This document shows, one piece after another, positions 1-64,000 of a stretch of DNA of 64,000 nt. A model generated the notes under the pieces. The model did not search any database and had not been told where the DNA came from. It saw only the letters and a program-made list of their open reading frames with translations. Where the stretch lies: IMG/VR virus record IMGVR_UViG_3300042691_041718, positions 64,001 through 128,000 of that record, one strand, 5' to 3'. How positions within the stretch are numbered: the stretch's first letter is position 1; each line of letters opens with the position of its first letter. The translations under genes were made by a program, and so were the position numbers. The DNA comes from a virus.

Positions 1-369
1 AAACCTTATATAGGACATTTAACACGTGTGGCTTCTAATGTATTAGGTAATTCTAATATAAGAGAGTTATTAACTACAATCGCACTTTTACATGATTTAG
101 TTGAAGATACCGATTGGACTGAAGAAGACTTACGAAAAGAATTTCCAGATGAAGTTGTTGATGCTGTTATTGCTTTAACAAAAGTTGAAGGTCAAAATTA
201 TGAAACTTATATAAATAATTTAATCTCAAATAAGTTAGCAATTCATGTTAAATTATCCGACTTAAAAGATAATATGGATGTAACACGATTACCTGAATTA
301 GGAGATTACGAATTAAAACGATTAAAGAAATACCACACAATTTATAATAAATTAATAAAACTAGTTTAA
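1..369 (+). CDS. HD-domain hydrolase, RelA/SpoT-HD (small alarmone hydrolase/Mesh1-like); 5'-truncated
   Basis: Frame is open from base 1 (KPYIGHLTRVA...). It has the motifs ALLHDLVEDT, VIALTK and VKLSDLKDN typical of (p)ppGpp-hydrolase-like HD proteins. Confidence 0.8.
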   Translation, partial: KPYIGHLTRVASNVLGNSNIRELLTTIALLHDLVEDTDWTEEDLRKEFPDEVVDAVIALTKVEGQNYETYINNLISNKLAIHVKLSDLKDNMDVTRLPELGDYELKRLKKYHTIYNKLIKLV

Positions 370-875
370 TGAAGAAACTAATATTTTTCCATGGGTATGG
401 TGGTGAACCTATTCCATTTATAACCGAGTTATTTAAGTATCTTGGTTACGAAACCATCCAACAATACATTGATTATGATTATGAATGGGATCTTGATGAA
501 TGTAAATCAATAACAGAAGAGTCTATTGAATTGTCAAAAGATTGTGATGTTATAATTGGTTTAAGTCTTGGTGGCTATACTGCTAACTTAATTGCTAACA
601 AATTAAGAAAAAATTGTATCTTAATCAACCCTGGTATAGATAGAGATAGATCTCAATTAGAGATAAAAGATTTTAACTATCCGCTTGAAAAAAATGATAT
701 AAACTTGGAGGTTTTCTTAGGTGCTAGAGATTTTCAAATACCAAACCATTACACAACTGAATATTTAGAAAGGAATGGTATTAAAGCTCGTATTGAGGTT
801 TTAGAAGATATGTACCATGTTTTCAATGATGAACAGTTTGTTAGAATTGTTAAAATGAGCAATTTTTTCAAATAA
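369..875 (+). CDS. Alpha/beta hydrolase (YqiA/UPF0227-like esterase)
   Basis: FFHGYGG oxyanion region, nucleophile elbow GLSLGG, LINPG, and late Asp/His (D-x-x-I-P ... YHVF). Confidence 0.7.
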   Translation: MKKLIFFHGYGGEPIPFITELFKYLGYETIQQYIDYDYEWDLDECKSITEESIELSKDCDVIIGLSLGGYTANLIANKLRKNCILINPGIDRDRSQLEIKDFNYPLEKNDINLEVFLGARDFQIPNHYTTEYLERNGIKARIEVLEDMYHVFNDEQFVRIVKMSNFFK

Positions 876-906
876 AAAAAGTGAGTAGTTTAACTACTCA
901 CTTTTT
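875..906. terminator. Bidirectional intrinsic terminator
   Basis: Inverted repeat AAAAAAGTGAGTAGTT/AACTACTCACTTTTT between convergent genes. Confidence 0.85.
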
Positions 907-2665
907 AAGGTATTCTTTTTATAACTTCTTCTATTTCATTAAGAGTTTTTATATAAGCTTCTAATGTATCATTATCAATATCATCAGATGAAAGTCCTTT
1001 AGCATAATAAATTATTCTATCTTTTCTGTCATTGAAACTATATCTTGGTTTATTTATTAATTCATTAATAGAGTTTAATCTGTTTAGAGCTATCTCCATA
1101 TCAGTTTCATCATTGATATCTTTTTTAACTTTAGAAAGGACTATTTCACCAACTTCAATTAGTTTAGTTGCTAATTTTTTATTATTTGGTTGTAACTTTG
1201 CTATTCTTCCAAGAGCATCTGTTTTAAGACTGTTTGAGTATTTTAAGATGTTGTGAATGTCATCTACTTGTGTTTTTTTTGATAAAGACCCAACATTTGA
1301 AAAATAATTAACATCAGATAGTGTCATTTTAGCTAGTAATTCTCTATCATCAGCGTGTCCACTAATTAACCCATACTTACTTCTATTCTTTTCAAAAGCA
1401 TCAATTATTCTATTTCTTTCTGTTGTAGATGATGTATTATATAGTGCTTGTAACCTATCAAAGTATTTAATTCCCGGATCCTTTTTGTCTTTGTTATCCC
1501 AAATATTTACAAGTTTTTGTATTTTCTGAATAGTATCTTTCAACTCGAAGAATAAGATATACTTATCGAATAACAATCTACTGAATAAAGAATTAAAACT
1601 TTCGATATTAAATTCTTTCTGAGCAATCTTCATCAATCTATTTTCTAAATTACTCTTTTTAATCTCTTCTGGATCTTTTAATCTTTGAGCTCCCATTCTA
1701 GCCTTGCTTCTATCACTTTTAATATCACTTCTTTTATAGAATTCAGAGTTTTTTAATTTACCAGTATCGAAAACAATTGCGAAGTCAGCTTCTGATTTTT
1801 CAGAGAGAGCATTACCTGTTTTTATATCTTTGTTGTATAAGAAGTAGTCAATTTCATCACTATCTTTTTTATCATCATTTAGTTTTACCTTTAGCTCATC
1901 AAAAAGATCATATCTCGTTCCACTTCCAGCAGTTAATTGCCAATAGTATCTACCAATATGTGAATATTGATTTCTTAATTCTCTTGATGGTGAGGATCCG
2001 TCTTTTGCACGATTATTGTGTATAGCAAAATAAGCATTTTCATACTCATCGAACACTATAACACCAGTTGTTGTTACACGACCCTCTTTGAAAACAATTG
2101 GTGTTCCATTTGGTATTTTAAAATTTACACTGGATAAGTTTTTAATACTAACATATCCCTCTTTATCTAAGTTTCCAAATTGAGCACCTTTTAATTTTGT
2201 GGGTCTACCATCAGTGATTGTTATTTCTTTTAGATCACCATCTTTAGTGATCCAGAATTTAATCAATTCATAATTTTGTGGAATTCCTTCTCCAGAAGAA
2301 ACAGTCATCATTCCAGTTCCTTTACATTTAGTACAATCAACTTTTCTGGTTCCACTTCCCCATTTTCTATTAATTTTACCACCTTTACAAGTCACACCTT
2401 CAATTCCTTTATCATTAAATAATTCAGTTGAAGTAGCATCACACTTTTTAGTTTCTTCTTTAGAACTAATAACTTCTTTAACTGCCTTTTTAAATGGTAG
2501 GTATTGAAAGAAGTCATCACTTATTTTTGAATAAGGGAAATCTATATTATCACAATAACTTTTTACTTTTTTTAAGAAAGTTTTTTTACTATCTTCAGAT
2601 AAAAAATTTAAAGTCTTTGGTAGTATATTGGATTCAAAAGCCTCAAATAATTTTATAAACTTCAT
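905..2665 (-). CDS. Hypothetical protein, paralogue family A (capsid-targeting-like N-terminus, DnaJ-type Cys zinc finger)
   Basis: 586 aa; starts MKFIKLFEAF; C..C..CTKCKGTG; shares blocks with 2662..4305 and 17052..18650. Confidence 0.75.
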   Translation of the reverse strand: MKFIKLFEAFESNILPKTLNFLSEDSKKTFLKKVKSYCDNIDFPYSKISDDFFQYLPFKKAVKEVISSKEETKKCDATSTELFNDKGIEGVTCKGGKINRKWGSGTRKVDCTKCKGTGMMTVSSGEGIPQNYELIKFWITKDGDLKEITITDGRPTKLKGAQFGNLDKEGYVSIKNLSSVNFKIPNGTPIVFKEGRVTTTGVIVFDEYENAYFAIHNNRAKDGSSPSRELRNQYSHIGRYYWQLTAGSGTRYDLFDELKVKLNDDKKDSDEIDYFLYNKDIKTGNALSEKSEADFAIVFDTGKLKNSEFYKRSDIKSDRSKARMGAQRLKDPEEIKKSNLENRLMKIAQKEFNIESFNSLFSRLLFDKYILFFELKDTIQKIQKLVNIWDNKDKKDPGIKYFDRLQALYNTSSTTERNRIIDAFEKNRSKYGLISGHADDRELLAKMTLSDVNYFSNVGSLSKKTQVDDIHNILKYSNSLKTDALGRIAKLQPNNKKLATKLIEVGEIVLSKVKKDINDETDMEIALNRLNSINELINKPRYSFNDRKDRIIYYAKGLSSDDIDNDTLEAYIKTLNEIEEVIKRIP

Positions 2666-4305
2666 ACTTTTTCTATTACATTTTTCATTCTATTACAGAT
2701 TCTACTAATTTCTTCCGGTGTTTTTGTTGTTAAACCAACATAATTTATATGACGGATACTACCTAATCTAAAATTGGACCATTCATATCTTTTATTTCTA
2801 ATTAGATCCTCAATAGTTTTTATTTTAGCGACTAATATTTCAGCATCATCGATAGTTTCTAGTTTACCAAAAGATTTCAATTTATTATAAATAACATTAC
2901 TGATTTCTTCCATGTGACTTATTAAAACTTTGTGTTTATCATCGGCTTCTGCCTTAACAGTTTCAATAGTTTTTAAGTTGTTTGAGTTATTAGTTATTTC
3001 TCTTCTAAAATATGATTTTAGTGAATCAGCTAGATTTTTTATTTCAGCTTCAGGTTCTACATAACCACCTCTCTTTTTCTTAGCCTTTTCAATTGCTTTT
3101 ATCAATTTAACATATTTATTTAAGATGTTGTCTAATATATCTGATAGTTCACCTTGTTCAAGCATCTTGAAAAGAACATTTTTAAATCCTAATATTCTGA
3201 AGAAATAAGTATCGAAGTTGGATACATCTAATTTATCAGATGAGATTTCGCTTAATTTAGAAATGTATCTATCAATGTTTTGTTTTTTGATCTCTTCTGG
3301 TTTTATAAATGATAAAGCTCCTGATTTTTGAGTTTTTCTACCAGAAATAATCTCTGATTTTTTCGGTAAGTCAAGTCCTTTTAATTTATCAACGTCTAAT
3401 ACAATAGCAAATTTAGCATCCGTTAAACTTTCTTTAGTTAAATTTCTTGTTCTGAAGGCTCTATCACCAACATTTTTATAAAACTCGGTTTCACTAGAAA
3501 TAGTCTTTCCTCCTGAATAATCAAATATAGTTACATATGAATCACCACCAATTGACCAAGAATAATTTCCATAATCTCTCCAATTACCATCAGGTGAAGA
3601 TCCACTCTTACCATCGTTATTGTGTATAAAGTATCTACCACCACCTCGCACAAATAAATATCCATTATCAAATCTTCCTCTTTGATAATCATTTCTACTG
3701 AAGTATATCTTACCAGGATAAACTCCATCTTTTAATCTTTGATTGAATAGGTTTCTCATTCCTTTTTCTTCCAACTCTCTAATATCACCATGATATGATA
3801 GATAACTCAATCTTTGTTCTTCACTTTCTTCTTTTGGTGAATCTATCTTAGATTTGGAAATAGTTATTAAATTACCCCCTTCATCTAACCAAAATTTAAA
3901 AACATTTTGTGGAAGTTTTTTATCTTTCCCATCTGGTGTTCCAACTTTACCAGTTCCTTTACAAACAGGACATTCAACATTTCTAGTGCCTTTACCCCAT
4001 TTCTTAGCTAATTTACCAGCTCTACATTCACTATCTTCAACTCCTTTATCACCAAATACTTCAATAGATTTGGCTTTACAATCTACCTGGTCTCCTTTTT
4101 TACCCTTTTCAACTCTATAATTTAAAGCTGATTTATAAGGTAGGTATTCAAAAACCTCATCAGTTATTTTAGATTGTGGTATATCATATTCTCTTGATAT
4201 ATGATCAATCATACCTAAGAAATTGGGTTTCCCGTTTTTTATATAATTTAATGTTTTAGAAATTACATTAGATTCAAATGCTTCGAAAAGTTTTATATAC
4301 TTCAT
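2662..4305 (-). CDS. Hypothetical protein, paralogue family A
   Basis: 547 aa; starts MKYIKLFEAF; CPVCKGTG; IHNN..GSSP...G.YSW block; stop overlaps the next start. Confidence 0.75.
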   Translation of the reverse strand: MKYIKLFEAFESNVISKTLNYIKNGKPNFLGMIDHISREYDIPQSKITDEVFEYLPYKSALNYRVEKGKKGDQVDCKAKSIEVFGDKGVEDSECRAGKLAKKWGKGTRNVECPVCKGTGKVGTPDGKDKKLPQNVFKFWLDEGGNLITISKSKIDSPKEESEEQRLSYLSYHGDIRELEEKGMRNLFNQRLKDGVYPGKIYFSRNDYQRGRFDNGYLFVRGGGRYFIHNNDGKSGSSPDGNWRDYGNYSWSIGGDSYVTIFDYSGGKTISSETEFYKNVGDRAFRTRNLTKESLTDAKFAIVLDVDKLKGLDLPKKSEIISGRKTQKSGALSFIKPEEIKKQNIDRYISKLSEISSDKLDVSNFDTYFFRILGFKNVLFKMLEQGELSDILDNILNKYVKLIKAIEKAKKKRGGYVEPEAEIKNLADSLKSYFRREITNNSNNLKTIETVKAEADDKHKVLISHMEEISNVIYNKLKSFGKLETIDDAEILVAKIKTIEDLIRNKRYEWSNFRLGSIRHINYVGLTTKTPEEISRICNRMKNVIEKV

Positions 4306-4328
4306 AATATAATAATATTTTTACTCTT

Positions 4329-4337
4329 TATATATTA
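4329..4337 (-). promoter_or_regulatory. Putative phage late-promoter motif TAATATATA (representative copy)
   Basis: The same 9-mer recurs upstream of at least 14 genes in the window (see findings). Confidence 0.65.
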
Positions 4338-4356
4338 AAAAGTAAAACTTATTTTG

Positions 4357-4364
4357 TATATTTG
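4357..4364 (+). promoter_or_regulatory. Bacteroidota sigma70-type -7 element TAnnTTTG (representative copy)
   Basis: TATATTTG 14 nt before the ATG at 4379; the same element precedes at least 7 other genes. Confidence 0.65.
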
Positions 4365-4378
4365 TGAAAAATATTATT

Positions 4379-4648
4379 ATGAGAATATTAGATTTTGGTA
4401 GATATAAAGAGATAACATCAGCTAAATTCCGTGTCAAGAGAATAGATGAATCTAGTGATGAGACTTGTTATTATGTCTTACTTTCAATTAATGGTGAAAG
4501 GATAAATGGTGAGATATTCTGTGATTCTAATGGTGAGTTAGAATGTTATCAGTTCTATAATTCAGAAGGTAGATGTATAAGTGAAATATACGGAACTGAA
4601 GTTGTGGAAGATTTAGTGAGAAAGAAATTAAAAAAATTAAGAAAATGA
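4379..4648 (+). CDS. Hypothetical protein
   Basis: The ORF track starts at GTG 4364, inside the promoter element, so ATG 4379 is preferred. Coupled to the next gene by an ATGA overlap. Confidence 0.6.
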   Translation: MRILDFGRYKEITSAKFRVKRIDESSDETCYYVLLSINGERINGEIFCDSNGELECYQFYNSEGRCISEIYGTEVVEDLVRKKLKKLRK

Positions 4649-5232
4649 GTAATATATGGTTTACTTCAGATACGCATTTCGGGCATACAAATATAGCTGG
4701 TCCCAAAATATCTAGATGGAATTCTGGATATAGAAATTTTAATTCAGTTCATGAGATGAACATGGCTCTTATTGATGGTATCAATAAGTATGTCAAAGAA
4801 AATGATATACTATATCACTTAGGTGATTGGAGCTTTGGTGGAATTCACAACATCAAATTATTTAGAGATTCAATTGTTTGTAAAAAAATTCATCTTATTT
4901 TAGGAAACCACGACCAGCATATAGTTGATAAAGAAGTAAAATTCCACGATTCTTCTTTTAACCCAATTGAACTTTTTTCATCAGTTCAAGATGTTTTACA
5001 AGTTTCACATGGAAAACATAAATTTTTCATGAGTCATTATCCACATTTATCTTGGGATGGGAGTCATAAGGGGGTTATTATGCTACATGGTCATGAACAC
5101 TCATATTTTGATCATTTAAATAAAAACACTTTAAGAATGGATGTTGGTGTCGATTCCGCTAAAATAGTATTAGGTGAATATAGACCTTTTAGTATAGAAG
5201 AGGTTATTGATTTTAATAGTAGAAAAAAATAA
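4645..5232 (+). CDS. Calcineurin-like metallophosphoesterase
   Basis: Motifs SDTHFGH, HLGD, GNHD, SHYP, HGHEH and DVGVD. Confidence 0.9.
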   Translation: MSNIWFTSDTHFGHTNIAGPKISRWNSGYRNFNSVHEMNMALIDGINKYVKENDILYHLGDWSFGGIHNIKLFRDSIVCKKIHLILGNHDQHIVDKEVKFHDSSFNPIELFSSVQDVLQVSHGKHKFFMSHYPHLSWDGSHKGVIMLHGHEHSYFDHLNKNTLRMDVGVDSAKIVLGEYRPFSIEEVIDFNSRKK

Positions 5233-5295
5233 TTCAGATAGCACATCATTAGGGAGTTATTCACTTTTAATATATAATTAAAAGAATAAACTCTT

Positions 5296-6174
5296 ATGAG
5301 AAAGTGGAATAATGATGAATTGGATTTTTTGTTATCTAATTATGCTAAAGAGGGAATTAGCTTTTGTTCTAATTTTCTTAATAGAACACAAAGAAGTGTT
5401 CAAAAAAAGGCCTCAAAACTTGGATTGAAAGTTGACATTGAAACGATTAAGTCTCTTAGATCATCAACTGTAAAATGTAGTTGGGAGAAAAGAAATGACT
5501 CACAAAAAAACCTAAATAAGGTATTAAACGTGTCAATTGATGACATTTATACTAATCCTACATTTTTATATATTTTAGGTTATATATGGGGTGATGGTTA
5601 TATTCATAATGGTGGTCTTGGTAAATCAAATTCGGTATCGTTAGAAATTATTAAAGATGATGGTTTGGATATTTATGAAAAGATGATGTCGGTTATAAAT
5701 TGGAATATTTCATATAGAAAAAGAAATAATAGAAAAGAGCAAATTTGTTTTTCTATATATAATAGAATATTAATTGAATATTTAGTATCTTTAGACTATC
5801 ATAAGAAATCTTATAATTATCCTATAATTTTAGATAATTTAAGTTTTGATATGAAAAGGTATTTTTATATGGGATTGTCGGATGCTGATGGTTGTTTTTA
5901 TTATAATTCGAAACATTATAATACACAATATTCAATATCATCCACCATTAATCAGGATTGGAGACACATCTCTGATATTTTTGATTATTTAGGTATAGAA
6001 TATAAAATTAAAAAGAGAGAGACTATAAATAAAAGTGGTAATATTCACACACACTCTTTGGTTTTAATATCCAATAAAAAAGATGTTTTAAAATTTGGAG
6101 ATTATTTATATGGTGATGATTTTATAGGATTGAAAAGAAAATATGAAAAATATCTTTATATAAAAAATTTGTAA
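5296..6174 (+). mobile_element. Free-standing LAGLIDADG homing endonuclease
   Basis: Two LAGLIDADG helices (YILGYIWGDG, FYMGLSDADG) and an N-terminal HTH-like WxxxE repeat; own TAATATATA at 5268..5276. Confidence 0.85.
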
Positions 6175-6206
6175 TTTAATATTACTTTTTTATTTTTATA
6201 AAATTA

Positions 6207-6413
6207 GTGTTGATCATCATGAATAAGAGTCAAATTATAGAAGTTAGTTTACAATTCAGAAAAATTATTATAAACTCCAATTATGGTTTGCCTAATAAGT
6301 TTCTAAATATAGATGATGAATATTATTCAGAAACTTTTAAGTTAAAAATACTTTATAAAAGATTTCATAAAATAGAAAAGATATGGAAAAGTGGGAAGAC
6401 GCACAATCAGTAG
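6207..6413 (+). CDS. Small protein with a PolB motif-B-like segment and an RxxKIxxI tail
   Basis: RKIIINSNYG, then KRFHKIEKIW. ATG at 6219 is the likelier start. Confidence 0.55.
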   Translation: MLIIMNKSQIIEVSLQFRKIIINSNYGLPNKFLNIDDEYYSETFKLKILYKRFHKIEKIWKSGKTHNQ

Positions 6414-6736
6414 TTTGTATAAAACCATACTTAAATTATAGAGTTGGTGGTTCTTATAACATAAAAGGTAGAGGAAACTTGACTTTTAATGCTGACCCAG
6501 AAGTTGGTGGTAGAAAAGGTTGGGGTATTTGTATCGAAGATGATTGGTACGGATCACACGATGATAAAGGTAATCTTATAAAAGATTGGTGGAAAAAACC
6601 ATATTCAGAAAGAATTAAGTGGTATTATTTAGATTTAAATGAGTTAAATACTTATTTCATAACTTATGATGAATATTGGGAAACTAAATTGAAAGCGGAT
6701 AGAAGAGAAGATAAACTTAATCAATTAGGTATATGA
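6383..6736 (+). CDS. Hypothetical protein with C-terminal tail RREDKLNQLGI
   Basis: 117 aa ORF; ATGA-coupled to the next gene. Confidence 0.7.
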   Translation: MEKWEDAQSVVCIKPYLNYRVGGSYNIKGRGNLTFNADPEVGGRKGWGICIEDDWYGSHDDKGNLIKDWWKKPYSERIKWYYLDLNELNTYFITYDEYWETKLKADRREDKLNQLGI

Positions 6737-7113
6737 AGTATAAAGATAATAATTTTGTAAACTATCAAGATAAACAAAGAAATGGTAACTTTGATTACTA
6801 TTCAGATAAAAGTGATAGACAAAAGAGGAGAGAATTAGAACATAAATTGTCTATTTTTTATATGGGAAAACTTTCAAATAGAATTGAAAAGTTATGGTGG
6901 AATAATCTTAAAACATCTGATAAAGAAAAAATTTGTAGAGGTTATAATAACCAGTTAGATTATCTTTTACAAGATGAAGGTTATAGGAAATCACTTTGGT
7001 ATAGTCATAAAGTATTTGAGTCTTGGGAAGAATGGTTCGATTATATCAAAGTTGAGTATAAACCAAATAAGTCTTCTTATAGAAATGATAAATTGAAAAT
7101 GTTGGGTATATGA
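6733..7113 (+). CDS. Hypothetical protein with C-terminal tail RNDKLKMLGI
   Basis: 126 aa ORF; ATGA-coupled. Confidence 0.7.
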   Translation: MKYKDNNFVNYQDKQRNGNFDYYSDKSDRQKRRELEHKLSIFYMGKLSNRIEKLWWNNLKTSDKEKICRGYNNQLDYLLQDEGYRKSLWYSHKVFESWEEWFDYIKVEYKPNKSSYRNDKLKMLGI

Positions 7114-7343
7114 AAGTTCCTACTATTGAGGTGTTGGTAATGTCTTTATATAATGATATTTTAGATGCTAAGAAAAAATTAAAAAAATTAGAAAATGATT
7201 CAAGACTTAATATTTATCCAAGTCAGATAGATGTTTATCAAGAAATGAGTGAGTTAAAAAATTTTATTCAAAAAAATGAAGAATTATTAAGTCGATACAG
7301 GACTACAATAAGAGATGAAAAACTTAAACAATTGGGTATATGA
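7110..7343 (+). CDS. Small coiled-coil protein with C-terminal tail RDEKLKQLGI
   Basis: 77 aa ORF; ATGA-coupled. Confidence 0.7.
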   Translation: MKVPTIEVLVMSLYNDILDAKKKLKKLENDSRLNIYPSQIDVYQEMSELKNFIQKNEELLSRYRTTIRDEKLKQLGI

Positions 7344-7744
7344 CAGAAGATGAAGTTTTTGATATTATAAAGGATGTCTATTTTGAAGAAAACTTTGAAA
7401 TAAATAAAGCAAAGTATGCTTTTTTAGGTAAACCTAACTATACTAGTTTTCGTATAAAGAAGTATAATAATAAATTTAAAGGTTTTTATACTCATGTTAG
7501 AATACAAAATAAAGTATTAGGAAATCAAATACTTAATGATCATTGGGTTGTTATTGGATGTAATATTTCCAATGAGTATGAAATTGATTTCGATAGTGTG
7601 TTATCATTACAAATGTTTAAGGATTGGTTTGATGAATTGTTGGAAGCTGAGAAAAAGGTAGATCATTTAAAAAGTCGGTTCAATAAAATGAAAAGAAATT
7701 TTAAATCTGAACTAAGAGATTATCAATTAAAAAAGTTATTATGA
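7340..7744 (+). CDS. Hypothetical protein with C-terminal tail RDYQLKKLL
   Basis: 134 aa ORF; ATGA-coupled. Confidence 0.7.
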   Translation: MTEDEVFDIIKDVYFEENFEINKAKYAFLGKPNYTSFRIKKYNNKFKGFYTHVRIQNKVLGNQILNDHWVVIGCNISNEYEIDFDSVLSLQMFKDWFDELLEAEKKVDHLKSRFNKMKRNFKSELRDYQLKKLL

Positions 7745-8625
7745 AAGATATAAAGAGTTTTTGTAAGTTATTTGATTTGAATGTTCCAAATTTCAATGAA
7801 TTTGATTATTATATCAATCAATATAAAAAATTGTGGAGGTGGAAAAATATTGATGATTTAATAACATTATATGAATCAGCTGAATTAGAGATTGAAGATA
7901 TTTACCAGTTTAAATTGGATAAATCAAATGAGGCTATTGAGTTTCTTAAAAAATCGAGAGCTTATAATGAATTAAATGATGATAATTTAATTACTGATTT
8001 ACCAACCAATAAAAATGTTACTTTATCAGAAGATAAAAAATATTTATCTATCGATTTGAAGATGGCTAATTGGCAGGTTCTTAAAAAGTATGATCCATTC
8101 TTCCTAAATGAATTAGGAGATACTTATTCTGATTTCTTAAATAAGTTTGATATACATCCAATATTTCACAAGTCTAAACATTTCAGACAATACATCTTTG
8201 GTAATATAAATCCAAAAAGACAAGTTAGAGCTCAAAGAGTTATGATTGAAGATGTTATTAATAAATTGAGTGGTTTTGATGGTTTAACATTGGAATTTAT
8301 TAAGTATGATGAGGTTATATTCTCTTATGATGATATAAAAAAATTACAAAAAGAAGTTCTATTAGATATTATTAAAAATGAGTCTTATAATGTTAAAATA
8401 TTCAAAACTAAAATAACAGAAGATTTTAGAATAAATACTTATTTAGACTTTTTTGAAAATGAACTATATAAGGAGTTAACTGGTTGTGATGGTAGAAAAT
8501 ACTTTATTTACTTAAAAAAATACATATTTAATGAACCTATTGATATAAGAGACCTTTATTTTAGATGTGATGGTGACTTAGCAATCTGGGGAGTTGAAAA
8601 CTTAAAAATTGAACTAAATGACTGA
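7741..8625 (+). CDS. Hypothetical protein (possible polymerase palm-like acidic motifs)
   Basis: 294 aa; YLSIDLKMAN and IKYDEVIF. The function is uncertain. Confidence 0.6.
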   Translation: MKDIKSFCKLFDLNVPNFNEFDYYINQYKKLWRWKNIDDLITLYESAELEIEDIYQFKLDKSNEAIEFLKKSRAYNELNDDNLITDLPTNKNVTLSEDKKYLSIDLKMANWQVLKKYDPFFLNELGDTYSDFLNKFDIHPIFHKSKHFRQYIFGNINPKRQVRAQRVMIEDVINKLSGFDGLTLEFIKYDEVIFSYDDIKKLQKEVLLDIIKNESYNVKIFKTKITEDFRINTYLDFFENELYKELTGCDGRKYFIYLKKYIFNEPIDIRDLYFRCDGDLAIWGVENLKIELND

Positions 8626-8887
8626 TTTATTTGTATATGATTTAAATGATAATTTAATTGGTTGTCATAATATTGATTTTGAAATTCTTTCTGGTGAAAA
8701 TCTAACTCAAGCTAAAAATCGTAGCAGAGATTTTATAAATAAAAAATTTGGTATACAAGCCTTTGATAAGGATACAAAAGTAACTATACATAGAAACTTT
8801 GGTGAAGAAAAATTTTCAATTATATTAAAGATTTCAGACAAACAACTAACTAGAGAAATGATACTAACTAATATTTTAAACAAATGA
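8618..8887 (+). CDS. Hypothetical protein with a degenerate tail REMILTNIL
   Basis: 89 aa ORF within the coupled operon. Confidence 0.6.
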   Translation: MTDLFVYDLNDNLIGCHNIDFEILSGENLTQAKNRSRDFINKKFGIQAFDKDTKVTIHRNFGEEKFSIILKISDKQLTREMILTNILNK

Positions 8888-9504
8888 TAGACGATTTATT
8901 TAATAAAAGACCAATTAGACTTGATAGAATGACTTGTAACTCTGGTGGTGCCGTTGGAACGGATACTGTTTTTGAAAATAAATGTATTGAAAGAGGTATT
9001 AAGGTTAGGGCTTTTTCCTATAAAACTAAATATCATGACTCACCTAATAAAGTTGAGATATCAGATGATGATTATAATGAAGGTGTTAATGAGATAAACC
9101 GTGCTAATAAGGTTTTAGGTAGATTTGGTATTCAAAAATATATGAATCTCTTAGCTAGAAATTGGTCTCAAGTTAAATATTCTAATCAAGTTTTTGCAAT
9201 AGGTAGTATAGTAAATCCTGGTAGTAAAGATAGTAAGGGTTATTATAATAAATCTAAATATGATATCGTTTCGGGTGGTACTGGTTATGCTGTTCAAATG
9301 GCTATCAATAACGAGAAAGAAGTTTACGTTTATGAACAAAATAAGAAGTCTTGGTTTAGATGGTCTTATAATGCTTTAAGATTTGTTCAATTAAAAGATA
9401 CTCCAAAAATAACAGAAGAGAATTTTGCTGGAATTGGTACTCGTGAGATAAATAGTGATGGTGTTCAAGCGATTGAAGATTTATTAAATAAAACTTTTAA
9501 TTAA
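8884..9504 (+). CDS. SLOG-superfamily (DprA/YspA-like Rossmann) protein
   Basis: SGGAVGTD, SGGTGYAVQMA and FAGIGTRE motifs. Confidence 0.65.
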   Translation: MIDDLFNKRPIRLDRMTCNSGGAVGTDTVFENKCIERGIKVRAFSYKTKYHDSPNKVEISDDDYNEGVNEINRANKVLGRFGIQKYMNLLARNWSQVKYSNQVFAIGSIVNPGSKDSKGYYNKSKYDIVSGGTGYAVQMAINNEKEVYVYEQNKKSWFRWSYNALRFVQLKDTPKITEENFAGIGTREINSDGVQAIEDLLNKTFN

Positions 9505-10483
9505 TAAAACGGAAGATATAACTTTTTAACTTTTTTTGTCCATTGATACCATTTTCTTTACAAGATTTTGATATATATTGCTTACCAATTCCGGTGTAAT
9601 CAACAACTTCCCTTAATGAGTTGAATGATTTTATTAAATCATCATTATCTGAAAATATTCCGATTTTATAAGATTTGTTTTTTCTATAATGTTTGTAAGG
9701 TGTATAATCAAATATATCACCATCATATCTAAAGGTTAGATTTTTTGTTTGATAGTATCCTTTATATACACAACATTTTTCTATCAAAAGTCGGTGGCAA
9801 TTATATTTAGTTGATGTTTCATTTACACTTCTACAAATATCCAATAGATTACCATCCAAATCGAATACTTGGATCTTTTTCATTCTACTATCAATTCTGG
9901 GTTTTTCATATTTTATAATTCTATCTTTTTGTTCTTGTATATCATAATTATTTATTCTATCTATGAATGACCATTTGAAGCCAGCTGATGTTTTTTGTTT
10001 ACCGTGACAAACTCTAGATATATGAGCTCTATTACCATTTACTGATAAAGCAGCTTCTCTCAAAGAATGATACTCTTTTATTAGATTACCATCTAAATCA
10101 AATTGAGCTACAGATTTTCTATGTGGGCTGTTTATTTTATTTTTTAGTTTTGATTGATCATTGTGCTTTCTACCAGTCCAGTCGTATCCATCACCACCTT
10201 CAGTACCATTTAATAAATCAAATCCCCATGTTTTAAATAGTGAAATATAAAAAACCTCATAAAAATCAATATCTTCTGAGTTTACTTCATCCAATACTTC
10301 TATTATCGGAATAGATTTGTTTCTTAGTAGTGAGATTATCCAATTGTTCTTCTTTGTGTTTTCGGATAGGCTATTGTTAGATAGATGACCTCTTAGTCTT
10401 CTTTTTATATTATTTGTTTTTCCAATATACCTAACTAATCCAGTATTTGGATCAGAAAGTGTGTAAATAAATTTTGTATTCAT
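9497..10483 (-). mobile_element. GIY-YIG homing endonuclease with NUMOD1-like repeats
   Basis: FIYTL...VRYIGKT...R, followed by repeated VAQFDLDGNLIKEYHSLREAA-type modules; antisense to its neighbours. Confidence 0.9.
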
Positions 10484-10494
10484 AAAAAAGTTAT

Positions 10495-10502
10495 TATATT
10501 TG
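10495..10502 (+). promoter_or_regulatory. TAnnTTTG host-type promoter element for gltX
   Basis: TATATTTG 29 nt upstream of the ATG at 10532. Confidence 0.55.
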
Positions 10503-10531
10503 TATTATATATAAAAAATAACATTACCTAT

Positions 10532-12025
10532 ATGACAAAAATTGTAACAAGGATAGCACCTTCACCCACGGGACCATTCTCGCATCTTGGAAATTTGAGA
10601 ACTTTAATTTATAACTATTTTCTTGCTAAGAAAAATGGTGGGAAGTTCTATGTGCGGTTAGAAGACACTGATAGAGATCGTTACACACCTTCTTTTCTCG
10701 ATTATTTCAAGGATATGTGTGATTGGTTAGGAATAGTTCCAGATGGTTCTTATTGGAACCCAGATCCATCAATTGGTTCTTTTGTACAATCAGAAAGAGA
10801 TTATTCTGATAAAGTTAAATTTTTGTTAAATAACGGATTGGCTTATTACGCTTTTGATACTAAAGATGAATTAGAAGTTCTTAAATCAAAAGGTTTAAAA
10901 TATGATGCGACTACTCGTATGTCTATGAATAACTCATTGACTAATCCATCAACTGATGTAATGTTGCAAAGTGGTGTTCCGTATGTTATCCGTTTCGCAG
11001 TTGAACCTAATGTTGATATTACTTTTGATGATGCTATCTTAGGAAGTATCACAATCAATACCAATACTTTAGATGATAAAGTTTTGATTAAATCAAATGG
11101 TATTGGTTCTTATCATCTTTGTAATGTTTGTGACGACCATGATATGGGTGTTACTCACGTACTTAGAGGTAACGAGTGGGTTAATAGTACACCATTCCAT
11201 GTAATCCTTTATAAGGCATTTGGTTGGGATGTACCTACATTCGCTCATTTGCCACTAATTATGAACCCAGATGGTAAAGGTAAGTTATCTAAAAGAACAG
11301 CAATGAAATATGGTATTCCAATTGCTCCACTTGGTTACACAGATGATTCTGGTAATTATGTTGATGGTTGGAAAGATTTAGGATTTGATCCAAAAGCTTT
11401 TATCAATTCATTGGCGTTAATTGGATGGAACCCAGGAGGTGATGTTGAAATTATGTCTATGGATGATATGATTAATTCATTCTCTTTAGATAGAGTTCAT
11501 AAATCAGGAGCTCGTTTTGATATGGATAAAGCAAAATGGATAAATGCTAATTATTTGAGAATGACTCCAAATAACGATTTGAAACCATTTATCAATATTA
11601 AGGATGATAGATATTCTGATGATAAGTTGAATAAAATCATTGACTTGGCTAAAGAAAGATCTGAATTCAAACATGATTTGAATACAATTGTTGACCTTTT
11701 CTTTAATGATCCGGTTATTACAGATATTAAAAAAATTGATGATAATTTTATCACAGTATTTTCTAATGATGTTGATGGATTTATCAAGAGTTGTACAAGT
11801 GTTAACTTTGATGTTCCAATGGATATCAAAGATTTGATTAACAACATTTGTAATAACAATGGTATCAAAATGGGTAAAGTGATGCCAGGGTTGAGAATGG
11901 CTCTTGTGGGTGGTATCTCTGGACCAGACTTAATGACTACTATGAGTATCTTAGGAATGAGAGAAACTATTAGTAGATTAATTAAATGTGTATCAATTTG
12001 TTATAATGATACTATGACAAAATAG
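10532..12025 (+). CDS. gltX: Glutamyl-tRNA synthetase (class I)
   Basis: TRIAPSPTG..HLGN (HIGH), RLEDTD, YAFDT, DDHDMGVTHVLRGNEW, GKLSKR (KMSKS), ALIGWNP, SGARFD, LRMALVG. Confidence 0.95.
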   Translation: MTKIVTRIAPSPTGPFSHLGNLRTLIYNYFLAKKNGGKFYVRLEDTDRDRYTPSFLDYFKDMCDWLGIVPDGSYWNPDPSIGSFVQSERDYSDKVKFLLNNGLAYYAFDTKDELEVLKSKGLKYDATTRMSMNNSLTNPSTDVMLQSGVPYVIRFAVEPNVDITFDDAILGSITINTNTLDDKVLIKSNGIGSYHLCNVCDDHDMGVTHVLRGNEWVNSTPFHVILYKAFGWDVPTFAHLPLIMNPDGKGKLSKRTAMKYGIPIAPLGYTDDSGNYVDGWKDLGFDPKAFINSLALIGWNPGGDVEIMSMDDMINSFSLDRVHKSGARFDMDKAKWINANYLRMTPNNDLKPFINIKDDRYSDDKLNKIIDLAKERSEFKHDLNTIVDLFFNDPVITDIKKIDDNFITVFSNDVDGFIKSCTSVNFDVPMDIKDLINNICNNNGIKMGKVMPGLRMALVGGISGPDLMTTMSILGMRETISRLIKCVSICYNDTMTK

Positions 12026-12081
12026 GTATTTGAATAGTAATATATATGAAAGGTGGATAAACCACCTTTCATATTACTATT

Positions 12082-12651
12082 ATGTCTAGTAGAGAGGAGT
12101 TAATTAGAGTTGTTAGAAGAACACAGACATTCATATCAATATTACTATTTTTTATAGTTTTTTTTATTTGCTGGAAATTTACTAAATTTGATATAACTCA
12201 AGTTCAGATATCTATTTGGGGTAGAAGTGGATTTTTGGGTAGAGTTTGGAACACAGCTGTTTGTACTTTTGCCATTTCTATTTTCATAAACTCGGTTTTA
12301 TACCTTAGAAATAATTTAAGAGTAAGATATAAAAATATATTTTACTTATTATTTACATTTGTTTCTATTTGTCTATTTATGGTTGGGTTTTATAATATGG
12401 ATTGGGGTGCTATTCATAATTATTCCGCTGGTTTATATTTCTTTTTTTATCCTTTAACAATTTTTTCATTTTCTCACTTAAATAGAAAATATCTTTCTTA
12501 TAAGGATTGGTTACATTATGTCATACTTTCTGTTGGCATGGCTATAATTCCAATGATATTAATATCAATGTTTAAGGGTATGGCTATTGCTGAAATAGCA
12601 CATACTTTCTTAGTTATTCTTTATAATATAAAACTTTCAATGTCTGATTAG
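12082..12651 (+). CDS. Multi-pass membrane protein (DUF998-like)
   Basis: Five to six hydrophobic segments; ISIWG and IHNYSA-like motifs. Confidence 0.6.
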   Translation: MSSREELIRVVRRTQTFISILLFFIVFFICWKFTKFDITQVQISIWGRSGFLGRVWNTAVCTFAISIFINSVLYLRNNLRVRYKNIFYLLFTFVSICLFMVGFYNMDWGAIHNYSAGLYFFFYPLTIFSFSHLNRKYLSYKDWLHYVILSVGMAIIPMILISMFKGMAIAEIAHTFLVILYNIKLSMSD

Positions 12652-12684
12652 GATATAATAAAACAATTCATTACTTTTGTAAAT

Positions 12685-12978
12685 ATGTATTTTGTGAAGT
12701 TTGAAAATATAGGAGTCTTTGTTAAAGAGAGTGGTAAACTTGTTAGTTCACCATGGAATCTTAAACATGAAATTTTTCAATTAGAAGAAGGTGAGAATTT
12801 CAAAAAAATGATAAGAAAGAGTCCTTTTGCTAATTGTAAAAGAATAGATTATTTTGATCCAAATAAAAAAGAGGCAATCCCAAGGTATATAATGGATTAC
12901 ATCTTAGACTTGGAAGAAGTGAAGGCTATTATAATTTTAAAAGAGCGAGATAATAAAATAAACCAAATATTAGAGTAA
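12685..12978 (+). CDS. Hypothetical protein with C-terminal tail RDNKINQILE
   Basis: 97 aa; TACTTTTG at 12672..12679 upstream. Confidence 0.65.
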   Translation: MYFVKFENIGVFVKESGKLVSSPWNLKHEIFQLEEGENFKKMIRKSPFANCKRIDYFDPNKKEAIPRYIMDYILDLEEVKAIIILKERDNKINQILE

Positions 12979-13412
12979 TGAAATTAGGTTTGGATATACA
13001 CGGAGTTATTGATAGTAAGCCTGAAATATTTGCTTTTCTCAGTAAGAGTGTTATTGATGCGGGTGGAGAAGTACACATCATCACTGGTGGTACTTGGAAT
13101 GATGAGCTAAAAAATTTAGTTGAACAGAGTGGTGTTATCTATACACACTCATTTTCTGTTTATGATCATTTGAAAAGTATTGGTGCTAAACAAATGGGTA
13201 GAATTAAATTCCCTGATGGTACAACACAAAGAAAGTTTGATAATGATTTGTGGGATAGTATTAAAGGTGAATATTGTGAGAAGTGGGGAATAGATTTACA
13301 TATTGATGATACAGAGGTTTATTCTAAATATTTTAAAACTCCATTCTTACTTTTTAAATCTAATGACGACTTAGAAAAATTGTCGCATATAGATATAAGA
13401 AATTTGATGTAA
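12978..13412 (+). CDS. HAD-superfamily phosphatase-like protein
   Basis: LGLDIHGVID (motif I), IITGG (II), K (III), LHIDD (IV). Confidence 0.7.
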   Translation: MKLGLDIHGVIDSKPEIFAFLSKSVIDAGGEVHIITGGTWNDELKNLVEQSGVIYTHSFSVYDHLKSIGAKQMGRIKFPDGTTQRKFDNDLWDSIKGEYCEKWGIDLHIDDTEVYSKYFKTPFLLFKSNDDLEKLSHIDIRNLM

Positions 13413-13415
13413 AAT

Positions 13416-13919
13416 ATGAATTATGGAACTGAGGAAAGTCCAATAAAGTTATTTAGTATAGAACAAGGAAGAGAATACTTAAATAATTTAAGATGTGAGA
13501 ATGGTGATTATATAATTTACCATCGTTTAGGATCTACTTATATAAATGATAATATATCTGATATATATGAGATTTACACATCATCACACAAATTGGATAA
13601 AATATACATAACTTATGTTGATGAGTGGTTGACTGATTTAAGACCACCGACAGGGTATTTATTTGAAAGTCCATTTCTTTCTGATTTAACGGAGCTATCA
13701 GGAGAGTATATATTTGATGATACAGATTATAATGATGAAGATGGTTATTTAAAACAGTCATTAACTGAGTCAGGTGGGTATAATATGATGGATGATGATT
13801 TTCCACTTGGTGTATTAGATAAATTAATGAAAGAGTTTGTCATTATTGGAAATAAAAGTAAGATAATTGCTGAAATAATTTCTTTTAGAAGAGATAGAAA
13901 ATTAGATGATATATTATAA
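13416..13919 (+). CDS. Hypothetical protein with C-terminal tail RDRKLDDIL
   Basis: 167 aa ORF. Confidence 0.65.
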   Translation: MNYGTEESPIKLFSIEQGREYLNNLRCENGDYIIYHRLGSTYINDNISDIYEIYTSSHKLDKIYITYVDEWLTDLRPPTGYLFESPFLSDLTELSGEYIFDDTDYNDEDGYLKQSLTESGGYNMMDDDFPLGVLDKLMKEFVIIGNKSKIIAEIISFRRDRKLDDIL

Positions 13920-14326
13920 TGTCTTTGAAAAAATATAAAAGTAAATTTGATATAATCGAGAACGATATTGACAAACTTGATATTCGACCATATAATCACT
14001 GTAATGGTCAGTGGTGGTGGGGATTTTATTATGATTGGGATGATGATTATGATGATTATGAGTATGAGTGGGAGTATATTGAATGGGATTATATAAAAAT
14101 ACCGGAAATTGATTGGGGTTATAAAGTTATCAATAAATCATTTCGTAACTGGCGTATCAGTGATCCAAGTGTACCTGGAACTTATGTTGATATGGAAAGT
14201 GTTTATGGTAAATCCGAAATGAGAAATCGTAAGATAGATATGATTTTAGGTTTAAGAGAACCTAATTACCAAACAACTGTAACTCTTGGAGATTTTTTTG
14301 ATAGAATTGATAAACATTCAAATTAA
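13919..14326 (+). CDS. Acidic, Trp/Tyr-rich hypothetical protein with a sub-terminal RNRKIDMIL
   Basis: 135 aa ORF. Confidence 0.6.
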   Translation: MSLKKYKSKFDIIENDIDKLDIRPYNHCNGQWWWGFYYDWDDDYDDYEYEWEYIEWDYIKIPEIDWGYKVINKSFRNWRISDPSVPGTYVDMESVYGKSEMRNRKIDMILGLREPNYQTTVTLGDFFDRIDKHSN

Positions 14327-14359
14327 TTCCTTATATTTGTAAAACAAAAGAGATAAGTT

Positions 14360-14542
14360 ATGAATGGTTCAGTAGATAGTATAGTTTATGATATGATTGA
14401 AAATACAACTTTGGATATCAATCAATATAATGATTTTTTAAGATTGATGGAAGATCATAAAAATAAATTGTATATGGAACAACTAAATCCGAATAGTGTT
14501 CAAACTATTTCTGATGAAGATTTCAATGATTTACCTTTTTAA
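14360..14542 (+). CDS. Small hypothetical protein
   Basis: 60 aa; TATATTTG at 14332..14339 upstream. Confidence 0.5.
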   Translation: MNGSVDSIVYDMIENTTLDINQYNDFLRLMEDHKNKLYMEQLNPNSVQTISDEDFNDLPF

Positions 14543-14543
14543 T

Positions 14544-14616
14544 GGTTGAGTGTATCGAGTGGTTAGAGATTGCCCCGCAAAGGCAAGCACGTTGGTTCGA
14601 ATCCAATCCTCAACCT
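14544..14616 (+). tRNA. tRNA-Cys (GCA), atypical
   Basis: Acceptor GGTTGAG/CTCAACC; anticodon stem TTGCC/GGCAA with loop CCGCAAA; T-loop TTCGAAT; U73 discriminator. Irregular features: C33, one extra base at the T/acceptor junction, no encoded CCA. Confidence 0.8.
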
Positions 14617-14621
14617 CAAAT

Positions 14622-14655
14622 AATCCACACTAATTTTTTTGGTGTGGATTTTTTT
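14622..14655 (+). terminator. Intrinsic terminator after the tRNA
   Basis: AATCCACACTA...TGGTGTGGATT followed by a T-run. Confidence 0.7.
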
Positions 14656-14680
14656 ATTATATTTGTAAAAAATAATCATT

Positions 14681-15319
14681 ATGAAATACGCAACATTTAG
14701 ATACTTATACCCGCCTCGTCCAGAGAACGCAATTCCTAGTTCTGAACTTTATTATCATGATAATGGTTCGATGGTTGCTCAACCAAAATTAAATGGTTCA
14801 AACTGTCTTATCTTCACAAATGGTGAAGTTGTTTATAAGATGAATAGACATAATGATAGACTTACTAGATTTGAAATTAAAGATGAAGAAGTACTCAATT
14901 TATATAAAGGTACTGGTGGATGGACTGTATTAAATGGTGAATACTTAAACAAGAATAAACAAGATGAAAACAGAAAATCATTTAATCATAAATTGATTTT
15001 GTTTGATATTTTGGTTAATGATGGTGATTATTTAATTGGTAAAACATTTGAACAGCGAATTAAATTGTTAGATGAAATGTTTGGTCAAAACGAATCAGAA
15101 AAAGAATATCTTTATTCAATTTCAGATAATGTTTATCGTGTTAAATCATATGAAAATAATTTTAGTGTGTTGTTTGATAAACTAACATACAATAACGAAC
15201 TTTTAGAGGGTCTTGTGTTGAAAAGAAAGAATTCTAGATTAGAAATAGGAAACACTCCAAAAAACAATTCACGTAGTCAAATTAAATGTAGAGTGACTAC
15301 TAAAAACTATAAATTTTAA
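14681..15319 (+). CDS. ATP-dependent ligase-type nucleotidyltransferase, adenylation domain only
   Basis: Motif I QPKLNGSN, III LNGEY, IIIa LFDIL, IV EGLVLK, V QIKCR; no OB domain. Confidence 0.75.
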   Translation: MKYATFRYLYPPRPENAIPSSELYYHDNGSMVAQPKLNGSNCLIFTNGEVVYKMNRHNDRLTRFEIKDEEVLNLYKGTGGWTVLNGEYLNKNKQDENRKSFNHKLILFDILVNDGDYLIGKTFEQRIKLLDEMFGQNESEKEYLYSISDNVYRVKSYENNFSVLFDKLTYNNELLEGLVLKRKNSRLEIGNTPKNNSRSQIKCRVTTKNYKF

Positions 15320-16071
15320 TTATTACTTTTTTTATAGTTATCAATTGCCCATAATGGTTGTAGATTTGATAAAGAATTGACTATTGATGGTGGTGTTTCT
15401 TTATCAAATTTACTAACTGGTATTATATGATCAATATGCCATTCACCCCAATTATCCCAAGACATGCCTTCTAAAAATTTACTTTCAATATTATCTCTAA
15501 ATTCTTTCGATGAGTATCCTAATATATCAATAGTACTCTCTGATTTTTTAATATTAAAATAGTATAGTACCCTACGTAGTGAGTTTCTCCAAGCTACTAT
15601 ATGTGGATTTTTACTTGACCAATTATAAATATACTTTCTGTGTTTTTCTTTATGTTCTGGTAGATCTTTAATGGATTCATAGTATTTCTTTTTCCAATTT
15701 CTAATATAATCTTTATTCTCTTCATAGTATCTCCGTTTAGATATTTTTACCTTTTCTGAATTATTCTTTCTATATTTTCTACCAGCATTTGAAATTTTAT
15801 CTCTAAGTTCTTGATCTGTATTATATCTATTCCTTCGTCTTTCATTAATTTCTTCTTTATTTGACTCGTACTTTTCTTTATACTTTTCAAGTAAATCATA
15901 TTTATTTTCTTTATAATAATTATTGAGATATTTTTTCATTTTATCTCTATTTTTAATTCTATATTCTCTTTCACAATCTTTACATTGAGTTCTTAATCCA
16001 TCATTTGATATCTTTAATTTATTAAAGTTTATCAGATCTTTATATTCTCCACATTTTTTACATTTTTTCAT
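15316..16071 (-). mobile_element. HNH homing endonuclease
   Basis: N-terminal CKKC...CKDC, a charged helical repeat, and C-terminal WHIDHIIP...NLQPLWAIDNYKKSN. Confidence 0.9.
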
Positions 16072-16168
16072 ATATTATATATTTAATTTTGACTACTTCG
16101 TTATTAAATGAAATTATAGTAAACCAATACTCATTTTTTAATATATAAGAAAATAGTATATAATTAAA

Positions 16169-16735
16169 ATGGAGAAATTTTCGAGATTAAAACCAAAGAC
16201 TAATTCCGAACCAAAAGATGATGTAGTTTTTGATGGTGATAAATTTAAAATAATTAAGTATGAAGATTGGAGTATTGTAAAAGGTGGTGATGCTATCATC
16301 TGTATTCCAATTTTAATTGAAACAAATCAAATTATTCTGAGATATGAATATGTACCAACATATAAATATGTTGAAGGTACTGAATATCACTTAACTTTAG
16401 TTGCTGGTGGTATTGAAAAAGGAGAAGATCCACTTACAGCTCTTTTTAGAGAATTGGAAGAAGAAGCTGGTATTGTAGTTAGAGAAGATTATTCACCAGA
16501 GGAATTGAGACCACTTTTCGCGAGTAAAGGTCAAACAGCTAAATTTTATCCATTTATTTTACCACTTAATGAAAGAGATTATCATGAAGTGATTGCTAAA
16601 GGTGATGGTTCTAAAGCAGAGGCTATGAGTAAGGCAGTCAAAGTTGATATTAAATATTTAGATTCTCTTAACGCATCTGATATTTTTACAGATTATATGT
16701 TATTAAAAGTTAAAGAATATTTAAACTTAAAATAA
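16169..16735 (+). CDS. Nudix hydrolase (ADP-ribose pyrophosphatase-like)
   Basis: Nudix box GGIEKGEDPLTALFRELEEEAG. Confidence 0.9.
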   Translation: MEKFSRLKPKTNSEPKDDVVFDGDKFKIIKYEDWSIVKGGDAIICIPILIETNQIILRYEYVPTYKYVEGTEYHLTLVAGGIEKGEDPLTALFRELEEEAGIVVREDYSPEELRPLFASKGQTAKFYPFILPLNERDYHEVIAKGDGSKAEAMSKAVKVDIKYLDSLNASDIFTDYMLLKVKEYLNLK

Positions 16736-16764
16736 ATATTTTATATAAAAAATAAAAGATTATT

Positions 16765-16986
16765 ATGTTTGAAAGTAGATTGAGAAATAATGGATTATAT
16801 TCAGTTTCAGAATATAAAGGTAAAACTTTGGAAGAAGCTACTAAATATGCTGAAGAAGGAGGGTATATAGTAAGAGTTACTGAAACCGATGGTAATTCTA
16901 TTATGGTTGACGCTTTAGATAACAAAACAAATAGATTAAATTTTCGAGTTAGAGGAGGTTTAGTTATTGATGTTTATGGAGGTTAA
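16765..16986 (+). CDS. Small protein, peptidase-inhibitor I78-like
   Basis: YKGKTLEEA...VRV...D...NRLNFRVRGGLVIDVYGG resembles the I78/potato-inhibitor-like consensus. Confidence 0.45.
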   Translation: MFESRLRNNGLYSVSEYKGKTLEEATKYAEEGGYIVRVTETDGNSIMVDALDNKTNRLNFRVRGGLVIDVYGG

Positions 16987-16987
16987 T

Positions 16988-17020
16988 AAAAAAACTCACT
17001 CATTAGAGTGAGTTTTTTTT
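16988..17020 (+). terminator. Intrinsic terminator
   Basis: AAAAAAACTCACTC-ATTA-GAGTGAGTTTTTTT. Confidence 0.85.
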
Positions 17021-17051
17021 ATTTTTATAAAAATAATTTAATATATAAGAT

Positions 17052-18650
17052 ATGAAGTATATTAAATTATATGAAGCTTTTTCATCAGACATCTTAAACA
17101 AGATGATTAAGTATTTAAAGTCTGAGAATATAAGTAATTCGAGTTTATCCAAATTTAAATCAGACCTATTAAAAGTTTTTTCAAATTTAGATATTCCTAT
17201 TAGTGATATACCAGATCAAAATGTTGAATATGGTTCTAAAATTAAAATTTGGAAAATTTCCCCAAAGGGAGATAGTAATATTTCAGGATTAAAATTCTGG
17301 TTTAATCGTGATGGAAGTTATGTTGGTTATTCGGGTGTCGGAAACAAACTTATTTCATTATCAGAGGGTAATGAAATTCCGGATGAATTATTAGAACGTG
17401 TTAGAAATGGTTATTTTTCAAATATTCCAAAAACTGGTAACTTAACTTCTGTTGAAAAAACGGTTGATAATTATAATCAATTGAATAGAGGTGATAAAGT
17501 AATTGCATTTTTATATGATATGCCGTTTAGTGAAGATAGAGACTTAGTTCATAATGATGAAGCAACAGATTGGACAGGTCCGATGACATTTGGTACTATT
17601 TGGAAAAGAGAAAGAGATAGAAAAATCTTTATTATACATGATAATGAGGAGGCTGATGGATCAACAGATGATGATAGTAGGGAGTGGAATCAATATGGTA
17701 GTTATAGCTGGGGTATAGGTAATCCAACTACGTGTTTTGGTGACCATTATTATTTAAGTTTATATACACCTTCTGATAAACCACTCTCATATGGAAAGGA
17801 GGGTGTTGAAGTTGATAAATCAAATCCTGATAATTTTAATCTAAAAGTAAGTGGTGATTATTTATCATCTTCTGGTAGTATGAAAGATATTATAAATGAT
17901 GCTGACTTTGGAATCTATATAGAATTAGTTGATTTAAAAACAAAATCAATAAAAGATATTAAAGATAAAAGAACAGAATTGAAATCTGGTATTATTGGAG
18001 GACCACATGGTTTATCCAATGAGGAATTAAAAGAAATTAATATCAAAAGATATACAGACTTAGCATTTAAAAGATCTGGTATATCAATAGAAGGTGTTGA
18101 TTTTAGTAAATTAAATGATTTCTTCAGTAATTTATTATCTGATTATTTTATATTAAATATAATTCTCCAGGATAGAACTTATTACGACTTTTTGAGTTTG
18201 ATATCATCAATAAGAAACCTGGTCATTTATATAAAAGAAAATAGAGATGAGAATTATATAAAAAGTGGATTTAAAAATATTGAATCATATTTGAATAGTT
18301 ATAAGTCATTAAAAAGTAAGTTTAACACTGAAATTGATTCTAAAATAAAATTAGTTTCAGAATTGGATAGTAGATTTGGTGATTTGATAAAACAAATCAT
18401 TGAAGTTGGTTCAGTTTTTAAAAATAAAATTAAATCAAGTGAATTTATGAGTCTTTACTCACTTAAAATATTAAATAGAAATCTTGATAATATTAAAAGA
18501 ACAATTGAAACTGATATTAGTTATAATGATTTAAACTATATTAGAACATTTGCGGGAGTAAATAGAGATGAATTACACACATTTAATTTTGATGGTGTGA
18601 ATTATGAAGATTCAATGGAATTCTTCAAAGCATTAAAAACAATGATATAA
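17052..18650 (+). CDS. Hypothetical protein, paralogue family A (no zinc finger)
   Basis: 532 aa; starts MKYIKLYEAF; LKFWFNRDG, IIHDN...GS...YGSYSW, ADFGIYIE and EELKEINIKRY blocks. Confidence 0.75.
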   Translation: MKYIKLYEAFSSDILNKMIKYLKSENISNSSLSKFKSDLLKVFSNLDIPISDIPDQNVEYGSKIKIWKISPKGDSNISGLKFWFNRDGSYVGYSGVGNKLISLSEGNEIPDELLERVRNGYFSNIPKTGNLTSVEKTVDNYNQLNRGDKVIAFLYDMPFSEDRDLVHNDEATDWTGPMTFGTIWKRERDRKIFIIHDNEEADGSTDDDSREWNQYGSYSWGIGNPTTCFGDHYYLSLYTPSDKPLSYGKEGVEVDKSNPDNFNLKVSGDYLSSSGSMKDIINDADFGIYIELVDLKTKSIKDIKDKRTELKSGIIGGPHGLSNEELKEINIKRYTDLAFKRSGISIEGVDFSKLNDFFSNLLSDYFILNIILQDRTYYDFLSLISSIRNLVIYIKENRDENYIKSGFKNIESYLNSYKSLKSKFNTEIDSKIKLVSELDSRFGDLIKQIIEVGSVFKNKIKSSEFMSLYSLKILNRNLDNIKRTIETDISYNDLNYIRTFAGVNRDELHTFNFDGVNYEDSMEFFKALKTMI

Positions 18651-18677
18651 AAAAGAGACTGAAAGGTCTCTTTTTTT
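18649..18677. terminator. Bidirectional intrinsic terminator
   Basis: AAAAAAGAGACT-GAAA-GGTCTCTTTTTT between convergent genes. Confidence 0.85.
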
Positions 18678-19008
18678 ATTTAAATAGATTTTTCAATCTC
18701 CAATCTCTGACTTCAATTTTAAAGTCCTCAAATGAATTGGTTCTTGATAGAATGTCAACTTTCTCATTTAATTCTTCTATTAGTGATTTTAGTTCTTCAC
18801 TTCTTTCTCTAATACGACCATCATAAACGCAATCAATTCTAGAATCACCTTGTTGGATTGGTACAAACCAAATAGTTACATTTTGATAATTAAACGATTT
18901 TGCTATTTCTGATAATGTCTCCTCTGCTCTTTGTCGAGACATGCCACCAATATTAACATAATAGGTGAATATTGGGTTATCTAAATTTAATTCATTCTGT
19001 TCTAACAT
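18676..19008 (-). CDS. Mini portal-clip-like protein with tail RDWRLKNLF
   Basis: [22 protein letters not shown]...IWFVP resembles a T4 gp20-type portal segment. Confidence 0.6.
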   Translation of the reverse strand: [110 protein letters not shown]

Positions 19009-19967
19009 ATCTTTGATAATAATTCTTTTTTCTTTTCCGAAAACTCTTCATCGGTTAAAACACCGGCTTTGTGTAAATCATCTAATTTCTTAATTAAATC
19101 TAAGATACCATCAATCTCTTTTATTTTATCCCATTCTTTTTTCAACTCAGTTTCATTTACTTTATTTTTCAATGGTTCTTTTTTTATATCAGATGTTGAT
19201 ACTGGTTTAACACTCTCAGGTAATAATTGTAAAATAGTTGATGAAATATGATATGTATCAAAGTCCATATCAATCTCAGAGAACTTTTGTGAAGATGATG
19301 ATCCCTTTTCAACTCTACCGGTTTCAAATGAAGTGTTAATCTTATGACCAGAAGATAAAGAACCAATACAATTTGATAAATCCACACCAGTTGTATATGT
19401 TGCATTGGTAGAATTATATGAAGTAGTTGTTGTACTACCACTTGTGTTTGTACCAATAATATTATTTGTGTAATAACCACCAGTTGTATTCCCACTTAAT
19501 GTTCCACTTCCGTAAGTTATCCAAGTGTTTGGGTATGTTGGATATGTAGGATAGTATCTTTCAATTATAACTGTATTAAATCTATCTCTCCAATTTTTAA
19601 TAGAAACAACAGATTCTTTATAAAAGAAAACTTCTAATTTACCGTTATTTTGAGTAGCGTTTATCGATTCTAATGAAGCGTCAACTTCATAAGTTGAAAA
19701 AATAAATTTCTTTTTATCATCAATAAAACAATCAAGATAAAATCTTTGACCTGGTTTTAAAACCAATCCAGTTTTTGAAATTGAATTACCATTTAACTTA
19801 ATATCAGCTAAGACACAGTCTGTAAGTGGATTATATAATTCGATTTGGAATTCTTCGGAATCTTTTAGATAAACTTTTCCGTTTTTAATAGATTTTCTAC
19901 CTCTATCAGTAGAATTTACGACCCAAGCACTTGGCTTAGAAACGTGGTTGTTTGCAATTTTTGCCAT
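19002..19967 (-). CDS. Hypothetical protein with a C-terminal SHOCT domain
   Basis: C-terminus LIKKLDDLHKAGVLTDEEFSEKKKELLSKI; Thr/Ser-rich linker. Confidence 0.7.
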   Translation of the reverse strand: MAKIANNHVSKPSAWVVNSTDRGRKSIKNGKVYLKDSEEFQIELYNPLTDCVLADIKLNGNSISKTGLVLKPGQRFYLDCFIDDKKKFIFSTYEVDASLESINATQNNGKLEVFFYKESVVSIKNWRDRFNTVIIERYYPTYPTYPNTWITYGSGTLSGNTTGGYYTNNIIGTNTSGSTTTTSYNSTNATYTTGVDLSNCIGSLSSGHKINTSFETGRVEKGSSSSQKFSEIDMDFDTYHISSTILQLLPESVKPVSTSDIKKEPLKNKVNETELKKEWDKIKEIDGILDLIKKLDDLHKAGVLTDEEFSEKKKELLSKIC

Positions 19968-20086
19968 TTTTATTCTTTATTTTTTTAACTTATATCTCAA
20001 TTCATTTCTAAATTTCAGAGGTAACCCGGAATTACCTGACATAAGTTTAAGAACTTTGTTTATATATAATTAAATATCTTCTTTGT

Positions 20087-20563
20087 TTACAATTTTGTAC
20101 CACAACTTGGACAGAATTTATAATCATTATTCTCTGATCCACAATTTGGACAATACTTTTTAACTTTTATATTTTTCTTTTTAGTTAAAAAAACTTGAGT
20201 TATATCTAAAACTGTATTGTAATGATCTCGACCCATTGGTGGTAAATGTGGATTTTCAACCACAACCATATCAAATTGGTCTAACCATCTTTTGTATATT
20301 TCTAATATTCTTCTTCTATAATAAATATCTCCAGTATTTATAGTTAAAATAAATTTATTAAATTTGCTTCTATATAAAATAGTTTTAATGGTATTATATG
20401 TAGAAAATGTCTCTTCATTATATTTATGTGATGATACTATTGATATTTCAACAAATCTATATTCACCACCATCTTTCAAAACAATTCTATATTCACCACC
20501 TAAGTCGGTAGTAAATGTAAAAACATCATCATTTTGAAAATCACCTGTTACGTTGTAAACCAT
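20087..20563 (-). CDS. Hypothetical protein with a C-terminal double zinc ribbon
   Basis: YCPNCG...FCPSCG. Confidence 0.7.
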   Translation of the reverse strand: MVYNVTGDFQNDDVFTFTTDLGGEYRIVLKDGGEYRFVEISIVSSHKYNEETFSTYNTIKTILYRSKFNKFILTINTGDIYYRRRILEIYKRWLDQFDMVVVENPHLPPMGRDHYNTVLDITQVFLTKKKNIKVKKYCPNCGSENNDYKFCPSCGTKL

Positions 20564-20641
20564 AATGTATATATTAATTTTTATGTTTTTATTTTGAATT
20601 ATTCTAAATTGTTTGTATATTTGTAAAACAAATTAAGAAAG

Positions 20642-21856
20642 ATGAGCAAGTCAAAAGAAAACTTTATTTTAAATACCTTCTTAAATCTTACTTCGAGAAC
20701 ATATCCTTATGGACTAGAAGATACTTTAGTTGCTGATATGAAGAAGATTGGTCTTTTTCCAAAAGACTTACAAAAAGATGTTCATGGTAACTATTACTAT
20801 CAGATAGGTGAATCAAGAACTATTTTTGCTTCTCACTTAGATACGGCTACAAAAACAGCAAGTAAAGTAAATCACGTTTTTGATGGTGATATTATCAAAA
20901 CCGATGGTTCTACTGTATTAGGTGCTGATGATAAAGCGGGTACAACTGTTATGTTGTATATGATGAAACACAATATCCCAGGTCTTTACTATTTCTTTAT
21001 TGGTGAAGAAGTTGGTTGTATTGGTTCTGGTTTGGCTGCTAAATCAATTAGTGAGTTTCAAGGTAAATATGATCGTATAATTTCTTTTGATAGACGTGAT
21101 GTTTTCTCTGTTATCACTCACCAATCTTGGTCAAGATGTTGTTCAGATGATTTTGCTGACCAATTAGCATCAGAATTGAATGCTAGTGGATTTGACTTGA
21201 ATTATCGTAAGGATGATGGTGGTGTTTATACTGACTCTGCTGAGTTTATTGATATTATTCCAGAATGTACAAATATTTCAGTTGGTTATTACAAAGAACA
21301 CACTGTAACCGAAAGTCAAGATATAAATCACTTAGAAAGACTGGCTAAAGCTTGTTTAAAAATTGATTGGGAGAACTTACCAACAAAAAGAGATCCAAAA
21401 GTTTCTGACTATAAGACATATGGTTCAAGTAAATCATCTTATAGTACACATGACTCTTATCACGGAGTTGATTATGGATATTCTAGAAGAAATAAAAAGA
21501 AAAAGAATAAAAATAAAAGAAAAGATTATGGTTACCATGATGATTGGTATGATAATCACCACGATGATTATGGGGATGATAATTTAGTTTTCGATGAAGA
21601 TGGATTTTGTCCTAATTGGGTTGGATCAACAACATTACAAAAAAATAATGGAAAAGAGTACTTTGATAACGGAAGTGGTCTAGTTGATATTACTAAACCA
21701 AAATCTCACTACGGTTGGATTTTAGGCAAATTTACTGGTAAGTTAACTGTTGAGGAATTGGCTATTATCAAAGGTCAATATTTAGATATGGATAATGAAA
21801 ATGATAAACAATTCTATCATTATCTTGTAGAATATATTAACGATGATAGTCTATAA
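20642..21856 (+). CDS. M20/M28-clan zinc metallopeptidase with a low-complexity C-terminal tail
   Basis: FASHLDT, LGADDKAG, GEEVGCIG, SFDRR, YTDSAEF, NISVGYYKEHT; TATATTTG at 20616..20623. Confidence 0.85.
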   Translation: MSKSKENFILNTFLNLTSRTYPYGLEDTLVADMKKIGLFPKDLQKDVHGNYYYQIGESRTIFASHLDTATKTASKVNHVFDGDIIKTDGSTVLGADDKAGTTVMLYMMKHNIPGLYYFFIGEEVGCIGSGLAAKSISEFQGKYDRIISFDRRDVFSVITHQSWSRCCSDDFADQLASELNASGFDLNYRKDDGGVYTDSAEFIDIIPECTNISVGYYKEHTVTESQDINHLERLAKACLKIDWENLPTKRDPKVSDYKTYGSSKSSYSTHDSYHGVDYGYSRRNKKKKNKNKRKDYGYHDDWYDNHHDDYGDDNLVFDEDGFCPNWVGSTTLQKNNGKEYFDNGSGLVDITKPKSHYGWILGKFTGKLTVEELAIIKGQYLDMDNENDKQFYHYLVEYINDDSL

Positions 21857-22094
21857 TATCGGTTGATTTTATAACCTCATCCGGAGCGTTTTTAATTTTG
21901 GAATTAGGAATATTATGTGTAACTTTAAAAGAAACTTTAGATAACTTTTCAGTGATTTTGACTGGTGTTAGTGGTAATTCTTTATTTAAATATTGTGAGC
22001 AATCATCTTCATTTAAGTACCAGTATTCCACTAATACTATGTCACCTACTTCATAAGTAGGCTTCCACTTTTTGTATTCGAGTATAAATTTCAT
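21837..22094 (-). CDS. Small KOW/SH3-like hypothetical protein
   Basis: YEVGDIVLVEYW; late motif 4 nt upstream. Confidence 0.55.
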   Translation of the reverse strand: MKFILEYKKWKPTYEVGDIVLVEYWYLNEDDCSQYLNKELPLTPVKITEKLSKVSFKVTHNIPNSKIKNAPDEVIKSTDIIDYHR

Positions 22095-22108
22095 AAACTA
22101 TATATTAA

Positions 22109-23374
22109 ATGTTAAGACTTACAAATTTGATTTTAGAAGATAGATTGTTAGATTTTTTACGATTTGCTAACAATAGATTTATAATATCACAGATTATGTC
22201 GAGTGGTGCTATTGGTACTCACTTAAAAGATGAGGGTAATTATATCTCAACCGTAGAAGGTGAGTATGATACTATTTCATATTTACCAAAATCTAAAATG
22301 GATAAAGATGAAAATCCATTTGAGAGTAGAAGTAGAGTTAAAATAAAGATTGGTAGATTTATTAAAAAATTCTATACTGAGTTTTCATTGAGTGAATTTA
22401 AAATTAATGATGCTGAGATTGAAAAATTTGTAAATGCTTATAAATCATATTTTTCAGAAGATGGTAAAAATCTTAAAGTGGTTGAGGGTAAAGATATTCA
22501 AAAGTATTACTTAGAAGATAACTATTACAGAGATAATGGTTATATAAATGGTACTCTTTGGAACTCTTGTATGAGACAAAGTGAAAGAAATTCATTTATG
22601 GAACTCTATACAGTAAATCCAAATATCAAGATGTTGGTTCTTTTTGATGATGAAGAAAAGGTTAAAGCACGTGCTATACTTTGGGAGAGTGAAGTTTTTG
22701 ATGAAAATGGAACAGAATGGAAAGTAATGGATAGAGTTTATTCATTCTTTGATCATCAAGTTGATATCCTTAAAAAATGGGCTGATGAAAATGGTTACAT
22801 TTATAAATGGAGACAGGATGCTAAATCTGAGTTATACTTCCTTGTTGATGGTAAAAAGAAGAGATTAAATCTTTCTATTAAATTGGAAAAATCAAATTTT
22901 GAAACTTATCCTTATTTAGATACATTTAAGTTTTATAATGTTAAAGAAGGAAGATTCTCAAATAATGATTTAAAATACTTTGACTATATTCTAACGTCGA
23001 GTAGAGGTTTCTTACCAGAAGATGAGGATATTAGTGATGATGATATGACATTCACATTTGATAATGATGCTTTTAATTGGAGTGAAATTCCAATTGAAGA
23101 TGAAAATCCAAGACTAGTTCGTGAAGAACCTCGTGAGATTCCAAGACCTCTTCGTGTTACTGAGAGGATTCGTAGAGGAAGAGGTATTTCTTTAGAAGAT
23201 GTAGGTCCATCAGGTGTCAATGGTGTCTCCGGTACATCCGGTACATCCGGTGTCAATGGTGTTGATGGTCTGGTGATAATGGAACTTTTCGATGAAATTG
23301 AATCTTCAAATAGAGAGAATAGAGAGAATGGTAGAATTGAGTTAGATCCTTTAGATCCATTTGATGGTCTATAA
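22109..23374 (+). CDS. Conserved phage hypothetical protein (NSCMR motif) with an acidic/SGT tail
   Basis: 421 aa; GTLWNSCMR, KARAILW, VMDRVY, YPYLDTF; SGTSGTSG insert. Confidence 0.7.
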   Translation: MLRLTNLILEDRLLDFLRFANNRFIISQIMSSGAIGTHLKDEGNYISTVEGEYDTISYLPKSKMDKDENPFESRSRVKIKIGRFIKKFYTEFSLSEFKINDAEIEKFVNAYKSYFSEDGKNLKVVEGKDIQKYYLEDNYYRDNGYINGTLWNSCMRQSERNSFMELYTVNPNIKMLVLFDDEEKVKARAILWESEVFDENGTEWKVMDRVYSFFDHQVDILKKWADENGYIYKWRQDAKSELYFLVDGKKKRLNLSIKLEKSNFETYPYLDTFKFYNVKEGRFSNNDLKYFDYILTSSRGFLPEDEDISDDDMTFTFDNDAFNWSEIPIEDENPRLVREEPREIPRPLRVTERIRRGRGISLEDVGPSGVNGVSGTSGTSGVNGVDGLVIMELFDEIESSNRENRENGRIELDPLDPFDGL

Positions 23375-23375
23375 T

Positions 23376-23405
23376 AAAAAAACCAGTCAAATGACTGGTT
23401 TTTTT
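23376..23405. terminator. Bidirectional intrinsic terminator
   Basis: AAAAAAACCAGTCA-AA-TGACTGGTTTTTTT. Confidence 0.85.
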
Positions 23406-23407
23406 AT

Positions 23408-25273
23408 TTAATCTCTTTTATTATTTTTATATTTCTCTTCTTCTTCAAAACGATATTTATCATATCTGTTTGCTATTTCAACTAGGAATTTATTTCTAAC
23501 AATATCTTGATTTTCAAATTCAAACATAAAAAGATCATCCATTCCATTAACCATTTTAATAAAATCTACATAACCAGAATCTCTTCTTCTCACATCATAT
23601 TGTGATGTATCTCCCATCATAACAGCTTTTGAATCATTACCCAAACGAGTAACCCATAACATAAGTTGTTTAATATTTGCATTTTGACAATTATGAACTA
23701 ATATATTTTCAACAAAATAATTATGGTTACCATCAACCTCTATATTATATACAATTTCAGGTTCTGAATTTTGTATATCTACAATATCGACTACTGATAA
23801 ATTTTCATTATATGTTATATTGTATAAATTTCTATCAAAATTACTTTCTAAACTATTATTTAGTTTATATAACATTGAGGGATGTATATATTTAGAAGTC
23901 AAATTAAACATTTTCAATGAGTTTATTTTATTTAGTACTAAAATATTACCTTTAGATGTCTTATAAACACTACCTTCTAATCCAAATTTATTTTTAATTA
24001 TATTTGATAATATTTGGACCTCTGTGAAACTCATTGAATTGGTAGAAAATGTAACACAACCATTTGATTTTGAAACCGATCCATCATCCATATACCATAT
24101 GGATAATGTTCTTAATGTAAACCATCTCTCAATATCATTACTAATTGTTTTTTTCGAGTCTTTATATAGTGAATTATAAAAATTTTCAGATATATTAATT
24201 GATTTAGTTTGAAACCCACATTGTGGTTCACCTGTATATCCAGACTTCAATGAATTTCTATATGATGATATATTTTCAAATATACTTTTTTTAAATTCCA
24301 TATATTCAATTTGTTTTATAGAATGGTTTGTCGAAATTCTATATGATTTTTTTAATTGTTTATTTGGTAATAATGATGAGTCACCCAAGCACATACCTAA
24401 TATTATATCATAAGAGTCATTAGTTAATATAGTTGAATCATTCGTTCCGGTATTCTTATATCTACATATTCTATCACCAATGGTTAAGTTTTTAACCTCT
24501 TCCCATTTAATTTCACCATCTCTGAATACGGAAAATGGATGATTTATTGTTGTTTTTAATGGTTTAACTCTATCTTTAACCGATATTTTAACAATATCTT
24601 TAATTCCATTTTCAAAAACTCCCGTTACTTTTTTATTTTCAACTATTTTTTTATTTTCATCCCAACTGGATACATAAATTTCTTTACCCATTTTGAAATA
24701 ATTAACAATTTCTTTCATTCTAAGGTAATTAAAAGATCCTCTTTTTTTATGGTTTGTAACTACTCTTGAGTCACCAGTAAAACATTCGTCAAGTAACATT
24801 ATACAATTATCATAAGTAGAACCTCTCATGTAAGCAAGTGGCTCAAATTTTATCTCTTCAGTTGAAAAAAGAAAATCCGTATTTTGTTTCCCAATTATTT
24901 TACAAAACGTTGTATAATAAGATTGTTTATAAGGATCAATTTTTTCAGCTATAGTTCCAGGTAAAGAACCTAAATTCTCACCGGATTCTTGAACTGGTTT
25001 AGTAATAATAATTTTTTCAACTTTCTTATCAGCTAATAAAGCTAAAGCTGTATAACAAGTTGTGAATGTTTTACTGGTACCAGCTGGTCCATGAACTACA
25101 CTTAGAATATTATTTCTAATACCCTTATAGAGATCATGTTGTTTAGGAGTTAACTGAACATTTGATTTATTAAATTCATCTTTAGATAATGAATTTTTCT
25201 TTCTTGATGTTTTTCTGTGTTCATAATCTTGAATCCCTTCGTCGATTTCTGATTTTAAATCTCGTTTAGCCAT
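23408..25273 (-). CDS. phoH: PhoH-family ATPase interrupted by an intein
   Basis: GPAGTSKT, TKPVQE, LGSLPG, EPLAYMRGSTYDN, LLDE|CQN, TRLG, GDTSQYD. The spliced product is about 256 aa. Confidence 0.92.
   Translation of the reverse strand: MAKRDLKSEIDEGIQDYEHRKTSRKKNSLSKDEFNKSNVQLTPKQHDLYKGIRNNILSVVHGPAGTSKTFTTCYTALALLADKKVEKIIITKPVQESGENLGSLPGTIAEKIDPYKQSYYTTFCKIIGKQNTDFLFSTEEIKFEPLAYMRGSTYDNCIMLLDECFTGDSRVVTNHKKRGSFNYLRMKEIVNYFKMGKEIYVSSWDENKKIVENKKVTGVFENGIKDIVKISVKDRVKPLKTTINHPFSVFRDGEIKWEEVKNLTIGDRICRYKNTGTNDSTILTNDSYDIILGMCLGDSSLLPNKQLKKSYRISTNHSIKQIEYMEFKKSIFENISSYRNSLKSGYTGEPQCGFQTKSINISENFYNSLYKDSKKTISNDIERWFTLRTLSIWYMDDGSVSKSNGCVTFSTNSMSFTEVQILSNIIKNKFGLEGSVYKTSKGNILVLNKINSLKMFNLTSKYIHPSMLYKLNNSLESNFDRNLYNITYNENLSVVDIVDIQNSEPEIVYNIEVDGNHNYFVENILVHNCQNANIKQLMLWVTRLGNDSKAVMMGDTSQYDVRRRDSGYVDFIKMVNGMDDLFMFEFENQDIVRNKFLVEIANRYDKYRFEEEEKYKNNKRD
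23690..24784 (-). mobile_element. Contiguous intein (365 aa) with a LAGLIDADG endonuclease in PhoH
   Basis: Starts CFTGDSRV; block B TTINHPF; LGMCLGDS and WYMDDG; ends YNIEV...NYFVENILVHN; +1 residue Cys. Confidence 0.92.
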
Positions 25274-25374
25274 TTGTAAAATAGTTTTTTGTATATATTA
25301 TTACTCCCTATTTACCCATTATAAATTTAGAGGACTTAAAAGTTTTTAATATATAATAAAAATATTTTTTTGAT

Positions 25375-25590
25375 ATGAAAACAAAAGATGATTTAATTTA
25401 TGATTTGATTTTTTCAGATGAAACAATCTATATAATAAATTTATCTGAATATGTAAGTGATATTTATAGTTATGAAGATTTTGTTGATGATGTTAAATTG
25501 GTTATGAAAAAATCGAAAGTAACTATCATAAAAAGTATAATAAAGGTAGATAGTAAGACTGCTACTTGGGAATTAAAAGTAAAAAAGTAA
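25375..25590 (+). CDS. Small hypothetical protein
   Basis: 71 aa; TAATATATA at 25347..25355 upstream; leads the structural operon. Confidence 0.6.
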   Translation: MKTKDDLIYDLIFSDETIYIINLSEYVSDIYSYEDFVDDVKLVMKKSKVTIIKSIIKVDSKTATWELKVKK

Positions 25591-25591
25591 T

Positions 25592-28500
25592 ATGTGGAAA
25601 TACAATAGTGATTATGGTAAATGGTTTACAAAAACAGATTCTTTATTAAAAGAAGATTTTGATTTTTATAAACAAGAGTTGGTTGCTACTAGGTTTTATT
25701 CAAAAGCCCTAAGTGGTTCAGCTTATGTTGCGATTGATGATGTGAATAATTTATATGATGTTATTAATGCTTGGAAACCAAGAAACTGGTTTGTTAGTAC
25801 ATTAAGTTCTAATTTTGCTTATACACCACAACCGACAAAATTTCCAACTCCAATTGATACAAACTCTCAATATGATTTTTACACAAAAAACTTAAAAGAA
25901 TATAGTCTTACTTTAAAAAATCTTTTTACACCGGAAAGGTTGATGAAAGATATTTTAGCTAATTATATTCAAGTTGATGTAGCTACTACACAACAAATTG
26001 ATTTAACATTAGAGTTGGATAACTATTATATAGATGATATTAAGTTAAAAGATGGCCACAAAGTTTTAGTTAAAGACCAAGTAACATTTGAGATATTAGA
26101 TATATCTGTTAATCCAGATGAATATTTTAAAGGACCTTACACAATAGTTAATGAGGAAGGTTTAGATATAGAATATCAATATTATAGTAATGAGAACGGC
26201 TTATATGAATTTAGGAATAGAAAATTAGTTAAGTTAAATGACTTGGATGACTATGAAAAATGTTCTAGATTAAGCGTTTATGTTAAAATGGGTACAACAA
26301 ATCAAAATAAACAGTTTAGTGTTAGAAGATTATTAAACGGGTTTTATCCAACATCATTCAGAAATGAGCCAATGGAATTCGTTGAAAAACATAATTGGTT
26401 ATTAAGAAACAGAGTAGATTATAATAACTTATTTGAAACTAACTATTATGATATTTTTAGACATGGCACTCAATCTATTTATATAAGTGGTGTAACTTAC
26501 AGTATACCGGAAAGAACAATTGCAGTTGGTGAATTTGGTACAATAGTTAATACTCAAGATGGTTATTCAAATATAATACCTTGTAAATATAAAGATAATT
26601 TAAGAAGTATAACAAGTACTGAAAACTATTACTGGATTTGTGGTGATAATACAACTTTATTAAGAATAGGTAAACATGATTTCGAAATAAAAAATATAAA
26701 ATTAGATACCTATACAAATTTAAGATCAATATCATTTGTTAATAATTTGAGAGGTGTTATCGTAGGTGATTACAATACTATTTATATAACTAATGATGGT
26801 GGTGAAAAATGGCAGTTATTAGATTTTACAAGTTTTAGAGAATACAATTATAATAAGGTTATTTTTGTGACTGATACTAAATTTTATATTGGTGGTAAGA
26901 GTGGTGTATTTTTAGAAATCTCAGAAGATATAAATGGTTGGAGTGCTAGGAAGAGAAGAGTATCTAGACAAATAGATGATGAAGATGAGTATGTTTTAGT
27001 AGATCACATAAATGATTTATGGAAAACATCAATAAGTGGTTGGGGATTAAGTTACTCATACTATACACAATCAATTTCATCACCAAAGGATTTAGTTTTT
27101 ATGGCTGTTGATGGTGGTAAAATAATTGCATATAATGAGAATAATTTTATAGATAGTGACTTTATATATTTTGATTTTGATAAAAATTATGGTGATATAA
27201 AAAATATTACACAACAAAAAGGTACTAATAATTTCTTTTTTAGTAATGATGATGGTATCTATAAATTTGATATTAGTGATTTTAAATACTATGGTGTTGG
27301 TAATACATATTCAAATACAATAATATCAGCAACAGCACCTTCGAAAATATCAAGTTTATACGCAAATAGTTTATATGATTATAGAGGTGAATATTTGTTA
27401 ATAAGTGGAAATTATACTCTTGTTAAATCATCTACACATTCATCATCATATGATTTTGTTGATTTAGACTCGACTTTTTTCTCAAAATTAAAATCAAAGC
27501 TATTATTTATAGATTATGATATGGGTAGTAAATTAAATTTCTTTACTGATGAAGGAAATTATAGATTACCAAATTCAACAATTATAAAACAAAATGTTTT
27601 TTCGGAAAGTACAGAATTAACATTTAATAATTTAGTTTATGGAGCTACTGCCCCAAGTTTCATGACGCAGTCGGAAGTAACTTGGTATGACTATTGGTGT
27701 GATAGAGAAAAGACATTTGAGTATTACTCTGTTAATCCTCTTTCTAACTCATCAAAAGTTTTAATATCAAAAACATTTTCAGGAACTACTCAATTTACGG
27801 TGGCTACTGTCAGTTTTGTGAATACAAACACAGTTGATTTGTTAAAATTAGCACCATCATTTAATTATACTGGTACACAAAGTTCTAGATATAAACACAT
27901 CGGTGCTTCTATATCATCAGTAGGTGGATCTAATTTCACACTATATTTAAAAGATTACTTGATGGTTTTAGGTGTTACAAATAGTACATCAGCAGTTAGT
28001 AATAATAAATCTTTTGATGTTGATTTAGGTGATGTTTTAAGAATTGAATCTGGTGTTGTTGAAGGAAATTTCATAGTTAATAGAATTGAAAATTTCACCA
28101 ATAGTAATAAGTATATTTACATGTTTTCGGATTTTAGTGGAGATATAATAAAAAATCTAAAAACATCAACATCATCTATTGTATTAAAGAATTTAAATAA
28201 ATTTTATAACTCAGATGACTTAATCACTAATTTTAATTCACATCCGCTTGGAATAGGATATAAAATGAGTGATTATGGAGATGGTTACTTAAAAATTGAT
28301 CCTAAATTTAATAACTACACATCTTATTATAATTTAGCAACAGAAATTCATGTAAATTCTGATAATGATTATTTAGAATTTAACTCATCAGACTTTTTAT
28401 ATTATGGTATTCCAGATGGAACAAGCTCTGTCCCACAAACACTTAATTGTAATTCAAATGTTTATCCAACTGAGATTAGAGTTAATTTCAACTTATATCA

Positions 28501-31500
28501 TTTAAGACCATCTGATTTGAAAATAAACCTAATTGGTCCAAGTGGTGAAATATTAAATGTTATGAATGGAGCATCACAATCAATTAGTGGTTTCACATTT
28601 AGTAACACAACATTTACAACTAAATCAACAGCTGGTACATTAGGAACTTTTTCATCTCCTTATACGGATGTAATTAAAATGAATATGGGTTTAAGTGCTG
28701 GTTCTTATTCTTATGTTAGTACAACAGTTGATTTTAATGATTTGTTAATAGAAGGTAATGCAAAGGGTGATTGGAAATTAGTAATAGAGGATAGTGTATC
28801 AAGTTATATTGGTTATTTGAAAAATTGGTCTATTTTATTCAAAGGAGAGATAAAAGAACCGTTAATTTATACGGATGGTTTCTTAAAATTTGGATACACA
28901 CCAAGATATAATCTACTTGATTATATGACTAGTATAAATAAAACAAATTATGTTAACCCAACATTCTACGCAACAAAAGAGTATTTAACAATGCCTATCT
29001 ATAATGATTTAGAGTTTGGTAGTTTAACAGCATCTAATGTTTATTTGGATTCAGCTGGATTGACAGCATCTGAGGGTAATTATAGTTATAAAGATAATAA
29101 GATATATTTTGGTGATAATTTGAAGTTAGAGTGGGAAAGTATTTTTATTAATACATTTATTGACTTAACAATCTATCAACCATTAGCAAATTTATCAACA
29201 GGTGGAACTTTCTCTTCTGAAAGATTATTAGTTACAAATAAGTATTATGATTCAATCAAATCTGGATACGTTATAGAGTTTCATAGAAATGTTAATTTCG
29301 AATTAAATACTGCTATAGGTGGATCAAAATTAAACATTACATCTAGAAGAACTTTAGAGCAAATAAGTGATGATTTACAAGAATTGAATAATATTCAAAG
29401 AAGACTTAGTAAACAAACTGAAATACATAGTGGCCAAACATATGATAATTATGAAAGAGAACTTAATTTTAAGATATCAACAGATTCATATGCAAAAATA
29501 TTACTTTCTGATGTTGATACATATCAAAACTTAACTGGTTTAATTTACACGGATTATAAGAATGAGTTGGCTATGAATTTAACTAGAATGGAAAAAGATT
29601 ATAAAATCTCCATTAATAATACAGCTAATGTGAATGGTAAACTTTATGTTCGTTGTAACGAAAAACATGAATTGGGAAATGGTGATGGTGTTATTTTAGA
29701 GTTTATTGGTGGTACATATTCATCTGAATATTTAAATCAACAATATTTTGGTTATCATATAGTTACACAAGTTTATAATGAATATGATTTCTTAACAGAA
29801 GTTGATTACGGACAAAATGTTTACTTAGGTAATGATATAGGTTATGTTAAATATGTCAAAAAAGATCCTTTCTTTAATTATGAGCCTGTTGATTTAATTG
29901 ATGTTTCTTTAAATAAAAGAGCTAAACAATCTATTCAATTAGATACCGATAATACAAAAATTGAAGGATCTACTTATAGCTTAGTTAATGTTGATTACAA
30001 TAGATATAGATTTAGATTAGTTGATAATCTAACATTTGATGATCTACATACTAAATATCCTTGGGTATTAGAGGCTGAAATCTCAGATGCTTTAATTGGT
30101 GAAGATGAGAATGGTATAGTTTGGTACAAAGGTATTTGGGAGTTTGGTAGATGGTTTGGTGGTACTTGGTATTCTGGTCAATGGAGATATGGAGATTGGT
30201 ATGAAGGTAACTGGTATTCAAGAAATGTAAGAGACTTAAAACTTTCTGTTAAAGTTGATGAAGTTGATGATTTCACAAAATCTGTTTGGTTTACAGGTAG
30301 ATGGTATGATGGAACTTGGAATGATGGTACTTGGAGAGCAGGTAGATGGTATGATGGAACTTGGAATAAAGGTTCTTGGTATAATGGTATCTGGAATGAT
30401 GGAACTTGGAATAATGGTAGTTTCATTGGTGGTATATGGGTTGAAGGTACTTGGAATTCAGGTAATTTTAATACTGATAATGAACCAGCTTATTGGATCG
30501 ATGGCGATTGGTATGGTGGTGACTTTGAAAATGGTATCTGGTATAATGGTATATTTGAGCAAAGAAATGGATTATCTAGATTTGGTACAAATGCTTATAA
30601 CAGTAGAACAGCTACTTGGAATGGTGGTACTTTTAAAGGTGGTAGTTTCTATTCAAACTTAAAATTATTATCAAATGCTTCGGAAACAAACAAGTATTCA
30701 ATATGGAAAACTGGTAAGTTTTTAAATGGTGATTGGTATGGTGGAATTGCATATAATATGGAGTTTACATCAGGTGTTTGGCATGGTGGTATACTAGAAG
30801 ATATTGAAATTATAGGACTAAATGAAACTAATAACTCATTTATATTAAATGGTATATTTAGATTTAATATAGGAGATGTTATCTACGTTACAGATAAATT
30901 TAACAACTCTGGTTTAAGTACATATGGAAGTCTTAGTGAACCAAAAAAATATACAATTTTAAGATGTGTATTAGATGAGGTTAATAAAATTACGGAGATT
31001 TATATTGATTATAATATATCATTAAGTGATTATATTGGTATTTTCAAATCTGATGTTAAAGATGGTACAATGGTTAATAGCATCTATGGTAATTCAAGTA
31101 TATCTACTGGTTACTCTGGTTCTATTGTAGAATATTTCTACACGGATGAAATTGAGGATAAAATAAATAATGTTAGAGTTAAAATAAATTTAGAAACTAA
31201 TCCAGGTTTAACACAGTCTTTATCATATCTAATGATAAATCTTAAAGCTCCTAATGGTAATGTTATAAATGTTAAAAAGTTGGGTGTTGGTGATACCGAT
31301 ATTTATTTGAAAAATACTGTATTTACTGGTACTCAATCAACTGAATTTTCTTTAGGATCACCTCTTTATGATGGAGTTTATGAATTTTCAGGGGCTACTG
31401 GAGCTACCGGAGTTGGAGATTATTTGGTAACAACCAATAACGTTGAAGATTTATTTAAAAATACAACAAAGGGTTATTGGGAAGTCTTTATAAAATCATT

Positions 31501-31735
31501 TGATGGTTTAGATGTTAAAGTTAATGATCTAAGATTAGAATTCTGTTACTCTGATAAAATTGGTGCTCAATTAAACAATCCGATAACAAACGGATTTGAT
31601 ACTGGTTTAAGAATTGTTAGTAAGTTTACAAATGCTAATTGGAAATCCGGAATTTGGACAAATGGTATTTATGAAAGCGGTTTATATGAGACTGGTATTT
31701 GGTATGATGGTATATTTAAAGGAACTTGGGGATAA
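25592..31735 (+). CDS. Giant putative virion (tail/baseplate) protein
   Basis: 2047 aa; BNR/Ycf48-like propeller blades (GVIVGDYNTIYITNDGGEKW), two proprotein-convertase P-domain-like modules, and a long G-x-W-x-x pentapeptide tract. Confidence 0.7.
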   Translation: MWKYNSDYGKWFTKTDSLLKEDFDFYKQELVATRFYSKALSGSAYVAIDDVNNLYDVINAWKPRNWFVSTLSSNFAYTPQPTKFPTPIDTNSQYDFYTKNLKEYSLTLKNLFTPERLMKDILANYIQVDVATTQQIDLTLELDNYYIDDIKLKDGHKVLVKDQVTFEILDISVNPDEYFKGPYTIVNEEGLDIEYQYYSNENGLYEFRNRKLVKLNDLDDYEKCSRLSVYVKMGTTNQNKQFSVRRLLNGFYPTSFRNEPMEFVEKHNWLLRNRVDYNNLFETNYYDIFRHGTQSIYISGVTYSIPERTIAVGEFGTIVNTQDGYSNIIPCKYKDNLRSITSTENYYWICGDNTTLLRIGKHDFEIKNIKLDTYTNLRSISFVNNLRGVIVGDYNTIYITNDGGEKWQLLDFTSFREYNYNKVIFVTDTKFYIGGKSGVFLEISEDINGWSARKRRVSRQIDDEDEYVLVDHINDLWKTSISGWGLSYSYYTQSISSPKDLVFMAVDGGKIIAYNENNFIDSDFIYFDFDKNYGDIKNITQQKGTNNFFFSNDDGIYKFDISDFKYYGVGNTYSNTIISATAPSKISSLYANSLYDYRGEYLLISGNYTLVKSSTHSSSYDFVDLDSTFFSKLKSKLLFIDYDMGSKLNFFTDEGNYRLPNSTIIKQNVFSESTELTFNNLVYGATAPSFMTQSEVTWYDYWCDREKTFEYYSVNPLSNSSKVLISKTFSGTTQFTVATVSFVNTNTVDLLKLAPSFNYTGTQSSRYKHIGASISSVGGSNFTLYLKDYLMVLGVTNSTSAVSNNKSFDVDLGDVLRIESGVVEGNFIVNRIENFTNSNKYIYMFSDFSGDIIKNLKTSTSSIVLKNLNKFYNSDDLITNFNSHPLGIGYKMSDYGDGYLKIDPKFNNYTSYYNLATEIHVNSDNDYLEFNSSDFLYYGIPDGTSSVPQTLNCNSNVYPTEIRVNFNLYHLRPSDLKINLIGPSGEILNVMNGASQSISGFTFSNTTFTTKSTAGTLGTFSSPYTDVIKMNMGLSAGSYSYVSTTVDFNDLLIEGNAKGDWKLVIEDSVSSYIGYLKNWSILFKGEIKEPLIYTDGFLKFGYTPRYNLLDYMTSINKTNYVNPTFYATKEYLTMPIYNDLEFGSLTASNVYLDSAGLTASEGNYSYKDNKIYFGDNLKLEWESIFINTFIDLTIYQPLANLSTGGTFSSERLLVTNKYYDSIKSGYVIEFHRNVNFELNTAIGGSKLNITSRRTLEQISDDLQELNNIQRRLSKQTEIHSGQTYDNYERELNFKISTDSYAKILLSDVDTYQNLTGLIYTDYKNELAMNLTRMEKDYKISINNTANVNGKLYVRCNEKHELGNGDGVILEFIGGTYSSEYLNQQYFGYHIVTQVYNEYDFLTEVDYGQNVYLGNDIGYVKYVKKDPFFNYEPVDLIDVSLNKRAKQSIQLDTDNTKIEGSTYSLVNVDYNRYRFRLVDNLTFDDLHTKYPWVLEAEISDALIGEDENGIVWYKGIWEFGRWFGGTWYSGQWRYGDWYEGNWYSRNVRDLKLSVKVDEVDDFTKSVWFTGRWYDGTWNDGTWRAGRWYDGTWNKGSWYNGIWNDGTWNNGSFIGGIWVEGTWNSGNFNTDNEPAYWIDGDWYGGDFENGIWYNGIFEQRNGLSRFGTNAYNSRTATWNGGTFKGGSFYSNLKLLSNASETNKYSIWKTGKFLNGDWYGGIAYNMEFTSGVWHGGILEDIEIIGLNETNNSFILNGIFRFNIGDVIYVTDKFNNSGLSTYGSLSEPKKYTILRCVLDEVNKITEIYIDYNISLSDYIGIFKSDVKDGTMVNSIYGNSSISTGYSGSIVEYFYTDEIEDKINNVRVKINLETNPGLTQSLSYLMINLKAPNGNVINVKKLGVGDTDIYLKNTVFTGTQSTEFSLGSPLYDGVYEFSGATGATGVGDYLVTTNNVEDLFKNTTKGYWEVFIKSFDGLDVKVNDLRLEFCYSDKIGAQLNNPITNGFDTGLRIVSKFTNANWKSGIWTNGIYESGLYETGIWYDGIFKGTWG

Positions 31736-31763
31736 ATCATTTTTTAAAAATAATATATAATTT

Positions 31764-32183
31764 ATGATTAAGAGATATAAACAATTTATTACAGAAGCGA
31801 ATGAGTCTAACACTGAAATTTCTCAGGAGATTAAAGACAATTTAAAGGAAATGATTGAAAAAACTATTGAGAAAAGTGGTGGTGATTTCAATTCATTTGT
31901 TGAAAAATTTATCAAAGAACCAGAAAATACTAAAATTGAAGGTTTGATAAACGATAGTGATATATTTGATTTTTATCTTAAATGGCGAAACGATGTAGAT
32001 CCAATTCTAAATGATATTAAATTCTATGATCAATCTCCTACTAAAATTGGTAAGTTAGGTTTATATGAGTATGTCGTAGCTGGAACTCAAAGAGCGATAG
32101 AAGAAGTTGTTAAAGGATTAACTGGTAGTGAAGGTAATCAAGCTCAAGAGGTAAATTCTCAAGCTCAGTCACCAGAAGCTTAA
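31764..32183 (+). CDS. Putative head-internal protein (capsid-targeting-like N-terminus)
   Basis: Starts MIKRYKQFITEA; late motif 4 nt upstream. Confidence 0.55.
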   Translation: MIKRYKQFITEANESNTEISQEIKDNLKEMIEKTIEKSGGDFNSFVEKFIKEPENTKIEGLINDSDIFDFYLKWRNDVDPILNDIKFYDQSPTKIGKLGLYEYVVAGTQRAIEEVVKGLTGSEGNQAQEVNSQAQSPEA

Positions 32184-32614
32184 ATATTTATAAAATCAAC
32201 ACCAGGAATATTTTCAATTTTCTTTTGTATGTTATCCAACATCCTTAATGTATTCATAGTTGCTATTATTTTTATTTTGAAATCTTTTTCAACTTCTAAT
32301 AAATATTTTATTTTCTCAATATACGTTTTTTTATCGGTTATTTTATTTAACGAATCTACTACTACAAAGTCTAAGTCATTATTTAATAAACCACCTCTTT
32401 CCAAAACTCTATATTTAATATCCATTAAAAGACATTTATTCATTAATGTGTATTCTATTTTATTCTCTTTTAAAGATTTAATAACAGAATTATCCTTATC
32501 TAATGTCAGATATAATGATCTCTTGTTATTTTTTACTAAGTCAATTGCTAATCTTGACTTACCACTTAACATCTCACCTTGAATAATAATCATAGCTTTT
32601 AATTTGAGATACAA
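32180..32614 (-). CDS. Small P-loop NTPase-like protein (RecA/DnaB-like core)
   Basis: IIIQGEMLSGKS (Walker A) and VVVDS (Walker B). ATG 32593 is the likelier start because TATATTTG lies at 32612..32619. Confidence 0.6.
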   Translation of the reverse strand: MYLKLKAMIIIQGEMLSGKSRLAIDLVKNNKRSLYLTLDKDNSVIKSLKENKIEYTLMNKCLLMDIKYRVLERGGLLNNDLDFVVVDSLNKITDKKTYIEKIKYLLEVEKDFKIKIIATMNTLRMLDNIQKKIENIPGVDFINI

Positions 32615-32678
32615 ATATAAAAATAAAAACGGAAATATGAAATGTTTATATATAGAATATAAAATAAAATTTAAATAA

Positions 32679-35390
32679 ATGGCAAGTACACCACTTTATA
32701 AAGGATTAAAATCAAACGGAACTTCTTTTTACGCTTTTCCAGGAGCAGCAGAAGATATATCAGCTGCTTATCAAAATAGTAATTATAAAATGTATTTTTC
32801 TAAATATGTTTTATTAAACTTACCTAAAAGAAATTTAAGTGCTGGTACACAATCAAGTCAAATATATTTTGATTTTGATAGTGCTTTTAAAAAATCTCAA
32901 AATTATTCGGCTCCATCATCATTTAGTGATCAAATTGTAGAGTCTTTGAGAAATTATGTTGCTAACCAAGAAGTAGTTATAAGAGAGAGTAGATTAAATA
33001 ATACAGATTATTATTATAATACAAACTCACTCGAAACAACAACTGAAAAGTTATTTTTTAAATGGTGTAAAAAATTAAATTTAATTGATTTTGAACCTGC
33101 TATTCCTGATGATGAATACTTTAGTAATCTACCAGTATTTGAGAGAAGAAATTTAAATGATGATGAATACTTTCCTGAATATTTATGGAAAGAAAGAGAG
33201 GTTGTTGATTGGGACACTATTTCATTTTATGAAACTGGTGAGTCTGGATTTCTTAATAAATTAGAAATAGAATTTAATGGTGAAACTAACTTCAAAGTTG
33301 GTGATACTATAAGAATTTATAATGTTTCTAATTCGAGTATTTATAATAATGATTTATATAATAACGATTTATTAGATTCCGCAACAGAAGACGGTAAATA
33401 TACAAAAGTACTTAGTGTTATACCATCTAATGCTACAAGAGGTCAAAGAATCGTAGTTGATATACTGTTTTCGAACACTCAATTAGGAACTCAATCTGAG
33501 TCTTCTGGTCAAGCGGCATTGGTTTATCATAGACTTGTTCAATATATTGGTGAGATTAATGGTGTTTCAAATGTTCAAGAAGCAAATAGGTCATATACTG
33601 AAGTTTATGCTCATATTCCAGATCATACTGGAATGACACCTGATATTCTTTTCAGAACTATGTATGATACAAATTATAAACCAAATTTAACTTTCCCAAT
33701 TGTACCTAGTCAATACCAAGCTGAAATTATGGGAGCTGAGAATTTTACATCACCAATAGTAAGCTCGCCTTTAAACTATCCAGGATCTTATTTTGGACAA
33801 TTTGATACATTAGATTTCACGTATGAAACATCTACTGGTGATAGTTTAAGAAGAAGTGGTGATTATTTTGGTGTTAGTGGTGATATAAACAACCCAGTTG
33901 TAGATACATCTGGTATGGATGGTATCACATTAGATTTTAACACAAGTCACTATGTAAAAATGAATTTAGCTAATAGAGTAATTACTAACTTTGAACAGTT
34001 TAATGCTCTTGAAGTTAATAACACACCACCGGATAGTTTTGAATTTAATGCTATTTTGTGGTATTATACTGTTGAGGATGATAAAGGAAATACATTCACT
34101 AACTTATATGGAATATCATTCTTAGATAATCCAGCTAATAACTTATTACAAAGTGAAATTGGTATAAAATTCCCTACGTATAAAAAGTTAGTTTCAACTA
34201 GTGATCAAGATGGAACATCATTTGCTTTTAGTTTAAATTTAAATTTTAATATAATTAATGATAATGTTCAGGAAACATATAACCCAGAGGCAATAAATTC
34301 AATGTTTAGTATGAATTTATTTAACAAAGCTATGCAAAGACTTTCTTCTGTTAATGATTCATTTCTAAATATTTTAGTTGAACAAAATCAATTAAGAGCA
34401 GACTTACAAGATTTAAAATCTTTAATATATTCACAGTCTGATATTAATATCATTAATTCCAGAATTAATAGTTTAAATGATTTGTTAAGATTATATGCAA
34501 CTAATCAAATCGTTTCATCTGATTCAATTGATGTGACTACACTACCTGGGTCACCACCAAGTATATCATTAAATAGTATAGATCCACTTTATAATAAAAT
34601 AGATTATATAAAAACTACTGATTTATATAGCGCTACTGGTATAATACCACTAAGTTTAGATGTTCCTACAAATAAAAGTTGGTTAGTTTATATTTCTAAT
34701 AACGATGAAGTACCATTTACACTACCAAATAATGATAAATTAACTGTTTATTTGAGTAGAGATTTGGATTTCAAACAATCTGTTGAGTTTTATATTAATC
34801 CAACAATAACATCATCTCAAAATAAAAAAATGGATATTTATATAAATTCTGATATAACTGGAACAACGACTGCTCTTACACAGGTATTACTTCTTGGTAA
34901 TATAGATCTACCAGTTAGTTATAACTTAGTTAATGGATCTCAAAACTCATCTTATCTATGGAAAGATTTTAATTTTGATATTAACTTTAATGAAACTATG
35001 ACTTTAAAATCAGGTCCAGTGATTGATGTACCAATTGATGGTAGTAGTAACTTAATATACAATTCAATAAAGGCTGGTGATACACTAACTTTAAATAACT
35101 TTTTTGTTGGAACATCTTCGGTTTATGATTTTTCAGGACAATATACAGTAACAACGGTTGGTTTGACTAGCTCATATATCACATTAGATGTTAGTAATAA
35201 TTTGAGTTTAAAAAGTTTTGGTACAACAGCTTCACTACCAATGATTTTGAATAGTTCAACTGCTTCTATGTTATCTAATAAGCCATACTTTAGTTTAAAT
35301 AAAGGTAAAAAGATTATTGTTACTAGGATTTCTGAAAATTCCACAGTATTATCTGAAAGATATAGAGTAGAAATTATAGATTTAAAATAA
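32679..35390 (+). CDS. Putative virion structural protein
   Basis: 903 aa; coiled-coil segment; beta-rich Ser/Thr/Asn composition; late-type motif upstream; in the structural cluster. Confidence 0.55.
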   Translation: MASTPLYKGLKSNGTSFYAFPGAAEDISAAYQNSNYKMYFSKYVLLNLPKRNLSAGTQSSQIYFDFDSAFKKSQNYSAPSSFSDQIVESLRNYVANQEVVIRESRLNNTDYYYNTNSLETTTEKLFFKWCKKLNLIDFEPAIPDDEYFSNLPVFERRNLNDDEYFPEYLWKEREVVDWDTISFYETGESGFLNKLEIEFNGETNFKVGDTIRIYNVSNSSIYNNDLYNNDLLDSATEDGKYTKVLSVIPSNATRGQRIVVDILFSNTQLGTQSESSGQAALVYHRLVQYIGEINGVSNVQEANRSYTEVYAHIPDHTGMTPDILFRTMYDTNYKPNLTFPIVPSQYQAEIMGAENFTSPIVSSPLNYPGSYFGQFDTLDFTYETSTGDSLRRSGDYFGVSGDINNPVVDTSGMDGITLDFNTSHYVKMNLANRVITNFEQFNALEVNNTPPDSFEFNAILWYYTVEDDKGNTFTNLYGISFLDNPANNLLQSEIGIKFPTYKKLVSTSDQDGTSFAFSLNLNFNIINDNVQETYNPEAINSMFSMNLFNKAMQRLSSVNDSFLNILVEQNQLRADLQDLKSLIYSQSDINIINSRINSLNDLLRLYATNQIVSSDSIDVTTLPGSPPSISLNSIDPLYNKIDYIKTTDLYSATGIIPLSLDVPTNKSWLVYISNNDEVPFTLPNNDKLTVYLSRDLDFKQSVEFYINPTITSSQNKKMDIYINSDITGTTTALTQVLLLGNIDLPVSYNLVNGSQNSSYLWKDFNFDINFNETMTLKSGPVIDVPIDGSSNLIYNSIKAGDTLTLNNFFVGTSSVYDFSGQYTVTTVGLTSSYITLDVSNNLSLKSFGTTASLPMILNSSTASMLSNKPYFSLNKGKKIIVTRISENSTVLSERYRVEIIDLK

Positions 35391-35437
35391 ATGTCGGTTT
35401 TATATTTTAATATATACATTAAAATATAAAACTAAAT

Positions 35438-36580
35438 ATGAGTGTAGTATGTGGCGGTTCTTTATTTGGACCAAGTAGTCAATATATTAAGACAAATGGT
35501 GGTGACTTTATTGCAACTGAAGGTTCTAATATTAGAGAAAGATTGATGCTTTCTGATTTAAGAATACCTTATAAACAAATTTTAAAAAGTAGAATTATTC
35601 TTAAAAAAGGTCAAACTAATTATCTATTAAATCATTTAGGATTAGGAGATAATGCTACTTTTCTTTCTATAAAGGCTGTTTATGATGTAAAATCAAAAGT
35701 TGAAGCTGATAATTATGTTCAGTATAGTTATTATAACTACCCAGTTCAGATTTTTAGTTTTGCTCAATTATTGGTTTTAACCGGTAATTCATCAAATAGA
35801 GTTCCTCAATTATATTTGAATAACCCAAATGTTAATTATCCGGTTTATTTAGATGTCATGGTTGCTGTTATTGATGATAATTATTCGGTATTTAATGATT
35901 ATATAAATCAATCAGGAACATCATTTACTGGTTTGGAATTCACTGATATTAAATCTTATGTTGTCGGTGAATCTATTGTTATTTATGATAAAAATACAAC
36001 ACCAAGAGCACTTATTTACTTAGAATTAGTTTATATAAATTCAATAACATTAGATAGTAACTTTATTATTATAGATGATGAAAGTCAGGGTATGATATTT
36101 TTACAATTTTTAACAGAGTTTGATGCTAATCAAGCACATTCACTTCTAAATTATATTTTAGAAAATCCTACTGTTAATATTAATGATATAGATCCACTTG
36201 TGGATTCAGTACAACCGGTTATTTATTTCAATTCAAAATCTGGATCAATGGGTAGTTATATAGAATTTAATAGTGCAACTTATGGTGTTCCATATGATAC
36301 ATCATATGGTTTTACATTTTCTACTTCTATAAGTCTATCCACTTATGGAACTTCAAGTGTTATACAAAAAGATAGATTGATTGAATTGTTAATTGATCAT
36401 GTTAGTGATAATAGAGATGGTATTATAAATCTTATGGATTCAAATTTAATAATTTCAGGAGTATCAGGAATTGTTCACTCAATTACAAACATAGGTACGT
36501 ATTCTGTTACATTTAACTTCATGGATTTGGCTAAAAATAAGTTAGATCATGTATTTGTTAACTTAGATATAGTAAATTAA
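35438..36580 (+). CDS. Putative virion structural protein
   Basis: 380 aa; C-terminal Ig-like segment (GTYSVTFNFMD); TAATATATA at 35408..35416. Confidence 0.5.
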   Translation: MSVVCGGSLFGPSSQYIKTNGGDFIATEGSNIRERLMLSDLRIPYKQILKSRIILKKGQTNYLLNHLGLGDNATFLSIKAVYDVKSKVEADNYVQYSYYNYPVQIFSFAQLLVLTGNSSNRVPQLYLNNPNVNYPVYLDVMVAVIDDNYSVFNDYINQSGTSFTGLEFTDIKSYVVGESIVIYDKNTTPRALIYLELVYINSITLDSNFIIIDDESQGMIFLQFLTEFDANQAHSLLNYILENPTVNINDIDPLVDSVQPVIYFNSKSGSMGSYIEFNSATYGVPYDTSYGFTFSTSISLSTYGTSSVIQKDRLIELLIDHVSDNRDGIINLMDSNLIISGVSGIVHSITNIGTYSVTFNFMDLAKNKLDHVFVNLDIVN

Positions 36581-36597
36581 AAATAATTAATAAAAAA

Positions 36598-37593
36598 ATG
36601 AGATATAGTTGGGATAAATTTTTAAGACCTTTTTCAATGAATGATGTAAATGTTCAGGTTATGAATGATGATGGAGTTGTTACTCACACCATTAACCCAA
36701 GTACAATATTAAATGTCATGGTTAATAACAACCTAGTTAAGGTTAGTTTGAAAAGTGGTAGAGTTGTTATTATACCATTTTCAACATTAAATGAGGCTAA
36801 AATGGCTCTTCCAAGAATTAAACAATTAATAAGTGATCTAAATAAGAGAACTGGTAGAAAATACCTAAATAAGTTATCCAAATCATTTTATTATCAAAGT
36901 AATATTCCGGATGGGACATATACGGATTTTATAGAACCTGGTTCATTTTGGTATGATACCGAATTTGGATTTCTATATATTTATATACTTGATAATATAT
37001 CTGGTTATAACTGGGTAACAGCGGTTGGTGAAATTGGTCCACAAGGAGATCCAGGTTTAAGTGCTTATGAGGTTTGGTTAAACGAGGGAAATATTGGATC
37101 ATTAGATACATTTTTCTCATCAATAAGTGGTACATCCGGGACTGATGGTACATCCGGAACAAGTGGTACATCCGGTGTTTCAGGAACAAGTGGTACATCC
37201 GGGACTGATGGTACATCCGGAACAAGCTATACACCAACATCCGGATCTTGGATATTATCTCCTGGTTCAAACACAGTTAGTTTTACAGTTCCAGTTGGAA
37301 ATTCATATGTTATGTGGGTTAATGGTAATATACCAAATGGTATTATTAATTGGAATGCGACGGTTACTATTTCAAATATAAATGTTCCAGTTATTGGAAA
37401 TCAATATGGTTGGTATTATTTAGCAGGAAATCAATTGGTTTTAGATTCAATACCAAGTCATATAATTGGAACATCTGGTTCTATAATCACGACCGATCCA
37501 AATCCAGTAAATAGTAATACTTTTACATTTGGAATAACTAATAATACGAGTGAAAACCAAATGGTTTATTATGGATATATAAAAGTATCTTAA
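36598..37593 (+). CDS. Tail-fibre-like protein with collagen-like and SGT triplet repeats
   Basis: GEIGPQGDPGLSAYEVW and SGTSGTDGTSGTSGTSGVSG. Confidence 0.6.
   Translation: MRYSWDKFLRPFSMNDVNVQVMNDDGVVTHTINPSTILNVMVNNNLVKVSLKSGRVVIIPFSTLNEAKMALPRIKQLISDLNKRTGRKYLNKLSKSFYYQSNIPDGTYTDFIEPGSFWYDTEFGFLYIYILDNISGYNWVTAVGEIGPQGDPGLSAYEVWLNEGNIGSLDTFFSSISGTSGTDGTSGTSGTSGVSGTSGTSGTDGTSGTSYTPTSGSWILSPGSNTVSFTVPVGNSYVMWVNGNIPNGIINWNATVTISNINVPVIGNQYGWYYLAGNQLVLDSIPSHIIGTSGSIITTDPNPVNSNTFTFGITNNTSENQMVYYGYIKVS
37125..37226 (+). repeat. Two exact 39-bp direct repeats (63-bp period) encoding SGT triplets
   Basis: AAGTGGTACATCCGGGACTGATGGTACATCCGGAACAAG at 37125..37163 and 37188..37226. Confidence 0.9.
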
Positions 37594-37616
37594 ATAAAAA
37601 AAAATAATAATACAAA

Positions 37617-38156
37617 ATGTTAATAAGTTGGCCATTAAATAAAAACATAGGTGATATTTATACTAGTCCAAATGGATCTAAATGGAGATGGTCTGGTAAA
37701 GCATGGGTTTCTCTAAGAGAAAATCCAATTCTTGCATTGGGTCCGGCAGGAACATATGAATTCTCACACTGCCCAATGGATCCAGTTGATGATATGAGAT
37801 ATTATATTGGTAATATTCCGGATCTACCAGCTCAATCAAACGGTTCAATAAAATCAAGAAGGATTAAATCATTAATAGGAGGTTCAATTAAACATATTAG
37901 TATAATGACTCAAATTTTAGGAGAAGTTGGTAGTAATGATCCTCAAATTTTTATAATAAATAATTATACTTCTGGACAATCATCGATAGTAACTTCTAAT
38001 TATATAAATTATTCGAATAGTCAATTAGATAACTACGAATTACAAAATAAATTAGATGTTTCTATTAATGATGAATTAGAAATAATATGGGAAGTTCCTG
38101 TTTTTAGTTCAAGTCCTACTAGTGTTAGACATAATTTTATAATATCAATTGAATAA
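37617..38156 (+). CDS. Putative tail-fibre-associated protein
   Basis: N-terminal WP.N...GD.Y...NG.KWRWSGKAW motif typical of phage fibre modules. Confidence 0.5.
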   Translation: MLISWPLNKNIGDIYTSPNGSKWRWSGKAWVSLRENPILALGPAGTYEFSHCPMDPVDDMRYYIGNIPDLPAQSNGSIKSRRIKSLIGGSIKHISIMTQILGEVGSNDPQIFIINNYTSGQSSIVTSNYINYSNSQLDNYELQNKLDVSINDELEIIWEVPVFSSSPTSVRHNFIISIE

Positions 38157-38157
38157 T

Positions 38158-38189
38158 AAAAAAAACCACTCATTTGAGTGGTTTTTTTT
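38158..38189. terminator. Bidirectional intrinsic terminator
   Basis: AAAAAAACCACTCA-TT-TGAGTGGTTTTTTT. Confidence 0.85.
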
Positions 38190-38634
38190 ATACTTTATAA
38201 ATACCTGACTTTTTTGAAGAATCTAAAAAACGACCTACTTTTATCATTATTGGATAAGCTGGTAAATCATGAGTTGATTTATAATCAACACTATCCATTT
38301 CCCCAATACTCCAAACTAATCTAATACAATCTTTTACATTATCACTTGTAAGCCTTTCAAATATTTCACAATATCTATTATAAACTTCATTAGCAACTTC
38401 TTCAATTATTTCCGGTTCGGTAACACATCCTGGATCAACTCCTTTATCCATAGGAATTACAATACCTTCTTTAGAGTTTATATCAGAAACTAATAAATCC
38501 AATTCATCAGATAGATCTTTTGGTATAACTCTACTTATATGTAAATAATTTAACCATTCAAGTCTGTGTCCTTTTGGGAAAACAGTTTTTAGATAAAATA
38601 CACCGTACTCTTTAGTTTGATTTAACATAGTCAA
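38188..38634 (-). CDS. Hypothetical protein
   Basis: 148 aa ORF in the leftward operon. Confidence 0.6.
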   Translation of the reverse strand: MTMLNQTKEYGVFYLKTVFPKGHRLEWLNYLHISRVIPKDLSDELDLLVSDINSKEGIVIPMDKGVDPGCVTEPEIIEEVANEVYNRYCEIFERLTSDNVKDCIRLVWSIGEMDSVDYKSTHDLPAYPIMIKVGRFLDSSKKSGIYKV

Positions 38635-39169
38635 TTAATTTAAGTAGGTTTTCTGTATTATGAGTATATTTATCTAATAAACTTTCTAAAAATTTCAATC
38701 TACCCATTTTATAATCTTCTTTAGGGTAAACCGAAAACTCTTCACTAATTCCGTTCTCCCACTCCAACAATTGATCAAAATCTCTTTCAACAATATTCAT
38801 ATCATAATGATTAAAAGACTCTGATAAATTAGTAGTAGAATTATGAGTTTTAGTATCTAAAATAATTTGCTTAACATCTAAAATATCTTTGTTAGTTTTA
38901 TCAACAGCGCAACTCATTAAGAAATCAGCAGAATCTTCTTCATTTGTTTTACTAATAGGATCATAAACGATATCATGAAAAAGAGCAGCTAACATAAGTT
39001 TTTCATATTCTTTTTCAGAAAACTTAGATTTATTTTCGTTGATTTGAGAAATCAAATCATTAAGATGATTTAAGTTGTGGTAGTGTCTATGTGATTCATT
39101 CCACATAGAAAGAATTGTGTTTATATCACACTTAATTCCCCACTTTTCTAATAATTGTTGTAAGTCCAT
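38612..39169 (-). CDS. Predicted metal-dependent HD-superfamily phosphohydrolase
   Basis: RHYHNLNHL, AALFHDIVYDP, NEEDSA. Confidence 0.8.
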   Translation of the reverse strand: MDLQQLLEKWGIKCDINTILSMWNESHRHYHNLNHLNDLISQINENKSKFSEKEYEKLMLAALFHDIVYDPISKTNEEDSADFLMSCAVDKTNKDILDVKQIILDTKTHNSTTNLSESFNHYDMNIVERDFDQLLEWENGISEEFSVYPKEDYKMGRLKFLESLLDKYTHNTENLLKLIDYVKSN

Positions 39170-39179
39170 TCAGTTACTA

Positions 39180-39530
39180 TTATTTTTGATAGAAATCAAC
39201 GCCATATTTTTCAGCGATTTCTTTAGCTTTATTTAAATTTTTCTCTTCAACGAAAAATACCCATCTTGGATTTTTAACACTATATCTAAGTCTATCTTCT
39301 AATACATTCCCAGTATCAATGTCAATAAATTTAGGTGGTGTTAAAAAACCTTGATTGTGCATTAAATCCATCATATCTCGTCTAATAGAACTTGTTACTT
39401 CACTAGTAACAGAACTAACATTTACAATAACAGATGGATAGACAATCTTTTCAATACCTTTACTATTATTAAACTTTATTGGATTTATAGTAAAGTTACT
39501 AAAAGTTTCGTTAAATCGTTTAATTTTCAT
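39180..39530 (-). CDS. Hypothetical protein with a capsid-targeting-like N-terminus
   Basis: Starts MKIKRFNETF; late motif 4 nt upstream. Confidence 0.55.
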   Translation of the reverse strand: MKIKRFNETFSNFTINPIKFNNSKGIEKIVYPSVIVNVSSVTSEVTSSIRRDMMDLMHNQGFLTPPKFIDIDTGNVLEDRLRYSVKNPRWVFFVEEKNLNKAKEIAEKYGVDFYQK

Positions 39531-39533
39531 ATA

Positions 39534-39674
39534 CTATATATTAAAAATCTTTCTTAACTTTCTCTTTCTTATACTAACCTTTTCAAAGTTTAATATTTTC
39601 ATTTGATACTCAAAAAACGCACTAGTCATATAGCTTCTACCAACTTGTCTTGATTTTCCCAATATTACATTCAT
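39534..39674 (-). CDS. 46-aa ORF (not in the supplied track): terminase Walker-A-like segment plus RxxKLxxI tail
   Basis: Hand translation MNVILGKSRQVGRSYMTSAFFEYQMKILNFEKVSIRKRKLRKIFNI; ATGA-coupled to the upstream gene. Confidence 0.55.
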   Translation of the reverse strand: MNVILGKSRQVGRSYMTSAFFEYQMKILNFEKVSIRKRKLRKIFNI

Positions 39675-39979
39675 AAACCCAACTCAATTAATTTTATCTC
39701 TCTGATTAAAGCCGTTTTTGTATAATGATTATAATCTAAATTATATTCAGATTTTAAGTAATCTTTAACACATTCGGTATATTTACTATAAACAAAGTCT
39801 TGATAGTTATCATCACACCCCATTACTTCTTTGTAAAACATTCTTTCGAGAATTCTTTCTCTATCTCTGAGTATGGCACCTTCTTCATATCTTTGAGATT
39901 TAATAGCTTTCATCTTTTCATCTCTTAAATCTAAAATATCAATAAGTAGTTGTAACAATTTTACTTTTTCCATATCCAT
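39671..39979 (-). CDS. UVR-domain protein with tail REIKLIELGL
   Basis: KMKAIKSQRYEEGAILRDRERIL fits the UvrB/UvrC/ClpC UVR coiled-coil motif. Confidence 0.6.
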   Translation of the reverse strand: MDMEKVKLLQLLIDILDLRDEKMKAIKSQRYEEGAILRDRERILERMFYKEVMGCDDNYQDFVYSKYTECVKDYLKSEYNLDYNHYTKTALIREIKLIELGL

Positions 39980-40131
39980 TCAATAATCTTTTTTCTTCTC
40001 TGAGAAATTCTCACTAAATACATCTTTTTAAGCATTACCTCAGTCTCCTCAACCAGTTTTTTCATTTTTTCATTATGAAAATCTTTTCTTCTTTCTGATA
40101 AATAAGTATCCACATCCTTAACCTTAAACAT
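39961..40131 (-). CDS. 56-aa ORF (not in the supplied track) with tail RRKKIIEWI
   Basis: Hand translation MFKVKDVDTYLSERRKDFHNEKMKKLVEETEVMLKKMYLVRISQRRKKIIEWIWKK; fills the gap and overlaps the cobB stop. Confidence 0.45.
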   Translation of the reverse strand: MFKVKDVDTYLSERRKDFHNEKMKKLVEETEVMLKKMYLVRISQRRKKIIEWIWKK

Positions 40132-40843
40132 TTTTTAAAATATCAACAATTTTTTTCATACCAACTGTTGCTGGTTCTTTAATATGTGTATAATTAATCT
40201 TACTCAAACCATAAGAATCTGACCAAACAATCATTTCATCAGCAGGATCAACATAATATATCTTACAAGTATCCTTCACCAATGTTGGTAGTAAATTAGC
40301 AGGAGCTACTTGCATTGATGTTCCAACAATAATACAAATATCACACTTTTGAGCAGCTTCTTCTGCCTTTGATAATAAATTATAGTTCAAACTTTCACCA
40401 AACCAAACAACAGCTGGTCTTAATTGAGAACCTTTTGAACACTTATCACCAATATTAATATCACCTTCCCAATCAAACGTTTCATCTGATCCAGGGAAAG
40501 AAGATTTAGCTTTTGATAATTCACCGTGTAAATGAATTACATTAGTAGAACCTGCTCTTTCGTGTAGATTATCAACATTTTGAGTAACTAAAGTTACATT
40601 ATAATCTTTTTCTAACTCAGCAATTATTTTATGAGCATCATTTGGATAGACATCTTTCATTTGAGCGCGACGTTGGTTATAAAAATCCAAAACACGATTT
40701 TTATCTTTTCTCCAACCAGTTAAGGTTGCTACATCTTCAATTTTGAAGTTATACCAAAGACCATCAGAATCACGAAAGGTTTCAACTCCCGACTCTTTAG
40801 AAACTCCAGCACCAGTAAATATTAATATTTTTTTCATAGACAT
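40124..40843 (-). CDS. cobB: Sir2/CobB NAD-dependent deacylase
   Basis: FTGAGVSKESG, FRDSDGLW, VTQNVDNLHERAG, HLHG, LRPAVVWFGE, VGTS; TATCTTTG at 40854..40861. Confidence 0.93.
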   Translation of the reverse strand: MSMKKILIFTGAGVSKESGVETFRDSDGLWYNFKIEDVATLTGWRKDKNRVLDFYNQRRAQMKDVYPNDAHKIIAELEKDYNVTLVTQNVDNLHERAGSTNVIHLHGELSKAKSSFPGSDETFDWEGDINIGDKCSKGSQLRPAVVWFGESLNYNLLSKAEEAAQKCDICIIVGTSMQVAPANLLPTLVKDTCKIYYVDPADEMIVWSDSYGLSKINYTHIKEPATVGMKKIVDILKNV

Positions 40844-40924
40844 AAATAATATACAAAGATAATAAAAATAAGTTTATTAGAAAGTATTTAAATTTTAATA
40901 TATAATAAAAAATATATTAGTTGA

Positions 40925-43900
40925 ATGCCATTACCTTCACAAAACATCATTAGAAATAAACCATATTTAGTTTCAGCTGTGGATTATCAGTTAGGTACTT
41001 TTGTTGATCCATTGCAATATAATTTAGCTTATTTTGATAATTTTCAAATATTAGAGGAAAGAACGAATGGTTACGCAAGTCCTCGTTTGGTAAACTGGGT
41101 AGAACCATATACTGTCAATGATATAAATAAAACATTATTTTATACAGAGGTTAATTCAAATATACAAGTTGGTGATAGAGTATTTATAATAAATGGATAT
41201 TATGATAGTGATTTATTGATTAAGGATGATAAGTATAAATCTGGTAGAGATGGTTATATAGTTCTTTATGTTGATAAATGTAAGATAGTTCTTGATATAG
41301 ATTACACTGGTGTTTTACCATTCAATGATACTGAAAAAAAGGATGACTTTGTAAAAGTTTGGAAAATTTCAACAAGAGAACAATTCTTACATGTTAATAA
41401 ACAAATATCATCAAGAGGAGGTCAACTTAACTATAAGTTTGATAAGTATCAAAATAATATGATATATGCTGATTCTAATGACGTTTTTTATCAACCAGTT
41501 TATAACGAAGAGTATACCGCAGGTACAATATCTAATATAGCTGGATATGGTGTTAGTTTAGGTTTAACAGGTGCTCCAGGATTTTTTGTTAGAAATGGTA
41601 GTGGTTATTGGATTAATATATCAAAAGAGTTATACTTTTATGGTTCTTTTTCAGCAGCTCTTGGAACTTATTCAAATAATAGACTAATGGTTATGAGTGG
41701 TGATTTCACTCATAAAGGAACCGATTTCAAAGAAGGAAATATTTATGAATGGGTTACTGGACCTACAAATTCATATTGGGGAGTTGATAAACTTTTCTCA
41801 AAACCAATAATTAGTAAGTCTAACTTTAGAAGTGGTGATTTTTTTGGAACTTTTAATAATGGTATTTATGGAATACAGGAAAAGAGAATACAGTGGAAAG
41901 GTATAAAATCTAAGTGGAATGGTGGTACTTTATTAAATACAATTTGGGAAAATGGTGATTTAAATTCAAAAATAACAATTGCTGGTCAAAACTATACAAC
42001 AACACTAGATAGTTCTGGTGATCCAATTCAAAAAAGTAATACTAATAATAATGGTGGTAAAGGGTTTAACTTTATTATAGATTCTAGTATATTAAAAGCT
42101 AATATTGAAAATGGTACAATAATAAATGCTAAATTAGGTGGTACAAATACTAAGAAAGTTTTAAAAAATCACTTAAATTCTGCTACACAAAGTTTTGATA
42201 TATCTATTCAAAAAGGATACTTTGAAGATGGACAATTTAATTCATTATTAATTGACAATTCAACTTTAATTAACTCTAAGTTAGTTGATAGTAAAATAAC
42301 AAATAGTAGAATTGTAAATTCCCAAGTTATTGATAGTGTAGTCAAAGACTCTACTTATATTTCGGAAGATTCTATTAAGATAAAAGCTTACGATGAGTGG
42401 AATGTTTCAGAATATAGATACACTAATCTAGCAAATAACCCAACCGGATCAAGTACTTATAGTATAATAAAACTATCTAGTCCATTTAGCTTACAAAATT
42501 CAAGAACAACACACAAATTATTCAAATTTTATATTGATGAAAAAGACTACAAAAAACTTAAATTAGATGATTATTTCTATTTAAAGGGTATAAACATAAA
42601 TAATAATTCAAAAATTCCAATAAATTTCTTTGATAAAAAATTTAAAATTGGAACTTGGGTTGATTTTAACGATGAATATACAGAGTCTTTTATAAACGAT
42701 GATTATACATATGAAAGAGATAATACAGTGGCTAATTTCTATAAAAGAGGATTTGAGTATAATGCTTATTTATCAACACCTGAAGAAAATAGTTATGTTT
42801 TAAACAGTTTAACCGCATCTGTTGATTTACAAATGATGATAAGTGCTACTTTATCATCAACTGCTAGTATAGTTGCTCAATCAACTGGAATAATCAAAAC
42901 AAATACAAACTCAAATTACTATTCAGTTGATATTTTAGTATCTATACAAGATGTTATAAATAGAGATGTGGATTCAACAGAATTTAATTTTAACTATAAT
43001 TCTAATCCTGGTACACAATCAACATATATAGGTAACTTAATTGATATATCAAAAGCATTTATAATAAATTCAAACTTTGATAGTGGTATTTTAGAAACAT
43101 CTGATTGGAATAGTGGTTATTATATAAACTATAACAACGATGTTAATATATCATCATTAACAGGAAGTGGTACTTATAGAATATCTTTAAATACCGTTAA
43201 TAGTACTTTAATTGTTACTAATACACAATATGTATCTGAAAAAAATAAAGAATTTAGTTTTAAAATTGGTGATGTTGTTTATTTAAACTCAGTTGATTAT
43301 ATAAATGGTGGTGTAGTTAAAAGAATACCTGATTCATACGAAGTATTATCAATTGATGTTAACAAATTAACACTTAAAGAAATTGGTACTAATATATTAT
43401 CCGGATTAACAGCTGGTGGATATTTTGAAACAAATAATTCAAGAAACAGATATAATTATCTAAGCAAAGTTAAATTCTATAAGAGTAAAATAAAATCTGG
43501 GCTATTTAAAAGAGGATATATGAATAGTTCATTGATAAAAAATGATAATTATGATTCATCCGATAAAGATTTTTTCAATCTTGAGAAGATTAGAAGTTTG
43601 ATTATAAGTGATACAATTTTTAGTAATAATAATAATATATTATCATCAGCAACTTATTTAAATTCATTTTTTATCGGAGGTAATGATGTTTGGCAAGATG
43701 GTATAATACAAAACTCATTTTTAAATAACTTTGGTTTCAATAAAGGTGTTATTAAAGAATCTCAATGGTATGATGGTGTATTTACTAATGGAACTTTTTA
43801 CAACTCAAGATCATTTGATGGTAATGGTACTATTGATAAGAAATATTATTATGATAATAGAATAAAATCATATCACATAGATGGTGTTGTAACAGCAACT

Positions 43901-46378
43901 GTTTCAAACTTTAGATACTCTTGGGTCAAAGGAGAATTTAAAGATGGAATATTCTTTAAGAGTGATTGGGAGGATGGTGTATTTAAGAATGGTATATTTA
44001 ATTATTCTAAGTTCTACAAAGGTACGTTTAGTAACGGACAAATTGGTGAGCCAAAATCAGCGGCTGAATCAACAGTTATTTATAATGGAGATATTCTTTA
44101 TGCAACTGTTAATAATGCCACACTATATGCTAAAAGTCCAAATTATTTAGGAGCAACTGAAAGTGGTGATATTTATAATATAAACTGGTATGATGGTATA
44201 TTTAATAATGGTGTTTTTGGTTCTTATTACGAAAGATTATATATTTATGTTGGTGGATCAACATACTCTAATCATGTTGTCCCATTAAACGCAACTGCAA
44301 ATCCAAATGGTAGTAATGGTATGTCTATAAACCAAACTAATTTTAGTAATATTTGGAATGATCAAAGAACACAGGGATTTTTAGTATCAACTCAAAGTTT
44401 ATCAAGTACAGTATATGATGTTATTGTAAATCCTGAACTTCCTTTTGATATAGAATTAAAAGTTAAAATCAATCATACTTATATAGGTGATATATTGATA
44501 AATTTAAAATCCCCAAATGGTAAAATTATAAATGTTAAAGACTATAATATAGGAAGTGATAATGACTTTAAATCCAATGACTCGATTGTTTTTACTACAA
44601 ATGATTCAAATCCAATATTAACATCAGTCTTACCACAATACTACAATAATGATAACCCACCTTATTTGAAATTTAGAATGAGTAAATCACTTGGTATTGG
44701 TACTTTTGGAACATATAGCTTCCTATCCAATACAATTAACTCAACTGAATTATTAAATTTTGATAATACATTTAATGGAAATTGGGAATTGATAATCATT
44801 GATAATTCACTATATGATATTGGATACTTATTTGAGTGGGAATTAACATTTAAATACAATACTCTTGATTATACAATAGATAGAAATAACTATGCAACTT
44901 GGTATAATGGTACATTTAATGGAGGACAATTTACAAATTATGCTAAGTGGAAAAATGGTACATTTAATGGTGGTAGATTTATATCTACTTATGGATGTAG
45001 CCAAAGTGGTTTATTTTATAATAACTCAGAAGACAAGTTAACTTACTCTTGGGAGAATGGTACATTTAACGATGGTGAATTTGGTAACTCATCAACTGGA
45101 GATAACTCAACATGGTATTACGGTATATTTAATGGTGGTGACTTCAAAGGTAAAATTTGGAATAATGGATTATTCACTGGTGGTAACTTCAAAGGTAGCT
45201 CAACCTTCTCAGCAATTGGTAATCTAGATATAAATAATTATCAGAATTCAAATGCTTCTAAATTCGTAGATTCATATACGCAAAGTTTTTATGGATTGTG
45301 GGTAGATGGAATTGCTACAAATAATAAATGGAGATATTTATCAGAAAAAGCTTTTTATGTTAGAAATAAAATTCCAAAAGTTTATAACTCAATAAATTTT
45401 GATAAAGTTTTGTGGTTATCTGGTACATTTAGTAGTGATAACGGTACGTTTAAAAATAGTGTTTGGTTAACCGGGACATTTAATAAAGGTACATTTCAAT
45501 ATAGTTCTTTTAATCCATATGTAATTAGATCTAATAATGATGAATATCCGCTAAAGTTAAATACTACGAATAGTGATTATTCATTTACTCCTAACTTTAA
45601 TAGTACTAATGCTACTAATAATTCAATACCAGATAAATCAAATTGGGTAACTGGTGATTTTATAGATAGTGATTTTTATATGTCGAGATGGTTAAATGGT
45701 AATTTCATTAGTGGTACTGCATGGGGTATGATTTTTTATAATGGTGTTTCTAATTTTATGAATGCTTATAATGTTATTTGGGAAGGAGGTACTTGGAAAA
45801 ATGGTAACTGGTATGGATCAAATTTTGACTATGTTGGTTATGTAAACAATGAATTTACTTATAATATATTAAAACGTGGATTGAGAGATAATGGTAATTC
45901 TGTTGCCACACAACCATATGACTACGTAAATGGAACATATTCTTTGGTTCCACCACCAGACGGTCAATCTTATGGTCGAAATGAAGTACATATTTGGAAT
46001 TTATTTAAAAATTCATCAAAGGTAATTAATCAAATAAGTGATGGTGGATCTAGTGATATTAGTTTTGATATAACAGTTGAAAATACATCATCTTATAATT
46101 TTGGAACATATTATGATCCAAACGAAGGAACATCATATACATTCAGACCACCAAGACCAGAAACAAATATAACACCTTGGGTAATTACCGACGAAAGTTC
46201 TGGCGATGGTTCATTCAATCCAGAAACATGGAATGAAAATTGGAGTACAGATTTTAGTGTATTTGGAGTTAATAATAACAATAATACGGCTATTCCAAAT
46301 GCTAACTGGGAATTCACAAGTTTTTCGGAACCATCTTCAGACCCATTTTCAAATTGGACAAATATTAGTTATGATTAA
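40925..46378 (+). CDS. Giant putative virion protein
   Basis: 1817 aa; pentapeptide tracts (I-x-N-S-x and G-x-F/W-x-x), one P-domain-like module; ends WTNISYD. Confidence 0.65.
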   Translation: MPLPSQNIIRNKPYLVSAVDYQLGTFVDPLQYNLAYFDNFQILEERTNGYASPRLVNWVEPYTVNDINKTLFYTEVNSNIQVGDRVFIINGYYDSDLLIKDDKYKSGRDGYIVLYVDKCKIVLDIDYTGVLPFNDTEKKDDFVKVWKISTREQFLHVNKQISSRGGQLNYKFDKYQNNMIYADSNDVFYQPVYNEEYTAGTISNIAGYGVSLGLTGAPGFFVRNGSGYWINISKELYFYGSFSAALGTYSNNRLMVMSGDFTHKGTDFKEGNIYEWVTGPTNSYWGVDKLFSKPIISKSNFRSGDFFGTFNNGIYGIQEKRIQWKGIKSKWNGGTLLNTIWENGDLNSKITIAGQNYTTTLDSSGDPIQKSNTNNNGGKGFNFIIDSSILKANIENGTIINAKLGGTNTKKVLKNHLNSATQSFDISIQKGYFEDGQFNSLLIDNSTLINSKLVDSKITNSRIVNSQVIDSVVKDSTYISEDSIKIKAYDEWNVSEYRYTNLANNPTGSSTYSIIKLSSPFSLQNSRTTHKLFKFYIDEKDYKKLKLDDYFYLKGININNNSKIPINFFDKKFKIGTWVDFNDEYTESFINDDYTYERDNTVANFYKRGFEYNAYLSTPEENSYVLNSLTASVDLQMMISATLSSTASIVAQSTGIIKTNTNSNYYSVDILVSIQDVINRDVDSTEFNFNYNSNPGTQSTYIGNLIDISKAFIINSNFDSGILETSDWNSGYYINYNNDVNISSLTGSGTYRISLNTVNSTLIVTNTQYVSEKNKEFSFKIGDVVYLNSVDYINGGVVKRIPDSYEVLSIDVNKLTLKEIGTNILSGLTAGGYFETNNSRNRYNYLSKVKFYKSKIKSGLFKRGYMNSSLIKNDNYDSSDKDFFNLEKIRSLIISDTIFSNNNNILSSATYLNSFFIGGNDVWQDGIIQNSFLNNFGFNKGVIKESQWYDGVFTNGTFYNSRSFDGNGTIDKKYYYDNRIKSYHIDGVVTATVSNFRYSWVKGEFKDGIFFKSDWEDGVFKNGIFNYSKFYKGTFSNGQIGEPKSAAESTVIYNGDILYATVNNATLYAKSPNYLGATESGDIYNINWYDGIFNNGVFGSYYERLYIYVGGSTYSNHVVPLNATANPNGSNGMSINQTNFSNIWNDQRTQGFLVSTQSLSSTVYDVIVNPELPFDIELKVKINHTYIGDILINLKSPNGKIINVKDYNIGSDNDFKSNDSIVFTTNDSNPILTSVLPQYYNNDNPPYLKFRMSKSLGIGTFGTYSFLSNTINSTELLNFDNTFNGNWELIIIDNSLYDIGYLFEWELTFKYNTLDYTIDRNNYATWYNGTFNGGQFTNYAKWKNGTFNGGRFISTYGCSQSGLFYNNSEDKLTYSWENGTFNDGEFGNSSTGDNSTWYYGIFNGGDFKGKIWNNGLFTGGNFKGSSTFSAIGNLDINNYQNSNASKFVDSYTQSFYGLWVDGIATNNKWRYLSEKAFYVRNKIPKVYNSINFDKVLWLSGTFSSDNGTFKNSVWLTGTFNKGTFQYSSFNPYVIRSNNDEYPLKLNTTNSDYSFTPNFNSTNATNNSIPDKSNWVTGDFIDSDFYMSRWLNGNFISGTAWGMIFYNGVSNFMNAYNVIWEGGTWKNGNWYGSNFDYVGYVNNEFTYNILKRGLRDNGNSVATQPYDYVNGTYSLVPPPDGQSYGRNEVHIWNLFKNSSKVINQISDGGSSDISFDITVENTSSYNFGTYYDPNEGTSYTFRPPRPETNITPWVITDESSGDGSFNPETWNENWSTDFSVFGVNNNNNTAIPNANWEFTSFSEPSSDPFSNWTNISYD

Positions 46379-46415
46379 TTTTTGATAATAGTAATATAAT
46401 TTTAATATATAGAAT

Positions 46416-49400
46416 ATGGGTTGGTCACAAAATATAAATAGAGATACATACATAGGTGGTTCTTTACCATCTGGTATAACAACAGTAATAGCAGATACTC
46501 AAAAAAACTTCGGTTGGACTTATTCTTTGATGAAATATAAAGATAGTCCAAATGAGGCATCTTTCATGGCATTGAGAGTAAATCCATTGATTTACACACA
46601 ATCAAATAGTGATATAACATTCTGGTATAATAGACCGGGTATTTCCACTTTACCTCCTATTTCTGAAAACTATACACAAGCACATATGCTACAAAAAGCT
46701 ATTGGCTTTTATAATACGACTCCAAAAAGTTTCAAAAAGGATAAAGTTTATCAATTTAATACTGTTATGATGAACTACTTACAAATTGGTGAAAATACAA
46801 CTTATGCAAGACAGTGGAGATCACCAGCTTTGTATTTAGTTACTCCAATTGGAGATAAAGCTGAGTTATTAGCTGATAAAACATTTTATAAAGATTATAG
46901 ACAAAATATAAATGGATCAGATTTAACCGATTATGATTTTAAAAAATCTGATACATTTATAATACCTTGGGCTTACTTTGAAAGTAAAGCTAGTTTAGAT
47001 ACACTAAATTCTGTTGATGGTTCTGGTAGAATTTTCACATTTCACTATTACTCGACTCCGAAAGAAGATGTTAGTTCTTTTTTATCAGAAAGACCATCAA
47101 CTTTTTATTCAAATATTTTATTCGGAAATAGTCACGCAAATACAACCTATAACAATCTTATAACTATATCTAATCATAGATATACGGAATTTAAGGGAAA
47201 TGGTAATCAAACATCTGGAAATCATCTTAATACAGGTGAAGGTATTGTATCATACTCCGTAAATGAAACGGATTGGTTAATACAAGGATTTTCATATGTT
47301 AGTTTATTTAAAACTGAGGTTATTACCACACCTTTCACTCCACCTACTACAAGATCAACTTTTTCAGCTAAACCATGGACTGAAGGAGGTAATTTATTTG
47401 GTAACGGTTGGTATGTTGCTCAAAATAGATATATTTGGTATGATAGACCAAAATCAACAACAACAAATTGGCAAAGTATAGTATTTCCAAGTGGAGCTGC
47501 TTTATATAAAGGATTAGCAAATGAACCTTATTTTAATATGCCTGTTGGTGGACCATGGTCAAATGGTCCAACAGTTGATATACCAAACTGGTATGATAGA
47601 TTTGGATTTCATCCAGATGATGAATCAGATGTAATTGGTCTTGTTACACCAAATAGGTCAACAGAGACAGTTAACTCTGGTAGTGGTTTGAATGGGTATT
47701 CAAAAAGTCCACATGAAGGATTTAGAAAAAATAATTATATTGCTAAGTTTATAAATTATGATAAATTCAATTTATCATTTAAGTATAAGAATACAAGAAA
47801 TGATAATATTGGTATAAAATTTTATTTATCTAGTAGACTTCCTTCACAAAGACCAATTGCTACTTATATAGCATCATCGTCACCAAATTTAACAATAGCA
47901 GATTGGGGAACAACAACTGATACAATTAGTGTACCATTAGATTCAAATAATTACTTAACTAGTGCTACTACATTAAAAGAGATTAAGGTAACAGTTAATA
48001 TAGATCATACTTGGGATGGTGATTTAATTTTAAATCTAAAAGGTCCAGCAGCTAATGATGTTCAAGGTATTGGTAAAGTTATAAATTTATTTAATAGAGA
48101 AAAAGGAAATAGTGATAATTTAAAATCAACCGTTTTCACATCAGATGATACTAAAAATAGTATATCTAAAGGATCAGCTCCTTTTACTGATACATTTAGA
48201 ATGAAAAAAGATGTTGGTGTTGGATATGGTGCTTATAGATCAAATACACAGGATATTAGAAAACTATTAAATTCATCAGATAGTATAGTAGGTAACTGGA
48301 CACTTTACATAAAAGATGACGCTGGGTTAGATGTTGGTAAATTAAATACATGGACAATAGAATTTTTATTTGATGATAATTCAAGTCAAAATTATTTAGG
48401 ATCTTTAACTTATAGTGTTACAGATAAAGATTATACATTCTATGGTTTACAAGGAAATCAATATCTAATATTCGTTGGGGATACAGTGCCTCAAACAACT
48501 GGAGCAACATACATTGTCGCATCATTAACAGATTTAAAAATCGAAGAAACCTATCATATCCAAAATAATACATTATTATCCGTTGGTACAAATAGTTTTC
48601 CTACTGGTTATCTAAACTATGGATTTGGACTATTCGACTCATATGATTATATAGAAACTCCAAAGTTTTATTATAATATAGGAGTTGGTAATACTTTAAA
48701 TGCTGTAAGATCAATAACTTATTCTACCATAAAGACAAAAGTTGGAACCGGTAAATTTAAATCTGGTATATGGGAGGATGGTAATTGGATAAATGGTTAT
48801 AGAGAAGATAGAAGTGTTAGAAACTTTTTTGATGTGAGTCAATTCTACTCATATAATAGAGATAAAAAATGGAGATTAACAATCTCTGGACCATCATATA
48901 ATGTTAATAATTTTAATGTTGGAGATAAAATATCTATTTCTAATATAGTTGCTATAGATATAAACAATGAAAGAAAACTTATTAGAAATTATTATACTGT
49001 GATAAGTAAAACTAATAATACATTATTAGTTGAGTTTGAATATGATTTTCCATTAAGAAGAGTTGAAAAAGATTCACCTTATCATTTTATTTACGTAACT
49101 AAAAATATTTGGTTAAGTGGTAATTTCTTCAATGGATATTTTAATGGTGGTGTTTGGACAAACGGTAGCTTCTATGGATTACCACATACTACTAAAATGG
49201 TTGATACTCAATGGATAGATGGTGAGTTATCTGGTGGTCACTTTAAATCAAATATTATTTCATTCACATATTCATCAGGTAATATTGGACTAACAAATTC
49301 ATCAACTGGATTAAGAGGTAGATTTATTAATATAACTTTAAGTGCAACACATTCTTTAAATGTTGGTGATGAGATATATGTTAGTGAATTTGAAGATGAT

Positions 49401-50951
49401 AGTGTAGATTCAATTATGTTTGGTAAAACAAAGGTGAATACTGTAATAGATGGTAGAACTATTGAAACAAATATCTTTTCCTCAAACTCAATTGTTTATT
49501 TCCTCACAAATAGAAATTTTGTTGGTAAAGTAAGATCTTATAAAAACACCGGACTTATACAAAATATGCAATTTGATTCATTAAATGTTTCAAAAGCGAC
49601 TACTATTAATAATACAGATGATAGAAGTATTTTTGCATATAACTCTTGGATTGATGTTGTATATGATCAAAGTTCAGCTACTAATATATTTAAACCTTTA
49701 ACTGATTATGATGCTCTAACAGATAATAACATATCAAATAATAATTTATATGGTTATATAACCTATGATGTTTTATCAAGTGTTTCTAAATTTAGAGATA
49801 GTTTTTCAACATCTATTAGAAATTATAAATTAGGAACAAAATATAAAGTTTTTAATGATTACATAGGGGATTCTGGTAAATTCTCTGAATACTTTAGACC
49901 AAACTCACAAAAGTTTAAAGATCTTGGTTGGAAATGGAGTACATCATCATCATCCGGATCATATATTACCTTCTCCAGAAATGAAGCTAAAGATCTAATT
50001 GGTGGATTCTTTACAACAATTCTTCCGATAAAGGGGAAAGAGTTGAAAGTTTCAGCCAGATATGATGGAGGTGTTCTAAATTTACAGAATCCACTTGAAG
50101 ATGTTGGTAATAGAGATACTGATAAATTAGAACAAAATAGATACACTATGATTGAGTTTGATCTAGTTAATAAAGATGTAGTTGAAAATAATTATGTTGG
50201 TAGATCATCTGAGTATAATCCAAGACCTATGGAATTACCAATTTTACACTTTGGTAACTTAAACGTTATATCTAAAAAGATTATTTATCCAACATTAAAT
50301 ACCTTCATAACAAATACAGTAGAAGCATCTTATTTACCTGTTTATAAAAATGTTAATCATATTTTAACACCAAATAAGAAGAAAGTAGAATACTTCTTTA
50401 ATAAAAGAGACTTAATGATGTCATTTAGAGGATCTGGTGATAGTGGTAAGAATATTTCGGAATTTGTTATAGATAATTTAAATTTCTTTGAGGTTGATAT
50501 GATACCATTCTTTAAATATTTTACAAATGAAAATATTAATAATTCTGTACAAGCACCACTTGTTAGTAAAAGAACTTATAGAAGAGAAAATCAATATGCT
50601 TATAGATTCATCGAATTAACTCCTAAATTTGATAGAATAGAAAGAAATCAATATTTAGAAGAAACTTATCAAAATGTTGGTTTACCTGGGTTATCAAGTG
50701 AATTATGGGTTGATTCAACTGATATTACACCGTTTGATGTGCCATTTGATCCACCTGTTAATATTGTTATACCAGAACCAACATATGGTGGTAATACTGA
50801 CTATTGGAGTGTAGTTTACAATTCATGGCCAACATATACATCAGAAGATTCACCATTTATAGGAGTGGAATGGGTGCCTGGTTATGGAGCAGATGAGTAT
50901 GGGCCTGAATCAAGACCACCATCGAGTTGGACAAACATAGCGTATGACTAA
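46416..50951 (+). CDS. Giant putative virion protein
   Basis: 1511 aa; P-domain-like module (VNIDHTWDGDLILNLKGP...GNWTLYIKDDAGLDVGKLNTWTIEF); G-x-W tracts; ends WTNIAYD. Confidence 0.65.
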   Translation: MGWSQNINRDTYIGGSLPSGITTVIADTQKNFGWTYSLMKYKDSPNEASFMALRVNPLIYTQSNSDITFWYNRPGISTLPPISENYTQAHMLQKAIGFYNTTPKSFKKDKVYQFNTVMMNYLQIGENTTYARQWRSPALYLVTPIGDKAELLADKTFYKDYRQNINGSDLTDYDFKKSDTFIIPWAYFESKASLDTLNSVDGSGRIFTFHYYSTPKEDVSSFLSERPSTFYSNILFGNSHANTTYNNLITISNHRYTEFKGNGNQTSGNHLNTGEGIVSYSVNETDWLIQGFSYVSLFKTEVITTPFTPPTTRSTFSAKPWTEGGNLFGNGWYVAQNRYIWYDRPKSTTTNWQSIVFPSGAALYKGLANEPYFNMPVGGPWSNGPTVDIPNWYDRFGFHPDDESDVIGLVTPNRSTETVNSGSGLNGYSKSPHEGFRKNNYIAKFINYDKFNLSFKYKNTRNDNIGIKFYLSSRLPSQRPIATYIASSSPNLTIADWGTTTDTISVPLDSNNYLTSATTLKEIKVTVNIDHTWDGDLILNLKGPAANDVQGIGKVINLFNREKGNSDNLKSTVFTSDDTKNSISKGSAPFTDTFRMKKDVGVGYGAYRSNTQDIRKLLNSSDSIVGNWTLYIKDDAGLDVGKLNTWTIEFLFDDNSSQNYLGSLTYSVTDKDYTFYGLQGNQYLIFVGDTVPQTTGATYIVASLTDLKIEETYHIQNNTLLSVGTNSFPTGYLNYGFGLFDSYDYIETPKFYYNIGVGNTLNAVRSITYSTIKTKVGTGKFKSGIWEDGNWINGYREDRSVRNFFDVSQFYSYNRDKKWRLTISGPSYNVNNFNVGDKISISNIVAIDINNERKLIRNYYTVISKTNNTLLVEFEYDFPLRRVEKDSPYHFIYVTKNIWLSGNFFNGYFNGGVWTNGSFYGLPHTTKMVDTQWIDGELSGGHFKSNIISFTYSSGNIGLTNSSTGLRGRFINITLSATHSLNVGDEIYVSEFEDDSVDSIMFGKTKVNTVIDGRTIETNIFSSNSIVYFLTNRNFVGKVRSYKNTGLIQNMQFDSLNVSKATTINNTDDRSIFAYNSWIDVVYDQSSATNIFKPLTDYDALTDNNISNNNLYGYITYDVLSSVSKFRDSFSTSIRNYKLGTKYKVFNDYIGDSGKFSEYFRPNSQKFKDLGWKWSTSSSSGSYITFSRNEAKDLIGGFFTTILPIKGKELKVSARYDGGVLNLQNPLEDVGNRDTDKLEQNRYTMIEFDLVNKDVVENNYVGRSSEYNPRPMELPILHFGNLNVISKKIIYPTLNTFITNTVEASYLPVYKNVNHILTPNKKKVEYFFNKRDLMMSFRGSGDSGKNISEFVIDNLNFFEVDMIPFFKYFTNENINNSVQAPLVSKRTYRRENQYAYRFIELTPKFDRIERNQYLEETYQNVGLPGLSSELWVDSTDITPFDVPFDPPVNIVIPEPTYGGNTDYWSVVYNSWPTYTSEDSPFIGVEWVPGYGADEYGPESRPPSSWTNIAYD

Positions 50952-50954
50952 AAT

Positions 50955-50985
50955 AAAAAAGAGTTACTGTTGTAACTCTTTTTTT
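50955..50985. terminator. Bidirectional intrinsic terminator
   Basis: AAAAAAGAGTTAC-TGTT-GTAACTCTTTTTT. Confidence 0.85.
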
Positions 50986-51677
50986 ATTAAATATAAGTGA
51001 CCAACATTACCGTTTTTAGCATGATGACCCATCGAATCTATTCTTGTTTTATCACCTTTTAGTTTTAAACCAGTTAGTTTTTGTTTACCTAAAATTCTTT
51101 TTTCACCGTTACAAGTACTACAATGATTTAATCCAACTTGACCCTTTCCATTACAAAAAGAACATTCTTGGTCCATATATTTACCAGTACCTTCACAAAA
51201 GTCACAACCATCATCAGCATCAAAAACTTTTAAAATATTACCATCGTTATCACGAATAATAATTTTTGATGAGAAGTCTTTACCAGTACCATCACAAGAT
51301 TTACACTTTACCCATCTTTCAAATTCGACTGTTCCATCAAAATCATCATCAACTTGTATTATAATATCATTTACTTCATTTTTTTTAAATTTTTCTCTAG
51401 TTGATTTAACATCATCATATTCTAAATCAATATTTATATTAAATAACTCATAGTATTCATTATAGTTATTTCCATATTTAGATTTTAAATCATAGTCACT
51501 TCGATTCTCACCACATAAAACATCATAAGCCTCGGTCATTTCGGAGAAAATATCAGCATCTCCATTCTTATCAGGATGGTGTTTAAAACTCAACTTATAA
51601 TAAGATTTTTTTATTGTTTTTTCATCTGCATTTTTAGGAACACCTAAAATAGCATAATAATTTTTTGATAAATTCAT
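50964..51677 (-). CDS. dnaJ: DnaJ-family co-chaperone (J domain plus CxxCxGxG zinc finger, shortened)
   Basis: NYYAILGV, HHPDK, then CKSCDGTG, CDFCEGTG, CSFCNGKG and CSTCNGE. Confidence 0.88.
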   Translation of the reverse strand: MNLSKNYYAILGVPKNADEKTIKKSYYKLSFKHHPDKNGDADIFSEMTEAYDVLCGENRSDYDLKSKYGNNYNEYYELFNINIDLEYDDVKSTREKFKKNEVNDIIIQVDDDFDGTVEFERWVKCKSCDGTGKDFSSKIIIRDNDGNILKVFDADDGCDFCEGTGKYMDQECSFCNGKGQVGLNHCSTCNGEKRILGKQKLTGLKLKGDKTRIDSMGHHAKNGNVGHLYLIKKELQQ

Positions 51678-51865
51678 TAGTCTTGACTTCTATATTTTTT
51701 CTCAATATAAGCTGCTCTACTTTTAGCTGCTCTTTTTTTATCAGTGTTTTTAATAAATTCTTTTCGAGATCTTAACTCTTTAATCATTTTGTTTTTATCC
51801 CACTTCTTTTTAAGTTTTTTAAGTGCTCTTTCAATACCACTTTTATCTACTTCAACTATTAACAT
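51677..51865 (-). CDS. rpsU: Ribosomal protein bS21
   Basis: 62 aa basic protein: IVEV...IERALKKLKKK...ELRSRKEFIK...KKR. Confidence 0.85.
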   Translation of the reverse strand: MLIVEVDKSGIERALKKLKKKWDKNKMIKELRSRKEFIKNTDKKRAAKSRAAYIEKKYRSQD

Positions 51866-51866
51866 A

Positions 51867-52151
51867 TTATTCTTTATTTTTTAATAAATTATCTAATCTG
51901 TGATTTCTCATAAATGCTGTTCTTTCAGTTTCAGTCATATTATTAAAATCTTCAAAAGATAAATCTATACCCATTAGTTTCAAACCGAACTCTATATATT
52001 CCTGAATTGAAGTTGTCTTATCAACCCAAGAATAACCTGTAATAGTGTTGCTATTACCAATTACGATATTATTATACCCACCTACAACACTATTAGTTCC
52101 AATACCATAACTAGATGTACTTGTACTACAACTTCCCAAAATATTTGCCAT
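51867..52151 (-). CDS. Hypothetical protein with tail RNHRLDNLL
   Basis: 94 aa; the Gly/Asn-rich N-half (NSVVGGYNNIVIGNSN) resembles beta-roll fibre repeats. Confidence 0.6.
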   Translation of the reverse strand: MANILGSCSTSTSSYGIGTNSVVGGYNNIVIGNSNTITGYSWVDKTTSIQEYIEFGLKLMGIDLSFEDFNNMTETERTAFMRNHRLDNLLKNKE

Positions 52152-52166
52152 AACTATTATTATTTT

Positions 52167-54125
52167 TTAGTCTAAGAAGTTTACCTCCTCAATTGTTGAG
52201 AAAACATCTTTGTTTATTTTTAAAATTCTATCGAACATTTCTTGATTTAAGATAGCATGGTGTACAACAAATATATTTATGTTATACTCGTTTGCGAACG
52301 ATTTTAAGAGTGTTAAAATAGAATCTATACCTTCGATATCAATTGAAGAGAAAACCTCGTCTAAGAACAAAATATTGATATGTCGTTTAGTTCGGATTAA
52401 CTTTAAGTAAGCAATTAAAATAGCAATGTTTACTTTTTTATTCTCACCAGTAGATAATGAATCACTTTCAATTGGTGAACCAAATTGTCTGATTTCCGCT
52501 GTAAATGTTTCATCCAACTTAACATCAAAAGCAATACCCATCTTAGTTATATTCTCATGTATAAAGTGGTTAAGTGGTTTAATAATACCAGCAATAATTG
52601 ACTTTTTAACACCATCTTCACCAAATATTCTAGATAGTTCTTTATAGTATAATTCTTTATCTTTACAAACTGTAACATTATCTTTACTAAAAGACATTTT
52701 TTCTTCTAACTCTTCAATTGATTTTTTAAACTCGTCAACATTTGGTAAGTTATCAACTTGTTCAAGTTCTTTCTTTTTAGTTAGTTGATCAATTTGAGTT
52801 TTACAGTTCTTTAAAAAGAAACTCATTTCGCTGAATGTTTCATTTGTTTTAGTTGAAATTTCTTTCAGTTTAAGTTGCTTCTCTTTTATATTTTTGATAT
52901 TCTCGTCTATTTCAGTCTTAATTTTTTCAAAACCCTCTTTTTTCTCAACAAGTGATTGTCTTAAAGAAGAGTAGTAATCAGAATTAAAATCTGTTCTACA
53001 AGTGGGACATTTACCAGAGTCATAAAGATCGATCTCTTTCTGTGTATTACGAATATCATTTTGGATATTAATGTATTGTTTTTTTTCATTTTCAATTTCA
53101 TTTGATAAAATTTCCTCTTTTTCTTTAATCTTTTCTACTTTTTCTTTAAGAGCTTTATAATCTTCCTTTTTAGAATTCATTTCTTCCATAAGACGATCAA
53201 TATCAGCTTGTAGATTTAATTTTTCTTTTTCAATTGAAAGTTTAATAGTTTTATCAATTGATCTTTGAATTGATTCAATAGACTCTTCTAAAGTATTTAT
53301 TTCAGAGTTTAAAGAAGCCATTCTTGTTTTATTTGACTTGTTTATATCTTTTAAAATACTATTTAAGATATTGATTACTTCTAAGTTAAAAAGTTTATCT
53401 AAAAGTAGTTGTTTTTCTTCATTTGAAAGAGATATAAAGTTTTTGAAGTCATTTATAGACATAGATATAAAAGATTTGAATGTTTCAATATCCATACCTA
53501 CATACTTTTCAATCTTTTCATCTATATTTGATTTACCAGCTCTTTCATTGTGAACTCCGTTTTCCCAAAGTTCCAACTTATTTGGTGAAATACCTCTTTT
53601 GATTTCAACATCAACACCGTTAGAATTGAATGAAATTCTATTTAATAATTCACCATTAATTCTATTTGGGAGAGTTGATAAAGTAGACCATTTTTTTTGA
53701 CGGCCACCTCTTACTTTACCATAAAGTGTATATTCAAAGGAAGATAGAAATGATGAATTATGACTTAATATTCCATTAGAATAGTATTCATGACCATCTA
53801 CTTCAATATCCCATAAATCTTCTCTTTTATCATCTTTTAATATTGATAAAATAGTCTGTACACCATTTTTAGTATTTATAAAATCACCTATTTTTAGATT
53901 TTTTAAGAAAATCCAATTTTCTAAATATTTAACTCTGTGATTTGGAGAACCAATCAATTCAAAATCCTTTGTTTTTATTATTATTTTTTCGGAATTAGGT
54001 GATGTTATACCAATTTCTTTTATATTTTTCCAACCATTTGGAGTATTTACTTTAACACCTTTATTGATGATAGACAGTTTATTATTTAGAATATTCAGCC
54101 TTTTTAGATCTATTTTAAATTCCAT
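52167..54125 (-). CDS. C-terminal half of an SbcC/Rad50 (T4 gp46-like) ATPase, preceded by a C-intein
   Basis: After ...ILSHN comes SSFLSSFEYTLYG, coiled coils, CPTC hook, LSTGE signature, LFLDE Walker B, SSID D-loop and VVHH. Confidence 0.92.
   Translation of the reverse strand: MEFKIDLKRLNILNNKLSIINKGVKVNTPNGWKNIKEIGITSPNSEKIIIKTKDFELIGSPNHRVKYLENWIFLKNLKIGDFINTKNGVQTILSILKDDKREDLWDIEVDGHEYYSNGILSHNSSFLSSFEYTLYGKVRGGRQKKWSTLSTLPNRINGELLNRISFNSNGVDVEIKRGISPNKLELWENGVHNERAGKSNIDEKIEKYVGMDIETFKSFISMSINDFKNFISLSNEEKQLLLDKLFNLEVINILNSILKDINKSNKTRMASLNSEINTLEESIESIQRSIDKTIKLSIEKEKLNLQADIDRLMEEMNSKKEDYKALKEKVEKIKEKEEILSNEIENEKKQYINIQNDIRNTQKEIDLYDSGKCPTCRTDFNSDYYSSLRQSLVEKKEGFEKIKTEIDENIKNIKEKQLKLKEISTKTNETFSEMSFFLKNCKTQIDQLTKKKELEQVDNLPNVDEFKKSIEELEEKMSFSKDNVTVCKDKELYYKELSRIFGEDGVKKSIIAGIIKPLNHFIHENITKMGIAFDVKLDETFTAEIRQFGSPIESDSLSTGENKKVNIAILIAYLKLIRTKRHINILFLDEVFSSIDIEGIDSILTLLKSFANEYNINIFVVHHAILNQEMFDRILKINKDVFSTIEEVNFLD
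53757..54125 (-). mobile_element. C-intein fragment (123 aa) of a split intein
   Basis: VNTPNGWKNI, block B LIGSPNHRV, LKIGDFI, block F/G LWDIEVDGHEYYSNGILSHN; +1 residue Ser. Confidence 0.88.
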
Positions 54126-55653
54126 ATATACTTTTTATTTTATTTTCTATTTCTTCTATATTGTTTGAAAAAAAATGTTTAATATTATTATCAATACAAA
54201 ATGATTTTTTTTCATTATATTTATCATTGTGTTTTTTGATTTTATACATACCTGTATATTCTATATAAATATCATGATCAATTAAATAAAAATCACATCT
54301 TTTTTTAGAATTTGGATATAATTTTTCGTACTTATATGAAATTTCATTATATTTTAAAAATTTAGCAATCATATACTCACCGGAACTTCTACAAAGATGA
54401 TTATTATAATATCTCATGTAACCATATTTGCATTTTATACTTGGATTAACAGACATTAGATATTCAAACATTTTTTCATAAGTAGTTTTATAAAAATATG
54501 ATACTATAACTTTTTTTATTTTTAAAACAATATCAGTTATACTAAAGTTTTCCATTAAATAATCTACTAATTTAAAATAATTATCAAAAGATAATAAAAA
54601 AACAATATCTTCTTTATCTTTAAAATTATTAGATTTTATAAACTCATCTACCCATTTATCACCATACATTTTTTCATAATATGATGGAGTTCCATAAGTT
54701 TTTTCATAATTTTCCAAAAGAAATGAATACATATCTTCTTTATTCGTATTGTATATTTCATATAATACTGAATAATTAAGTCTATAACTTATTTTAGCTA
54801 AAGTTAAATTATCATTTATAAGAGTTATTATCATATCTTTATAATTCTCAAATGATAATAGATATCTAATATCTTCTTTATCTTTAAATGATGTAGTTTC
54901 TATATACTTTTCCAACCAAATATCACCATACTTATTTTTAAAATGTTCTATGGATCTAGAATCTTTATCATCGATTCCATTGTAATCGGATTCCATCAAA
55001 GATTTTCGCCATTTATTTTGGCGTTCTGACCAAATTCTTTTACCTTCATCGGATCCATATTTAGAAATACACTTTTCTAATGAAAATGTTGATTGTCTAT
55101 TAGATAATTTAATTTTAGATTCTTCTAAATTAAAACCTTTGTTTATCCAGTAATTTATATTATTACTTCTTTTTGATGATATAATTTCTCTAAACTCCAC
55201 ATCATTTTCCAATTTTGATATAAAACAACTATTACTATTTTTCTGAAACTCATTTGACTTTATTATAGAATTTTCCAATGTATATCCTCTCTCCATCCAA
55301 TATTCCTTGTTCATTTTTCGTTGAGATTTTATTTTATATTCAGAATCTTCTAAACTAAATCCCCTTTTTAACCAAAAATTTATATTCATAGGAGATGTTT
55401 CAACATTTTTAATTGTTGGTACTCTTTTTATTTTAGCGGTTTCTTCATCCCAGCCTCTACTTAACCAATATATTAGAGTTTTTTTACCAAACTTTGGCAT
55501 TCCTATTAAAGACTTCATTTTTGATATAAATGAGGTCTTCCCACATTCAAAATTAAAATCTTTAAATAGATTTAAGATCTCATTTTTTTTATCTGGGTGA
55601 AAATCAATTAGATAATTATCTAATTGATTTTTGTTTTTTAATATATTGCTCAT
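54115..55653 (-). mobile_element. Free-standing PD-(D/E)xK/Vsr-like endonuclease between the split-intein halves
   Basis: Repeats of YW.xRG(W/F/Y)x.E; C-terminal RSSGEYMIAKFL...YKYE...RCDFYL...IYIEYTG. Confidence 0.75.
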
Positions 55654-55915
55654 ATAAAGAATAATTATTTTCTTTTATATATTCAATATATTCCTTTCCC
55701 CCATCCATTATTTCCAAAAAAGTACAAAAATCATCTATATTCAAATTATCTATTGAAAATTTTATCTCAATCTCAGTTTTATCAACAACAGATTTTCCAT
55801 TTCCGTTGTTTCCAACTAGTAAGATAAGTTCTCCTTTTTCTGTATTTAATTTTACGACTTGTTCATTATTTCCGAATGATTTAAAACCTCTAATTCCAAT
55901 TTCGCTAATCAGCAT
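55616..55915 (-). CDS. N-terminal 41 aa of the SbcC/gp46 ATPase plus a 58-aa N-intein
   Basis: IGIRGFKSFGN and LLVGNNGNGK (Walker A), then SVVDKTEIEIK, which fits intein block A (S/C-x4-T-x-I); the N-intein starts at 55792. Confidence 0.85.
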   Translation of the reverse strand: MLISEIGIRGFKSFGNNEQVVKLNTEKGELILLVGNNGNGKSVVDKTEIEIKFSIDNLNIDDFCTFLEIMDGGKEYIEYIKENNYSLYEQYIKKQKSIR

Positions 55916-55947
55916 AATATAAAAATAATTTTTAAATTATACTAATT

Positions 55948-56322
55948 TTATTGAAATAAGTTTGAGTTAGTTGCTGTTATTATTTCCTCCGGTTTTACTT
56001 CATCTAAAACAATTTTACCTAAGTCTTCTTCGTAATATGAAACATATTTTTCAAAGTCAACTTCATCCAATCTTTTAGATATTTCTTCATATGGAATTAA
56101 TTTTTTTAAAATACTTTCTAATAAGTCTTTATATCCATCCCATAATTCTATATTCATGCCAATTACATCTTCAACTGTTTCATCAGTCGTTAAGACAATA
56201 TTTTTATCTGAATAAAAAATGGTACCTTCGTAAAATTTATTATCTATATTTAGACTAATTAATACCAAGACACCATTTTCATATTTACCCATATAATCTA
56301 CTATATCGGCTTTAATCTCCAT
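55948..56322 (-). CDS. Hypothetical protein
   Basis: 124 aa acidic ORF. Confidence 0.6.
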   Translation of the reverse strand: MEIKADIVDYMGKYENGVLVLISLNIDNKFYEGTIFYSDKNIVLTTDETVEDVIGMNIELWDGYKDLLESILKKLIPYEEISKRLDEVDFEKYVSYYEEDLGKIVLDEVKPEEIITATNSNLFQ

Positions 56323-56548
56323 TTAAAATATCATTTATTTTTTCATCTCTTTTAATCTGATCATTATTTAATAAATAACCAGAATTAATTAAAGTCCACT
56401 TAATGGACTCAGCCATTTCATTTCTACCATCACCATAAGCATATAACATATCTTTATAGTAGGTGTGAATTGCCTGTCTTTCTTCTTTATCTTCTAATTT
56501 GTGTATTTTATTTAAATCTAAAAAATATTTTCCAATTTTATCATTCAT
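56312..56548 (-). CDS. Hypothetical protein with tail RDEKINDIL
   Basis: 78 aa ORF. Confidence 0.65.
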   Translation of the reverse strand: MNDKIGKYFLDLNKIHKLEDKEERQAIHTYYKDMLYAYGDGRNEMAESIKWTLINSGYLLNNDQIKRDEKINDILNGD

Positions 56549-56556
56549 TATAATTA

Positions 56557-56829
56557 TTACAATTTTTCATCAATAATAAATTCAATCTTTTTAAATCTAT
56601 TATCTAAGTCTGTGAAGATAATTGATATTTTATCAACATCTTTAAACTCTCTCGCTTCACCAGTAAATTCGTTTACCATTACATCTTTTTTGTAAACTAC
56701 ATCAATACCTGGCTCTTCACCTAAAAATCTTCTCATATCTTCCTTGATTTGAGATAATTTCCAATCATCTACTTTAAAATTTATTTTAGAAATATAATCT
56801 CTAATTGCGATTTCTTTCATTGAGTTCAT
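56557..56829 (-). CDS. Hypothetical protein
   Basis: 90 aa ORF. Confidence 0.6.
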   Translation of the reverse strand: MNSMKEIAIRDYISKINFKVDDWKLSQIKEDMRRFLGEEPGIDVVYKKDVMVNEFTGEAREFKDVDKISIIFTDLDNRFKKIEFIIDEKL

Positions 56830-56845
56830 ACAAATTATTTATTTT

Positions 56846-57181
56846 TTAAAATCTACCACCTCTATCTATGAAGTAAGTATTATTTTTTTCGATAATCTCT
56901 AAATTATTATGTACTATTTGACAATAAGTTTCAAAATTATCAATATCTTCTTTTTCTAAATCAAACCACTCCCCACTTACTTTACAAGCTTTAAACTTCT
57001 TATGAAGATGTGCTTCTATTTTAGTCCCCCACTTTGAATGAAATGACTTTTCTATTTTTAGGTCAGAAGCATTACCAGTTTTGAATTCTTTCATTCTTTC
57101 ATTTATACTTCTTTTTGTGTAACCTATTTTATAAAGTTTTTTACCTCCAAATTCTGATGAGATTAAATATACATTTATCAT
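56846..57181 (-). CDS. T5orf172/MUG113-type GIY-YIG-like protein
   Basis: VYLI...YKIGYT...ERMKEFKTGN...IEAHLHKKF...GEWF. Confidence 0.8.
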   Translation of the reverse strand: MINVYLISSEFGGKKLYKIGYTKRSINERMKEFKTGNASDLKIEKSFHSKWGTKIEAHLHKKFKACKVSGEWFDLEKEDIDNFETYCQIVHNNLEIIEKNNTYFIDRGGRF

Positions 57182-57214
57182 AATGTATATATAATCACCT
57201 CATGTCTCTATTTT

Positions 57215-57478
57215 TTATTTTTTAAATATATCTTCTTTATAAGAAGAGATTAGTTTACTTATCTCTTTTTGAGCCTTATTTTTATCTAACTCACCTATTG
57301 GAATATAAAAAGTCTTACGATATGGAATCGGATATGTCGGTGATTTCTTACCATACAATTTAGCAATTTTATTTCTTCTTTCGAATGTTTGTAACATACC
57401 AGTTATATCCTCCCATACATTTTTCTTCTTTTTCTTAACAAAGAGACTTTTTACAAACTCCACTATTTTATTTATCAT
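57215..57478 (-). CDS. Mini protein with a portal-like segment and an internal RRNKIAKL
   Basis: RKTFYIPIGELDKNKAQKEISKLISSYKED. Confidence 0.6.
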   Translation of the reverse strand: MINKIVEFVKSLFVKKKKKNVWEDITGMLQTFERRNKIAKLYGKKSPTYPIPYRKTFYIPIGELDKNKAQKEISKLISSYKEDIFKK

Positions 57479-57713
57479 AAATTTTTTTAATTTTTACTCT
57501 TCTTTTATCATGTCTTGGGTTGTATGGAAACCAATAGTTATTGAAAGATATAAAATGACCTGATAAGTCAACCTCTCCAGTTTTTTCATCAATCTTTATA
57601 GAAAATTTTTTATAATTACTTTTTCTTCTTACCAAGTGTTTTAACACTTCTTTTAACTTCTTCATCATCAGTATCGTCTCCGTATTTAAAATCCAAGTGA
57701 AATAGAGTACCAA
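57468..57713 (-). CDS. Mini protein with a portal-like segment and tail RRVKIKKI
   Basis: IKIDEKTGEVDLSGHFISFNNYWFP. The start is uncertain (GTG 57713 or ATG near 57668). Confidence 0.5.
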   Translation of the reverse strand: MVLYFTWILNTETILMMKKLKEVLKHLVRRKSNYKKFSIKIDEKTGEVDLSGHFISFNNYWFPYNPRHDKRRVKIKKIYDK

Positions 57714-58008
57714 CCGGTCCTTTATAATCAGGGTGTTCAGTAATATCCATTTCTTTATATTCCTTATCTTCGATTAAAGATTCTATTATTCTATCACGAT
57801 TTTCAGCTTTAACTTCATTTTTAATTCTTTCCATTTCTTCTTCTGAAGTTCCACCTGGTGATGTTGTATTTTCTTCAATTTTTGTATTTGAATGTAGTTC
57901 AGCATATTCAGCCATCCAATCGGCTTTTGATCCAGTGACACCAATATTATTTAAAATAGGTGCCCATTTTTTCATTAATTCTTCTTTATTTGGTTTTTCC
58001 ATAAACAA
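57616..58008 (-). CDS. Mini protein with major-capsid-like segments and an internal RDRIIESL
   Basis: KEELMKKWAPIL and GPVGTLFHLDFKYG. Confidence 0.6.
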   Translation of the reverse strand: MFMEKPNKEELMKKWAPILNNIGVTGSKADWMAEYAELHSNTKIEENTTSPGGTSEEEMERIKNEVKAENRDRIIESLIEDKEYKEMDITEHPDYKGPVGTLFHLDFKYGDDTDDEEVKRSVKTLGKKKK

Positions 58009-58047
58009 AAAAACTTTTCTTTTTATAGAAAAGTTTTAGTTAAATGT

Positions 58048-58329
58048 TTATAAGTTATATTCATGTGTTAGTATATCAATAACTTTATCTTCATCTTTAA
58101 TATCTCTTTGAAATTCCTCCTCAAACCAAACAATCATATCAATCAAGTCTGATTTATCATTTACCTCTCCTTTTGGATATTTTTCCTTAATTTTAGTAAT
58201 AATGAAATCAATATCATCTTCTACGTTTCTATAAGCAGGAATACCAGTTTCTTCTCTTTCTTCTTTTGACATATCTTCCCAATCTTTATTATAGTCAAAA
58301 CCTTCTTTAAATTTTTTTAAATATTTCAT
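58048..58329 (-). CDS. Hypothetical protein with a capsid-targeting-like N-terminus
   Basis: Starts MKYLKKFKEGF. Confidence 0.55.
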   Translation of the reverse strand: MKYLKKFKEGFDYNKDWEDMSKEEREETGIPAYRNVEDDIDFIITKIKEKYPKGEVNDKSDLIDMIVWFEEEFQRDIKDEDKVIDILTHEYNL

Positions 58330-58333
58330 AATT

Positions 58334-59332
58334 TTATTTTAATTTTAAGTTGAAATAAACCCAAGAATTGTTTGGTTTAACATTATATTGTACTTTATCA
58401 GACCATTTTTTATTTATAATCCAGTTATTAAAGTTTTGTTTTATATTTTCATATTCTCCTAAGTCTAATTGACCATTATCCCAAGTACCAATGTTATAAT
58501 AACCAATAGATATTACTCTATCACTTACACACACTTTTGATTTCTTATCAAAGAAACCTGGATTGAAACTAGTTAAATCTTTTTTAATTTTACTAATTAA
58601 CATCAATTCATTAAAATTAAAGTTTACTAAGCTCTTTTTAAGATTATAAGCTGATTTAAGATCTAAACCAAGAATCCATTTTATAACACTTGTTGATAAT
58701 TTAAATTGTCCTATTGGTTGATTAACAATACCATATTCAAACAAACCATTATCTTTAATACCATAATAAAGTTCAATCTCATTTCTATCATATGGTACAT
58801 CATTTACATATCTTTTAAGTGATGAAAATCTATTAAATATAGATTTAACATCATCTGAATTTAATTCGAATAAAAAATAAAAAAGATAGTCATCTGGTAA
58901 TTTTTCATTATTTGGTAAGACATCTTTTTGACCAAGTGCTGTTAAACACTTTAAAAATGATGTGAAAATGTTTTTACCAGCCATAGTAATTTCTGATTCA
59001 GTTAGGGGTTCTAAATCAGTTGAAAATTCTACATTAGTTTCTTTCTCCTGTATACCATTATCAATAAAATCTTTTATTAATGATTCTATTTCATTTTTAG
59101 TATTATCATCTAATATGTTAATCGCATTTGATAATCTAATATCAGAAGGTATATCACTCAAATCATCTTCTCTACTAATATTAAATTCTCTATTTACTAT
59201 ATTTTTGATATATTCTAAATCATCACCTTCTAAAGTTGAATATAAATACTCAACCCATTCACCTAATGAGTTAAAATCTTCTCTATTTTTACTAAAAGAC
59301 TCATTAATGAATTCTAAATATTTCTTAATCAT
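58334..59332 (-). CDS. Hypothetical protein with a capsid-targeting-like N-terminus
   Basis: Starts MIKKYLEFINESF; late motif 4 nt upstream. Confidence 0.6.
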   Translation of the reverse strand: MIKKYLEFINESFSKNREDFNSLGEWVEYLYSTLEGDDLEYIKNIVNREFNISREDDLSDIPSDIRLSNAINILDDNTKNEIESLIKDFIDNGIQEKETNVEFSTDLEPLTESEITMAGKNIFTSFLKCLTALGQKDVLPNNEKLPDDYLFYFLFELNSDDVKSIFNRFSSLKRYVNDVPYDRNEIELYYGIKDNGLFEYGIVNQPIGQFKLSTSVIKWILGLDLKSAYNLKKSLVNFNFNELMLISKIKKDLTSFNPGFFDKKSKVCVSDRVISIGYYNIGTWDNGQLDLGEYENIKQNFNNWIINKKWSDKVQYNVKPNNSWVYFNLKLK

Positions 59333-59383
59333 ATATTATATATTAAAATTAAAAATTCACTTTATAAAATATATATATAGAAT

Positions 59384-59941
59384 ATGAGTGATAAGTTATT
59401 TGAATTAGAAATAAGAAAAATTATACAAGAGTATAAATTATTGGAGATTGAAGAAGAATGGAAAAATGAGCTAATAAATTCAAATAAGGAAACATTTCTA
59501 AAAGAAATTTATCACAAAAGGGGATTTGATAATGAGGTATCAAATCCAAAAGAGACATCAGTTGATAAAGGTGTTGTTGTGGATAAAAGAAGGGATCACA
59601 TTTCCGATAATATTAAGAAGTTATTTCGTGAGATAGTTAAATTAACACACCCCGATAAAACTTTTAATAAGAAAAATCGTCTTGAATTAAATGATCTTTA
59701 TATAAAGGCTAAAATAGCATCAGAAGAATCAAATATTTATGATTTATTAGTTATCTGTGATAAGTTATCTATAAAATGGTCAATTGATTTATATGAGAAA
59801 AAAATATTAGAAGATAATTTAGAGGTTAAGAGAAATAAAATAAAATCTATAGAGAGTTCTTATATCTGGTTATGGATTAATGCTGAAACTATAGAAGAAA
59901 AATATAAAATAGTAAATCTATTTATTGAAAAAAATAGCTAA
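59384..59941 (+). CDS. J-domain-like protein
   Basis: IKKLFREIVKLTHPDK...LYIKAKIA. Confidence 0.7.
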   Translation: MSDKLFELEIRKIIQEYKLLEIEEEWKNELINSNKETFLKEIYHKRGFDNEVSNPKETSVDKGVVVDKRRDHISDNIKKLFREIVKLTHPDKTFNKKNRLELNDLYIKAKIASEESNIYDLLVICDKLSIKWSIDLYEKKILEDNLEVKRNKIKSIESSYIWLWINAETIEEKYKIVNLFIEKNS

Positions 59942-59946
59942 ATATT

Positions 59947-61227
59947 ATGGAGAGATTAAAAATTGGAATTACAATTGGATTGAGAGAAAATACAGAATCC
60001 ATTTGGAGTAATGGTATGAAACAAAATGTATTAGTTTTATATAGACTTTTAAAAAATTCTAAAAAAAACTATGATATATACTTATTGAATACTGTTAATA
60101 TTAATGATTGGACTGAAGAAAATTCAACAGATTTTGCCAAGGGTTCTTGTTTAAGAGTTGATAATGGTAATGGGGAAATTCTAATTCCCAAATATTTACA
60201 AGATATAAAGTTTCATAACTTTATTGATAAATATTTAGATATGGATATGTTGATTGTTATGGGTGCTCAAATATCAAATGCTGAAATAAAAAAATTTAAA
60301 CAGAATCCAAATAAAAAAGTTATTTCATATAAATGTGGTAACAACTATGTTATTACTATGGAAAATATTCTATTTAAAGAAGATGATCCCGGTAAATTAC
60401 ACCAATATGAAGATTCATATGATGAAGTTTGGTATATACCACAACAAGATGAAGTGAATCGAGGATACTATCATACATTGTATAGAACAAATTCATTAAT
60501 TGTTCCATTTGTTTGGCATAATCAATATCTATTAGAAGCTCTAACTGACATTGAAAGAGGATTTCAAAGAGGTCAATTCAAAAAAGATTATCGTTATCAA
60601 ATTGGTAAGGAAAAAAAGAGAATTGGTGTAATGGAACCAAATATAAATATTGTAAAATTTGCACTTATACCAACAATGATTACTGAAGAATCTTATAGAG
60701 GTGATATTGGTAGAAAACATATTGAAAAATTAATGTTGACAAACTCAGAGAAAATCAGCAAAAACAAAGAGTTTATGGGTATGATTTCAACTTTCGATTT
60801 ATATAAGGATGATAAAATCACAGCTGAGAGTAGATATCAAACAGCATTTATACTTTCACAATATATGGATATATTAGTTTGTCACCAAATACTAAATCCT
60901 CTGAATTATATTTACTTAGATGCAGCTTATATGGGTTATCCTGTTTTACATAATGCTCCTATGTGTAAGGATTTAGGTTATTATTATGAGGGATCCGATA
61001 CCGTTGAGGGTGCTAGACAATTAGATTATATCTTAACCGAACACGATAAAAATATTGATTCTTATAATGAAAGAAATGATAAGGTTTTAATGAGATATTA
61101 TGCTGATAATCCAAGACTTGTTAAAACATATGACATGCTTATCGAAAATTTATTCAATGGTGGTAATTATGGTTTAGAATATAACCCAAAAACAAATCTA
61201 TATAAAAATAAAAAAGCCACTAAATAG
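59947..61227 (+). CDS. DUF2827-like (GT-B glycosyltransferase-like) protein
   Basis: KIGITI...SIWSNG.KQN, CGNNYV, YIPQ, VPFVW, VMEPNINIVK, HQILNPLNYIYLD...GYPVLHN. Confidence 0.7.
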   Translation: MERLKIGITIGLRENTESIWSNGMKQNVLVLYRLLKNSKKNYDIYLLNTVNINDWTEENSTDFAKGSCLRVDNGNGEILIPKYLQDIKFHNFIDKYLDMDMLIVMGAQISNAEIKKFKQNPNKKVISYKCGNNYVITMENILFKEDDPGKLHQYEDSYDEVWYIPQQDEVNRGYYHTLYRTNSLIVPFVWHNQYLLEALTDIERGFQRGQFKKDYRYQIGKEKKRIGVMEPNINIVKFALIPTMITEESYRGDIGRKHIEKLMLTNSEKISKNKEFMGMISTFDLYKDDKITAESRYQTAFILSQYMDILVCHQILNPLNYIYLDAAYMGYPVLHNAPMCKDLGYYYEGSDTVEGARQLDYILTEHDKNIDSYNERNDKVLMRYYADNPRLVKTYDMLIENLFNGGNYGLEYNPKTNLYKNKKATK

Positions 61228-61237
61228 TGGCTTTTTT
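61210..61237. terminator. Bidirectional intrinsic terminator
   Basis: AAAAAAGCCACTA-AA-TAGTGGCTTTTTT. Confidence 0.85.
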
Positions 61238-61250
61238 ATTTTAAGTTTAA

Positions 61251-61481
61251 TTAAAGTTGTAATATAGATTGAAAAAGAGAATCTGCAAATTCTCGTTCAA
61301 AAAATACATCACAAGCCTCTCTTCCATCATGCATGATTAAAGCTATTTGATATTGTTCTTCGTCTTTCATTTTAACTAGAGTAAGTACATCACCTTCATT
61401 TGATTCTGCAACTCTTAATAAATCAACGTCTTCTTCTGAGTCATATCCTGAAAAGACTTCTATAAATTTTAAGTTTTCCAT
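61251..61481 (-). CDS. Small acidic hypothetical protein
   Basis: 76 aa ORF. Confidence 0.55.
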   Translation of the reverse strand: MENLKFIEVFSGYDSEEDVDLLRVAESNEGDVLTLVKMKDEEQYQIALIMHDGREACDVFFEREFADSLFQSILQL

Positions 61482-61496
61482 ATTTTAATTTGTGTT

Positions 61497-61525
61497 TAAA
61501 AGACTCGCCTTTTTGACGAGTCTTT
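61497..61525 (-). terminator. Intrinsic terminator after the fibre-like gene
   Basis: On the minus strand, AAAGACTCGTC-AAAAA-GGCGAGTCTTTT. Confidence 0.65.
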
Positions 61526-61534
61526 ATTTATATA

Positions 61535-64000
61535 TTAAAGTCCAAATCTTCCTCTTGAACTATTGAAGTTTTGTAGAACTTCAGTTGCTGATAAAGATCG
61601 ATTATAAACTTTACCTGAGTAAATATTACCTTTCCATAATTCAGGAAAAACACTTGATCCACTACCAATTCTCGCTTCAAAATTAGACCAGTTATTCATA
61701 TTATAAGAAGTTATATTTGATGTAGTTGATCCATCTAATACACCATTTCTATATAAGTAAATTTTATATACACCTGATTCTTTTTTGAATACTGCCGTAT
61801 AATTAACGATTGTGTTAAGAATATCAGCACCTGTTAATTGAGAAGAAACCCAGGTTTGCGTAAATCCAACAACATTAATATTTGCAAAAACTTTTCCAGA
61901 ATTTGAACCGCTTCTAAACTTCCAAAGAGAAATAGAATTTGTTTGGTTAGAAGATCCAAGAGTTATTATTTCATGATAAACATCCGAATTGTCCGTTACT
62001 TTAACCCAGAAGTCATATGTTATGTCTGTATCGTTAAACCTAAAGTTCGAACCCAAATTAACATAATCATTAACACCGTCGAATAATATAGAACCTCCAT
62101 TAGTAGAATCATAAGTTGGTCCATTAACTAAAGTACCATTATTACCGGCAGCTAAATCGAACCAAGTTGTTCCTGTTCCTGGATATGAGTTTGCATTACC
62201 TGCATCTAAATTAAGTACTAAACCGTTAGTGTTATAAACTGGAGTTCCAACTTGTCTTCCTAAAGCAGTTTGGAATTTTTGTACAATAGTTCTCATAGTA
62301 AGCGCATCTGTATCATTAAAGTTTTCTTGGAAATATACAATTGATAAATTTCTACTACTTAGATCTGATACCGCACCATTTTCACTTCTACCTCCTATAA
62401 GACATATTAAATTCACTGGATAATAAGCAAGTGATCTTGAATAAGATGTAGTATCTTTTAAAGTTTTAACCGTATTTGAATCTGTTCTATACGATTGGTA
62501 AAAACCTCTGGTGTCTGTATCTGCGAAACTAACAAAATCATCAGAGTTAACTCCACCAAATGTTGTAGTACTATTATGTGCAATTTGGAATGCTCTTACA
62601 GGGAAGTAACTAAGTGCACCAACATCAGTTGAAGAAATACTACTATTAGTAGTTGAATAAACACCTAATCCAGAAGCAATTGCAAAATTTACTGGGTTTA
62701 AAAACGTATTGGCATAACCTGTTGTACCATTTGGTTGAGCACCGCTAGATGTGTGAGTCCATCCGCCGTTAAACACCAATCTATATGCAGCATCCAAATC
62801 TCTAGGATCTTTTAAGTTCCATTTATGAGAAGTAGCGCTTCCGCCTACGAATGGATAAAGAGCTTTCATTTTAGTCCAGATACCAGCAGCTTTCAAATCA
62901 GTTACTAAAGTATTAACCGCAGAAGCTTGTTGAAAGCTAGTGATATTAGCCGCATTCAAGAAAGCTTGAGCATTTGTATCCGAAACTAATGGAACACTTA
63001 CTTGTCTACCTAAAGTAGTTTGGAATGTTTGTACTGCTGTGTAGAATGCTGCTGATTCTGCATCTGTTAGACCATCTCCGATTGAATAAAAAGCAGTTTC
63101 TTTATTGTCAAATCCAGAAGCCACTAATTCATTATTCCTTGCACCTATGTAGTAGTTTATTGTTGGTCTTTCGGTCACACCATTAGATGAATCAATAAGT
63201 ACTTTTACACCATCTTTCCATGCATTAACAGTAGTAGTTGAAATTCTATTACCCATCATTAAACCCCTGGTGTTATTAATAGGGCTGGTGAAAGGTGATA
63301 ATGAGGTATTGAAAATAATATTACCTAATGTTGTTCCATTAGGATTTGACATTAATAAATATCTTTGTGGGGAATTATTATCATTACATCCACCCATGAT
63401 AGCACTCACACTCCATGTAGTTCTACTATATGTAGAATGATGGAAACTACCTAGTGTTAATATAGATGATGGTACCAATTTAGTATCAGCATATGCTGTT
63501 GTACCATTAGGTAAAGCACCAGTTGAGCTATGGGTCCATCCACCATTGAATACTAACCTATAAGCTGCGTCTAAATCTCTCGGATCTTTTAAATTGAATT
63601 TATGAGATGTAGCCGTACCACCAACAAATGGATAAATAGCTTTCATTTTAGTCCATATACCGACTGCTTTCAAATCAATAACTAATGTATTGATAGCCAC
63701 CGCTTGATTTCCATCGGTAATTCCTGCCACAGTCAAGAAACTAACAGCATCTGCGTCACTAACATAAGGAGTTCCGACATGACGACCTAATGTTGTTTGA
63801 AATTTTTGAATTGATGTATATAGATTAGTAGTATCAGTATCACTCATACCGTCAGCTATAACTGAAAATGCAGTCTCTCTATTTGAATAATAATTAGCCC
63901 CACTTGGACTTCCCATCGCACCAATTGCTATATTTACCGAACCGGCAATCGTAGAATCTGCAGAACTTGTCAACACATTTCCATTTTTACCAAGTTTAGC
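61535..64000 (-). CDS. Tail-fibre/receptor-binding-like protein with tandem ~259-aa repeats and a C-terminal LamG/ConA-like domain; 5'-truncated
   Basis: The frame is open to base 64000. The unit IWTKMKA.YPFVGG.ATSHK.NLKDPRDLDAAYRLVFNGGWTH is repeated; the last domain starts GLVLNLDAGNANSYPGTGTTWFDL. Confidence 0.75.
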   Translation of the reverse strand, partial: AKLGKNGNVLTSSADSTIAGSVNIAIGAMGSPSGANYYSNRETAFSVIADGMSDTDTTNLYTSIQKFQTTLGRHVGTPYVSDADAVSFLTVAGITDGNQAVAINTLVIDLKAVGIWTKMKAIYPFVGGTATSHKFNLKDPRDLDAAYRLVFNGGWTHSSTGALPNGTTAYADTKLVPSSILTLGSFHHSTYSRTTWSVSAIMGGCNDNNSPQRYLLMSNPNGTTLGNIIFNTSLSPFTSPINNTRGLMMGNRISTTTVNAWKDGVKVLIDSSNGVTERPTINYYIGARNNELVASGFDNKETAFYSIGDGLTDAESAAFYTAVQTFQTTLGRQVSVPLVSDTNAQAFLNAANITSFQQASAVNTLVTDLKAAGIWTKMKALYPFVGGSATSHKWNLKDPRDLDAAYRLVFNGGWTHTSSGAQPNGTTGYANTFLNPVNFAIASGLGVYSTTNSSISSTDVGALSYFPVRAFQIAHNSTTTFGGVNSDDFVSFADTDTRGFYQSYRTDSNTVKTLKDTTSYSRSLAYYPVNLICLIGGRSENGAVSDLSSRNLSIVYFQENFNDTDALTMRTIVQKFQTALGRQVGTPVYNTNGLVLNLDAGNANSYPGTGTTWFDLAAGNNGTLVNGPTYDSTNGGSILFDGVNDYVNLGSNFRFNDTDITYDFWVKVTDNSDVYHEIITLGSSNQTNSISLWKFRSGSNSGKVFANINVVGFTQTWVSSQLTGADILNTIVNYTAVFKKESGVYKIYLYRNGVLDGSTTSNITSYNMNNWSNFEARIGSGSSVFPELWKGNIYSGKVYNRSLSATEVLQNFNSSRGRFGL
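62230..63763 (-). repeat. Two diverged ~777-bp tandem coding repeats
   Basis: VSDADAVSFL (~63763) and VSDTNAQAFL (~62986) begin homologous units, each ending Q(T)xLGRxV. Boundaries are approximate. Confidence 0.8.

Follow-up and report, generated by a model that had tools for sequence, protein, structure and literature searches.

Conserved small genes of a huge T4-like phage that look like natural mimics of core phage proteins

Closest described systems

The tip of the T4 portal protein gp20 contacts the terminase gp17 through residues 291-296 (PMC4493910), and a free peptide of 24 residues taken from gp20 (288-311) is reported to bind gp17 and to inhibit packaging (Lin, Rao and Black 1999, via PMC4493910). 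Among the six small ORFs treated below (Table 1), ORF2, and weakly ORF3, appears to present the homologous clip strand-tip-helix as a free small protein. Whereas the T4 peptide is a laboratory fragment, ORF2 is a natural conserved gene for a putative TerL binder, and it has additional strands, a helical hairpin and the common tail. A second parallel is DSAD1, the anti-DSR2 protein of SPbeta-like phages, which mimics the tail tube protein and fills the pocket of that protein in DSR2 (PMC10973363); it is a small phage protein that, by resembling a structural protein of the phage itself, takes that protein's binding site. As described there, DSAD1 is one folded protein with a known sensor, whereas here we are dealing with very short pieces of several core proteins, joined to a common tail.

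T4 offers a further comparison in its gp24 and gp23: ORF6 is a gp23-like capsid paralogue kept across the clade but, unlike gp24, it retains only 45-120 residues, the propeptide/N-arm part, and is unable to build an HK97-fold shell subunit. Eukaryotic microProteins of the Id and LITTLE ZIPPER type consist of an interaction segment of a larger protein and are thought to form non-productive complexes with the partners of that parent. They too are small proteins derived from a segment of a larger one, but they belong to another domain of life, have no shared address tail and offer no counterpart to the catalytic PolB and P-loop pieces. Lastly, AAA+ unfoldases recognize C-terminal tags such as ssrA or the MuA-type basic C-terminal signal for ClpX, and the phage tail is likewise short, basic-hydrophobic and placed at the C-terminus or close to it; numerous unrelated proteins bear it, and the phage has a ClpB/C-like ATPase of its own. 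The sequence of the tail is different, however, it also occurs internally (ORF3, the ORF6 family), and the phage ATPase lacks the N-terminal adaptor domain. We found no description of such a gene class in the literature.

The small genes, their conservation and their tail

The window (64,000 nucleotides) comes from an uncultured phage, huge and T4-like, that is represented by a 186-kb fragment; this record is 69% complete and contains none of the portal, capsid, terminase (TerL) and PolB genes. Since portal, PolB and TerL are missing from the phage's own record, the parent proteins used in the similarity tests were those of complete relatives (LR745206, LR756502 and IMG/VR G001-G006). All six of the small ORFs originally pointed out exist, and the lengths given for ORF3 and ORF4 are those called on close relatives.

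Table 1. Small ORFs discussed, in window positions. For ORF1, ORF4 and ORF6 the likely true ATG start is used, with the start or extent of the original prediction in brackets; the resemblances are graded in the text.
Feature	Length	Position	Strand	Content
ORF1	64 aa	6219..6413 (GTG 6207)	+	PolB motif-B-like RKIIINSNYG; tail KRFHKIEKIW near C-terminus
ORF2	110 aa	18676..19008	-	portal clip-like strand-helix (aa 15-38), tip GGMSRQRAEE; two further strands, helical hairpin, tail VRDWRLKNLFK
ORF3	87 aa	57215..57478	-	internal tail RRNKIAKLY, then portal clip-like FYIPIGELDKNKAQKEISKLISSY
ORF4	66 aa	57468..57668 (TTG 57713)	-	...DLSGHFISFNNYWFPYNPRH; tail DKRRVKIKKIYDK
ORF5	46 aa	39534..39674	-	TerL Walker-A-like strand-loop-helix (ILGKSRQVGRSYMTSAF); tail RKRKLRKIFNI
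Neighbour of ORF5	102 aa	39671..39979	-	tagged small gene; UVR-like motif; tail REIKLIELGL
ORF6	128 aa	57616..58002 (57616..58008)	-	gp23-like major capsid protein N-terminus, truncated paralogue; internal tag-like RDRIIESLIE, lysine-rich end

The claim that these genes are not pseudogene debris holds well: in distant relatives, five of the six have either orthologues at the corresponding position or large families. ORF1, ORF2, ORF5 and ORF6 have such orthologues or families, ORF3/ORF4 a homologous slot, and the dN/dS of ORF2 is 0.09. The invariant parts of the mini-gene families are the parent-like motif and the tail, and identical residues are encoded by different codons in copy and parent, so that the likeness lies at the protein level. 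The ORF3/ORF4 slot is unoccupied in some relatives, and that of ORF3 is variable, holding a gene of 84 aa in LR745206, one of 134 aa in L067 and none in L066. The same build is seen again in relatives with PolB motif A and two further capsid segments. An unbiased scan of small against large ORFs in LR745206 gave matches from E 1e-19 to about 1e-3, at or below the best reversed control (0.002). Two of these fall on the MCP and two on a scaffold-like protein, the others on PolB and the ClpB/C-like ATPase. In relatives, searches with Pfam Gp23 and PolB also pick tail-ending ORFs of 49-79 aa.

The tail itself is real and far above chance. Its lineage-wide pattern is R-x-x-[KR]-[IL]-x-x-[IL]-hydrophobic. 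The tail occurs on 21 of the 138 small ORFs here (15%) and 117 of 601 in LR745206 (19.5%), as against about 0.3% in shuffles, and is enriched about 50-fold at C-termini over internal positions; its codons vary between copies. The stricter R-x-x-K-[IL]-x-x-[IL] form had been attributed to all six ORFs. ORF4 and ORF5 carry it C-terminally and ORF1 nine residues short of its end, but ORF2 has R in place of K, ORF3 carries the tail internally and in ORF6 there is just an internal variant, with the family consensus NRDRKIDxLI. Since it marks roughly every sixth small gene, and mostly genes that are no mimics, the tail is not mimic-specific.

Similarity to the proposed parents

The original prediction took each ORF for a piece of a core protein, and because these six pieces were chosen by eye their apparent significance is inflated. 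The assignments of ORF6 and ORF2 stand and that of ORF5 does so moderately, whereas ORF1 and ORF3 are weak and ORF4 falls. Genome-wide blastp gave no match at E below 1 for ORF1, ORF2, ORF4 and ORF5, and Pfam and PHROG searches none at all for these four and ORF6. Comparison with the parents in relatives (hhalign, HMM) detected profile similarity for ORF2 and ORF5, and weakly for ORF1; hhalign P values were 5e-6 to 2e-3 for the proposed parents, against 0.3-0.55 for swapped controls, and among the 995 ORFs of LR745206 the profiles of ORF2 and ORF5 had the proposed parent as best non-self, non-tail match.

Judged from its sequence, ORF6 is confirmed as a real paralogue of the capsid N-terminus. 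Its aa 7-47 align with aa 7-45 of the relatives' MCP at 55% identity over 41 aa (E 2e-11 to 2e-13, and 2e-11 in an unbiased search of all six-frame genome segments). Homologues fall into at least 167 clusters, some of which match Pfam Gp23, and the family keeps MCP aa 1-45, LLPVAMK..VKP and GPxxLFYMDFKYG; the orthologues in relatives are syntenic.

The similarity of ORF2 to the portal is confirmed at the profile level (hhalign P 4.7e-6 over 24 columns; top non-self HMM match in LR745206, E 5e-5), and its homologues form 80 clusters and occur in 6/6 IMG/VR relatives. Its tip is nearly identical to the G[LM]SRQRAEE of the relatives' portals; SRQRAEE is invariant in those portals but variable within the ORF2 family, and consequently there is no clean co-variation of ORF2 with the portal. 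The segment shared by ORF2 and ORF3 aligns to T4 gp20 residues about 279-312, within the clip domain. The AF2 model of ORF2 has a pLDDT of 79 overall and 92 in the N-domain. Fold searches with it returned only generic beta-alpha-beta-beta and helical-hairpin matches (best Z 4.3, Foldseek E 0.1) and no row pairing the N-terminal domain with a portal; the single portal row (7qog_A, Z 5.1) aligned the C-terminal helical hairpin alone.

For ORF5, a resemblance to TerL is moderately supported by hhalign (P 3e-4 over 31 columns; cross-controls 0.3-0.55) and by TerL being its best non-tail HMM match in LR745206 (E 0.009). Syntenic orthologues are present in LR745206 and four IMG/VR relatives, and in six orthologues both the Walker-A-like RQxGxS motif and the -FNI end are invariant (R9, Q10, G12, S14, R36, F44, N45, I46). 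The start of ORF5 is coupled to the stop of the upstream gene. Its tagged neighbour has a motif resembling that of the phage ClpB/C-like ATPase (Pfam UVR E 0.0044, under the cut-off), and 21 aa of the LR745206 orthologue of this neighbour align at 71% with the ClpB/C-like protein of 701 aa (E 1e-4).

The likeness of ORF1 to PolB is weak and covers motif B alone: hhalign aligns 15 columns with the PolB C-part at P 0.0024. Its orthologues sit between a Metallophos gene and the orthologue of 6383..6736 (LR745206 265897-266055, L076 7088-7276), and three syntenic ones retain K-x3-N-[SG]-x-Y-G and the basic tail. Weak, too, is the portal clip similarity of ORF3: Pfam Portal_T4 matches at E 0.0025, under the gathering score, phrog_213 matches the identical segment at E 0.0048, blastp against the relatives' portals gives 8e-5 and tblastn matches land in gp20 of over 200 cyanophages, but genome-wide blastp (E 0.06) does no better than its reversed-sequence control (0.03). 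The portal label given to ORF4 is wrong, similarity to the relatives' portals being absent. Its best LR745206 match is a PolB motif-A mini-gene (83154-83393, E 0.1), and its YWFP-plus-tail unit is found again in LR745206 (291877-292131) and L067.

Interface mimicry and its alternatives

Such conserved mini-genes look like natural protein mimics. Our best explanation, tentatively held, is that a subset of tagged small proteins, built from core-protein pieces and kept under protein-level selection, acts as interface mimics. The small ORFs are genuine, conserved and presumably translated genes in a clade of huge T4-like phages, and their products are members of a very large group of small proteins with the lineage-wide tail. 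Within the subset, ORF6 probably stems from the capsid N-terminus, ORF2 (and weakly ORF3) from the portal clip tip, ORF5 from the terminase strand/P-loop/helix and ORF1 from PolB motif B; in relatives, PolB motif A and further capsid segments join these sources. Each piece would be a free-standing interface mimic, a viral "microprotein", competing with its parent for the parent's partner. ORF2 is the best-founded case: as it seems to copy the clip tip, where the terminase docks, it should bind TerL and, we infer, hold back or regulate DNA packaging, either the phage's own or that of a co-infecting T4-like competitor. ORF6, with its copy of the capsid propeptide and N-arm, is predicted to engage the scaffold or prohead, and the shared tail may serve independently as an address or docking label for one putative partner. 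PolB motifs A and B and the TerL P-loop are catalytic-core sites rather than known interfaces, and interface mimicry consequently fits ORF1 and ORF5 poorly.

The original prediction preferred immune decoys, in which the pieces imitate sensor epitopes of capsid, portal, terminase and polymerase and block or titrate the sensors, while the tail recruits a common helper, for example an unfoldase or protease. DSAD1 (PMC10973363) is a known phage mimic of a structural protein that traps a sensor, MCP, portal, TerL and polymerase are all sensed by Avs families (PMC13581612), selection acts on motif and tail, and the phage encodes a ClpB/C-like AAA+ ATPase. Nevertheless, we consider this unlikely: Avs sensors are reported to read whole conserved core folds across extended interfaces (PMC13581612), a kind of recognition beyond the reach of pieces of 25-45 residues; some 15-20% of all small genes, mostly non-mimics, have the tail; the phage ClpB/C-like protein has no Clp_N adaptor-binding domain; and nothing in this analysis connects the genes with Avs3, Avs4 or CapRel. 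Because the matching T4 portal peptide binds the terminase and blocks packaging, we favour interface mimicry over Avs decoys, and dominant-negative interference, originally the second choice, appears to fit the portal-clip piece better.

It is rather improbable that the genes encode virion cargo or assembly accessories, their capsid and portal pieces loading small proteins into the prohead like the T4 capsid-targeting sequence, with the tail as a second sorting label and any mimicry of function incidental. ORF6 and other small ORFs of LR745206 do copy the MCP propeptide/N-arm and the adjoining GMGAV..AQP..GSGD, the expected site of head-protease processing, and small ORFs also copy the scaffold-like protein whose gene adjoins that of the MCP, but the PolB and TerL pieces are left unexplained and the genes lie among replication, recombination and small accessory genes, outside any head module. 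Just as doubtful is the suggestion that the pattern is mostly chance, with ORF6 the sole true paralogue and the rest common strand-loop-helix motifs picked by eye from a pool of hundreds of fast-evolving tagged small genes. Consistent with it, genome-wide blastp supports ORF6 alone, Pfam and PHROG are silent for all but ORF3, and fold searches are generic, ORF4 failing outright. Against it stand the parent ranking of the ORF2 and ORF5 profiles and the hhalign separation from swapped controls, as well as the identity of the families' invariant residues with the parent motif and the independent Pfam matches in relatives that land on more tailed mini-ORFs.

Debris, gene conversion and intein remnants were rejected (different codons, conservation, no intein blocks). 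In particular, the view that the pieces are flanks of homing-endonuclease or intein sites, or split-intein N-extein stubs, copied elsewhere and decaying, is largely refuted and very improbable: the genome is indeed rich in mobile elements (a LAGLIDADG gene adjoining ORF1, a PhoH intein, a split SbcC, HNH genes), and relatives have an insertion hot spot in the TerL Walker A as well as a split PolB, but the LR745206 orthologue of ORF1 has no adjacent LAGLIDADG gene, junction Cys/Ser residues and DNA-level identity to the parents are absent, ORF5 runs on along the TerL helix past the P-loop, the MUG113 gene beside ORF3 is conserved and syntenic, and decay is opposed by the long-term conservation and low dN/dS.

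Core-protein segments in the small ORFs

The original prediction read six small ORFs as pieces of core proteins: the portal, the major capsid protein (MCP), the terminase TerL and the polymerase PolB. This holds strongly for ORF6 and ORF2, moderately for ORF5 and weakly for ORF1 and ORF3, but was wrong for ORF4. The window takes up positions 64001-128000 of an IMG/VR virus record of 186,465 bp (28% G+C, an estimated 69% complete), which encodes no portal, MCP, TerL or PolB and no gp45-like clamp, and in phmmer searches against all ORFs of their own record the six ORFs gave self matches only. Because the parents are missing from it, we have used complete relatives as stand-ins: the uncultured huge phages LR745206 (W01, 635 kb) and LR756502 (W02, 642 kb), along with the IMG/VR relatives G001-G006 (385-508 kb). 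W01 and W02 are syntenic with the window over 25.6-36.6 kb and 50.9-59.3 kb, and both encode a T4-type portal, a gp23-type MCP, TerL and a split PolB. The W01 PolB consists of two distant genes with the break between motifs A and B, likewise in W02, and mini-genes for motif A and for motif B are present elsewhere in the W01 genome. The gene content of the window includes UvsX-, SbcC/gp46-, RNA-ligase- and NAD-ligase-like genes; a ClpB/C-like AAA+ ATPase is encoded, and homing endonucleases and inteins are numerous. One window ORF is a PhoH-like ATPase with a LAGLIDADG-type intein inside (PHROG matches to PhoH and to LAGLIDADG endonuclease).

Coordinates of the six ORFs and of the other features discussed
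Feature	Coordinates	Sequence	Remark
ORF1	6207..6413	window	likely ATG 6219
ORF2	18676..19008	window	
ORF3	57215..57478	window	
ORF4	57468..57713	window	likely 66 aa, ATG 57668
ORF5	39534..39674	window	
ORF6	57616..58008	window	likely ATG 58002
ORF3/ORF4 slot	57215..57713	window	
LAGLIDADG homing endonuclease gene	5296..6174	window	free-standing
60-aa ORF	14360..14542	window	
PhoH-like ATPase with intein	23408..25273	window	one ORF
Genes with DnaJ-labelled and Ribosomal_S21-labelled L067 orthologues	50964..51677; 51677..51865	window	together 50964..51865
Tandem rows of tailed genes	6383..7744; 39534..40131; 56312..57713	window	
Tandem row of tailed genes	307294-308522	W01	
Small proteins with UVR-like motif	39671..39979	window	
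Small proteins with UVR-like motif	58335..58655; 155366..155752	genome	
ClpB/C-like ATPase	35399..37588	genome	without Clp_N
Homologue of the MCP mid piece	26730-26987	own genome	
Split PolB	130568-131992; 232803-234344	W01	

When the relatives' portal, MCP, TerL and PolB were compared by unbiased blastp with every six-frame segment of the phage's own genome, the one match of clear significance was ORF6 (to MCP aa 7-45, with 55% identity across 41 residues and E 2e-11). It belongs to a family of at least 167 homologue clusters, typically of 145-167 aa and with conserved synteny, built from MCP aa 1-45, an LLPVAMK..VKP segment, a GPxxLFYMDFKYG strand and a 48-residue charged insert; the window's copy has lost the middle segment. 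Its likeness to the MCP is limited to aa 7-45; longer members of the family match about aa 1-120, and a few of these have precomputed PF07068 matches. The window's own copy matches nothing in Pfam and is not a gp23-like MCP (PF07068, an HK97-fold body with A and P domains). Comparison of window positions 57616..58002 with positions 521-907 of L115, a 1.39-kb metagenomic contig, places all 18 nucleotide differences within the first ~35 ORF6 codons, in a recombination patch limited to the mimic segment; the two sequences do not differ in ORF4, in ORF3 or in the 93-aa gene upstream.

The ORF2 family comprises 80 homologue clusters of 108-133 aa, with one copy per genome in all six IMG/VR relatives. 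Aligned by hhalign with a six-member portal alignment, it pairs ORF2 15-38 with portal 280-303 (P 4.7e-6), and in a search of all 995 W01 ORFs with an ORF2 HMM the portal was the top non-self match (E 5e-5); against Pfam ORF2 gave no match. The portal segment common to ORF2 and ORF3 aligns to about 279-312 of T4 gp20, and the clip strand-tip-helix segment is present in the ORF2 family at profile level, the ORF3 match being weaker. In T4, the terminase gp17 docks on the gp20 clip domain (279-358), which projects from the capsid; gp17 contacts the tip residues N291, M292, R295 and K296 (PMC4493910). According to the same paper, packaging is inhibited by a 24-residue gp20 peptide, 288-311, that binds gp17 (PMC4493910); this peptide corresponds to the segment carried by the ORF2 family. 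The ORF2 tip, GGMSRQRAEE, is almost the same as that of the lineage's portal, G[LM][SP]RQRAEE; because the portal tip is nearly invariant across the genomes compared, co-variation of the two tips is uninformative.

AlphaFold modelled ORF2 (pLDDT 79; 92 for the N-domain alone) as a strand-helix-strand-strand unit followed by a helical hairpin with the tail at its end, and the three strands and one helix of the N-domain model are the element content described for the portal clip. Four fold searches with two ORF2 models (Foldseek, VIA-align) returned generic matches only, small alpha/beta folds in the case of the N-domain (best Z 4.3); no row matched the N-terminal domain to a portal, and the sole portal row, 7qog_A (Z 5.1), aligned the C-terminal hairpin alone. 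With 66-110 aa, as against about 500 aa with wing, stem, clip and crown, none of ORF2, ORF3 and ORF4 is a full portal protein. Neither ORF2 nor ORF3 had close relatives in IMG/VR as searched by word patterns.

In W01 an orthologue of ORF5 (46 aa) occupies the equivalent position, with the same genes on either side; four IMG/VR relatives have positional orthologues too. The resulting six-member family has just eight invariant residues, R-Q-x-G-x-S (Walker-A-like) and R..F-N-I (tail), and it aligns with TerL residues 95-125 over about 31 columns (hhalign P 3e-4, versus 0.3-0.55 for swapped controls), and in W01 TerL is its top non-tail match (E 0.009). ORF5 has GRS in place of the TerL GKT and no Pfam match, and it is not a complete TerL ATPase (PF03237 Terminase_6N, with Walker A, Walker B and catalytic Glu). 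Among the 150 best TerL relatives of L109, another relative's sequence, more than 30 are interrupted by inserted sequence precisely at the lysine of Walker A (query position 116/117), which makes this site a hot spot for inteins in the clade; it is also the TerL site that ORF5 copies.

For ORF1, too, the W01 orthologue lies between the same neighbours, and the relative L076 has a further positional orthologue. The motif K-x3-N-[SG]-x-Y-G is present in all three members, the L076 copy reading LINGAYGA, compared with LNGSYGA in the lineage's own PolB; hhalign of the family against PolB gave P 0.0024 over only 15 columns. ORF1 is not a family B polymerase (PF00136, motifs A, B and C), having the motif-B-like K-x3-N-S-x-Y-G only, and has no match in Pfam. 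The LAGLIDADG homing endonuclease gene of the window lies between a Metallophos gene and ORF1; L076 carries the same 292-aa gene at the equivalent spot and W01 is without it.

ORF3 and ORF4 occupy a variable slot flanked by ORF6 and MUG113 orthologues, which is empty in W02 and in the relative L066, carries a single ORF in W01 (84 aa) and in the relative L067 (134 aa), and contains 66 + 87 aa in close relatives of the window phage. ORF3 scored 17.0 bits against Pfam PF07230 Portal_T4 (gathering cut-off 22.9), at profile positions 204-235 only, and the same 32 residues gave sub-threshold E values of 0.0025 with Portal_T4 and 0.0048 with PHROG 213; its unbiased blastp match (E 0.06) was not better than a reversed-sequence control (0.03). 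ORF4 has no portal similarity and no Pfam match, its nearest relative being a W01 mini-gene with PolB motif A (E 0.1).

The shared tail and the recurrence of mini-genes

The pattern R-x-x-[KRQ]-[ILV]-x-x-[ILV]-hydrophobic occurs within the final 18 residues in 21 of the 138 small ORFs here and in 117/601 in W01, against a shuffle expectation of about 0.3%; it is nearly missing from mid-protein windows and is kept in orthologues. The tail is thus real, but, being spread over small ORFs generally, it is a lineage-wide small-protein label and not a mark of the mimics. It is commoner than background on parent-derived mini-genes that were found independently of it (about 6-7/9), and ORF3 and the ORF6 family (NRDRKIDxLI) have internal copies. 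Tail-bearing small genes also stand in tandem rows with 4-nt start/stop overlaps, both in the window and in W01. Three in succession end in ...KLxxLGI-stop, where the GGA of the Gly may serve also as the ribosome-binding site of the next gene.

Searches of W01 and W02 with Pfam Gp23 and PolB returned the full genes together with ORFs of 49-79 aa. The extra capsid mini-ORFs are an MCP C-terminal piece (E 1e-6) and an MCP mid piece, the latter with a homologue in the window phage's own genome; the PolB motif A mini-ORFs are 11/14 identical to that phage's own PolB. Every one of these W01 and W02 mini-ORFs terminates in the basic tail. A blind blastp of small against large W01 ORFs gave matches with E values between 1e-19 and about 1e-3 (0.002 for the best reversed control), two of them on the MCP, two on a scaffold-like protein encoded beside it, and others on PolB and the ClpB/C-like ATPase.

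Selection, possible roles and rejected origins

All six ORFs count as real genes, being open and closely packed against neighbour genes. Residues shared by copy and parent are mostly encoded by different codons (4/11, 5/11 etc. identical) and the tail codons are variable as well; therefore selection acts at the peptide level. Together with the orthologues and families in relatives and a dN/dS of 0.09 for ORF2 (versus its orthologue on a 629-kb contig), this bears out the earlier contention that the ORFs are not debris. Conservation of fragment plus tail among relatives extends to ORF1, ORF2, ORF5 and ORF6, whereas the ORF3/ORF4 slot is variable, and for the class of six as a whole functional mimicry rather than debris is partly supported.

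The data fit tagged viral microproteins, part of them interface mimics of the phage's own machines. Judged from sequence, homology to an interaction segment applies to ORF2 (portal clip) and ORF6 (capsid propeptide/N-arm); it is not established for ORF1, ORF4 and ORF5. ORF2 is predicted to bind TerL at the portal-docking site, and packaging would then be delayed or blocked, either in self-regulation or against co-infecting relatives; the expected partner of ORF6 would be the scaffold or prohead. The ORF2 family is a directly testable case, because its T4 counterpart peptide binds terminase and blocks packaging. For the catalytic-motif pieces ORF1 and ORF5 we see no structural rationale for interface mimicry, and a decoy or other recognition role is possible. 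Immune decoys in general, that is, pieces masking or titrating host sensors, have a precedent in a mimic-type anti-sensor protein, DSAD1 (PMC10973363). However, recognition by Avs sensors reportedly involves entire conserved folds (PMC13581612), which weakens the Avs-decoy reading. A decoy role would be less likely than interface interference.

A wider proposal, which we put forward tentatively and consider rather unlikely, is that huge T4-like phages keep a modular kit of tagged fragment proteins. Each would be a short copy, under selection, of one of the best-conserved or interface segments of the phage's capsid, portal, terminase or polymerase, joined to a single address tail that a shared hub recognises. 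The kit would disturb assembly, packaging or replication in related phages infecting the same cell, or would hide the phage's proteins from the sensors of the host. If true, such a system would act at the protein level by means of fragments, an interference principle without a described counterpart; the literature searched yielded no description of such fragment genes. Should the ORFs be mimics, nature would have supplied a library of fragments with dominant-negative or masking action against the universal machines of tailed phages (capsid shell, portal, packaging motor and polymerase), and with it a new principle in phage-phage and phage-host conflict. Part of the orphan small genes that huge phages carry by the hundred would then be explained, and peptides that inhibit DNA packaging would be available ready-made. 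The tail on 15-20% of small genes implies a hub protein, whose identification would annotate more than 100 genes per genome together. A dead head protease as reader of the tag is rejected, as the two 'peptidase' genes here are M28-like or unassigned and do not resemble prohead proteases.

Other origins fared worse. A split-intein stub or intein remnant is rejected, as the ORF5 family keeps aligning along the TerL helix past the P-loop and then enters the tail; no intein blocks were seen after this or the other motifs in the family alignments. An origin from homing-endonuclease flanks is likewise rejected: the LAGLIDADG gene is absent beside the W01 ORF1 orthologue, and ORF3 has MUG113 as a neighbour of long standing, in conserved synteny. 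Finally, the codon differences exclude recent duplication, gene conversion and DNA-target mimicry, and so rule out a DNA-level element or nuclease-target mimic.

Three further observations concern other small genes of this phage. Two adjacent window genes have L067 orthologues labelled by Pfam as DnaJ and Ribosomal_S21 (62 aa), and would represent a phage-encoded ribosomal protein S21 beside a J-domain protein. The last residues of a 60-aa ORF are DEDFNDLPF (EEINDLPF in the W01 orthologue), an ending that resembles the acidic C-terminal tip of single-strand-binding proteins. Lastly, small proteins encoded at three places in the genome carry a UVR-like motif (..AA.LRD..) that resembles the UVR motif within the phage's ClpB/C-like ATPase.

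Follow-up and report, generated by a model that had tools for sequence, protein, structure and literature searches.

A shared C-terminal tail on unrelated small proteins in a sub-clade of huge freshwater phages

Small proteins with unrelated bodies in a 186 kb phage genome and in several of its close relatives end in the same short tail, and this sharing is far above chance. The consensus is hydrophobic-R-[D/E]-x-[K/R]-[L/I]-x-x-[L/I]-[G/L]-x. The motif as a rule ends one residue short of the stop, and 97 of 117 copies end 0-2 residues from the C-terminus. The tail is enriched, selected at the protein level, helical, modular and restricted to one clade; that one single reader is common to all tails is what we infer. 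The explanation that we favour, plausible if not quite probable, is a portable helix by which small proteins, fast-evolving and mostly early, dock onto one partner that reads all of them. No published description of a shared ten-residue end helix was found.

Enrichment of the tail

The window is a stretch of 64,000 nucleotides of the phage genome (positions 64,001 to 128,000 of IMG/VR record IMGVR_UViG_3300042691_041718). An earlier note on the window had reported about 15-18 copies of the tail, and all the peptides that it listed are present at the ends of the open reading frames concerned. The comparison with shuffled proteomes that it proposed was run on our own gene call (240 genes, 186 kb genome). 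The regular expression of that note gives 17 terminal matches, at most seven residues from the C-terminus, and 6 internal matches in the genome, compared with 0.015 terminal and 0.54 internal matches in residue-shuffled proteomes. By the same expression the tail is present in 17 of 238 called genes of the whole genome and in 0 of 901 other open frames of at least 40 amino acids, which serve as a composition-matched control. A position-specific scoring matrix (PSSM) trained on the 344 kb relative G001 alone finds 31 matches at or above the threshold of 9 bits in the 186 kb genome versus 1.6 in shuffles, and 23 of the 31 lie at most nine residues from the C-terminus.

A basic and aromatic variant, [RK]-x-x-K-[IL]-x-x-[IL]-[FWY], fails the PSSM and is enriched independently, with four terminal matches in called genes of the whole genome where 0.08 are expected. 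Two of the four are found in the window (RFHKIEKIW and RKRKLRKIF); RRVKIKKIY was met solely in a scan of all open reading frames and is not among the called genes.

Tagged genes in the window

The list of copies in the earlier note stands in its larger part, in that the core motif is solid in 10 of 15 terminal copies (Table 1), but it also mixes in the variant class and one weak copy. The latter, REMILTNIL, scores below 9 bits with the G001-trained PSSM and matches only the loosest regular expression. RRKKIIEWI is missed by both the PSSM and the variant expression and was placed with the variant by eye. Two of the proposed internal copies, in 13919..14326 and 57616..58002, pass the PSSM, but the one in 57215..57478 is uncertain because it lies upstream of the called start.

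Table 1. Genes in the window that carry the tail, with positions in the window. Residues after a hyphen follow the motif.
Gene	Strand	Length (aa)	Tail	Motif position	PSSM (bits)	Remark
6383..6736	+	117	REDKLNQLG-I	6704-6733	26.3	core, terminal
6733..7113	+	126	RNDKLKMLG-I	7081-7110	18.4	core, terminal
7110..7343	+	77 (or 67)	RDEKLKQLG-I	7311-7340	22.5	core, terminal
7340..7744	+	134	RDYQLKKLL	7715-7741	20.7	core, stop immediately after
12685..12978	+	97	RDNKINQIL-E	12946-12972	16.7	core, terminal
13416..13919	+	167	RDRKLDDIL	13890-13916	15.5	core, stop immediately after
18676..19008	-	110	RDWRLKNLF-K	18682-18708	11.5	core, terminal
39671..39979	-	102	REIKLIELG-L	39677-39703	20.7	core, terminal
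51867..52151	-	94	RNHRLDNLL-KNKE	51882-51908	11.8	core, terminal
56312..56548	-	78	RDEKINDIL-NGD	56324-56350	16.3	core, terminal
13919..14326	+	135	RNRKIDMIL	14222-14248	17.8	internal, 25 residues before end
57616..58002 (or ..58008)	-	128	RDRIIESLI	57772-57798	13.9	internal
8618..8887	+	89	REMILTNIL-NK	8852-8878		weak copy
6207..6413	+	64-68	RFHKIEKIW	6360-6386		mini-gene, variant, then 8 residues
39534..39674	-	46	RKRKLRKIF-NI	39543-39569		mini-gene, variant
39961..40131	-	56	RRKKIIEWI-WKK	39973-39999		mini-gene, weak, variant-like
57468..57713	-	66-81	RRVKIKKIY-DK	57477-57503		open reading frame, variant

Across 19 database homologues of 6383..6736, which differ by an indel of four residues in the linker, even those at 50% identity retain the tail. 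In 80 homologues of 18676..19008, on contigs that reach 629 kb, the stretch FEDFKIxIRDWRL persists to identities as low as 46%, with 0-9 variable residues after it. The homologue of 12685..12978 in G001 (342916-343203) is likewise tagged, and that of 13416..13919 is found at 313366-313872 in the same relative. No Pfam match was found for 6733..7113, which has ATGA overlaps with both flanking genes, and no Pfam or PHROG match for 7340..7744. Residues 15-44 of 39671..39979 are a copy of the UVR/middle domain of the phage's ClpC-like ATPase (57% identity over 30 amino acids to residues 304-333, E 4e-6), with a weak match to Pfam UVR. Among the variant genes, the body of 6207..6413 contains the family-B polymerase motif K...NS.YG, and a small open reading frame in LR745206 with the tail KRKSKIKNIW is syntenic with it. 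The body of 39534..39674 contains SRQVGRS, similar to the Walker A motif of terminases, and 57468..57713 overlaps its neighbour gene and is absent from our gene call.

Bodies and modularity

The bodies are mutually unrelated, as the earlier note had held, both by BLAST and by iterated HMM search: BLAST sorts the 117 tagged bodies into 102 clusters, and the iterated search adds almost nothing more. They range from 37 to 253 amino acids, and more than 100 are unrelated to one another. For the tagged proteins tested, Pfam gave no match and PHROG no informative one. Recognisable enzymes and giant proteins are free of the tail, as had been claimed: the longest tagged protein has 193 amino acids in this phage and 253 across the five tail-bearing genomes; the ligase, RNR, sigma factor, ClpC-like protein and DnaJ are untagged. 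The linker varies in length within one family. One protein in G001 has both an internal and a terminal copy and looks like two fused units, and internal copies elsewhere give the impression of tagged units to which a downstream part has been joined. In the tail-less phage G005 a homologous body domain is found inside an untagged protein of 287 amino acids.

That all tagged genes arose from one small ancestor through tandem duplications and then diverged very fast, with the tail as the sole recognisable remnant and no shared reader implied, is rather improbable. Such an origin would agree with the arrays of tagged genes (37 adjacent pairs versus 16 expected in G001, and 7 versus 2.9 in the 186 kb genome), with the longer common ends of some sub-families (WxYPIxEYL...RExKLKELGI or FITLxEWR) and with the tail flavour, which varies so that each genome has its own dominant form. 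This flavour is explained equally well by co-evolution with a reader or by local duplication. The range of body sizes and the number of clusters argue against such descent, as do the different folds of two models (see below) and the tail-less body domain in G005. Even under common descent, retention of just the tail helix would still need a shared function.

Selection and structure

Selection on the tail acts at the level of the protein, since the choice among synonymous codons is free at the conserved residues: in G001 five different codons are used for Arg, nine at each of the Leu/Ile positions and three for Gly. Over 29 inter-genome homologous pairs, identity is 61% in the tail versus 40% in the body. 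It is scarcely credible that the conserved unit is a nucleic-acid element (promoter, recombination site or RNA structure) at the ends of genes and that the peptide is merely its translation. The sites do lie at gene junctions, and 77% of the ...GI* genes have ATA as their final codon, forming the ATG of the next gene. However, codon choice is free at every conserved residue, Leu and Ile replace each other, none of the 901 other open frames of the 186 kb genome has a copy and the tail persists at 46-50% protein identity; the codon data have already largely refuted this reading.

The earlier note had inferred an amphipathic helix that signals docking, localisation or degradation to one shared partner, and this is supported in part: a helix agrees with AlphaFold2 (AF2) models of two unrelated families (pLDDT 80-81). 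The tail is placed at the end of helix 95-114 in 6383..6736 (pLDDT about 85) and within helix 93-108 in 18676..19008. The two folds differ, one having a beta barrel-like body and the other a beta-alpha-beta-beta arrangement with a helical hairpin. In the two families examined, conservation is 0.79 in the tail versus 0.76 in the body, and 0.70 versus 0.68. Because conservation and model confidence are similar to those of the body, the tail could be an integral structural helix in these families.

A structural or self-association helix might also be a general explanation: self-contained and reusable on any body, it would cap small domains or dimerise each protein, with no common reader. The tail ends a 20-residue helix in one model and forms the second helix of the hairpin in the other, and RExKLKELGI has i/i+4 salt-bridge pairs and a Gly/hydrophobic cap, as is typical of stable short helices. 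Yet a helix packed on its body should co-vary with that body, whereas the same ten residues are found on all these unrelated bodies. The shortest tagged open reading frames (37-57 amino acids) are too small for a folded body, and pairing of tails would cross-associate 30-90 different proteins per cell. This general explanation is unlikely.

Distribution and gene context

Counted with a loose regular expression, tagged genes constitute 5-18% of the genes in the tail-bearing genomes (27 of 240 in G000, 90 of 501 in G001, 12 of 243 in G002, 30 of 245 in G003 and 21 of 197 in G033). More distant phages of similar composition have 0 of 318 (G004) and 1 of 202 (G005), and the tail is restricted to a sub-clade of huge freshwater phages. 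The hosts of the nearest described phages have been predicted in published work to be Bacteroidota. A TATATTTG box (a -7 element of the Bacteroidetes type) precedes 58 tagged genes and AATATATA precedes 40, whereas the counts among untagged small genes are 157 and 240 (odds ratio 2.2, p 6e-4), and our reading is that the tagged proteins are mostly early.

Genes with a ...LGI tail have an ATGA overlap with the next gene in 43% of cases versus 9% for untagged small genes, and TGA stops in 62% versus 21%. When the comparison is limited to small genes that have a neighbour on the same strand, the odds ratio is 4-5 (p 0.015 and 3e-7). A nascent tail could act in cis in translation by tuning termination and re-initiation on the overlapping gene; the distance from motif to stop is nearly fixed, and the host phylum makes little use of Shine-Dalgarno sequences. 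Against this, 29 of 90 tagged genes in G001 and 19 of 74 LGI-form genes in the five genomes have no couplable downstream gene, and G-[I/L/V] is retained with free codons in 34 genes without downstream coupling. LL-form tails have ATGA overlaps in 15% only, the motif in the 18676..19008 family is followed by a variable number of residues, and some internal copies are conserved. An action in cis is therefore very improbable.

Comparison with known systems

Clp adaptor tethers and degrons include the ClpX-binding peptide of SspB and the C-terminal signals of the ssrA and MuA type. Like them, the phage tail is a short stretch at the very end of the protein, and a linker of variable length connects it to an unrelated body; in the Clp systems such peptides are read by an AAA+ unfoldase. 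An unfoldase, a ClpC-like protein, is likewise encoded by the phage lineage: that of the 186 kb genome combines two AAA+ domains with a UVR middle domain and has a VGF loop of the ClpP-binding type. ClpP is encoded in G001 and G002; unfoldase and peptidase are also encoded in tail-less relatives. The tail differs from the Clp signals in that its sequence is unrelated to LAA, RRKKAI and LRVVK and in that it forms a charged helix where they are extended. The N-domain is the usual adaptor-receiving part of ClpX, ClpA and ClpC, whereas no Clp_N domain was found in the phage unfoldase, and Clp binding is a candidate function only. A search with the tail profile against all PDB chain sequences gave no match (best E 0.68).

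The C-terminal tails of T4 gp43, gp33 and gp55 that bind the sliding clamp, and the PIP-box, are also cases of one C-terminal motif that connects several unrelated phage proteins to one hub, and the D-x-K-L-x-x-L-L spacing of the tail resembles PIP Q-x-x-L-x-x-F-F. The PIP-like consensus is Q-x-x-[ILM]-x-x-[FY]-[FY] and the T4-type motif is L-D-F-L-F. Column frequencies in the 117 tails, with neither Gln nor an aromatic pair, do not fit this consensus. The tail is also on no protein longer than 253 amino acids, with polymerase, ligase and other clamp clients thus untagged; its carriers are 30-90 orphan proteins, where clamp-binding tails belong to factors of replication or late transcription. 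Neither a clamp gene nor a PolB gene was found in the 186 kb examined.

MIM1 motifs, with the pattern (D/E)xxLxxRLxxL(K/R), are C-terminal helices of eukaryotic and archaeal ESCRT-III proteins, and their reader is the MIT domain of Vps4, an AAA+ ATPase. They are similar to the tail as amphipathic C-terminal helices with an [R/K]-L-x-x-L-[K/R]-type core that connect several proteins to one AAA+ machine, but the register of the phage tail is off by one residue and the likeness is no more than an analogy. The tail also resembles the UVR motif (PF02151, F-E-x-A-A-x-L-R-D) in its Phe at -7 and hydrophobic residue at -1 followed by R-[D/E], although its hydrophobic register is shifted by one residue after R-D. 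No tail matches Pfam UVR at E<=0.1, the only match being the N-terminal part of 39671..39979, and an hhalign comparison of the tail profile with the UVR/middle-domain profile is not significant (P 0.07, probability 0.8%). The phage has three UVR-bearing proteins besides the tagged copy of the ClpC-like UVR segment.

In poxviruses the PRANC module plugs variable bodies into a degradation machine. PRANC, an F-box-like module on ankyrin-repeat proteins, is comparable as one conserved C-terminal module in a viral multigene repertoire of variable target-binding bodies, but it folds as a domain of roughly 30 residues, is homologous to F-boxes and has Skp1 as its reader, unlike the ten-residue motif of the phage. 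C-terminal sorting signals (LPXTG, PEP-CTERM, T9SS CTD) depend on a secretion signal together with either a hydrophobic span of the membrane or a folded domain of some 80 amino acids. The phage tail does not fit them, being ten charged or amphipathic residues on bodies that are not enriched in transmembrane (TM) segments: TM-like segments are found in none of the bodies in the 186 kb genome and in 8% in G001, equal to untagged small proteins.

Conclusions

The favoured candidate reader of a docking helix would be the proteostasis set of the phage, that is, the ClpC-like unfoldase, ClpP, DnaK (in G001, G003 and G033) and DnaJ (in the 186 kb genome). The copy of the ClpC-like middle domain in one tagged protein was counted in favour of a Clp reader. 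However, about 30 records with a ClpC-like gene (52-55% identity), some with ClpP, have no LGI-form tail, and G005 has a ClpC-like gene and DnaJ while the tail is essentially absent. The candidate readers ClpC-like protein, ClpP and DnaJ are not specific to tail-bearing phages. A strongly helical charged motif also has little in common with classical Clp degrons, which are unstructured, or with DnaK client sites. There is only a slim chance that this set is the reader and the tail a degron or adaptor tether.

As a portable C-terminal amphipathic helix, the tail would mark a large and fast-changing set of small accessory proteins in this sub-clade. Their bodies differ and probably have different jobs, and the shared helix may well dock all of them onto one common reader, by which they would be handled as a group, whether delivered, held or removed.

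Enrichment and anatomy of the tail

The tail is a ten-residue C-terminal helix with the consensus hydrophobic-R-[D/E]-x-[K/R]-[L/I]-x-x-[L/I]-[G/L]-x, found on small and otherwise unrelated proteins. All peptides listed for the window in the earlier note were found in the sequence. In the whole genome containing the window (G000; 240 genes from a simple codon-score caller), the regular expression of that note matched 17 proteins at most seven residues from the end compared with 0.015 after per-protein shuffling, which confirms the enrichment at C-termini, and it matched 6 internal sites compared with 0.54. For a composition rich in lysine, isoleucine and leucine, a stricter control than shuffles comes from the other reading frames. 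In G000, 17 of 238 called genes ended in a tighter pattern, R-[DEN]-x-[KRQ]-[IL]-x-x-[IL]-[LG], but none of 901 other open frames did.

A position matrix trained solely on the 344 kb relative G001 and applied to G000 with a threshold of 9 bits gave 31 segments, of which 23 were near a C-terminus, compared with 1.6 in shuffles. It recovered 10 of the 15 terminal and 2 of the 3 internal copies previously listed in the window. RFHKIEKIW, RKRKLRKIF and RRVKIKKIY belong to a basic/aromatic variant, [RK]-x-x-K-[IL]-x-x-[IL]-[FWY], which is independently enriched genome-wide (4 terminal matches in called genes, 0.08 expected) and is also present in the uncultured phage LR745206. RRKKIIEWI matches neither the core matrix nor this variant, and REMILTNIL is a weak copy. 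A chance origin of the tail is effectively excluded; the observation holds and is larger than first seen.

In 75 of 117 copies a single residue follows the motif before the C-terminus, and in 97 there are 0-2 such residues. Upstream of the motif is a weak pattern with Phe at -7, Glu at -2 and a hydrophobic side chain at -1. There are two flavours, ...L-G-[ILV]-stop, in which Gly caps the helix, and ...[LI]-L-polar, in proportions that vary by genome. AlphaFold models of two families, built from alignments of 20 and 30 homologues (pLDDT 81 and 80), bear out the proposed helix: in one family the tail closes a helix of 20 residues, and in the other it is part of the second helix of a hairpin.

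The identity between genomes for 29 homologous tagged pairs is 61% in the tail and 40% in the body, that is, the protein without its tail. In the families of the window genes 6383..6736 and 18676..19008, the tail is about as conserved as the body and is retained down to 50% and 46% identity respectively, with linkers of variable length and 0-9 variable residues after the motif. A rival explanation is a generic stabilising or self-association helix, which needs no shared partner.

The possibility that a DNA element is the conserved unit is effectively excluded, because the conserved residues in G001 are encoded freely (five codons for Arg, nine at each Leu/Ile position and three for Gly), which shows that selection acts on the peptide. 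The tail might also have a cis role in translational coupling, given that genes of the ...LGI form have an ATGA overlap with the next gene in 43% of cases compared with 9% of untagged small genes; these overlaps explain the preference for ATA-TGA at the gene end. However, G-[I/L/V] is retained with free codon choice in 34 uncoupled genes, and 29 of the 90 tagged genes in G001 have no downstream gene to couple with. A helical, portable end-tag acting at the protein level is well supported.

Distribution among phages

The source is an IMG/VR virus record, of which the window covers bases 64001-128000. The record is linear, 186,465 bp long with a G+C content of about 27%, and 69% complete according to CheckV. 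Its nearest relatives in GenBank are the uncultured phages LR745206 and LR756502 of 635 and 642 kb. Bacteroidetes hosts have been predicted for the largest Mahaphage genomes (Al-Shayeb et al. 2020, PMC7162821). A freshwater lineage described in 2025, with predicted hosts in Flavobacteriia, has T4-like core genes, a ClpA-like ATPase, PhoH and DnaK/DnaJ (PMC12619734), and these hallmarks are also those of the present phage. A common ending on proteins is mentioned in neither paper, and no description of the tail was found in the literature searched, including the Mahaphage and moraphage papers. The genome also encodes two intein-interrupted proteins and one with a terminal SHOCT domain (see the table).

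Relatives were located with the phage ClpC-like protein as bait and six were fetched whole. With a loose regular expression, tagged genes number 27 of 240 in G000, 90 of 501 in G001 (91% complete), 30 of 245 in G003, 21 of 197 in G033 and 12 of 243 in G002. The more distant phages G004 (217 kb, complete) and G005 have 0 of 318 and 1 of 202. At the DNA level, a pattern for the ...LGI form was found only in the five records with a ClpC-like protein at least 80% identical; there were none in about 30 records of the group with 52-55% ClpC-like identity, and reversed-pattern controls gave 0. A pattern for RExKLKELGI-stop was found in six IMG/VR contigs, whereas bacterial and archaeal genomes totalling 596 Gb had a single occurrence, approximately the level of chance. 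The tail is thus no copy of a host protein ending, and host mimicry was rejected.

Tagged proteins and their genes

By sequence search the bodies are unrelated, as had been proposed: 117 of them fall into 102 BLAST clusters. Iterated HMM searching that started from one body recovered its orthologue, a single distant tagged protein and, in G005, an untagged protein of 287 aa, and nothing else. A hyper-diverged family of paralogues is a rival account of their origin. Tagged genes are grouped in arrays. Among 30 tagged proteins from two genomes there was no informative Pfam or PHROG match, Foldseek searches of PDB with both models gave no match at E <=0.001, and a protein atlas search returned unnamed viral clusters only. 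In pI, TM-like segments and Cys motifs, tagged bodies are like other small proteins.

Internal copies of the tail are followed by acidic linkers in an arrangement resembling fusions. One protein in G001 has two copies, one internal and one terminal, and the homology of its second half to a separate tagged 99-aa gene suggests that two tagged units have fused. A Rosetta-stone search of domains downstream of internal copies gave one conserved family only, with a domain of about 165 aa that ends in a DGYHR-like, ParB/Srx-type motif by eye and has no Pfam match. For the 18676..19008 family, a search for longer, fused versions found none.

Two mini-ORFs with the basic/aromatic variant carry motifs characteristic of essential enzymes, K...NS.YG (motif B of family-B polymerases) and SRQVGRS (the terminase Walker A with Arg instead of Lys). 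Across seven proteomes, these patterns match elsewhere only in G004, in its true polymerase and terminase. A weak match to Gp23 was seen in a third mini-ORF.

The dominant 8-mers upstream of genes in G000, G001, G003 and G033 are AATATATA, in 164 of 609 upstream regions (25-fold enriched) and mostly before large genes, and the Bacteroidetes -7-like TATATTTG, in 71 of 609 (14-fold) and mostly before small genes. These are likely to be two promoter classes. Counted behind TATATTTG and AATATATA, tagged genes stand at 58:40 and small genes lacking the tag at 157:240 (p 6e-4). TAnnTTTG is the -7 element of the Bacteroidetes type, and this bias therefore suggests that tagged genes are expressed early by the host polymerase. 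The full Bacteroidetes-type promoter pattern was not enriched genome-wide (23 compared with about 22 expected), leaving the -7 box as the only informative promoter analysis. An ECF-type sigma factor is encoded amid tagged genes; the next gene is a tagged 87-aa protein in G000, whereas G001 has a divergent second ClpP-like gene there.

Candidate partners of the tail

That one partner reads all tails is the most economical explanation, and it is given slightly less than even odds. The proteostasis genes of these phages are attractive candidates because the kit is phage-encoded and a tagged 102-aa protein copies part of it: its residues 15-44 resemble the UVR/middle-domain segment of the ClpC-like protein (57% identity over 30 residues, E 4e-6). 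From this similarity, the protein could be a regulator or competitor of the ClpC-like machine. DnaK (628-636 aa) is present in G001, G003 and G033, and ClpP in G001 and G002, with one or two genes in relatives. However, the ClpC-like protein, ClpP and DnaJ are broader in distribution than the tail and are also encoded by tail-less relatives, so their co-occurrence with the tail was rejected as specific. A Lys-rich C-terminal extension of the ClpC-like ATPase occurs only in the tail-bearing clade.

Phylogenetic profiling gave 27 families of G001 that at least three of the four further tail-bearing genomes share and that neither tail-less genome has, a contrast that amounts to a single clade split. 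These include two large, structural-looking proteins (745 and 709 aa in G000) and no obvious peptide-binding protein. A PDB sequence profile search with 84 tails gave no match among solved structures. The tail was also considered as a UVR motif, which profile comparison did not support; it is not detectably UVR. Two small proteins in G000 do end in bona fide UVR motifs, and a tagged protein adjoining the ClpC-like gene is homologous to the 128-aa one, its tail aligning with the first UVR helix.

A Clp-based partner, in which the N-domain-less ClpC-like unfoldase and the phage ClpP would recognise the tail helix as an address label for proteolysis, is considered improbable. It would either clear phage early proteins on schedule or use tagged proteins as adaptors, through which host targets bound to them would be fed to the protease.

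Coordinates of features in the source genome (G000), the window and related phages
Feature	Sequence	Position	Strand	Remarks
ClpC-like double AAA+ protein, 729 aa	G000	35399-37588	-	UVR middle domain, VGF (ClpP-type) loop, no Clp_N
Tagged protein adjoining the ClpC-like gene	G000	37629-37976		
DnaJ, full type-I	G000	6106-7176	+	tagged genes on both flanks
Second J-protein, 237 aa	window	50964-51677	-	J-domain
Tagged 102-aa protein	window	39671-39979	-	
Small protein, 106 aa	G000	58335-58655	-	terminal UVR motif, Pfam E 2.5e-10
Small protein, 128 aa	G000	155366-155752	-	terminal UVR motif, Pfam E 2.4e-5
Conserved family, tail before ~165-aa domain	G000	45365-46135	-	tail not terminal
Same family	G001	324603-325157	-	tail not terminal
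Same family	G033	89039-89755	-	tail not terminal
Apparent fusion, 181 aa	G001	315824-316369	-	one internal and one terminal tail copy
Mini-ORF	window	6207-6413	+	K...NS.YG
Mini-ORF	window	39534-39674	-	SRQVGRS
Mini-ORF	G000	26727-26888		Pfam Gp23, E 0.0055
ECF-type sigma factor	G000	170086-171035	+	
ECF-type sigma factor	G001	14784-16025	+	
PhoH-like ATPase	window	23408-25273	-	intein with LAGLIDADG endonuclease
Flavodoxin/FMN-reductase-like protein	G000	40517-42433	-	intein with LAGLIDADG endonuclease
321-aa protein	window	19002-19967	-	SHOCT domain at end, Pfam E 4.7e-8

Conclusions

In huge phages, orphan genes number in the hundreds and are hard to group. Here a ten-residue ending unites 5-18% of the genes across a whole sub-clade in one functional class, which is probably early and host-directed. 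The motif is a practical annotation marker for these genomes even without a partner, and the tail is a further case of phages marking unrelated sets of proteins with a common end. Being short and portable, the tag could also be useful as a tool. If the Clp-based reading is true, this would be a viral system for programmable targeted degradation with 30-90 interchangeable heads. If one partner exists, its identification would give a handle on about 100 uncharacterised proteins together, and could reveal how a virus routes many effectors via one machine.

Follow-up and report, generated by a model that had tools for sequence, protein, structure and literature searches.

Motif B of the family-B DNA polymerases (PolB; KxxxNSxYG, region III) lies on helix P of the fingers in the gp43 enzymes of T4 and RB69, and it is a classic insertion site for inteins and introns in PolB genes. 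In RB69 gp43, K560 and N564 of this motif hold the dNTP triphosphate, while Y567 reads the minor groove (PMC3564110). Split PolBs have been described in phages, for example the DNAP-N/DNAP-C pair of PhiKZ (PMC13648687). Also relevant to the locus described here are the PdeM-type ligase-associated metallophosphoesterases (TIGR04123). To our knowledge, no small partner protein has been described for PdeM. Arrays with one shared C-terminal peptide are exemplified by the clamp-binding tails of T4 gp43, gp33 and gp55.

The mini-ORF analyzed in this study is located in a window of 64,000 nucleotides (bases 64001-128000 of a 186,465-bp IMG/VR virus record; 28% G+C; estimated to be 69% complete) and contains a segment identical to PolB motif B in both pattern and spacing. 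It can be compared to the split phage PolBs of PhiKZ and of the relative LR745206.1 described below, in which polymerase segments are present as separate polypeptides. The pieces of split PolBs, however, are 470-515 aa long, match PF00136 significantly and jointly form a complete enzyme, whereas the mini-ORF is an extra gene with a 12-residue match. Compared to T4 and RB69 gp43, it has no motif A (DxxSLYPS), motif C (YxDTDS), exonuclease, palm, thumb or helix-N partner. With 64 aa it is too short for a palm, and an initial sequence-only reading had rightly stated that the product cannot be a polymerase. The features of the locus are:

4645..5232, + strand: metallophosphoesterase gene, C-terminally truncated in the window (Pfam Metallophos, E 5.7e-7)
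5230..6196, + strand: inserted segment with a LAGLIDADG homing endonuclease gene (CDS 5296-6174; LAGLIDADG_3, E 3e-8)
6197..6226, + strand: relic of the dead metallophosphoesterase C-terminus, YKISVDHHE-stop, 9 codons
6219..6413, + strand: mini-ORF, 64 aa, pI 9.7, start ATG at 6219
6261..6287, + strand: codons K15-G23 of the mini-ORF, K-I-I-I-N-S-N-Y-G, same pattern as motif B
6383..6413, + strand: 31-nt overlap between the last 10 codons of the mini-ORF and the start of the 117-aa gene
6383..6736, + strand: 117-aa gene with the tail ...RREDKLNQLGI, always 3' of the mini-ORF in all eight contexts including LR745206.1

A conserved small gene with the motif B pattern

The segment QFRKIIINSNYG is encoded at 6252-6287 on the + strand within an open frame that extends from 6207 (GTG) or 6219 (ATG) to 6413 on the same strand and includes ...SLQFRKIIINSNYGLPNK..., with K-x3-N-S-x-Y-G representing residues 15-23 of the mini-ORF. 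The motif B string of T4 gp43 that the sequence-only reading had given for comparison was correct: residues 552-564 of gp43 are QLNRKILINSLYG, and 8 of these 13 residues are identical in the mini-ORF, which confirms the match. The same reading had extended the frame to the GTG at 6207. This start has to be given up in favor of the ATG at 6219, the equivalent of which is used by all homologues, and the GTG falls within the dead 9-codon relic of the upstream gene.

When the entire 186,465-bp record is translated in six frames, K...NS.YG occurs a single time. Based on the amino-acid composition of the genome, 0.11 occurrences are expected in the ~57,000 residues of its long ORFs, and since a large scan covers many windows, a lone match of this kind is unremarkable per genome. 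This expectation is in line with a spurious, untranslated ORF whose motif is noise of an AT-rich genome (28% G+C, rich in K, I, N, S and Y), as is the finding that neither a Shine-Dalgarno sequence nor a promoter stands out for the mini-ORF; a promoter and terminator scan yielded no excess over shuffled sequences. The conservation of the mini-ORF down to ~30% identity among relatives argues against noise, as do pairwise dN/dS values of 0.08-0.31 and synonymous differences among relatives at the F13, K15, N19, S20 and G23 codons, both of which indicate that selection acts on the peptide. A spurious ORF is thus scarcely credible, and the mini-ORF is a real gene under purifying selection with the motif as its core.

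An exhaustive phmmer search of 1.8 billion representative proteins returned four homologues, all of them small. Positional orthologues were found via synteny in contigs of 617-687 kb and added to the profile, and the extended profile identified 118 homologue clusters of 52-85 aa with E values between 1e-28 and 1e-8. Among these 118 members, K15 is present in 117, N19 in 118, S20 in 117, Y22 in 112 (with F in the other 6) and G23 in 116, and the exact K-x3-N-S-x-Y-G pattern is found in 109, while most of the others exhibit a change of Y to F or G to S. The rest of the N-terminal half is largely replaced across the family, as exemplified by FRK to WLK and the loss of P25. In an alignment of six sequences, 13 of the 64 columns are invariant and include all five motif residues; with 13 invariant columns placed randomly, the chance of this coincidence is ~2e-4. 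Because the five motif residues are the best-kept columns of the 118-member family, the match is raised above chance, and as the conserved core of a selected family the motif is confirmed to be more than noise. The family is defined by sequence similarity as well as by its place between a phosphoesterase gene and a 110-117-aa gene, and the mini-ORF has both of these characteristics. The seven orthologues for which pI was calculated ranged from 9.6 to 10.1.

Neither the mini-ORF nor its region had a match in PHROGs, NCBIfam or Rfam, and a pattern scan of IMG/VR yielded no relatives. Among GenBank phages, tblastn with the mini-protein found none and tblastn with its 117-aa neighbor found LR745206.1 only. 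This 635-kb genome is the only GenBank relative and carries the trio of phosphoesterase, mini-ORF and 110-aa gene; a second mini-ORF-like match in LR745206.1 (L019) was spurious, being antisense to a real gene. The mini-ORF family is restricted to a clade of T4-related huge phages.

Gene order and a later endonuclease insertion

In every relative examined the mini-ORF is located directly 3' of a metallophosphoesterase gene, and the order metallophosphoesterase, mini-ORF, 110-117-aa gene was observed in L002, L003-L006, L008, L009, L011, L012 and LR745206.1. The stop codon of the metallophosphoesterase gene overlaps the start of the mini-ORF in the relatives by 8 nt or 1 nt (ATGAATAA-type). The overlap with the next gene is kept as well and ranges from 16 to 31 nt. 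The ATG of this next gene sits within the I-W codons of the mini-ORF, and the invariant W56 and K57 may therefore reflect dual coding. The tightest and oldest linkage of the mini-ORF is to the metallophosphoesterase and 110-117-aa genes and not to any polymerase gene.

The window deviates from this arrangement by the inserted segment, in which a gene for a 292-aa LAGLIDADG endonuclease ends 44 nt before the mini-ORF. This endonuclease is missing from L002, L003, L005, L006, L008, L009 and L012, all of which carry the mini-ORF at the same place. The blastn break points lie at ~5070 and ~6209; the phosphoesterase gene is diverged at the DNA level over its final 160 nt (5070-5232), and the encoded protein is without the conserved ...KIDHHG end. 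A remnant of the original C-terminus is left behind the insertion, as seen by comparison of the relic with the ends of the enzyme in L002 (...HKIDQHE-stop) and L003 (...SSVDHHD-stop), and the TAA of this relic overlaps codons 2-3 of the mini-ORF. The LAGLIDADG gene is a later insertion at the 3' end of the phosphoesterase gene.

Since motif B of PolB is a classic intein site, the possibility that the mini-ORF is an exon or target-site remnant carried by this endonuclease was worth testing, all the more with the endonuclease gene ending so close upstream. The seven endonuclease-free relatives, in which the mini-ORF directly follows the phosphoesterase gene, led us to reject this origin, which we consider extremely unlikely: the insertion came later and cut the 3' end of the phosphoesterase gene, leaving the remnant at 6197-6226, and the motif is thus not an exon relic brought along with it. 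In L011, moreover, a LAGLIDADG gene of 35% identity is found at the opposite flank of this phosphoesterase gene, which indicates that this endonuclease family homes to the phosphoesterase gene rather than to the motif. By uncoupling the mini-ORF from the phosphoesterase gene and truncating the enzyme, the insertion implies that either strict coupling is dispensable or the window copy is impaired.

The phage has at least three homing endonucleases within 11 kb. A GIY-YIG/NUMOD1 endonuclease gene (9497-10483, - strand) and an HNH endonuclease gene (15316-16071, - strand) have no counterpart in the syntenic relatives L003 and L012, and neither has a glutamyl-tRNA synthetase-like ORF at 10532-12025.

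A small-gene array, in which the bodies of the genes are mostly unrelated while the tail is common, spans 6383-7744 in the window, L011:3991-12165 and L012:8229-10004. The array genes downstream of the mini-ORF end in R-[DEN]-x-K-L-x-x-L-G-I-stop, and the following gene begins at a GG(A/T)ATATGA junction; the shared tail is found in 14 of the 23 genes listed for L011. We know of no reader of the tail. The mini-ORF was said to end in it too, a claim that is only weakly true. Its C-terminus in the window has R48-x-x-K51-I52-x-x-I55 followed by WKSGKTHNQ, without the L-G-I-stop ending, and the majority form of the family ends in ...KIWKTDGIV. The 34-nt tail-coding repeat was found at 6703, 7080 and 7310 only and not at the mini-ORF end, where the GG(A/T)ATATGA junction is likewise absent and the 31-nt overlap with the next gene is present instead. 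Judged by these residues, the end of the mini-ORF would be at best a degenerate version of the shared tail. The mini-ORF heads an array comparable to the proteins with clamp-binding tails in T4 and carries a possible R-x-x-K-I-x-x-I remnant, but differs from the genes of shared-tail arrays by the lack of the L-G-I end and of the junction.

Predicted structure and a candidate accessory role

An AF2 model built from five sequences predicts a first helix of 17 residues (3-19) that is joined by a loop (20-33) to a long second one (34-62), albeit with low confidence (pLDDT 68, pTM 0.34). In this low-confidence model the first helix ends at N19 and S-x-Y-G falls in the loop. A Foldseek search of the PDB with the model of the mini-protein returned just helical noise (E > 4), and ESM Atlas feature matches of 0.84-0.87 to NTF2/SnoaL-like fragments were at chance level. 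On a helical wheel, with the geometry derived from the sequence, W/F13, I16, S20, G23 and L24 would share one face, while K15, N19 and Y22 (i, i+4, i+7) would line up on the opposite one. The resulting exposed, polar-aromatic K15/N19/Y22 stripe would have the same i, i+4, i+7 geometry as motif B in RB69 gp43 (PMC3564110).

The reading we favor is that of a small basic two-helix accessory protein that binds a phosphate-bearing ligand or a partner, and we give it an even chance of being correct. According to this model, 6219-6413 would encode a small basic (pI about 10) helical protein whose translation would, in the normal arrangement, be coupled to that of the upstream metallophosphoesterase gene via the 8-nt or 1-nt stop/start overlap. 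The functional core would be the short N-terminal amphipathic helix, with the W/F13, I16, S20 and L24 face packing and K15, N19 and Y22 forming a conserved exposed stripe, followed by the lysine-rich second helix. The stripe might contact a phosphate-bearing ligand such as a nucleotide, the nucleic-acid backbone or a DNA end, and the mini-protein could assist, as an accessory subunit or as one that recruits substrate, the neighboring phosphoesterase, which is possibly a DNA-end-processing enzyme.

An accessory subunit is favored because of the linkage to the phosphoesterase gene, the tightest one observed, a PdeM-like signal and the conserved K/N/Y stripe. The PdeM-like signal refers to the phosphoesterase of one relative, whose weak match reached 19.8 bits and is thus far under the 150-bit cut-off. 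The likeness to the PdeM-type enzymes extends to a nearby ligase gene, which is located 8 kb downstream. Ligase, NUDIX, RecA-like and PolB-exo-like genes make up the neighborhood of the mini-ORF module. With a well-defined mutable core (K15, N19, Y22) and clear candidate partners, the mini-protein would be cheap to test. As the evidence stands, it is one more conserved small protein.

Comparison with family-B polymerases

We further considered the view that the mini-protein descends from, or imitates, helix P of a family-B polymerase. The sequence-only reading had named a profile search no better than chance as the outcome that would speak against its match, and this was largely what the searches returned. 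The other such outcome it had named, a lack of conservation, is contradicted by the 118 clusters, the dN/dS values and the synonymous changes in the motif codons. Pfam yielded no DNA_pol_B match, neither for the window copy at E <= 1 nor at E <= 10 for a set of 15 diverse members; in PDB profile searches at E <= 10 the matches were unrelated helical proteins and included no PolB; and no longer homologues (113-2000 aa) were found at E <= 1, which is weak evidence against fused forms. In addition, the E value of 0.018 in BLASTP against T4 gp43 was in the same range as chance matches of neighboring ORFs to the same polymerases. The exception was a directed hhalign comparison of the family with T4 gp43, which gave one alignment located exactly at motif B (columns 13-24 on residues 555-566) with a pairwise P of 0.0027 over 12 columns and a probability of 11%. 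At the level of the motif the likeness to PolB is real, while descent from a polymerase cannot be demonstrated.

This sole alignment is among the observations that favor a finger helix exapted from a polymerase or a mimic of one, together with the exact pattern and spacing and the finding that the five defining residues are the invariant core of the family. Also in its favor are a replication/repair neighborhood with PolB-exo-like and PolB-palm-like genes and the organization of the polymerase of the clade, which is split at the finger tip and whose C half starts with a free motif-B helix. These observations are opposed by a similarity limited to 12 columns at the hhalign probability given above, by the lack of any PolB in the database-scale searches (Pfam, PDB, longer proteins, phmmer), by a match to the clade's own PolB that is weaker than that to T4, by the absence of the helix-N partner residues and by the linkage to a phosphoesterase rather than a polymerase gene. 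Furthermore, the low-confidence model places the motif on the short first helix, while in T4 and RB69 gp43 it is found on the second helix of the finger hairpin. We regard descent from, or imitation of, helix P as unlikely, and similarly doubtful are the targets that could be envisaged for such a protein, namely the replisome, the assembly of the split PolB of the clade or a host sensor to be decoyed. A motif-B finger helix, exapted or convergent, that acts on polymerase by regulating the assembly or activity of the split PolB, or that presents the most conserved epitope of the polymerase to a host sensor as a decoy, appears slightly more doubtful, and functional reproduction of a polymerase finger by the mini-protein is unsupported. 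The most plausible explanation for the identity with motif B is that a K/N/Y helix stripe arose by convergence or chance. Against this stand the coincidence of ~2e-4 between the invariant and the defining residues, which pure chance would not lead one to expect, and the position of the directed hhalign alignment exactly at the motif.

The polymerase of the clade is represented by LR745206.1, in which two genes on opposite strands, separated by more than 100 kb, encode a T4-type PolB divided at the finger tip:

L016:385-1926, + strand: PolB N half of LR745206.1, 513 aa, motif A CYDFASLYPTT
L017:1435-2859, - strand: PolB C half of LR745206.1, 474 aa, has YGDTDS

The C half opens with the motif-B helix ...LALKLVLNGSYGAF and its motif B reads KLVLNGSYG. 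hhalign of the mini-ORF family against this motif gave a P of 0.035 over 11 columns, and the BLASTP E value was 0.2. With a P weaker than that against T4, the mini-ORF is unlikely to have been duplicated recently from the polymerase of the clade, and the C half was rejected as the source of such a duplicate.

An additional PolB-like protein is encoded in the same gene array as the mini-ORF:

7741..8625, + strand: 294-aa protein with a PolB-palm/fingers-like predicted fold (AF2 pLDDT 86)

Even though this ORF had no match in Pfam, PHROG or NCBIfam, its model matched the palm and fingers of Pol alpha, Pol delta, herpes Pol and archaeal PolB in Foldseek (Pol alpha, E 4.9e-4, prob 1.0) and VIA-align (Z up to 6.8), and ESM Atlas returned a TM of 0.60 to an 890-aa PolB. 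Its family comprises 559 homologues of ~290 aa in huge-phage contigs, with D105, K146-x3-Q150-x2-F153-G154 (at the motif-B position) and D190-E191 as invariant residues. Judging from the model, the protein has neither an exonuclease nor a thumb and only very short fingers, and it may be an undescribed minimal PolB-like nucleotidyltransferase.

The short fingers of the predicted fold, together with the occurrence of both genes in one co-directional array in the window, L003, L011 and L012, would be compatible with a mini-protein that supplies a finger helix in trans to the 294-aa protein or to the split PolB. This arrangement is very improbable. The 294-aa proteins carry a motif-B equivalent themselves and hence do not need the mini-protein, and the PolB of LR745206.1 is complete across its two halves, which include motifs A, B and C. 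LR745206.1 keeps the mini-ORF, while its match to the 294-aa family is weak, distant and partial (E 2.9e-4) and lies elsewhere in the genome. Moreover, hhalign between the mini-ORF and 294-aa families detected no profile similarity, which also led us to reject the mini-ORF as a partial duplicate of the 294-aa gene.

Should the likeness to motif B prove functional, the phage would be using the nucleotide-binding helix of a polymerase as a separate 60-residue protein, with a bearing on the assembly of split polymerases and on host sensing of phage replication proteins; it would, if true, be the first free-standing polymerase-motif protein. The by-products of the analysis may matter more, namely a widespread unannotated family of ~290-aa PolB-palm-like proteins and, in this huge-phage clade, a T4-type PolB that is divided between two distant genes.

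In the 186-kb record (69% complete), PF00136 and PF00476 had no match and PF07733 had one weak match, and neither of the two LR745206.1 PolB halves was detected by tblastn. A 224-aa free-standing PolB-exo2/RNase H-like gene (G000:C1:61857-62300, E 3e-11) is located ~2 kb ahead of the window, and a weak match to DNA Pol III alpha (G000:C1:44896-45171, E 0.005) may represent the minimal split Pol III alpha of group 2.2 jumbo phages (PMC7824862). The gene content of the record, with PolB-exo2-like, ligase and NUDIX genes, the weak minimal Pol III alpha and several homing endonucleases, as well as RecA-type genes in relatives, is similar to that of T4-related jumbo or huge phages and fits group 2.2 of Iyer et al. 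(PMC7824862).

Follow-up and report, generated by a model that had tools for sequence, protein, structure and literature searches.

Small proteins of huge phages with a domain homologous to the clip of the gp20-type portal

The clip of the T4 portal protein gp20 is the closest described counterpart of the protein considered here. It comprises residues 279-358 of the protein (Pfam PF07230, Portal_T4; PDB 3JA7 and 9LU6) and is made of three strands and helix alpha6, its sheet being built in the portal from two neighbouring subunits (PMC4493910). The tip of the clip, with residues N291, M292, R295 and K296, faces the large terminase gp17, and helix alpha6 (R295, K296, H300, H303, K309) receives the C-terminal arms of gp13. 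When T4 misassembles, the arms of gp14 also land on helix alpha6 (PMC4493910; PMC12929587). The other relevant system is the C-terminal module of mini paralogues of gp13; gp13 itself is a neck adaptor of the head-tail adaptor Ad2 type (PF26809, phrog_211) with a four-helix bundle, defined here as T4 residues 3-51 and 239-300.

The DNA under study, called the window below, is a stretch of 64,000 nucleotides (positions 64,001 to 128,000 of the IMG/VR record IMGVR_UViG_3300042691_041718), and its source is a huge uncultured phage of the Mahaphage type. The closest public records are LR745206 and LR756502, of 634 kb and 642 kb, which have been placed in the Mahaphage clade with Bacteroidetes as predicted hosts (PMC7162821). 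The genome encodes a glutamyl/glutaminyl-type tRNA synthetase, an intein-bearing PhoH, SbcC, NUDIX and ligase-like genes. The synthetase gene (10532-12025, plus strand) is of class I and includes an anticodon-binding domain (PF00749, E 8e-71; PF19269), and the PhoH-like ATPase gene (23408-25273, minus strand) is split by a LAGLIDADG intein (PF02562 split, PF14890, PF03161). Very large ORFs of 2047, 1817 and 1511 aa are found on the plus strand at 25592-31735, 40925-46378 and 46416-50951. The window is part of a 186-kb record, in which neither a portal nor a terminase was found.

On the minus strand, at 18676-19008, lies a complete coding sequence of 110 aa with an ATG start and a TAA stop, present as a single copy in the record. 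The original prediction saw in it a miniature portal, namely a mimic of the clip region with an internal deletion, plus the tail, on the strength of two parallels with strings of T4 gp20. The ORF is real, and all three peptides quoted from it are present, as residues 13-39, 46-61 and 101-109. The gp20 strings are also exact and correspond to gp20 283-308 and 333-350 (NC_000866). The parts of the gene and its adjoining features are collected in Table 1.

Table 1. Parts of the 110-aa coding sequence and adjoining features, in window coordinates.
Feature	Position	Strand	Basis
Hairpin flanked by A and T runs	18651..18676		Sequence, folding energy
C-terminal helical hairpin, residues 66-110	18679..18813	-	AlphaFold2 model, hhalign
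Clip-like domain, residues 13-65	18814..18972	-	AlphaFold2 models, hhalign, BFVD portal matches
Significant core, residues 14-41	18886..18969	-	hhalign, portal clip comparison, column-by-column profiles
E.NLDNPIF motif, residues 5-14, ahead of strand 1	18967..18996	-	Conservation
Upstream 321-aa gene, SHOCT C-terminal domain	19002..19967	-	PF09851, E 4.7e-8

Downstream of the gene, the nucleotide hairpin has a folding energy of -11.8 kcal/mol (z -4.45), which was equalled by 0/200 shuffles. It separates the 110-aa coding sequence from a convergent one (17052-18650, plus strand, 532 aa) and begins at 18676, the last base of the stop codon; it is likely a bidirectional intrinsic terminator. Upstream, the stop of the 321-aa gene and the start of the 110-aa ORF share 7 nt (ATGTTAG), and the two genes are probably co-transcribed and translationally coupled. 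This pairing is lost in both more distant relatives examined (LR745206 and the contig L004). The product of the upstream gene consists of an unassigned N-domain, a linker rich in Thr, Ser, Asn and Gly, and the SHOCT domain at its C-terminus.

The 110-aa ORF is a real gene under purifying selection and belongs to a huge-phage family without a name. Clustering at 90% yields 80 clusters, which are 44-99% identical to the ORF and align over 95-100% of it, and clustering at 50% identity yields 191 clusters, nearly all of 100-140 aa and some on contigs of up to 629 kb. The ORF has all the features that run along the full length of the family: the LDNPIF cap, the clip-like domain and the hairpin with its FEDFK..RDWR motif. 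Across 48 members the columns average 56% identity, and L9, P12, I13, F14, N43, W47, C60, N81, D95 and R101 are invariant. Among the motifs of the family, conservation peaks in the E.NLDNPIF stretch; its P12 is invariant and L9, I13 and F14 are invariant or nearly so. For orthologue pairs with dS of 0.15-0.7, dN/dS lies between 0.03 and 0.28. Scans of the ORF against Pfam, PHROGs, NCBIfam and PADLOC gave nothing significant, and a feature search of the ESM Atlas gave no usable match.

Variant architectures are also present in the family. Clip-like domains are duplicated in tandem in P0142, P0152 and P0215, and P0219 is a protein of 321 aa with acidic flanks. Two candidate assignments were rejected. 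P0097 (1724 aa), which was matched in 11 stretches, is a protein of HTH_48 repeats, and the match is spurious. The name CopG/RHH antitoxin, carried by the homologue P0014 in the JGI annotation, finds no Pfam or NCBIfam match, and the predicted topology is strand-helix-strand-strand followed by the hairpin. The RDW[RK] tail was also sought in the remaining window ORFs, and no common C-terminal tag emerged.

The relationship with the portal clip was approached by pairwise and profile comparison. In single-pair BLASTP, residues 16-35 of the ORF match gp20 285-304 weakly (6/20 identities, E 0.028). A profile of the close family compared with 13 diverse T4-like portals gives an hhalign probability of 50-55%. 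When a profile of 105 family sequences is set against T4-like portals joined by 42 portals of huge phages, the probability is 92.7% (P 4.3e-7). The alignment pairs ORF 15-73 with gp20 284-362 across a gap of about 20 residues. In the controls for this clip match, the native score is 50.0, as compared to 12.4 for the reversed profile and 22.4 for the best of 100 column shuffles. PF07230 is not listed for the ORF even at E<=1, and the PDB, searched with the ORF both by sequence and by profile, returned nothing.

Only one of the two proposed parallels stands by itself. The first, ORF 14-41 with gp20 283-310, is significant alone (hhalign 95.6%, P 1.2e-8). The second, ORF 40-66, reaches scores of 8-10 where shuffles reach up to 16, and is thus not significant alone; it is nevertheless colinear with the clip and has W, P, G, T and I/V columns in common with it. 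The clip homology rests mainly on a strand-helix unit of 28 residues. The internal deletion, placed by the original prediction in the clip loop, is recovered as about 20 residues absent from the alignment (gp20 310-332).

The portal of LR745206 (577 aa; PF07230, E 3.8e-58) is encoded by a gene separate from that of the ORF orthologue. Its clip includes IKGLSRQRAEEQIGQLIHDY, which is almost invariant across 80 related portals. BLASTP against this clip gives E 6e-4 for the ORF, E 5e-8 for P0219 (17/27 identical) and E 5e-6 for P0152. The heptapeptide SRQRAEE is common to the ORF (GMSRQRAEE) and to the portal clip of a related huge phage (GLSRQRAEE). When the family HMM is run over the whole LR745206 genome (635 kb), the portal ORF is the best non-self match, at a marginal E of 0.003; the match falls on the wing (approximately 146-191), outside the clip. 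In T4 gp20 similar strings occur in the wing at 148-156 (FRRWYVDSR) and in the clip at 281-290. Together with the HMM match to the wing, this likeness may reflect an internal repeat or chance.

The predicted structure was compared with the clip as well. The AlphaFold2 model of the ORF consists of a strand (13-19), a helix (25-38), two strands (45-51 and 57-62) and two further helices (66-89 and 93-108). Its pLDDT is 85 over the full length, and that of the clip-like domain modelled alone is 93.8. The predicted order of secondary-structure elements equals that of the published T4 clip: a strand, the tip, helix alpha6 and two strands. In BFVD the top match is an uncharacterised phage protein of 324 aa (E 1.9e-6), and gp20-type portals are the best named matches. 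Predicted portals of this type occupy ranks 2, 4, 6, 9, 10 and 16, with TM 0.62-0.67, rmsd 2.7-4.2 A and E values of only 0.008-0.1. Searches of the PDB and of solved structures, run with the whole ORF and with the N-domain, listed no portal; the N-domain gave only weak thioredoxin-like pieces. The fold evidence is supportive but short of conclusive. The model of the free protein is a monomer whose sheet is closed, whereas the clip sheet of the portal is shared between two subunits, so the clip surfaces of the ORF may differ from those of the portal.

These thioredoxin-like pieces raise the question of convergence. The domain could have a thioredoxin-like or Rdx-like fold and serve another job, unrelated to the portal, and the fact that its second half alone is not significantly clip-like agrees with this. 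However, the thioredoxin-like and Rdx-like matches are all below significance, no CxxC or CxxU motif is present, and only one Cys is conserved. In BFVD, predicted portals rank above thioredoxins, for which TM is at most 0.47. Furthermore, the clip profile match exceeds every shuffle by a wide margin, and an identity of 7 consecutive residues, together with 63% identity over 27 residues to a huge-phage portal clip, is hard to explain by convergence, which is very improbable. Homology of the N-terminal domain to the gp20-type clip, as originally predicted, is supported by the profile match, by transitive BLAST to the huge-phage portal and by Foldseek matches to predicted portals. The prediction would have been given up had profile and structural matches to gp20-type portals been lacking; both were obtained, the structural ones with predicted portals (hhalign 92.7-95.6%, BFVD TM 0.62-0.67). 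Residues 13-65, approximately, are paralogous to the clip of the phage's own gp20-type portal, with the long clip loop removed.

The rest of the protein has a different character. The C-terminal 45 residues score 12.6-15.0 against the portal, within the range of shuffles (up to 18.2). In the model, helix 66-89 and helix 93-108 pair in a hairpin that bears the conserved FEDFK..RDWR and is specific to the family; its first helix is common to the family of gp13 fusions described below. The description as a mini-portal plus the tail is consequently not supported: the C-terminal hairpin matches nothing in the portal, and wing, stem and crown are absent. As compared to a portal of approximately 520-580 aa, the ORF retains about 55 clip-like residues, without wing, stem, crown or clip loop. 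The protein is a clip-like domain followed by a family-specific, unrelated helical hairpin, and not a miniature portal.

Nor is the gene a remnant of a broken portal. LR745206 and 4 IMG/VR contigs each carry a full PF07230 portal together with an orthologue of the ORF, from which it follows that the ORF is an extra gene. It lies tens of kb from the true portal, the distance being about 75 kb in LR745206 and in the two contigs measured. In IMGVR_UViG_3300031162_001603 (55062-57521, loci L177/L178), the portal ORF has 1107 aa, and an insert of about 430 aa splits its PF07230 match at approximately position 276 of the model. Either an intein or a large insertion inside the gene could account for this.

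A link with the neck comes from a second family, in which the clip-like module is fused to a relative of gp13. P0201 (269 aa), its representative, opens with a T4 gp13-type helix bundle and continues with the clip-like module; about 45 clusters of 199-277 aa, from large phages known from metagenomes, have this architecture. By BLASTP, P0201 matches T4 gp13 at residues 18-47 (E 3e-4) and 235-294 (E 3e-7), and it is also matched by phrog_211 and, in precomputed annotation, by PF26809. It is listed by phmmer with the ORF family at E 4.1e-7. Comparison of the two families by hhalign gives 99.1% (E 1.1e-18) and pairs ORF 5-90 with P0201 122-206, a region that corresponds to the clip-like domain and the first helix of the hairpin. 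The ORF differs from P0201 in that it has no gp13 four-helix bundle, the gp13-type adaptor signatures PF26809 and phrog_211 being absent from its Pfam and PHROG scans. Features of the ORF alone are an LDNPIF cap at the N-terminus and, at the C-terminus, a further helix with RDWR.

When the sequences are aligned by MAFFT, the C-terminal arms of gp13 coincide with the beginning of the P0201 clip-like domain. In T4 gp13, the position of the module is occupied by the arm with which gp13 docks on the clip of the portal. The fusion to a gp13-type neck adaptor therefore ties the module to the portal-neck interface. Four IMG/VR contigs with the fusion (loci L157-L160) each encode both a full-length gp13-like protein of about 396 aa and the mini form, with an open frame of about 208-216 aa; a PF07230 portal was seen in three of them. 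As each has its full-length gp13-like gene, the fusion is an extra paralogue. The record of the window contains a gp13-like gene of 266 aa without the module (7623-8423 of the record's contig, equal to 1438-2238 of locus L107; phrog_211, E 3.4e-12). Directly upstream of it (6190-7176 of the contig, L107 5-991) lies an ORF resembling DnaJ-type zinc-finger chaperones, and a GIY-YIG-like endonuclease ORF follows it.

From this arrangement it might be supposed that the ORF encodes a structural neck component, namely a detached clip-like module that is not a soluble regulator but part of the virion, where it would sit between portal and neck, perhaps forming an additional ring below the clip. In favor of such a role are the occurrence of the same module as a fused part in one lineage and as a separate protein in another (hhalign 99.1%, ORF 5-90), the lack of the module in the gp13-like gene of the window genome, and a strong conservation which is typical of assembly interfaces. 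Conversely, the fusion proteins are second copies beside the gp13-like gene of about 396 aa and hence not the main adaptor, the gp13-like protein of the window phage has an arm-like tail of its own, so that nothing appears to be missing, and the gene of the ORF is surrounded by non-structural genes. A structural neck component is thus unlikely.

The conserved positions of the module bear on its possible partners. The columns of gp20 N291, M292, R295, K296 and A297, residues that in T4 touch gp17, gp13 and gp14 (PMC4493910, PMC12929587), align with G/N, L/M, Q, R and A of the family. Over the best-aligned columns, the family has G/N, L/M, S/P, R, Q, R, A, E and E, and the portals have N, L/M, P, K, R/K/Q, K, A, E and Q/E. 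The core of the ORF (14-41) is equivalent to the strand, the tip and helix alpha6 of gp20, the surface on which terminase and neck dock.

It is proposed, with a confidence that is evenly balanced, that the ORF protein works at the docking interface of the portal clip and regulates or chaperones the step from packaging to the neck. In this mechanism a small, soluble protein would most likely engage, through its clip-like face, one of the usual dockers of the clip, either the large terminase or an arm at the C-terminus of a neck protein (adaptor or stopper). A second possibility is that it attaches to the clip ring of the portal itself. Such binding would regulate or chaperone the hand-over from the packaging motor to the neck, and the family-specific C-terminal hairpin may provide oligomerisation or a second contact. 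A broader version, in which huge phages and the gp13-fusion lineage encode a dedicated class of soluble mimics of the interface, is conceivable but on the whole doubtful. These clip copies, free or fused to an adaptor, would bind the terminase or the docking arms of neck proteins, and would serve either to time, as a checkpoint, the change from packaging motor to neck or to jam the packaging and neck assembly of co-infecting relatives.

The genomic surroundings weaken the proposed docking role, because the gene sits outside the structural genes and its neighbours vary among relatives. Also counting against this role are the short extent of the significant clip homology, the status of the gp13 fusions as additional paralogues, and the closed sheet predicted for the free protein. 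In the window these neighbours are nucleotide-metabolism and uncharacterised genes, none of them structural. In LR745206 and in contig L004, the orthologue is flanked by orthologues of the window ORFs 12978-13412 and 13919-14326; the L004 counterpart of 12978-13412 has a NUDIX match. With respect to these two relatives, the gene of the window is shifted by about 5 kb and inverted, and lies near an HNH endonuclease gene. This gene (15316-16071, minus strand; HNH/endonuclease VII-like, phrog_1035, E 4e-20) adjoins the rearranged block that includes the ORF. Other homologues have as neighbours small uncharacterised genes, HSP70-like genes and kinases. Homing endonucleases (NUMOD3, LAGLIDADG) are common near homologues too.

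Portal proteins trigger the immune sensor Avs4. Accessory-gene surroundings of this kind, and the nature of the protein as a soluble copy of a conserved and exposed portal surface, would suit an anti-defence decoy, a free clip that binds and blunts a portal-recognising sensor such as an Avs4-like STAND NTPase. Against this, PADLOC families match neither the ORF nor its neighbours, papers joining Avs4, portal and clip are few in the literature searched, and a portal-like fragment could equally trigger the sensor. In addition, the fusion with the gp13 helix bundle suggests a part in assembly and not in immunity. A decoy function is therefore quite improbable.

No paper on a mimic of the portal or on a decoy of the clip turned up in full-text searches, and in the literature searched a conserved separate copy of the clip, and its fusion to a paralogue of the neck adaptor, are undescribed. 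The portal clip is the single attachment hub for the packaging motor, and later for neck and tail, on the head of every tailed phage. If the proteins described here bind the partners of the clip, they would show that the completion of heads in the largest phages known is controlled at a further, new level, and possibly also reveal a new form of phage-phage competition or immune evasion. In that case they would also offer a compact natural reagent with which the docking of terminase to portal and of neck to portal can be probed.
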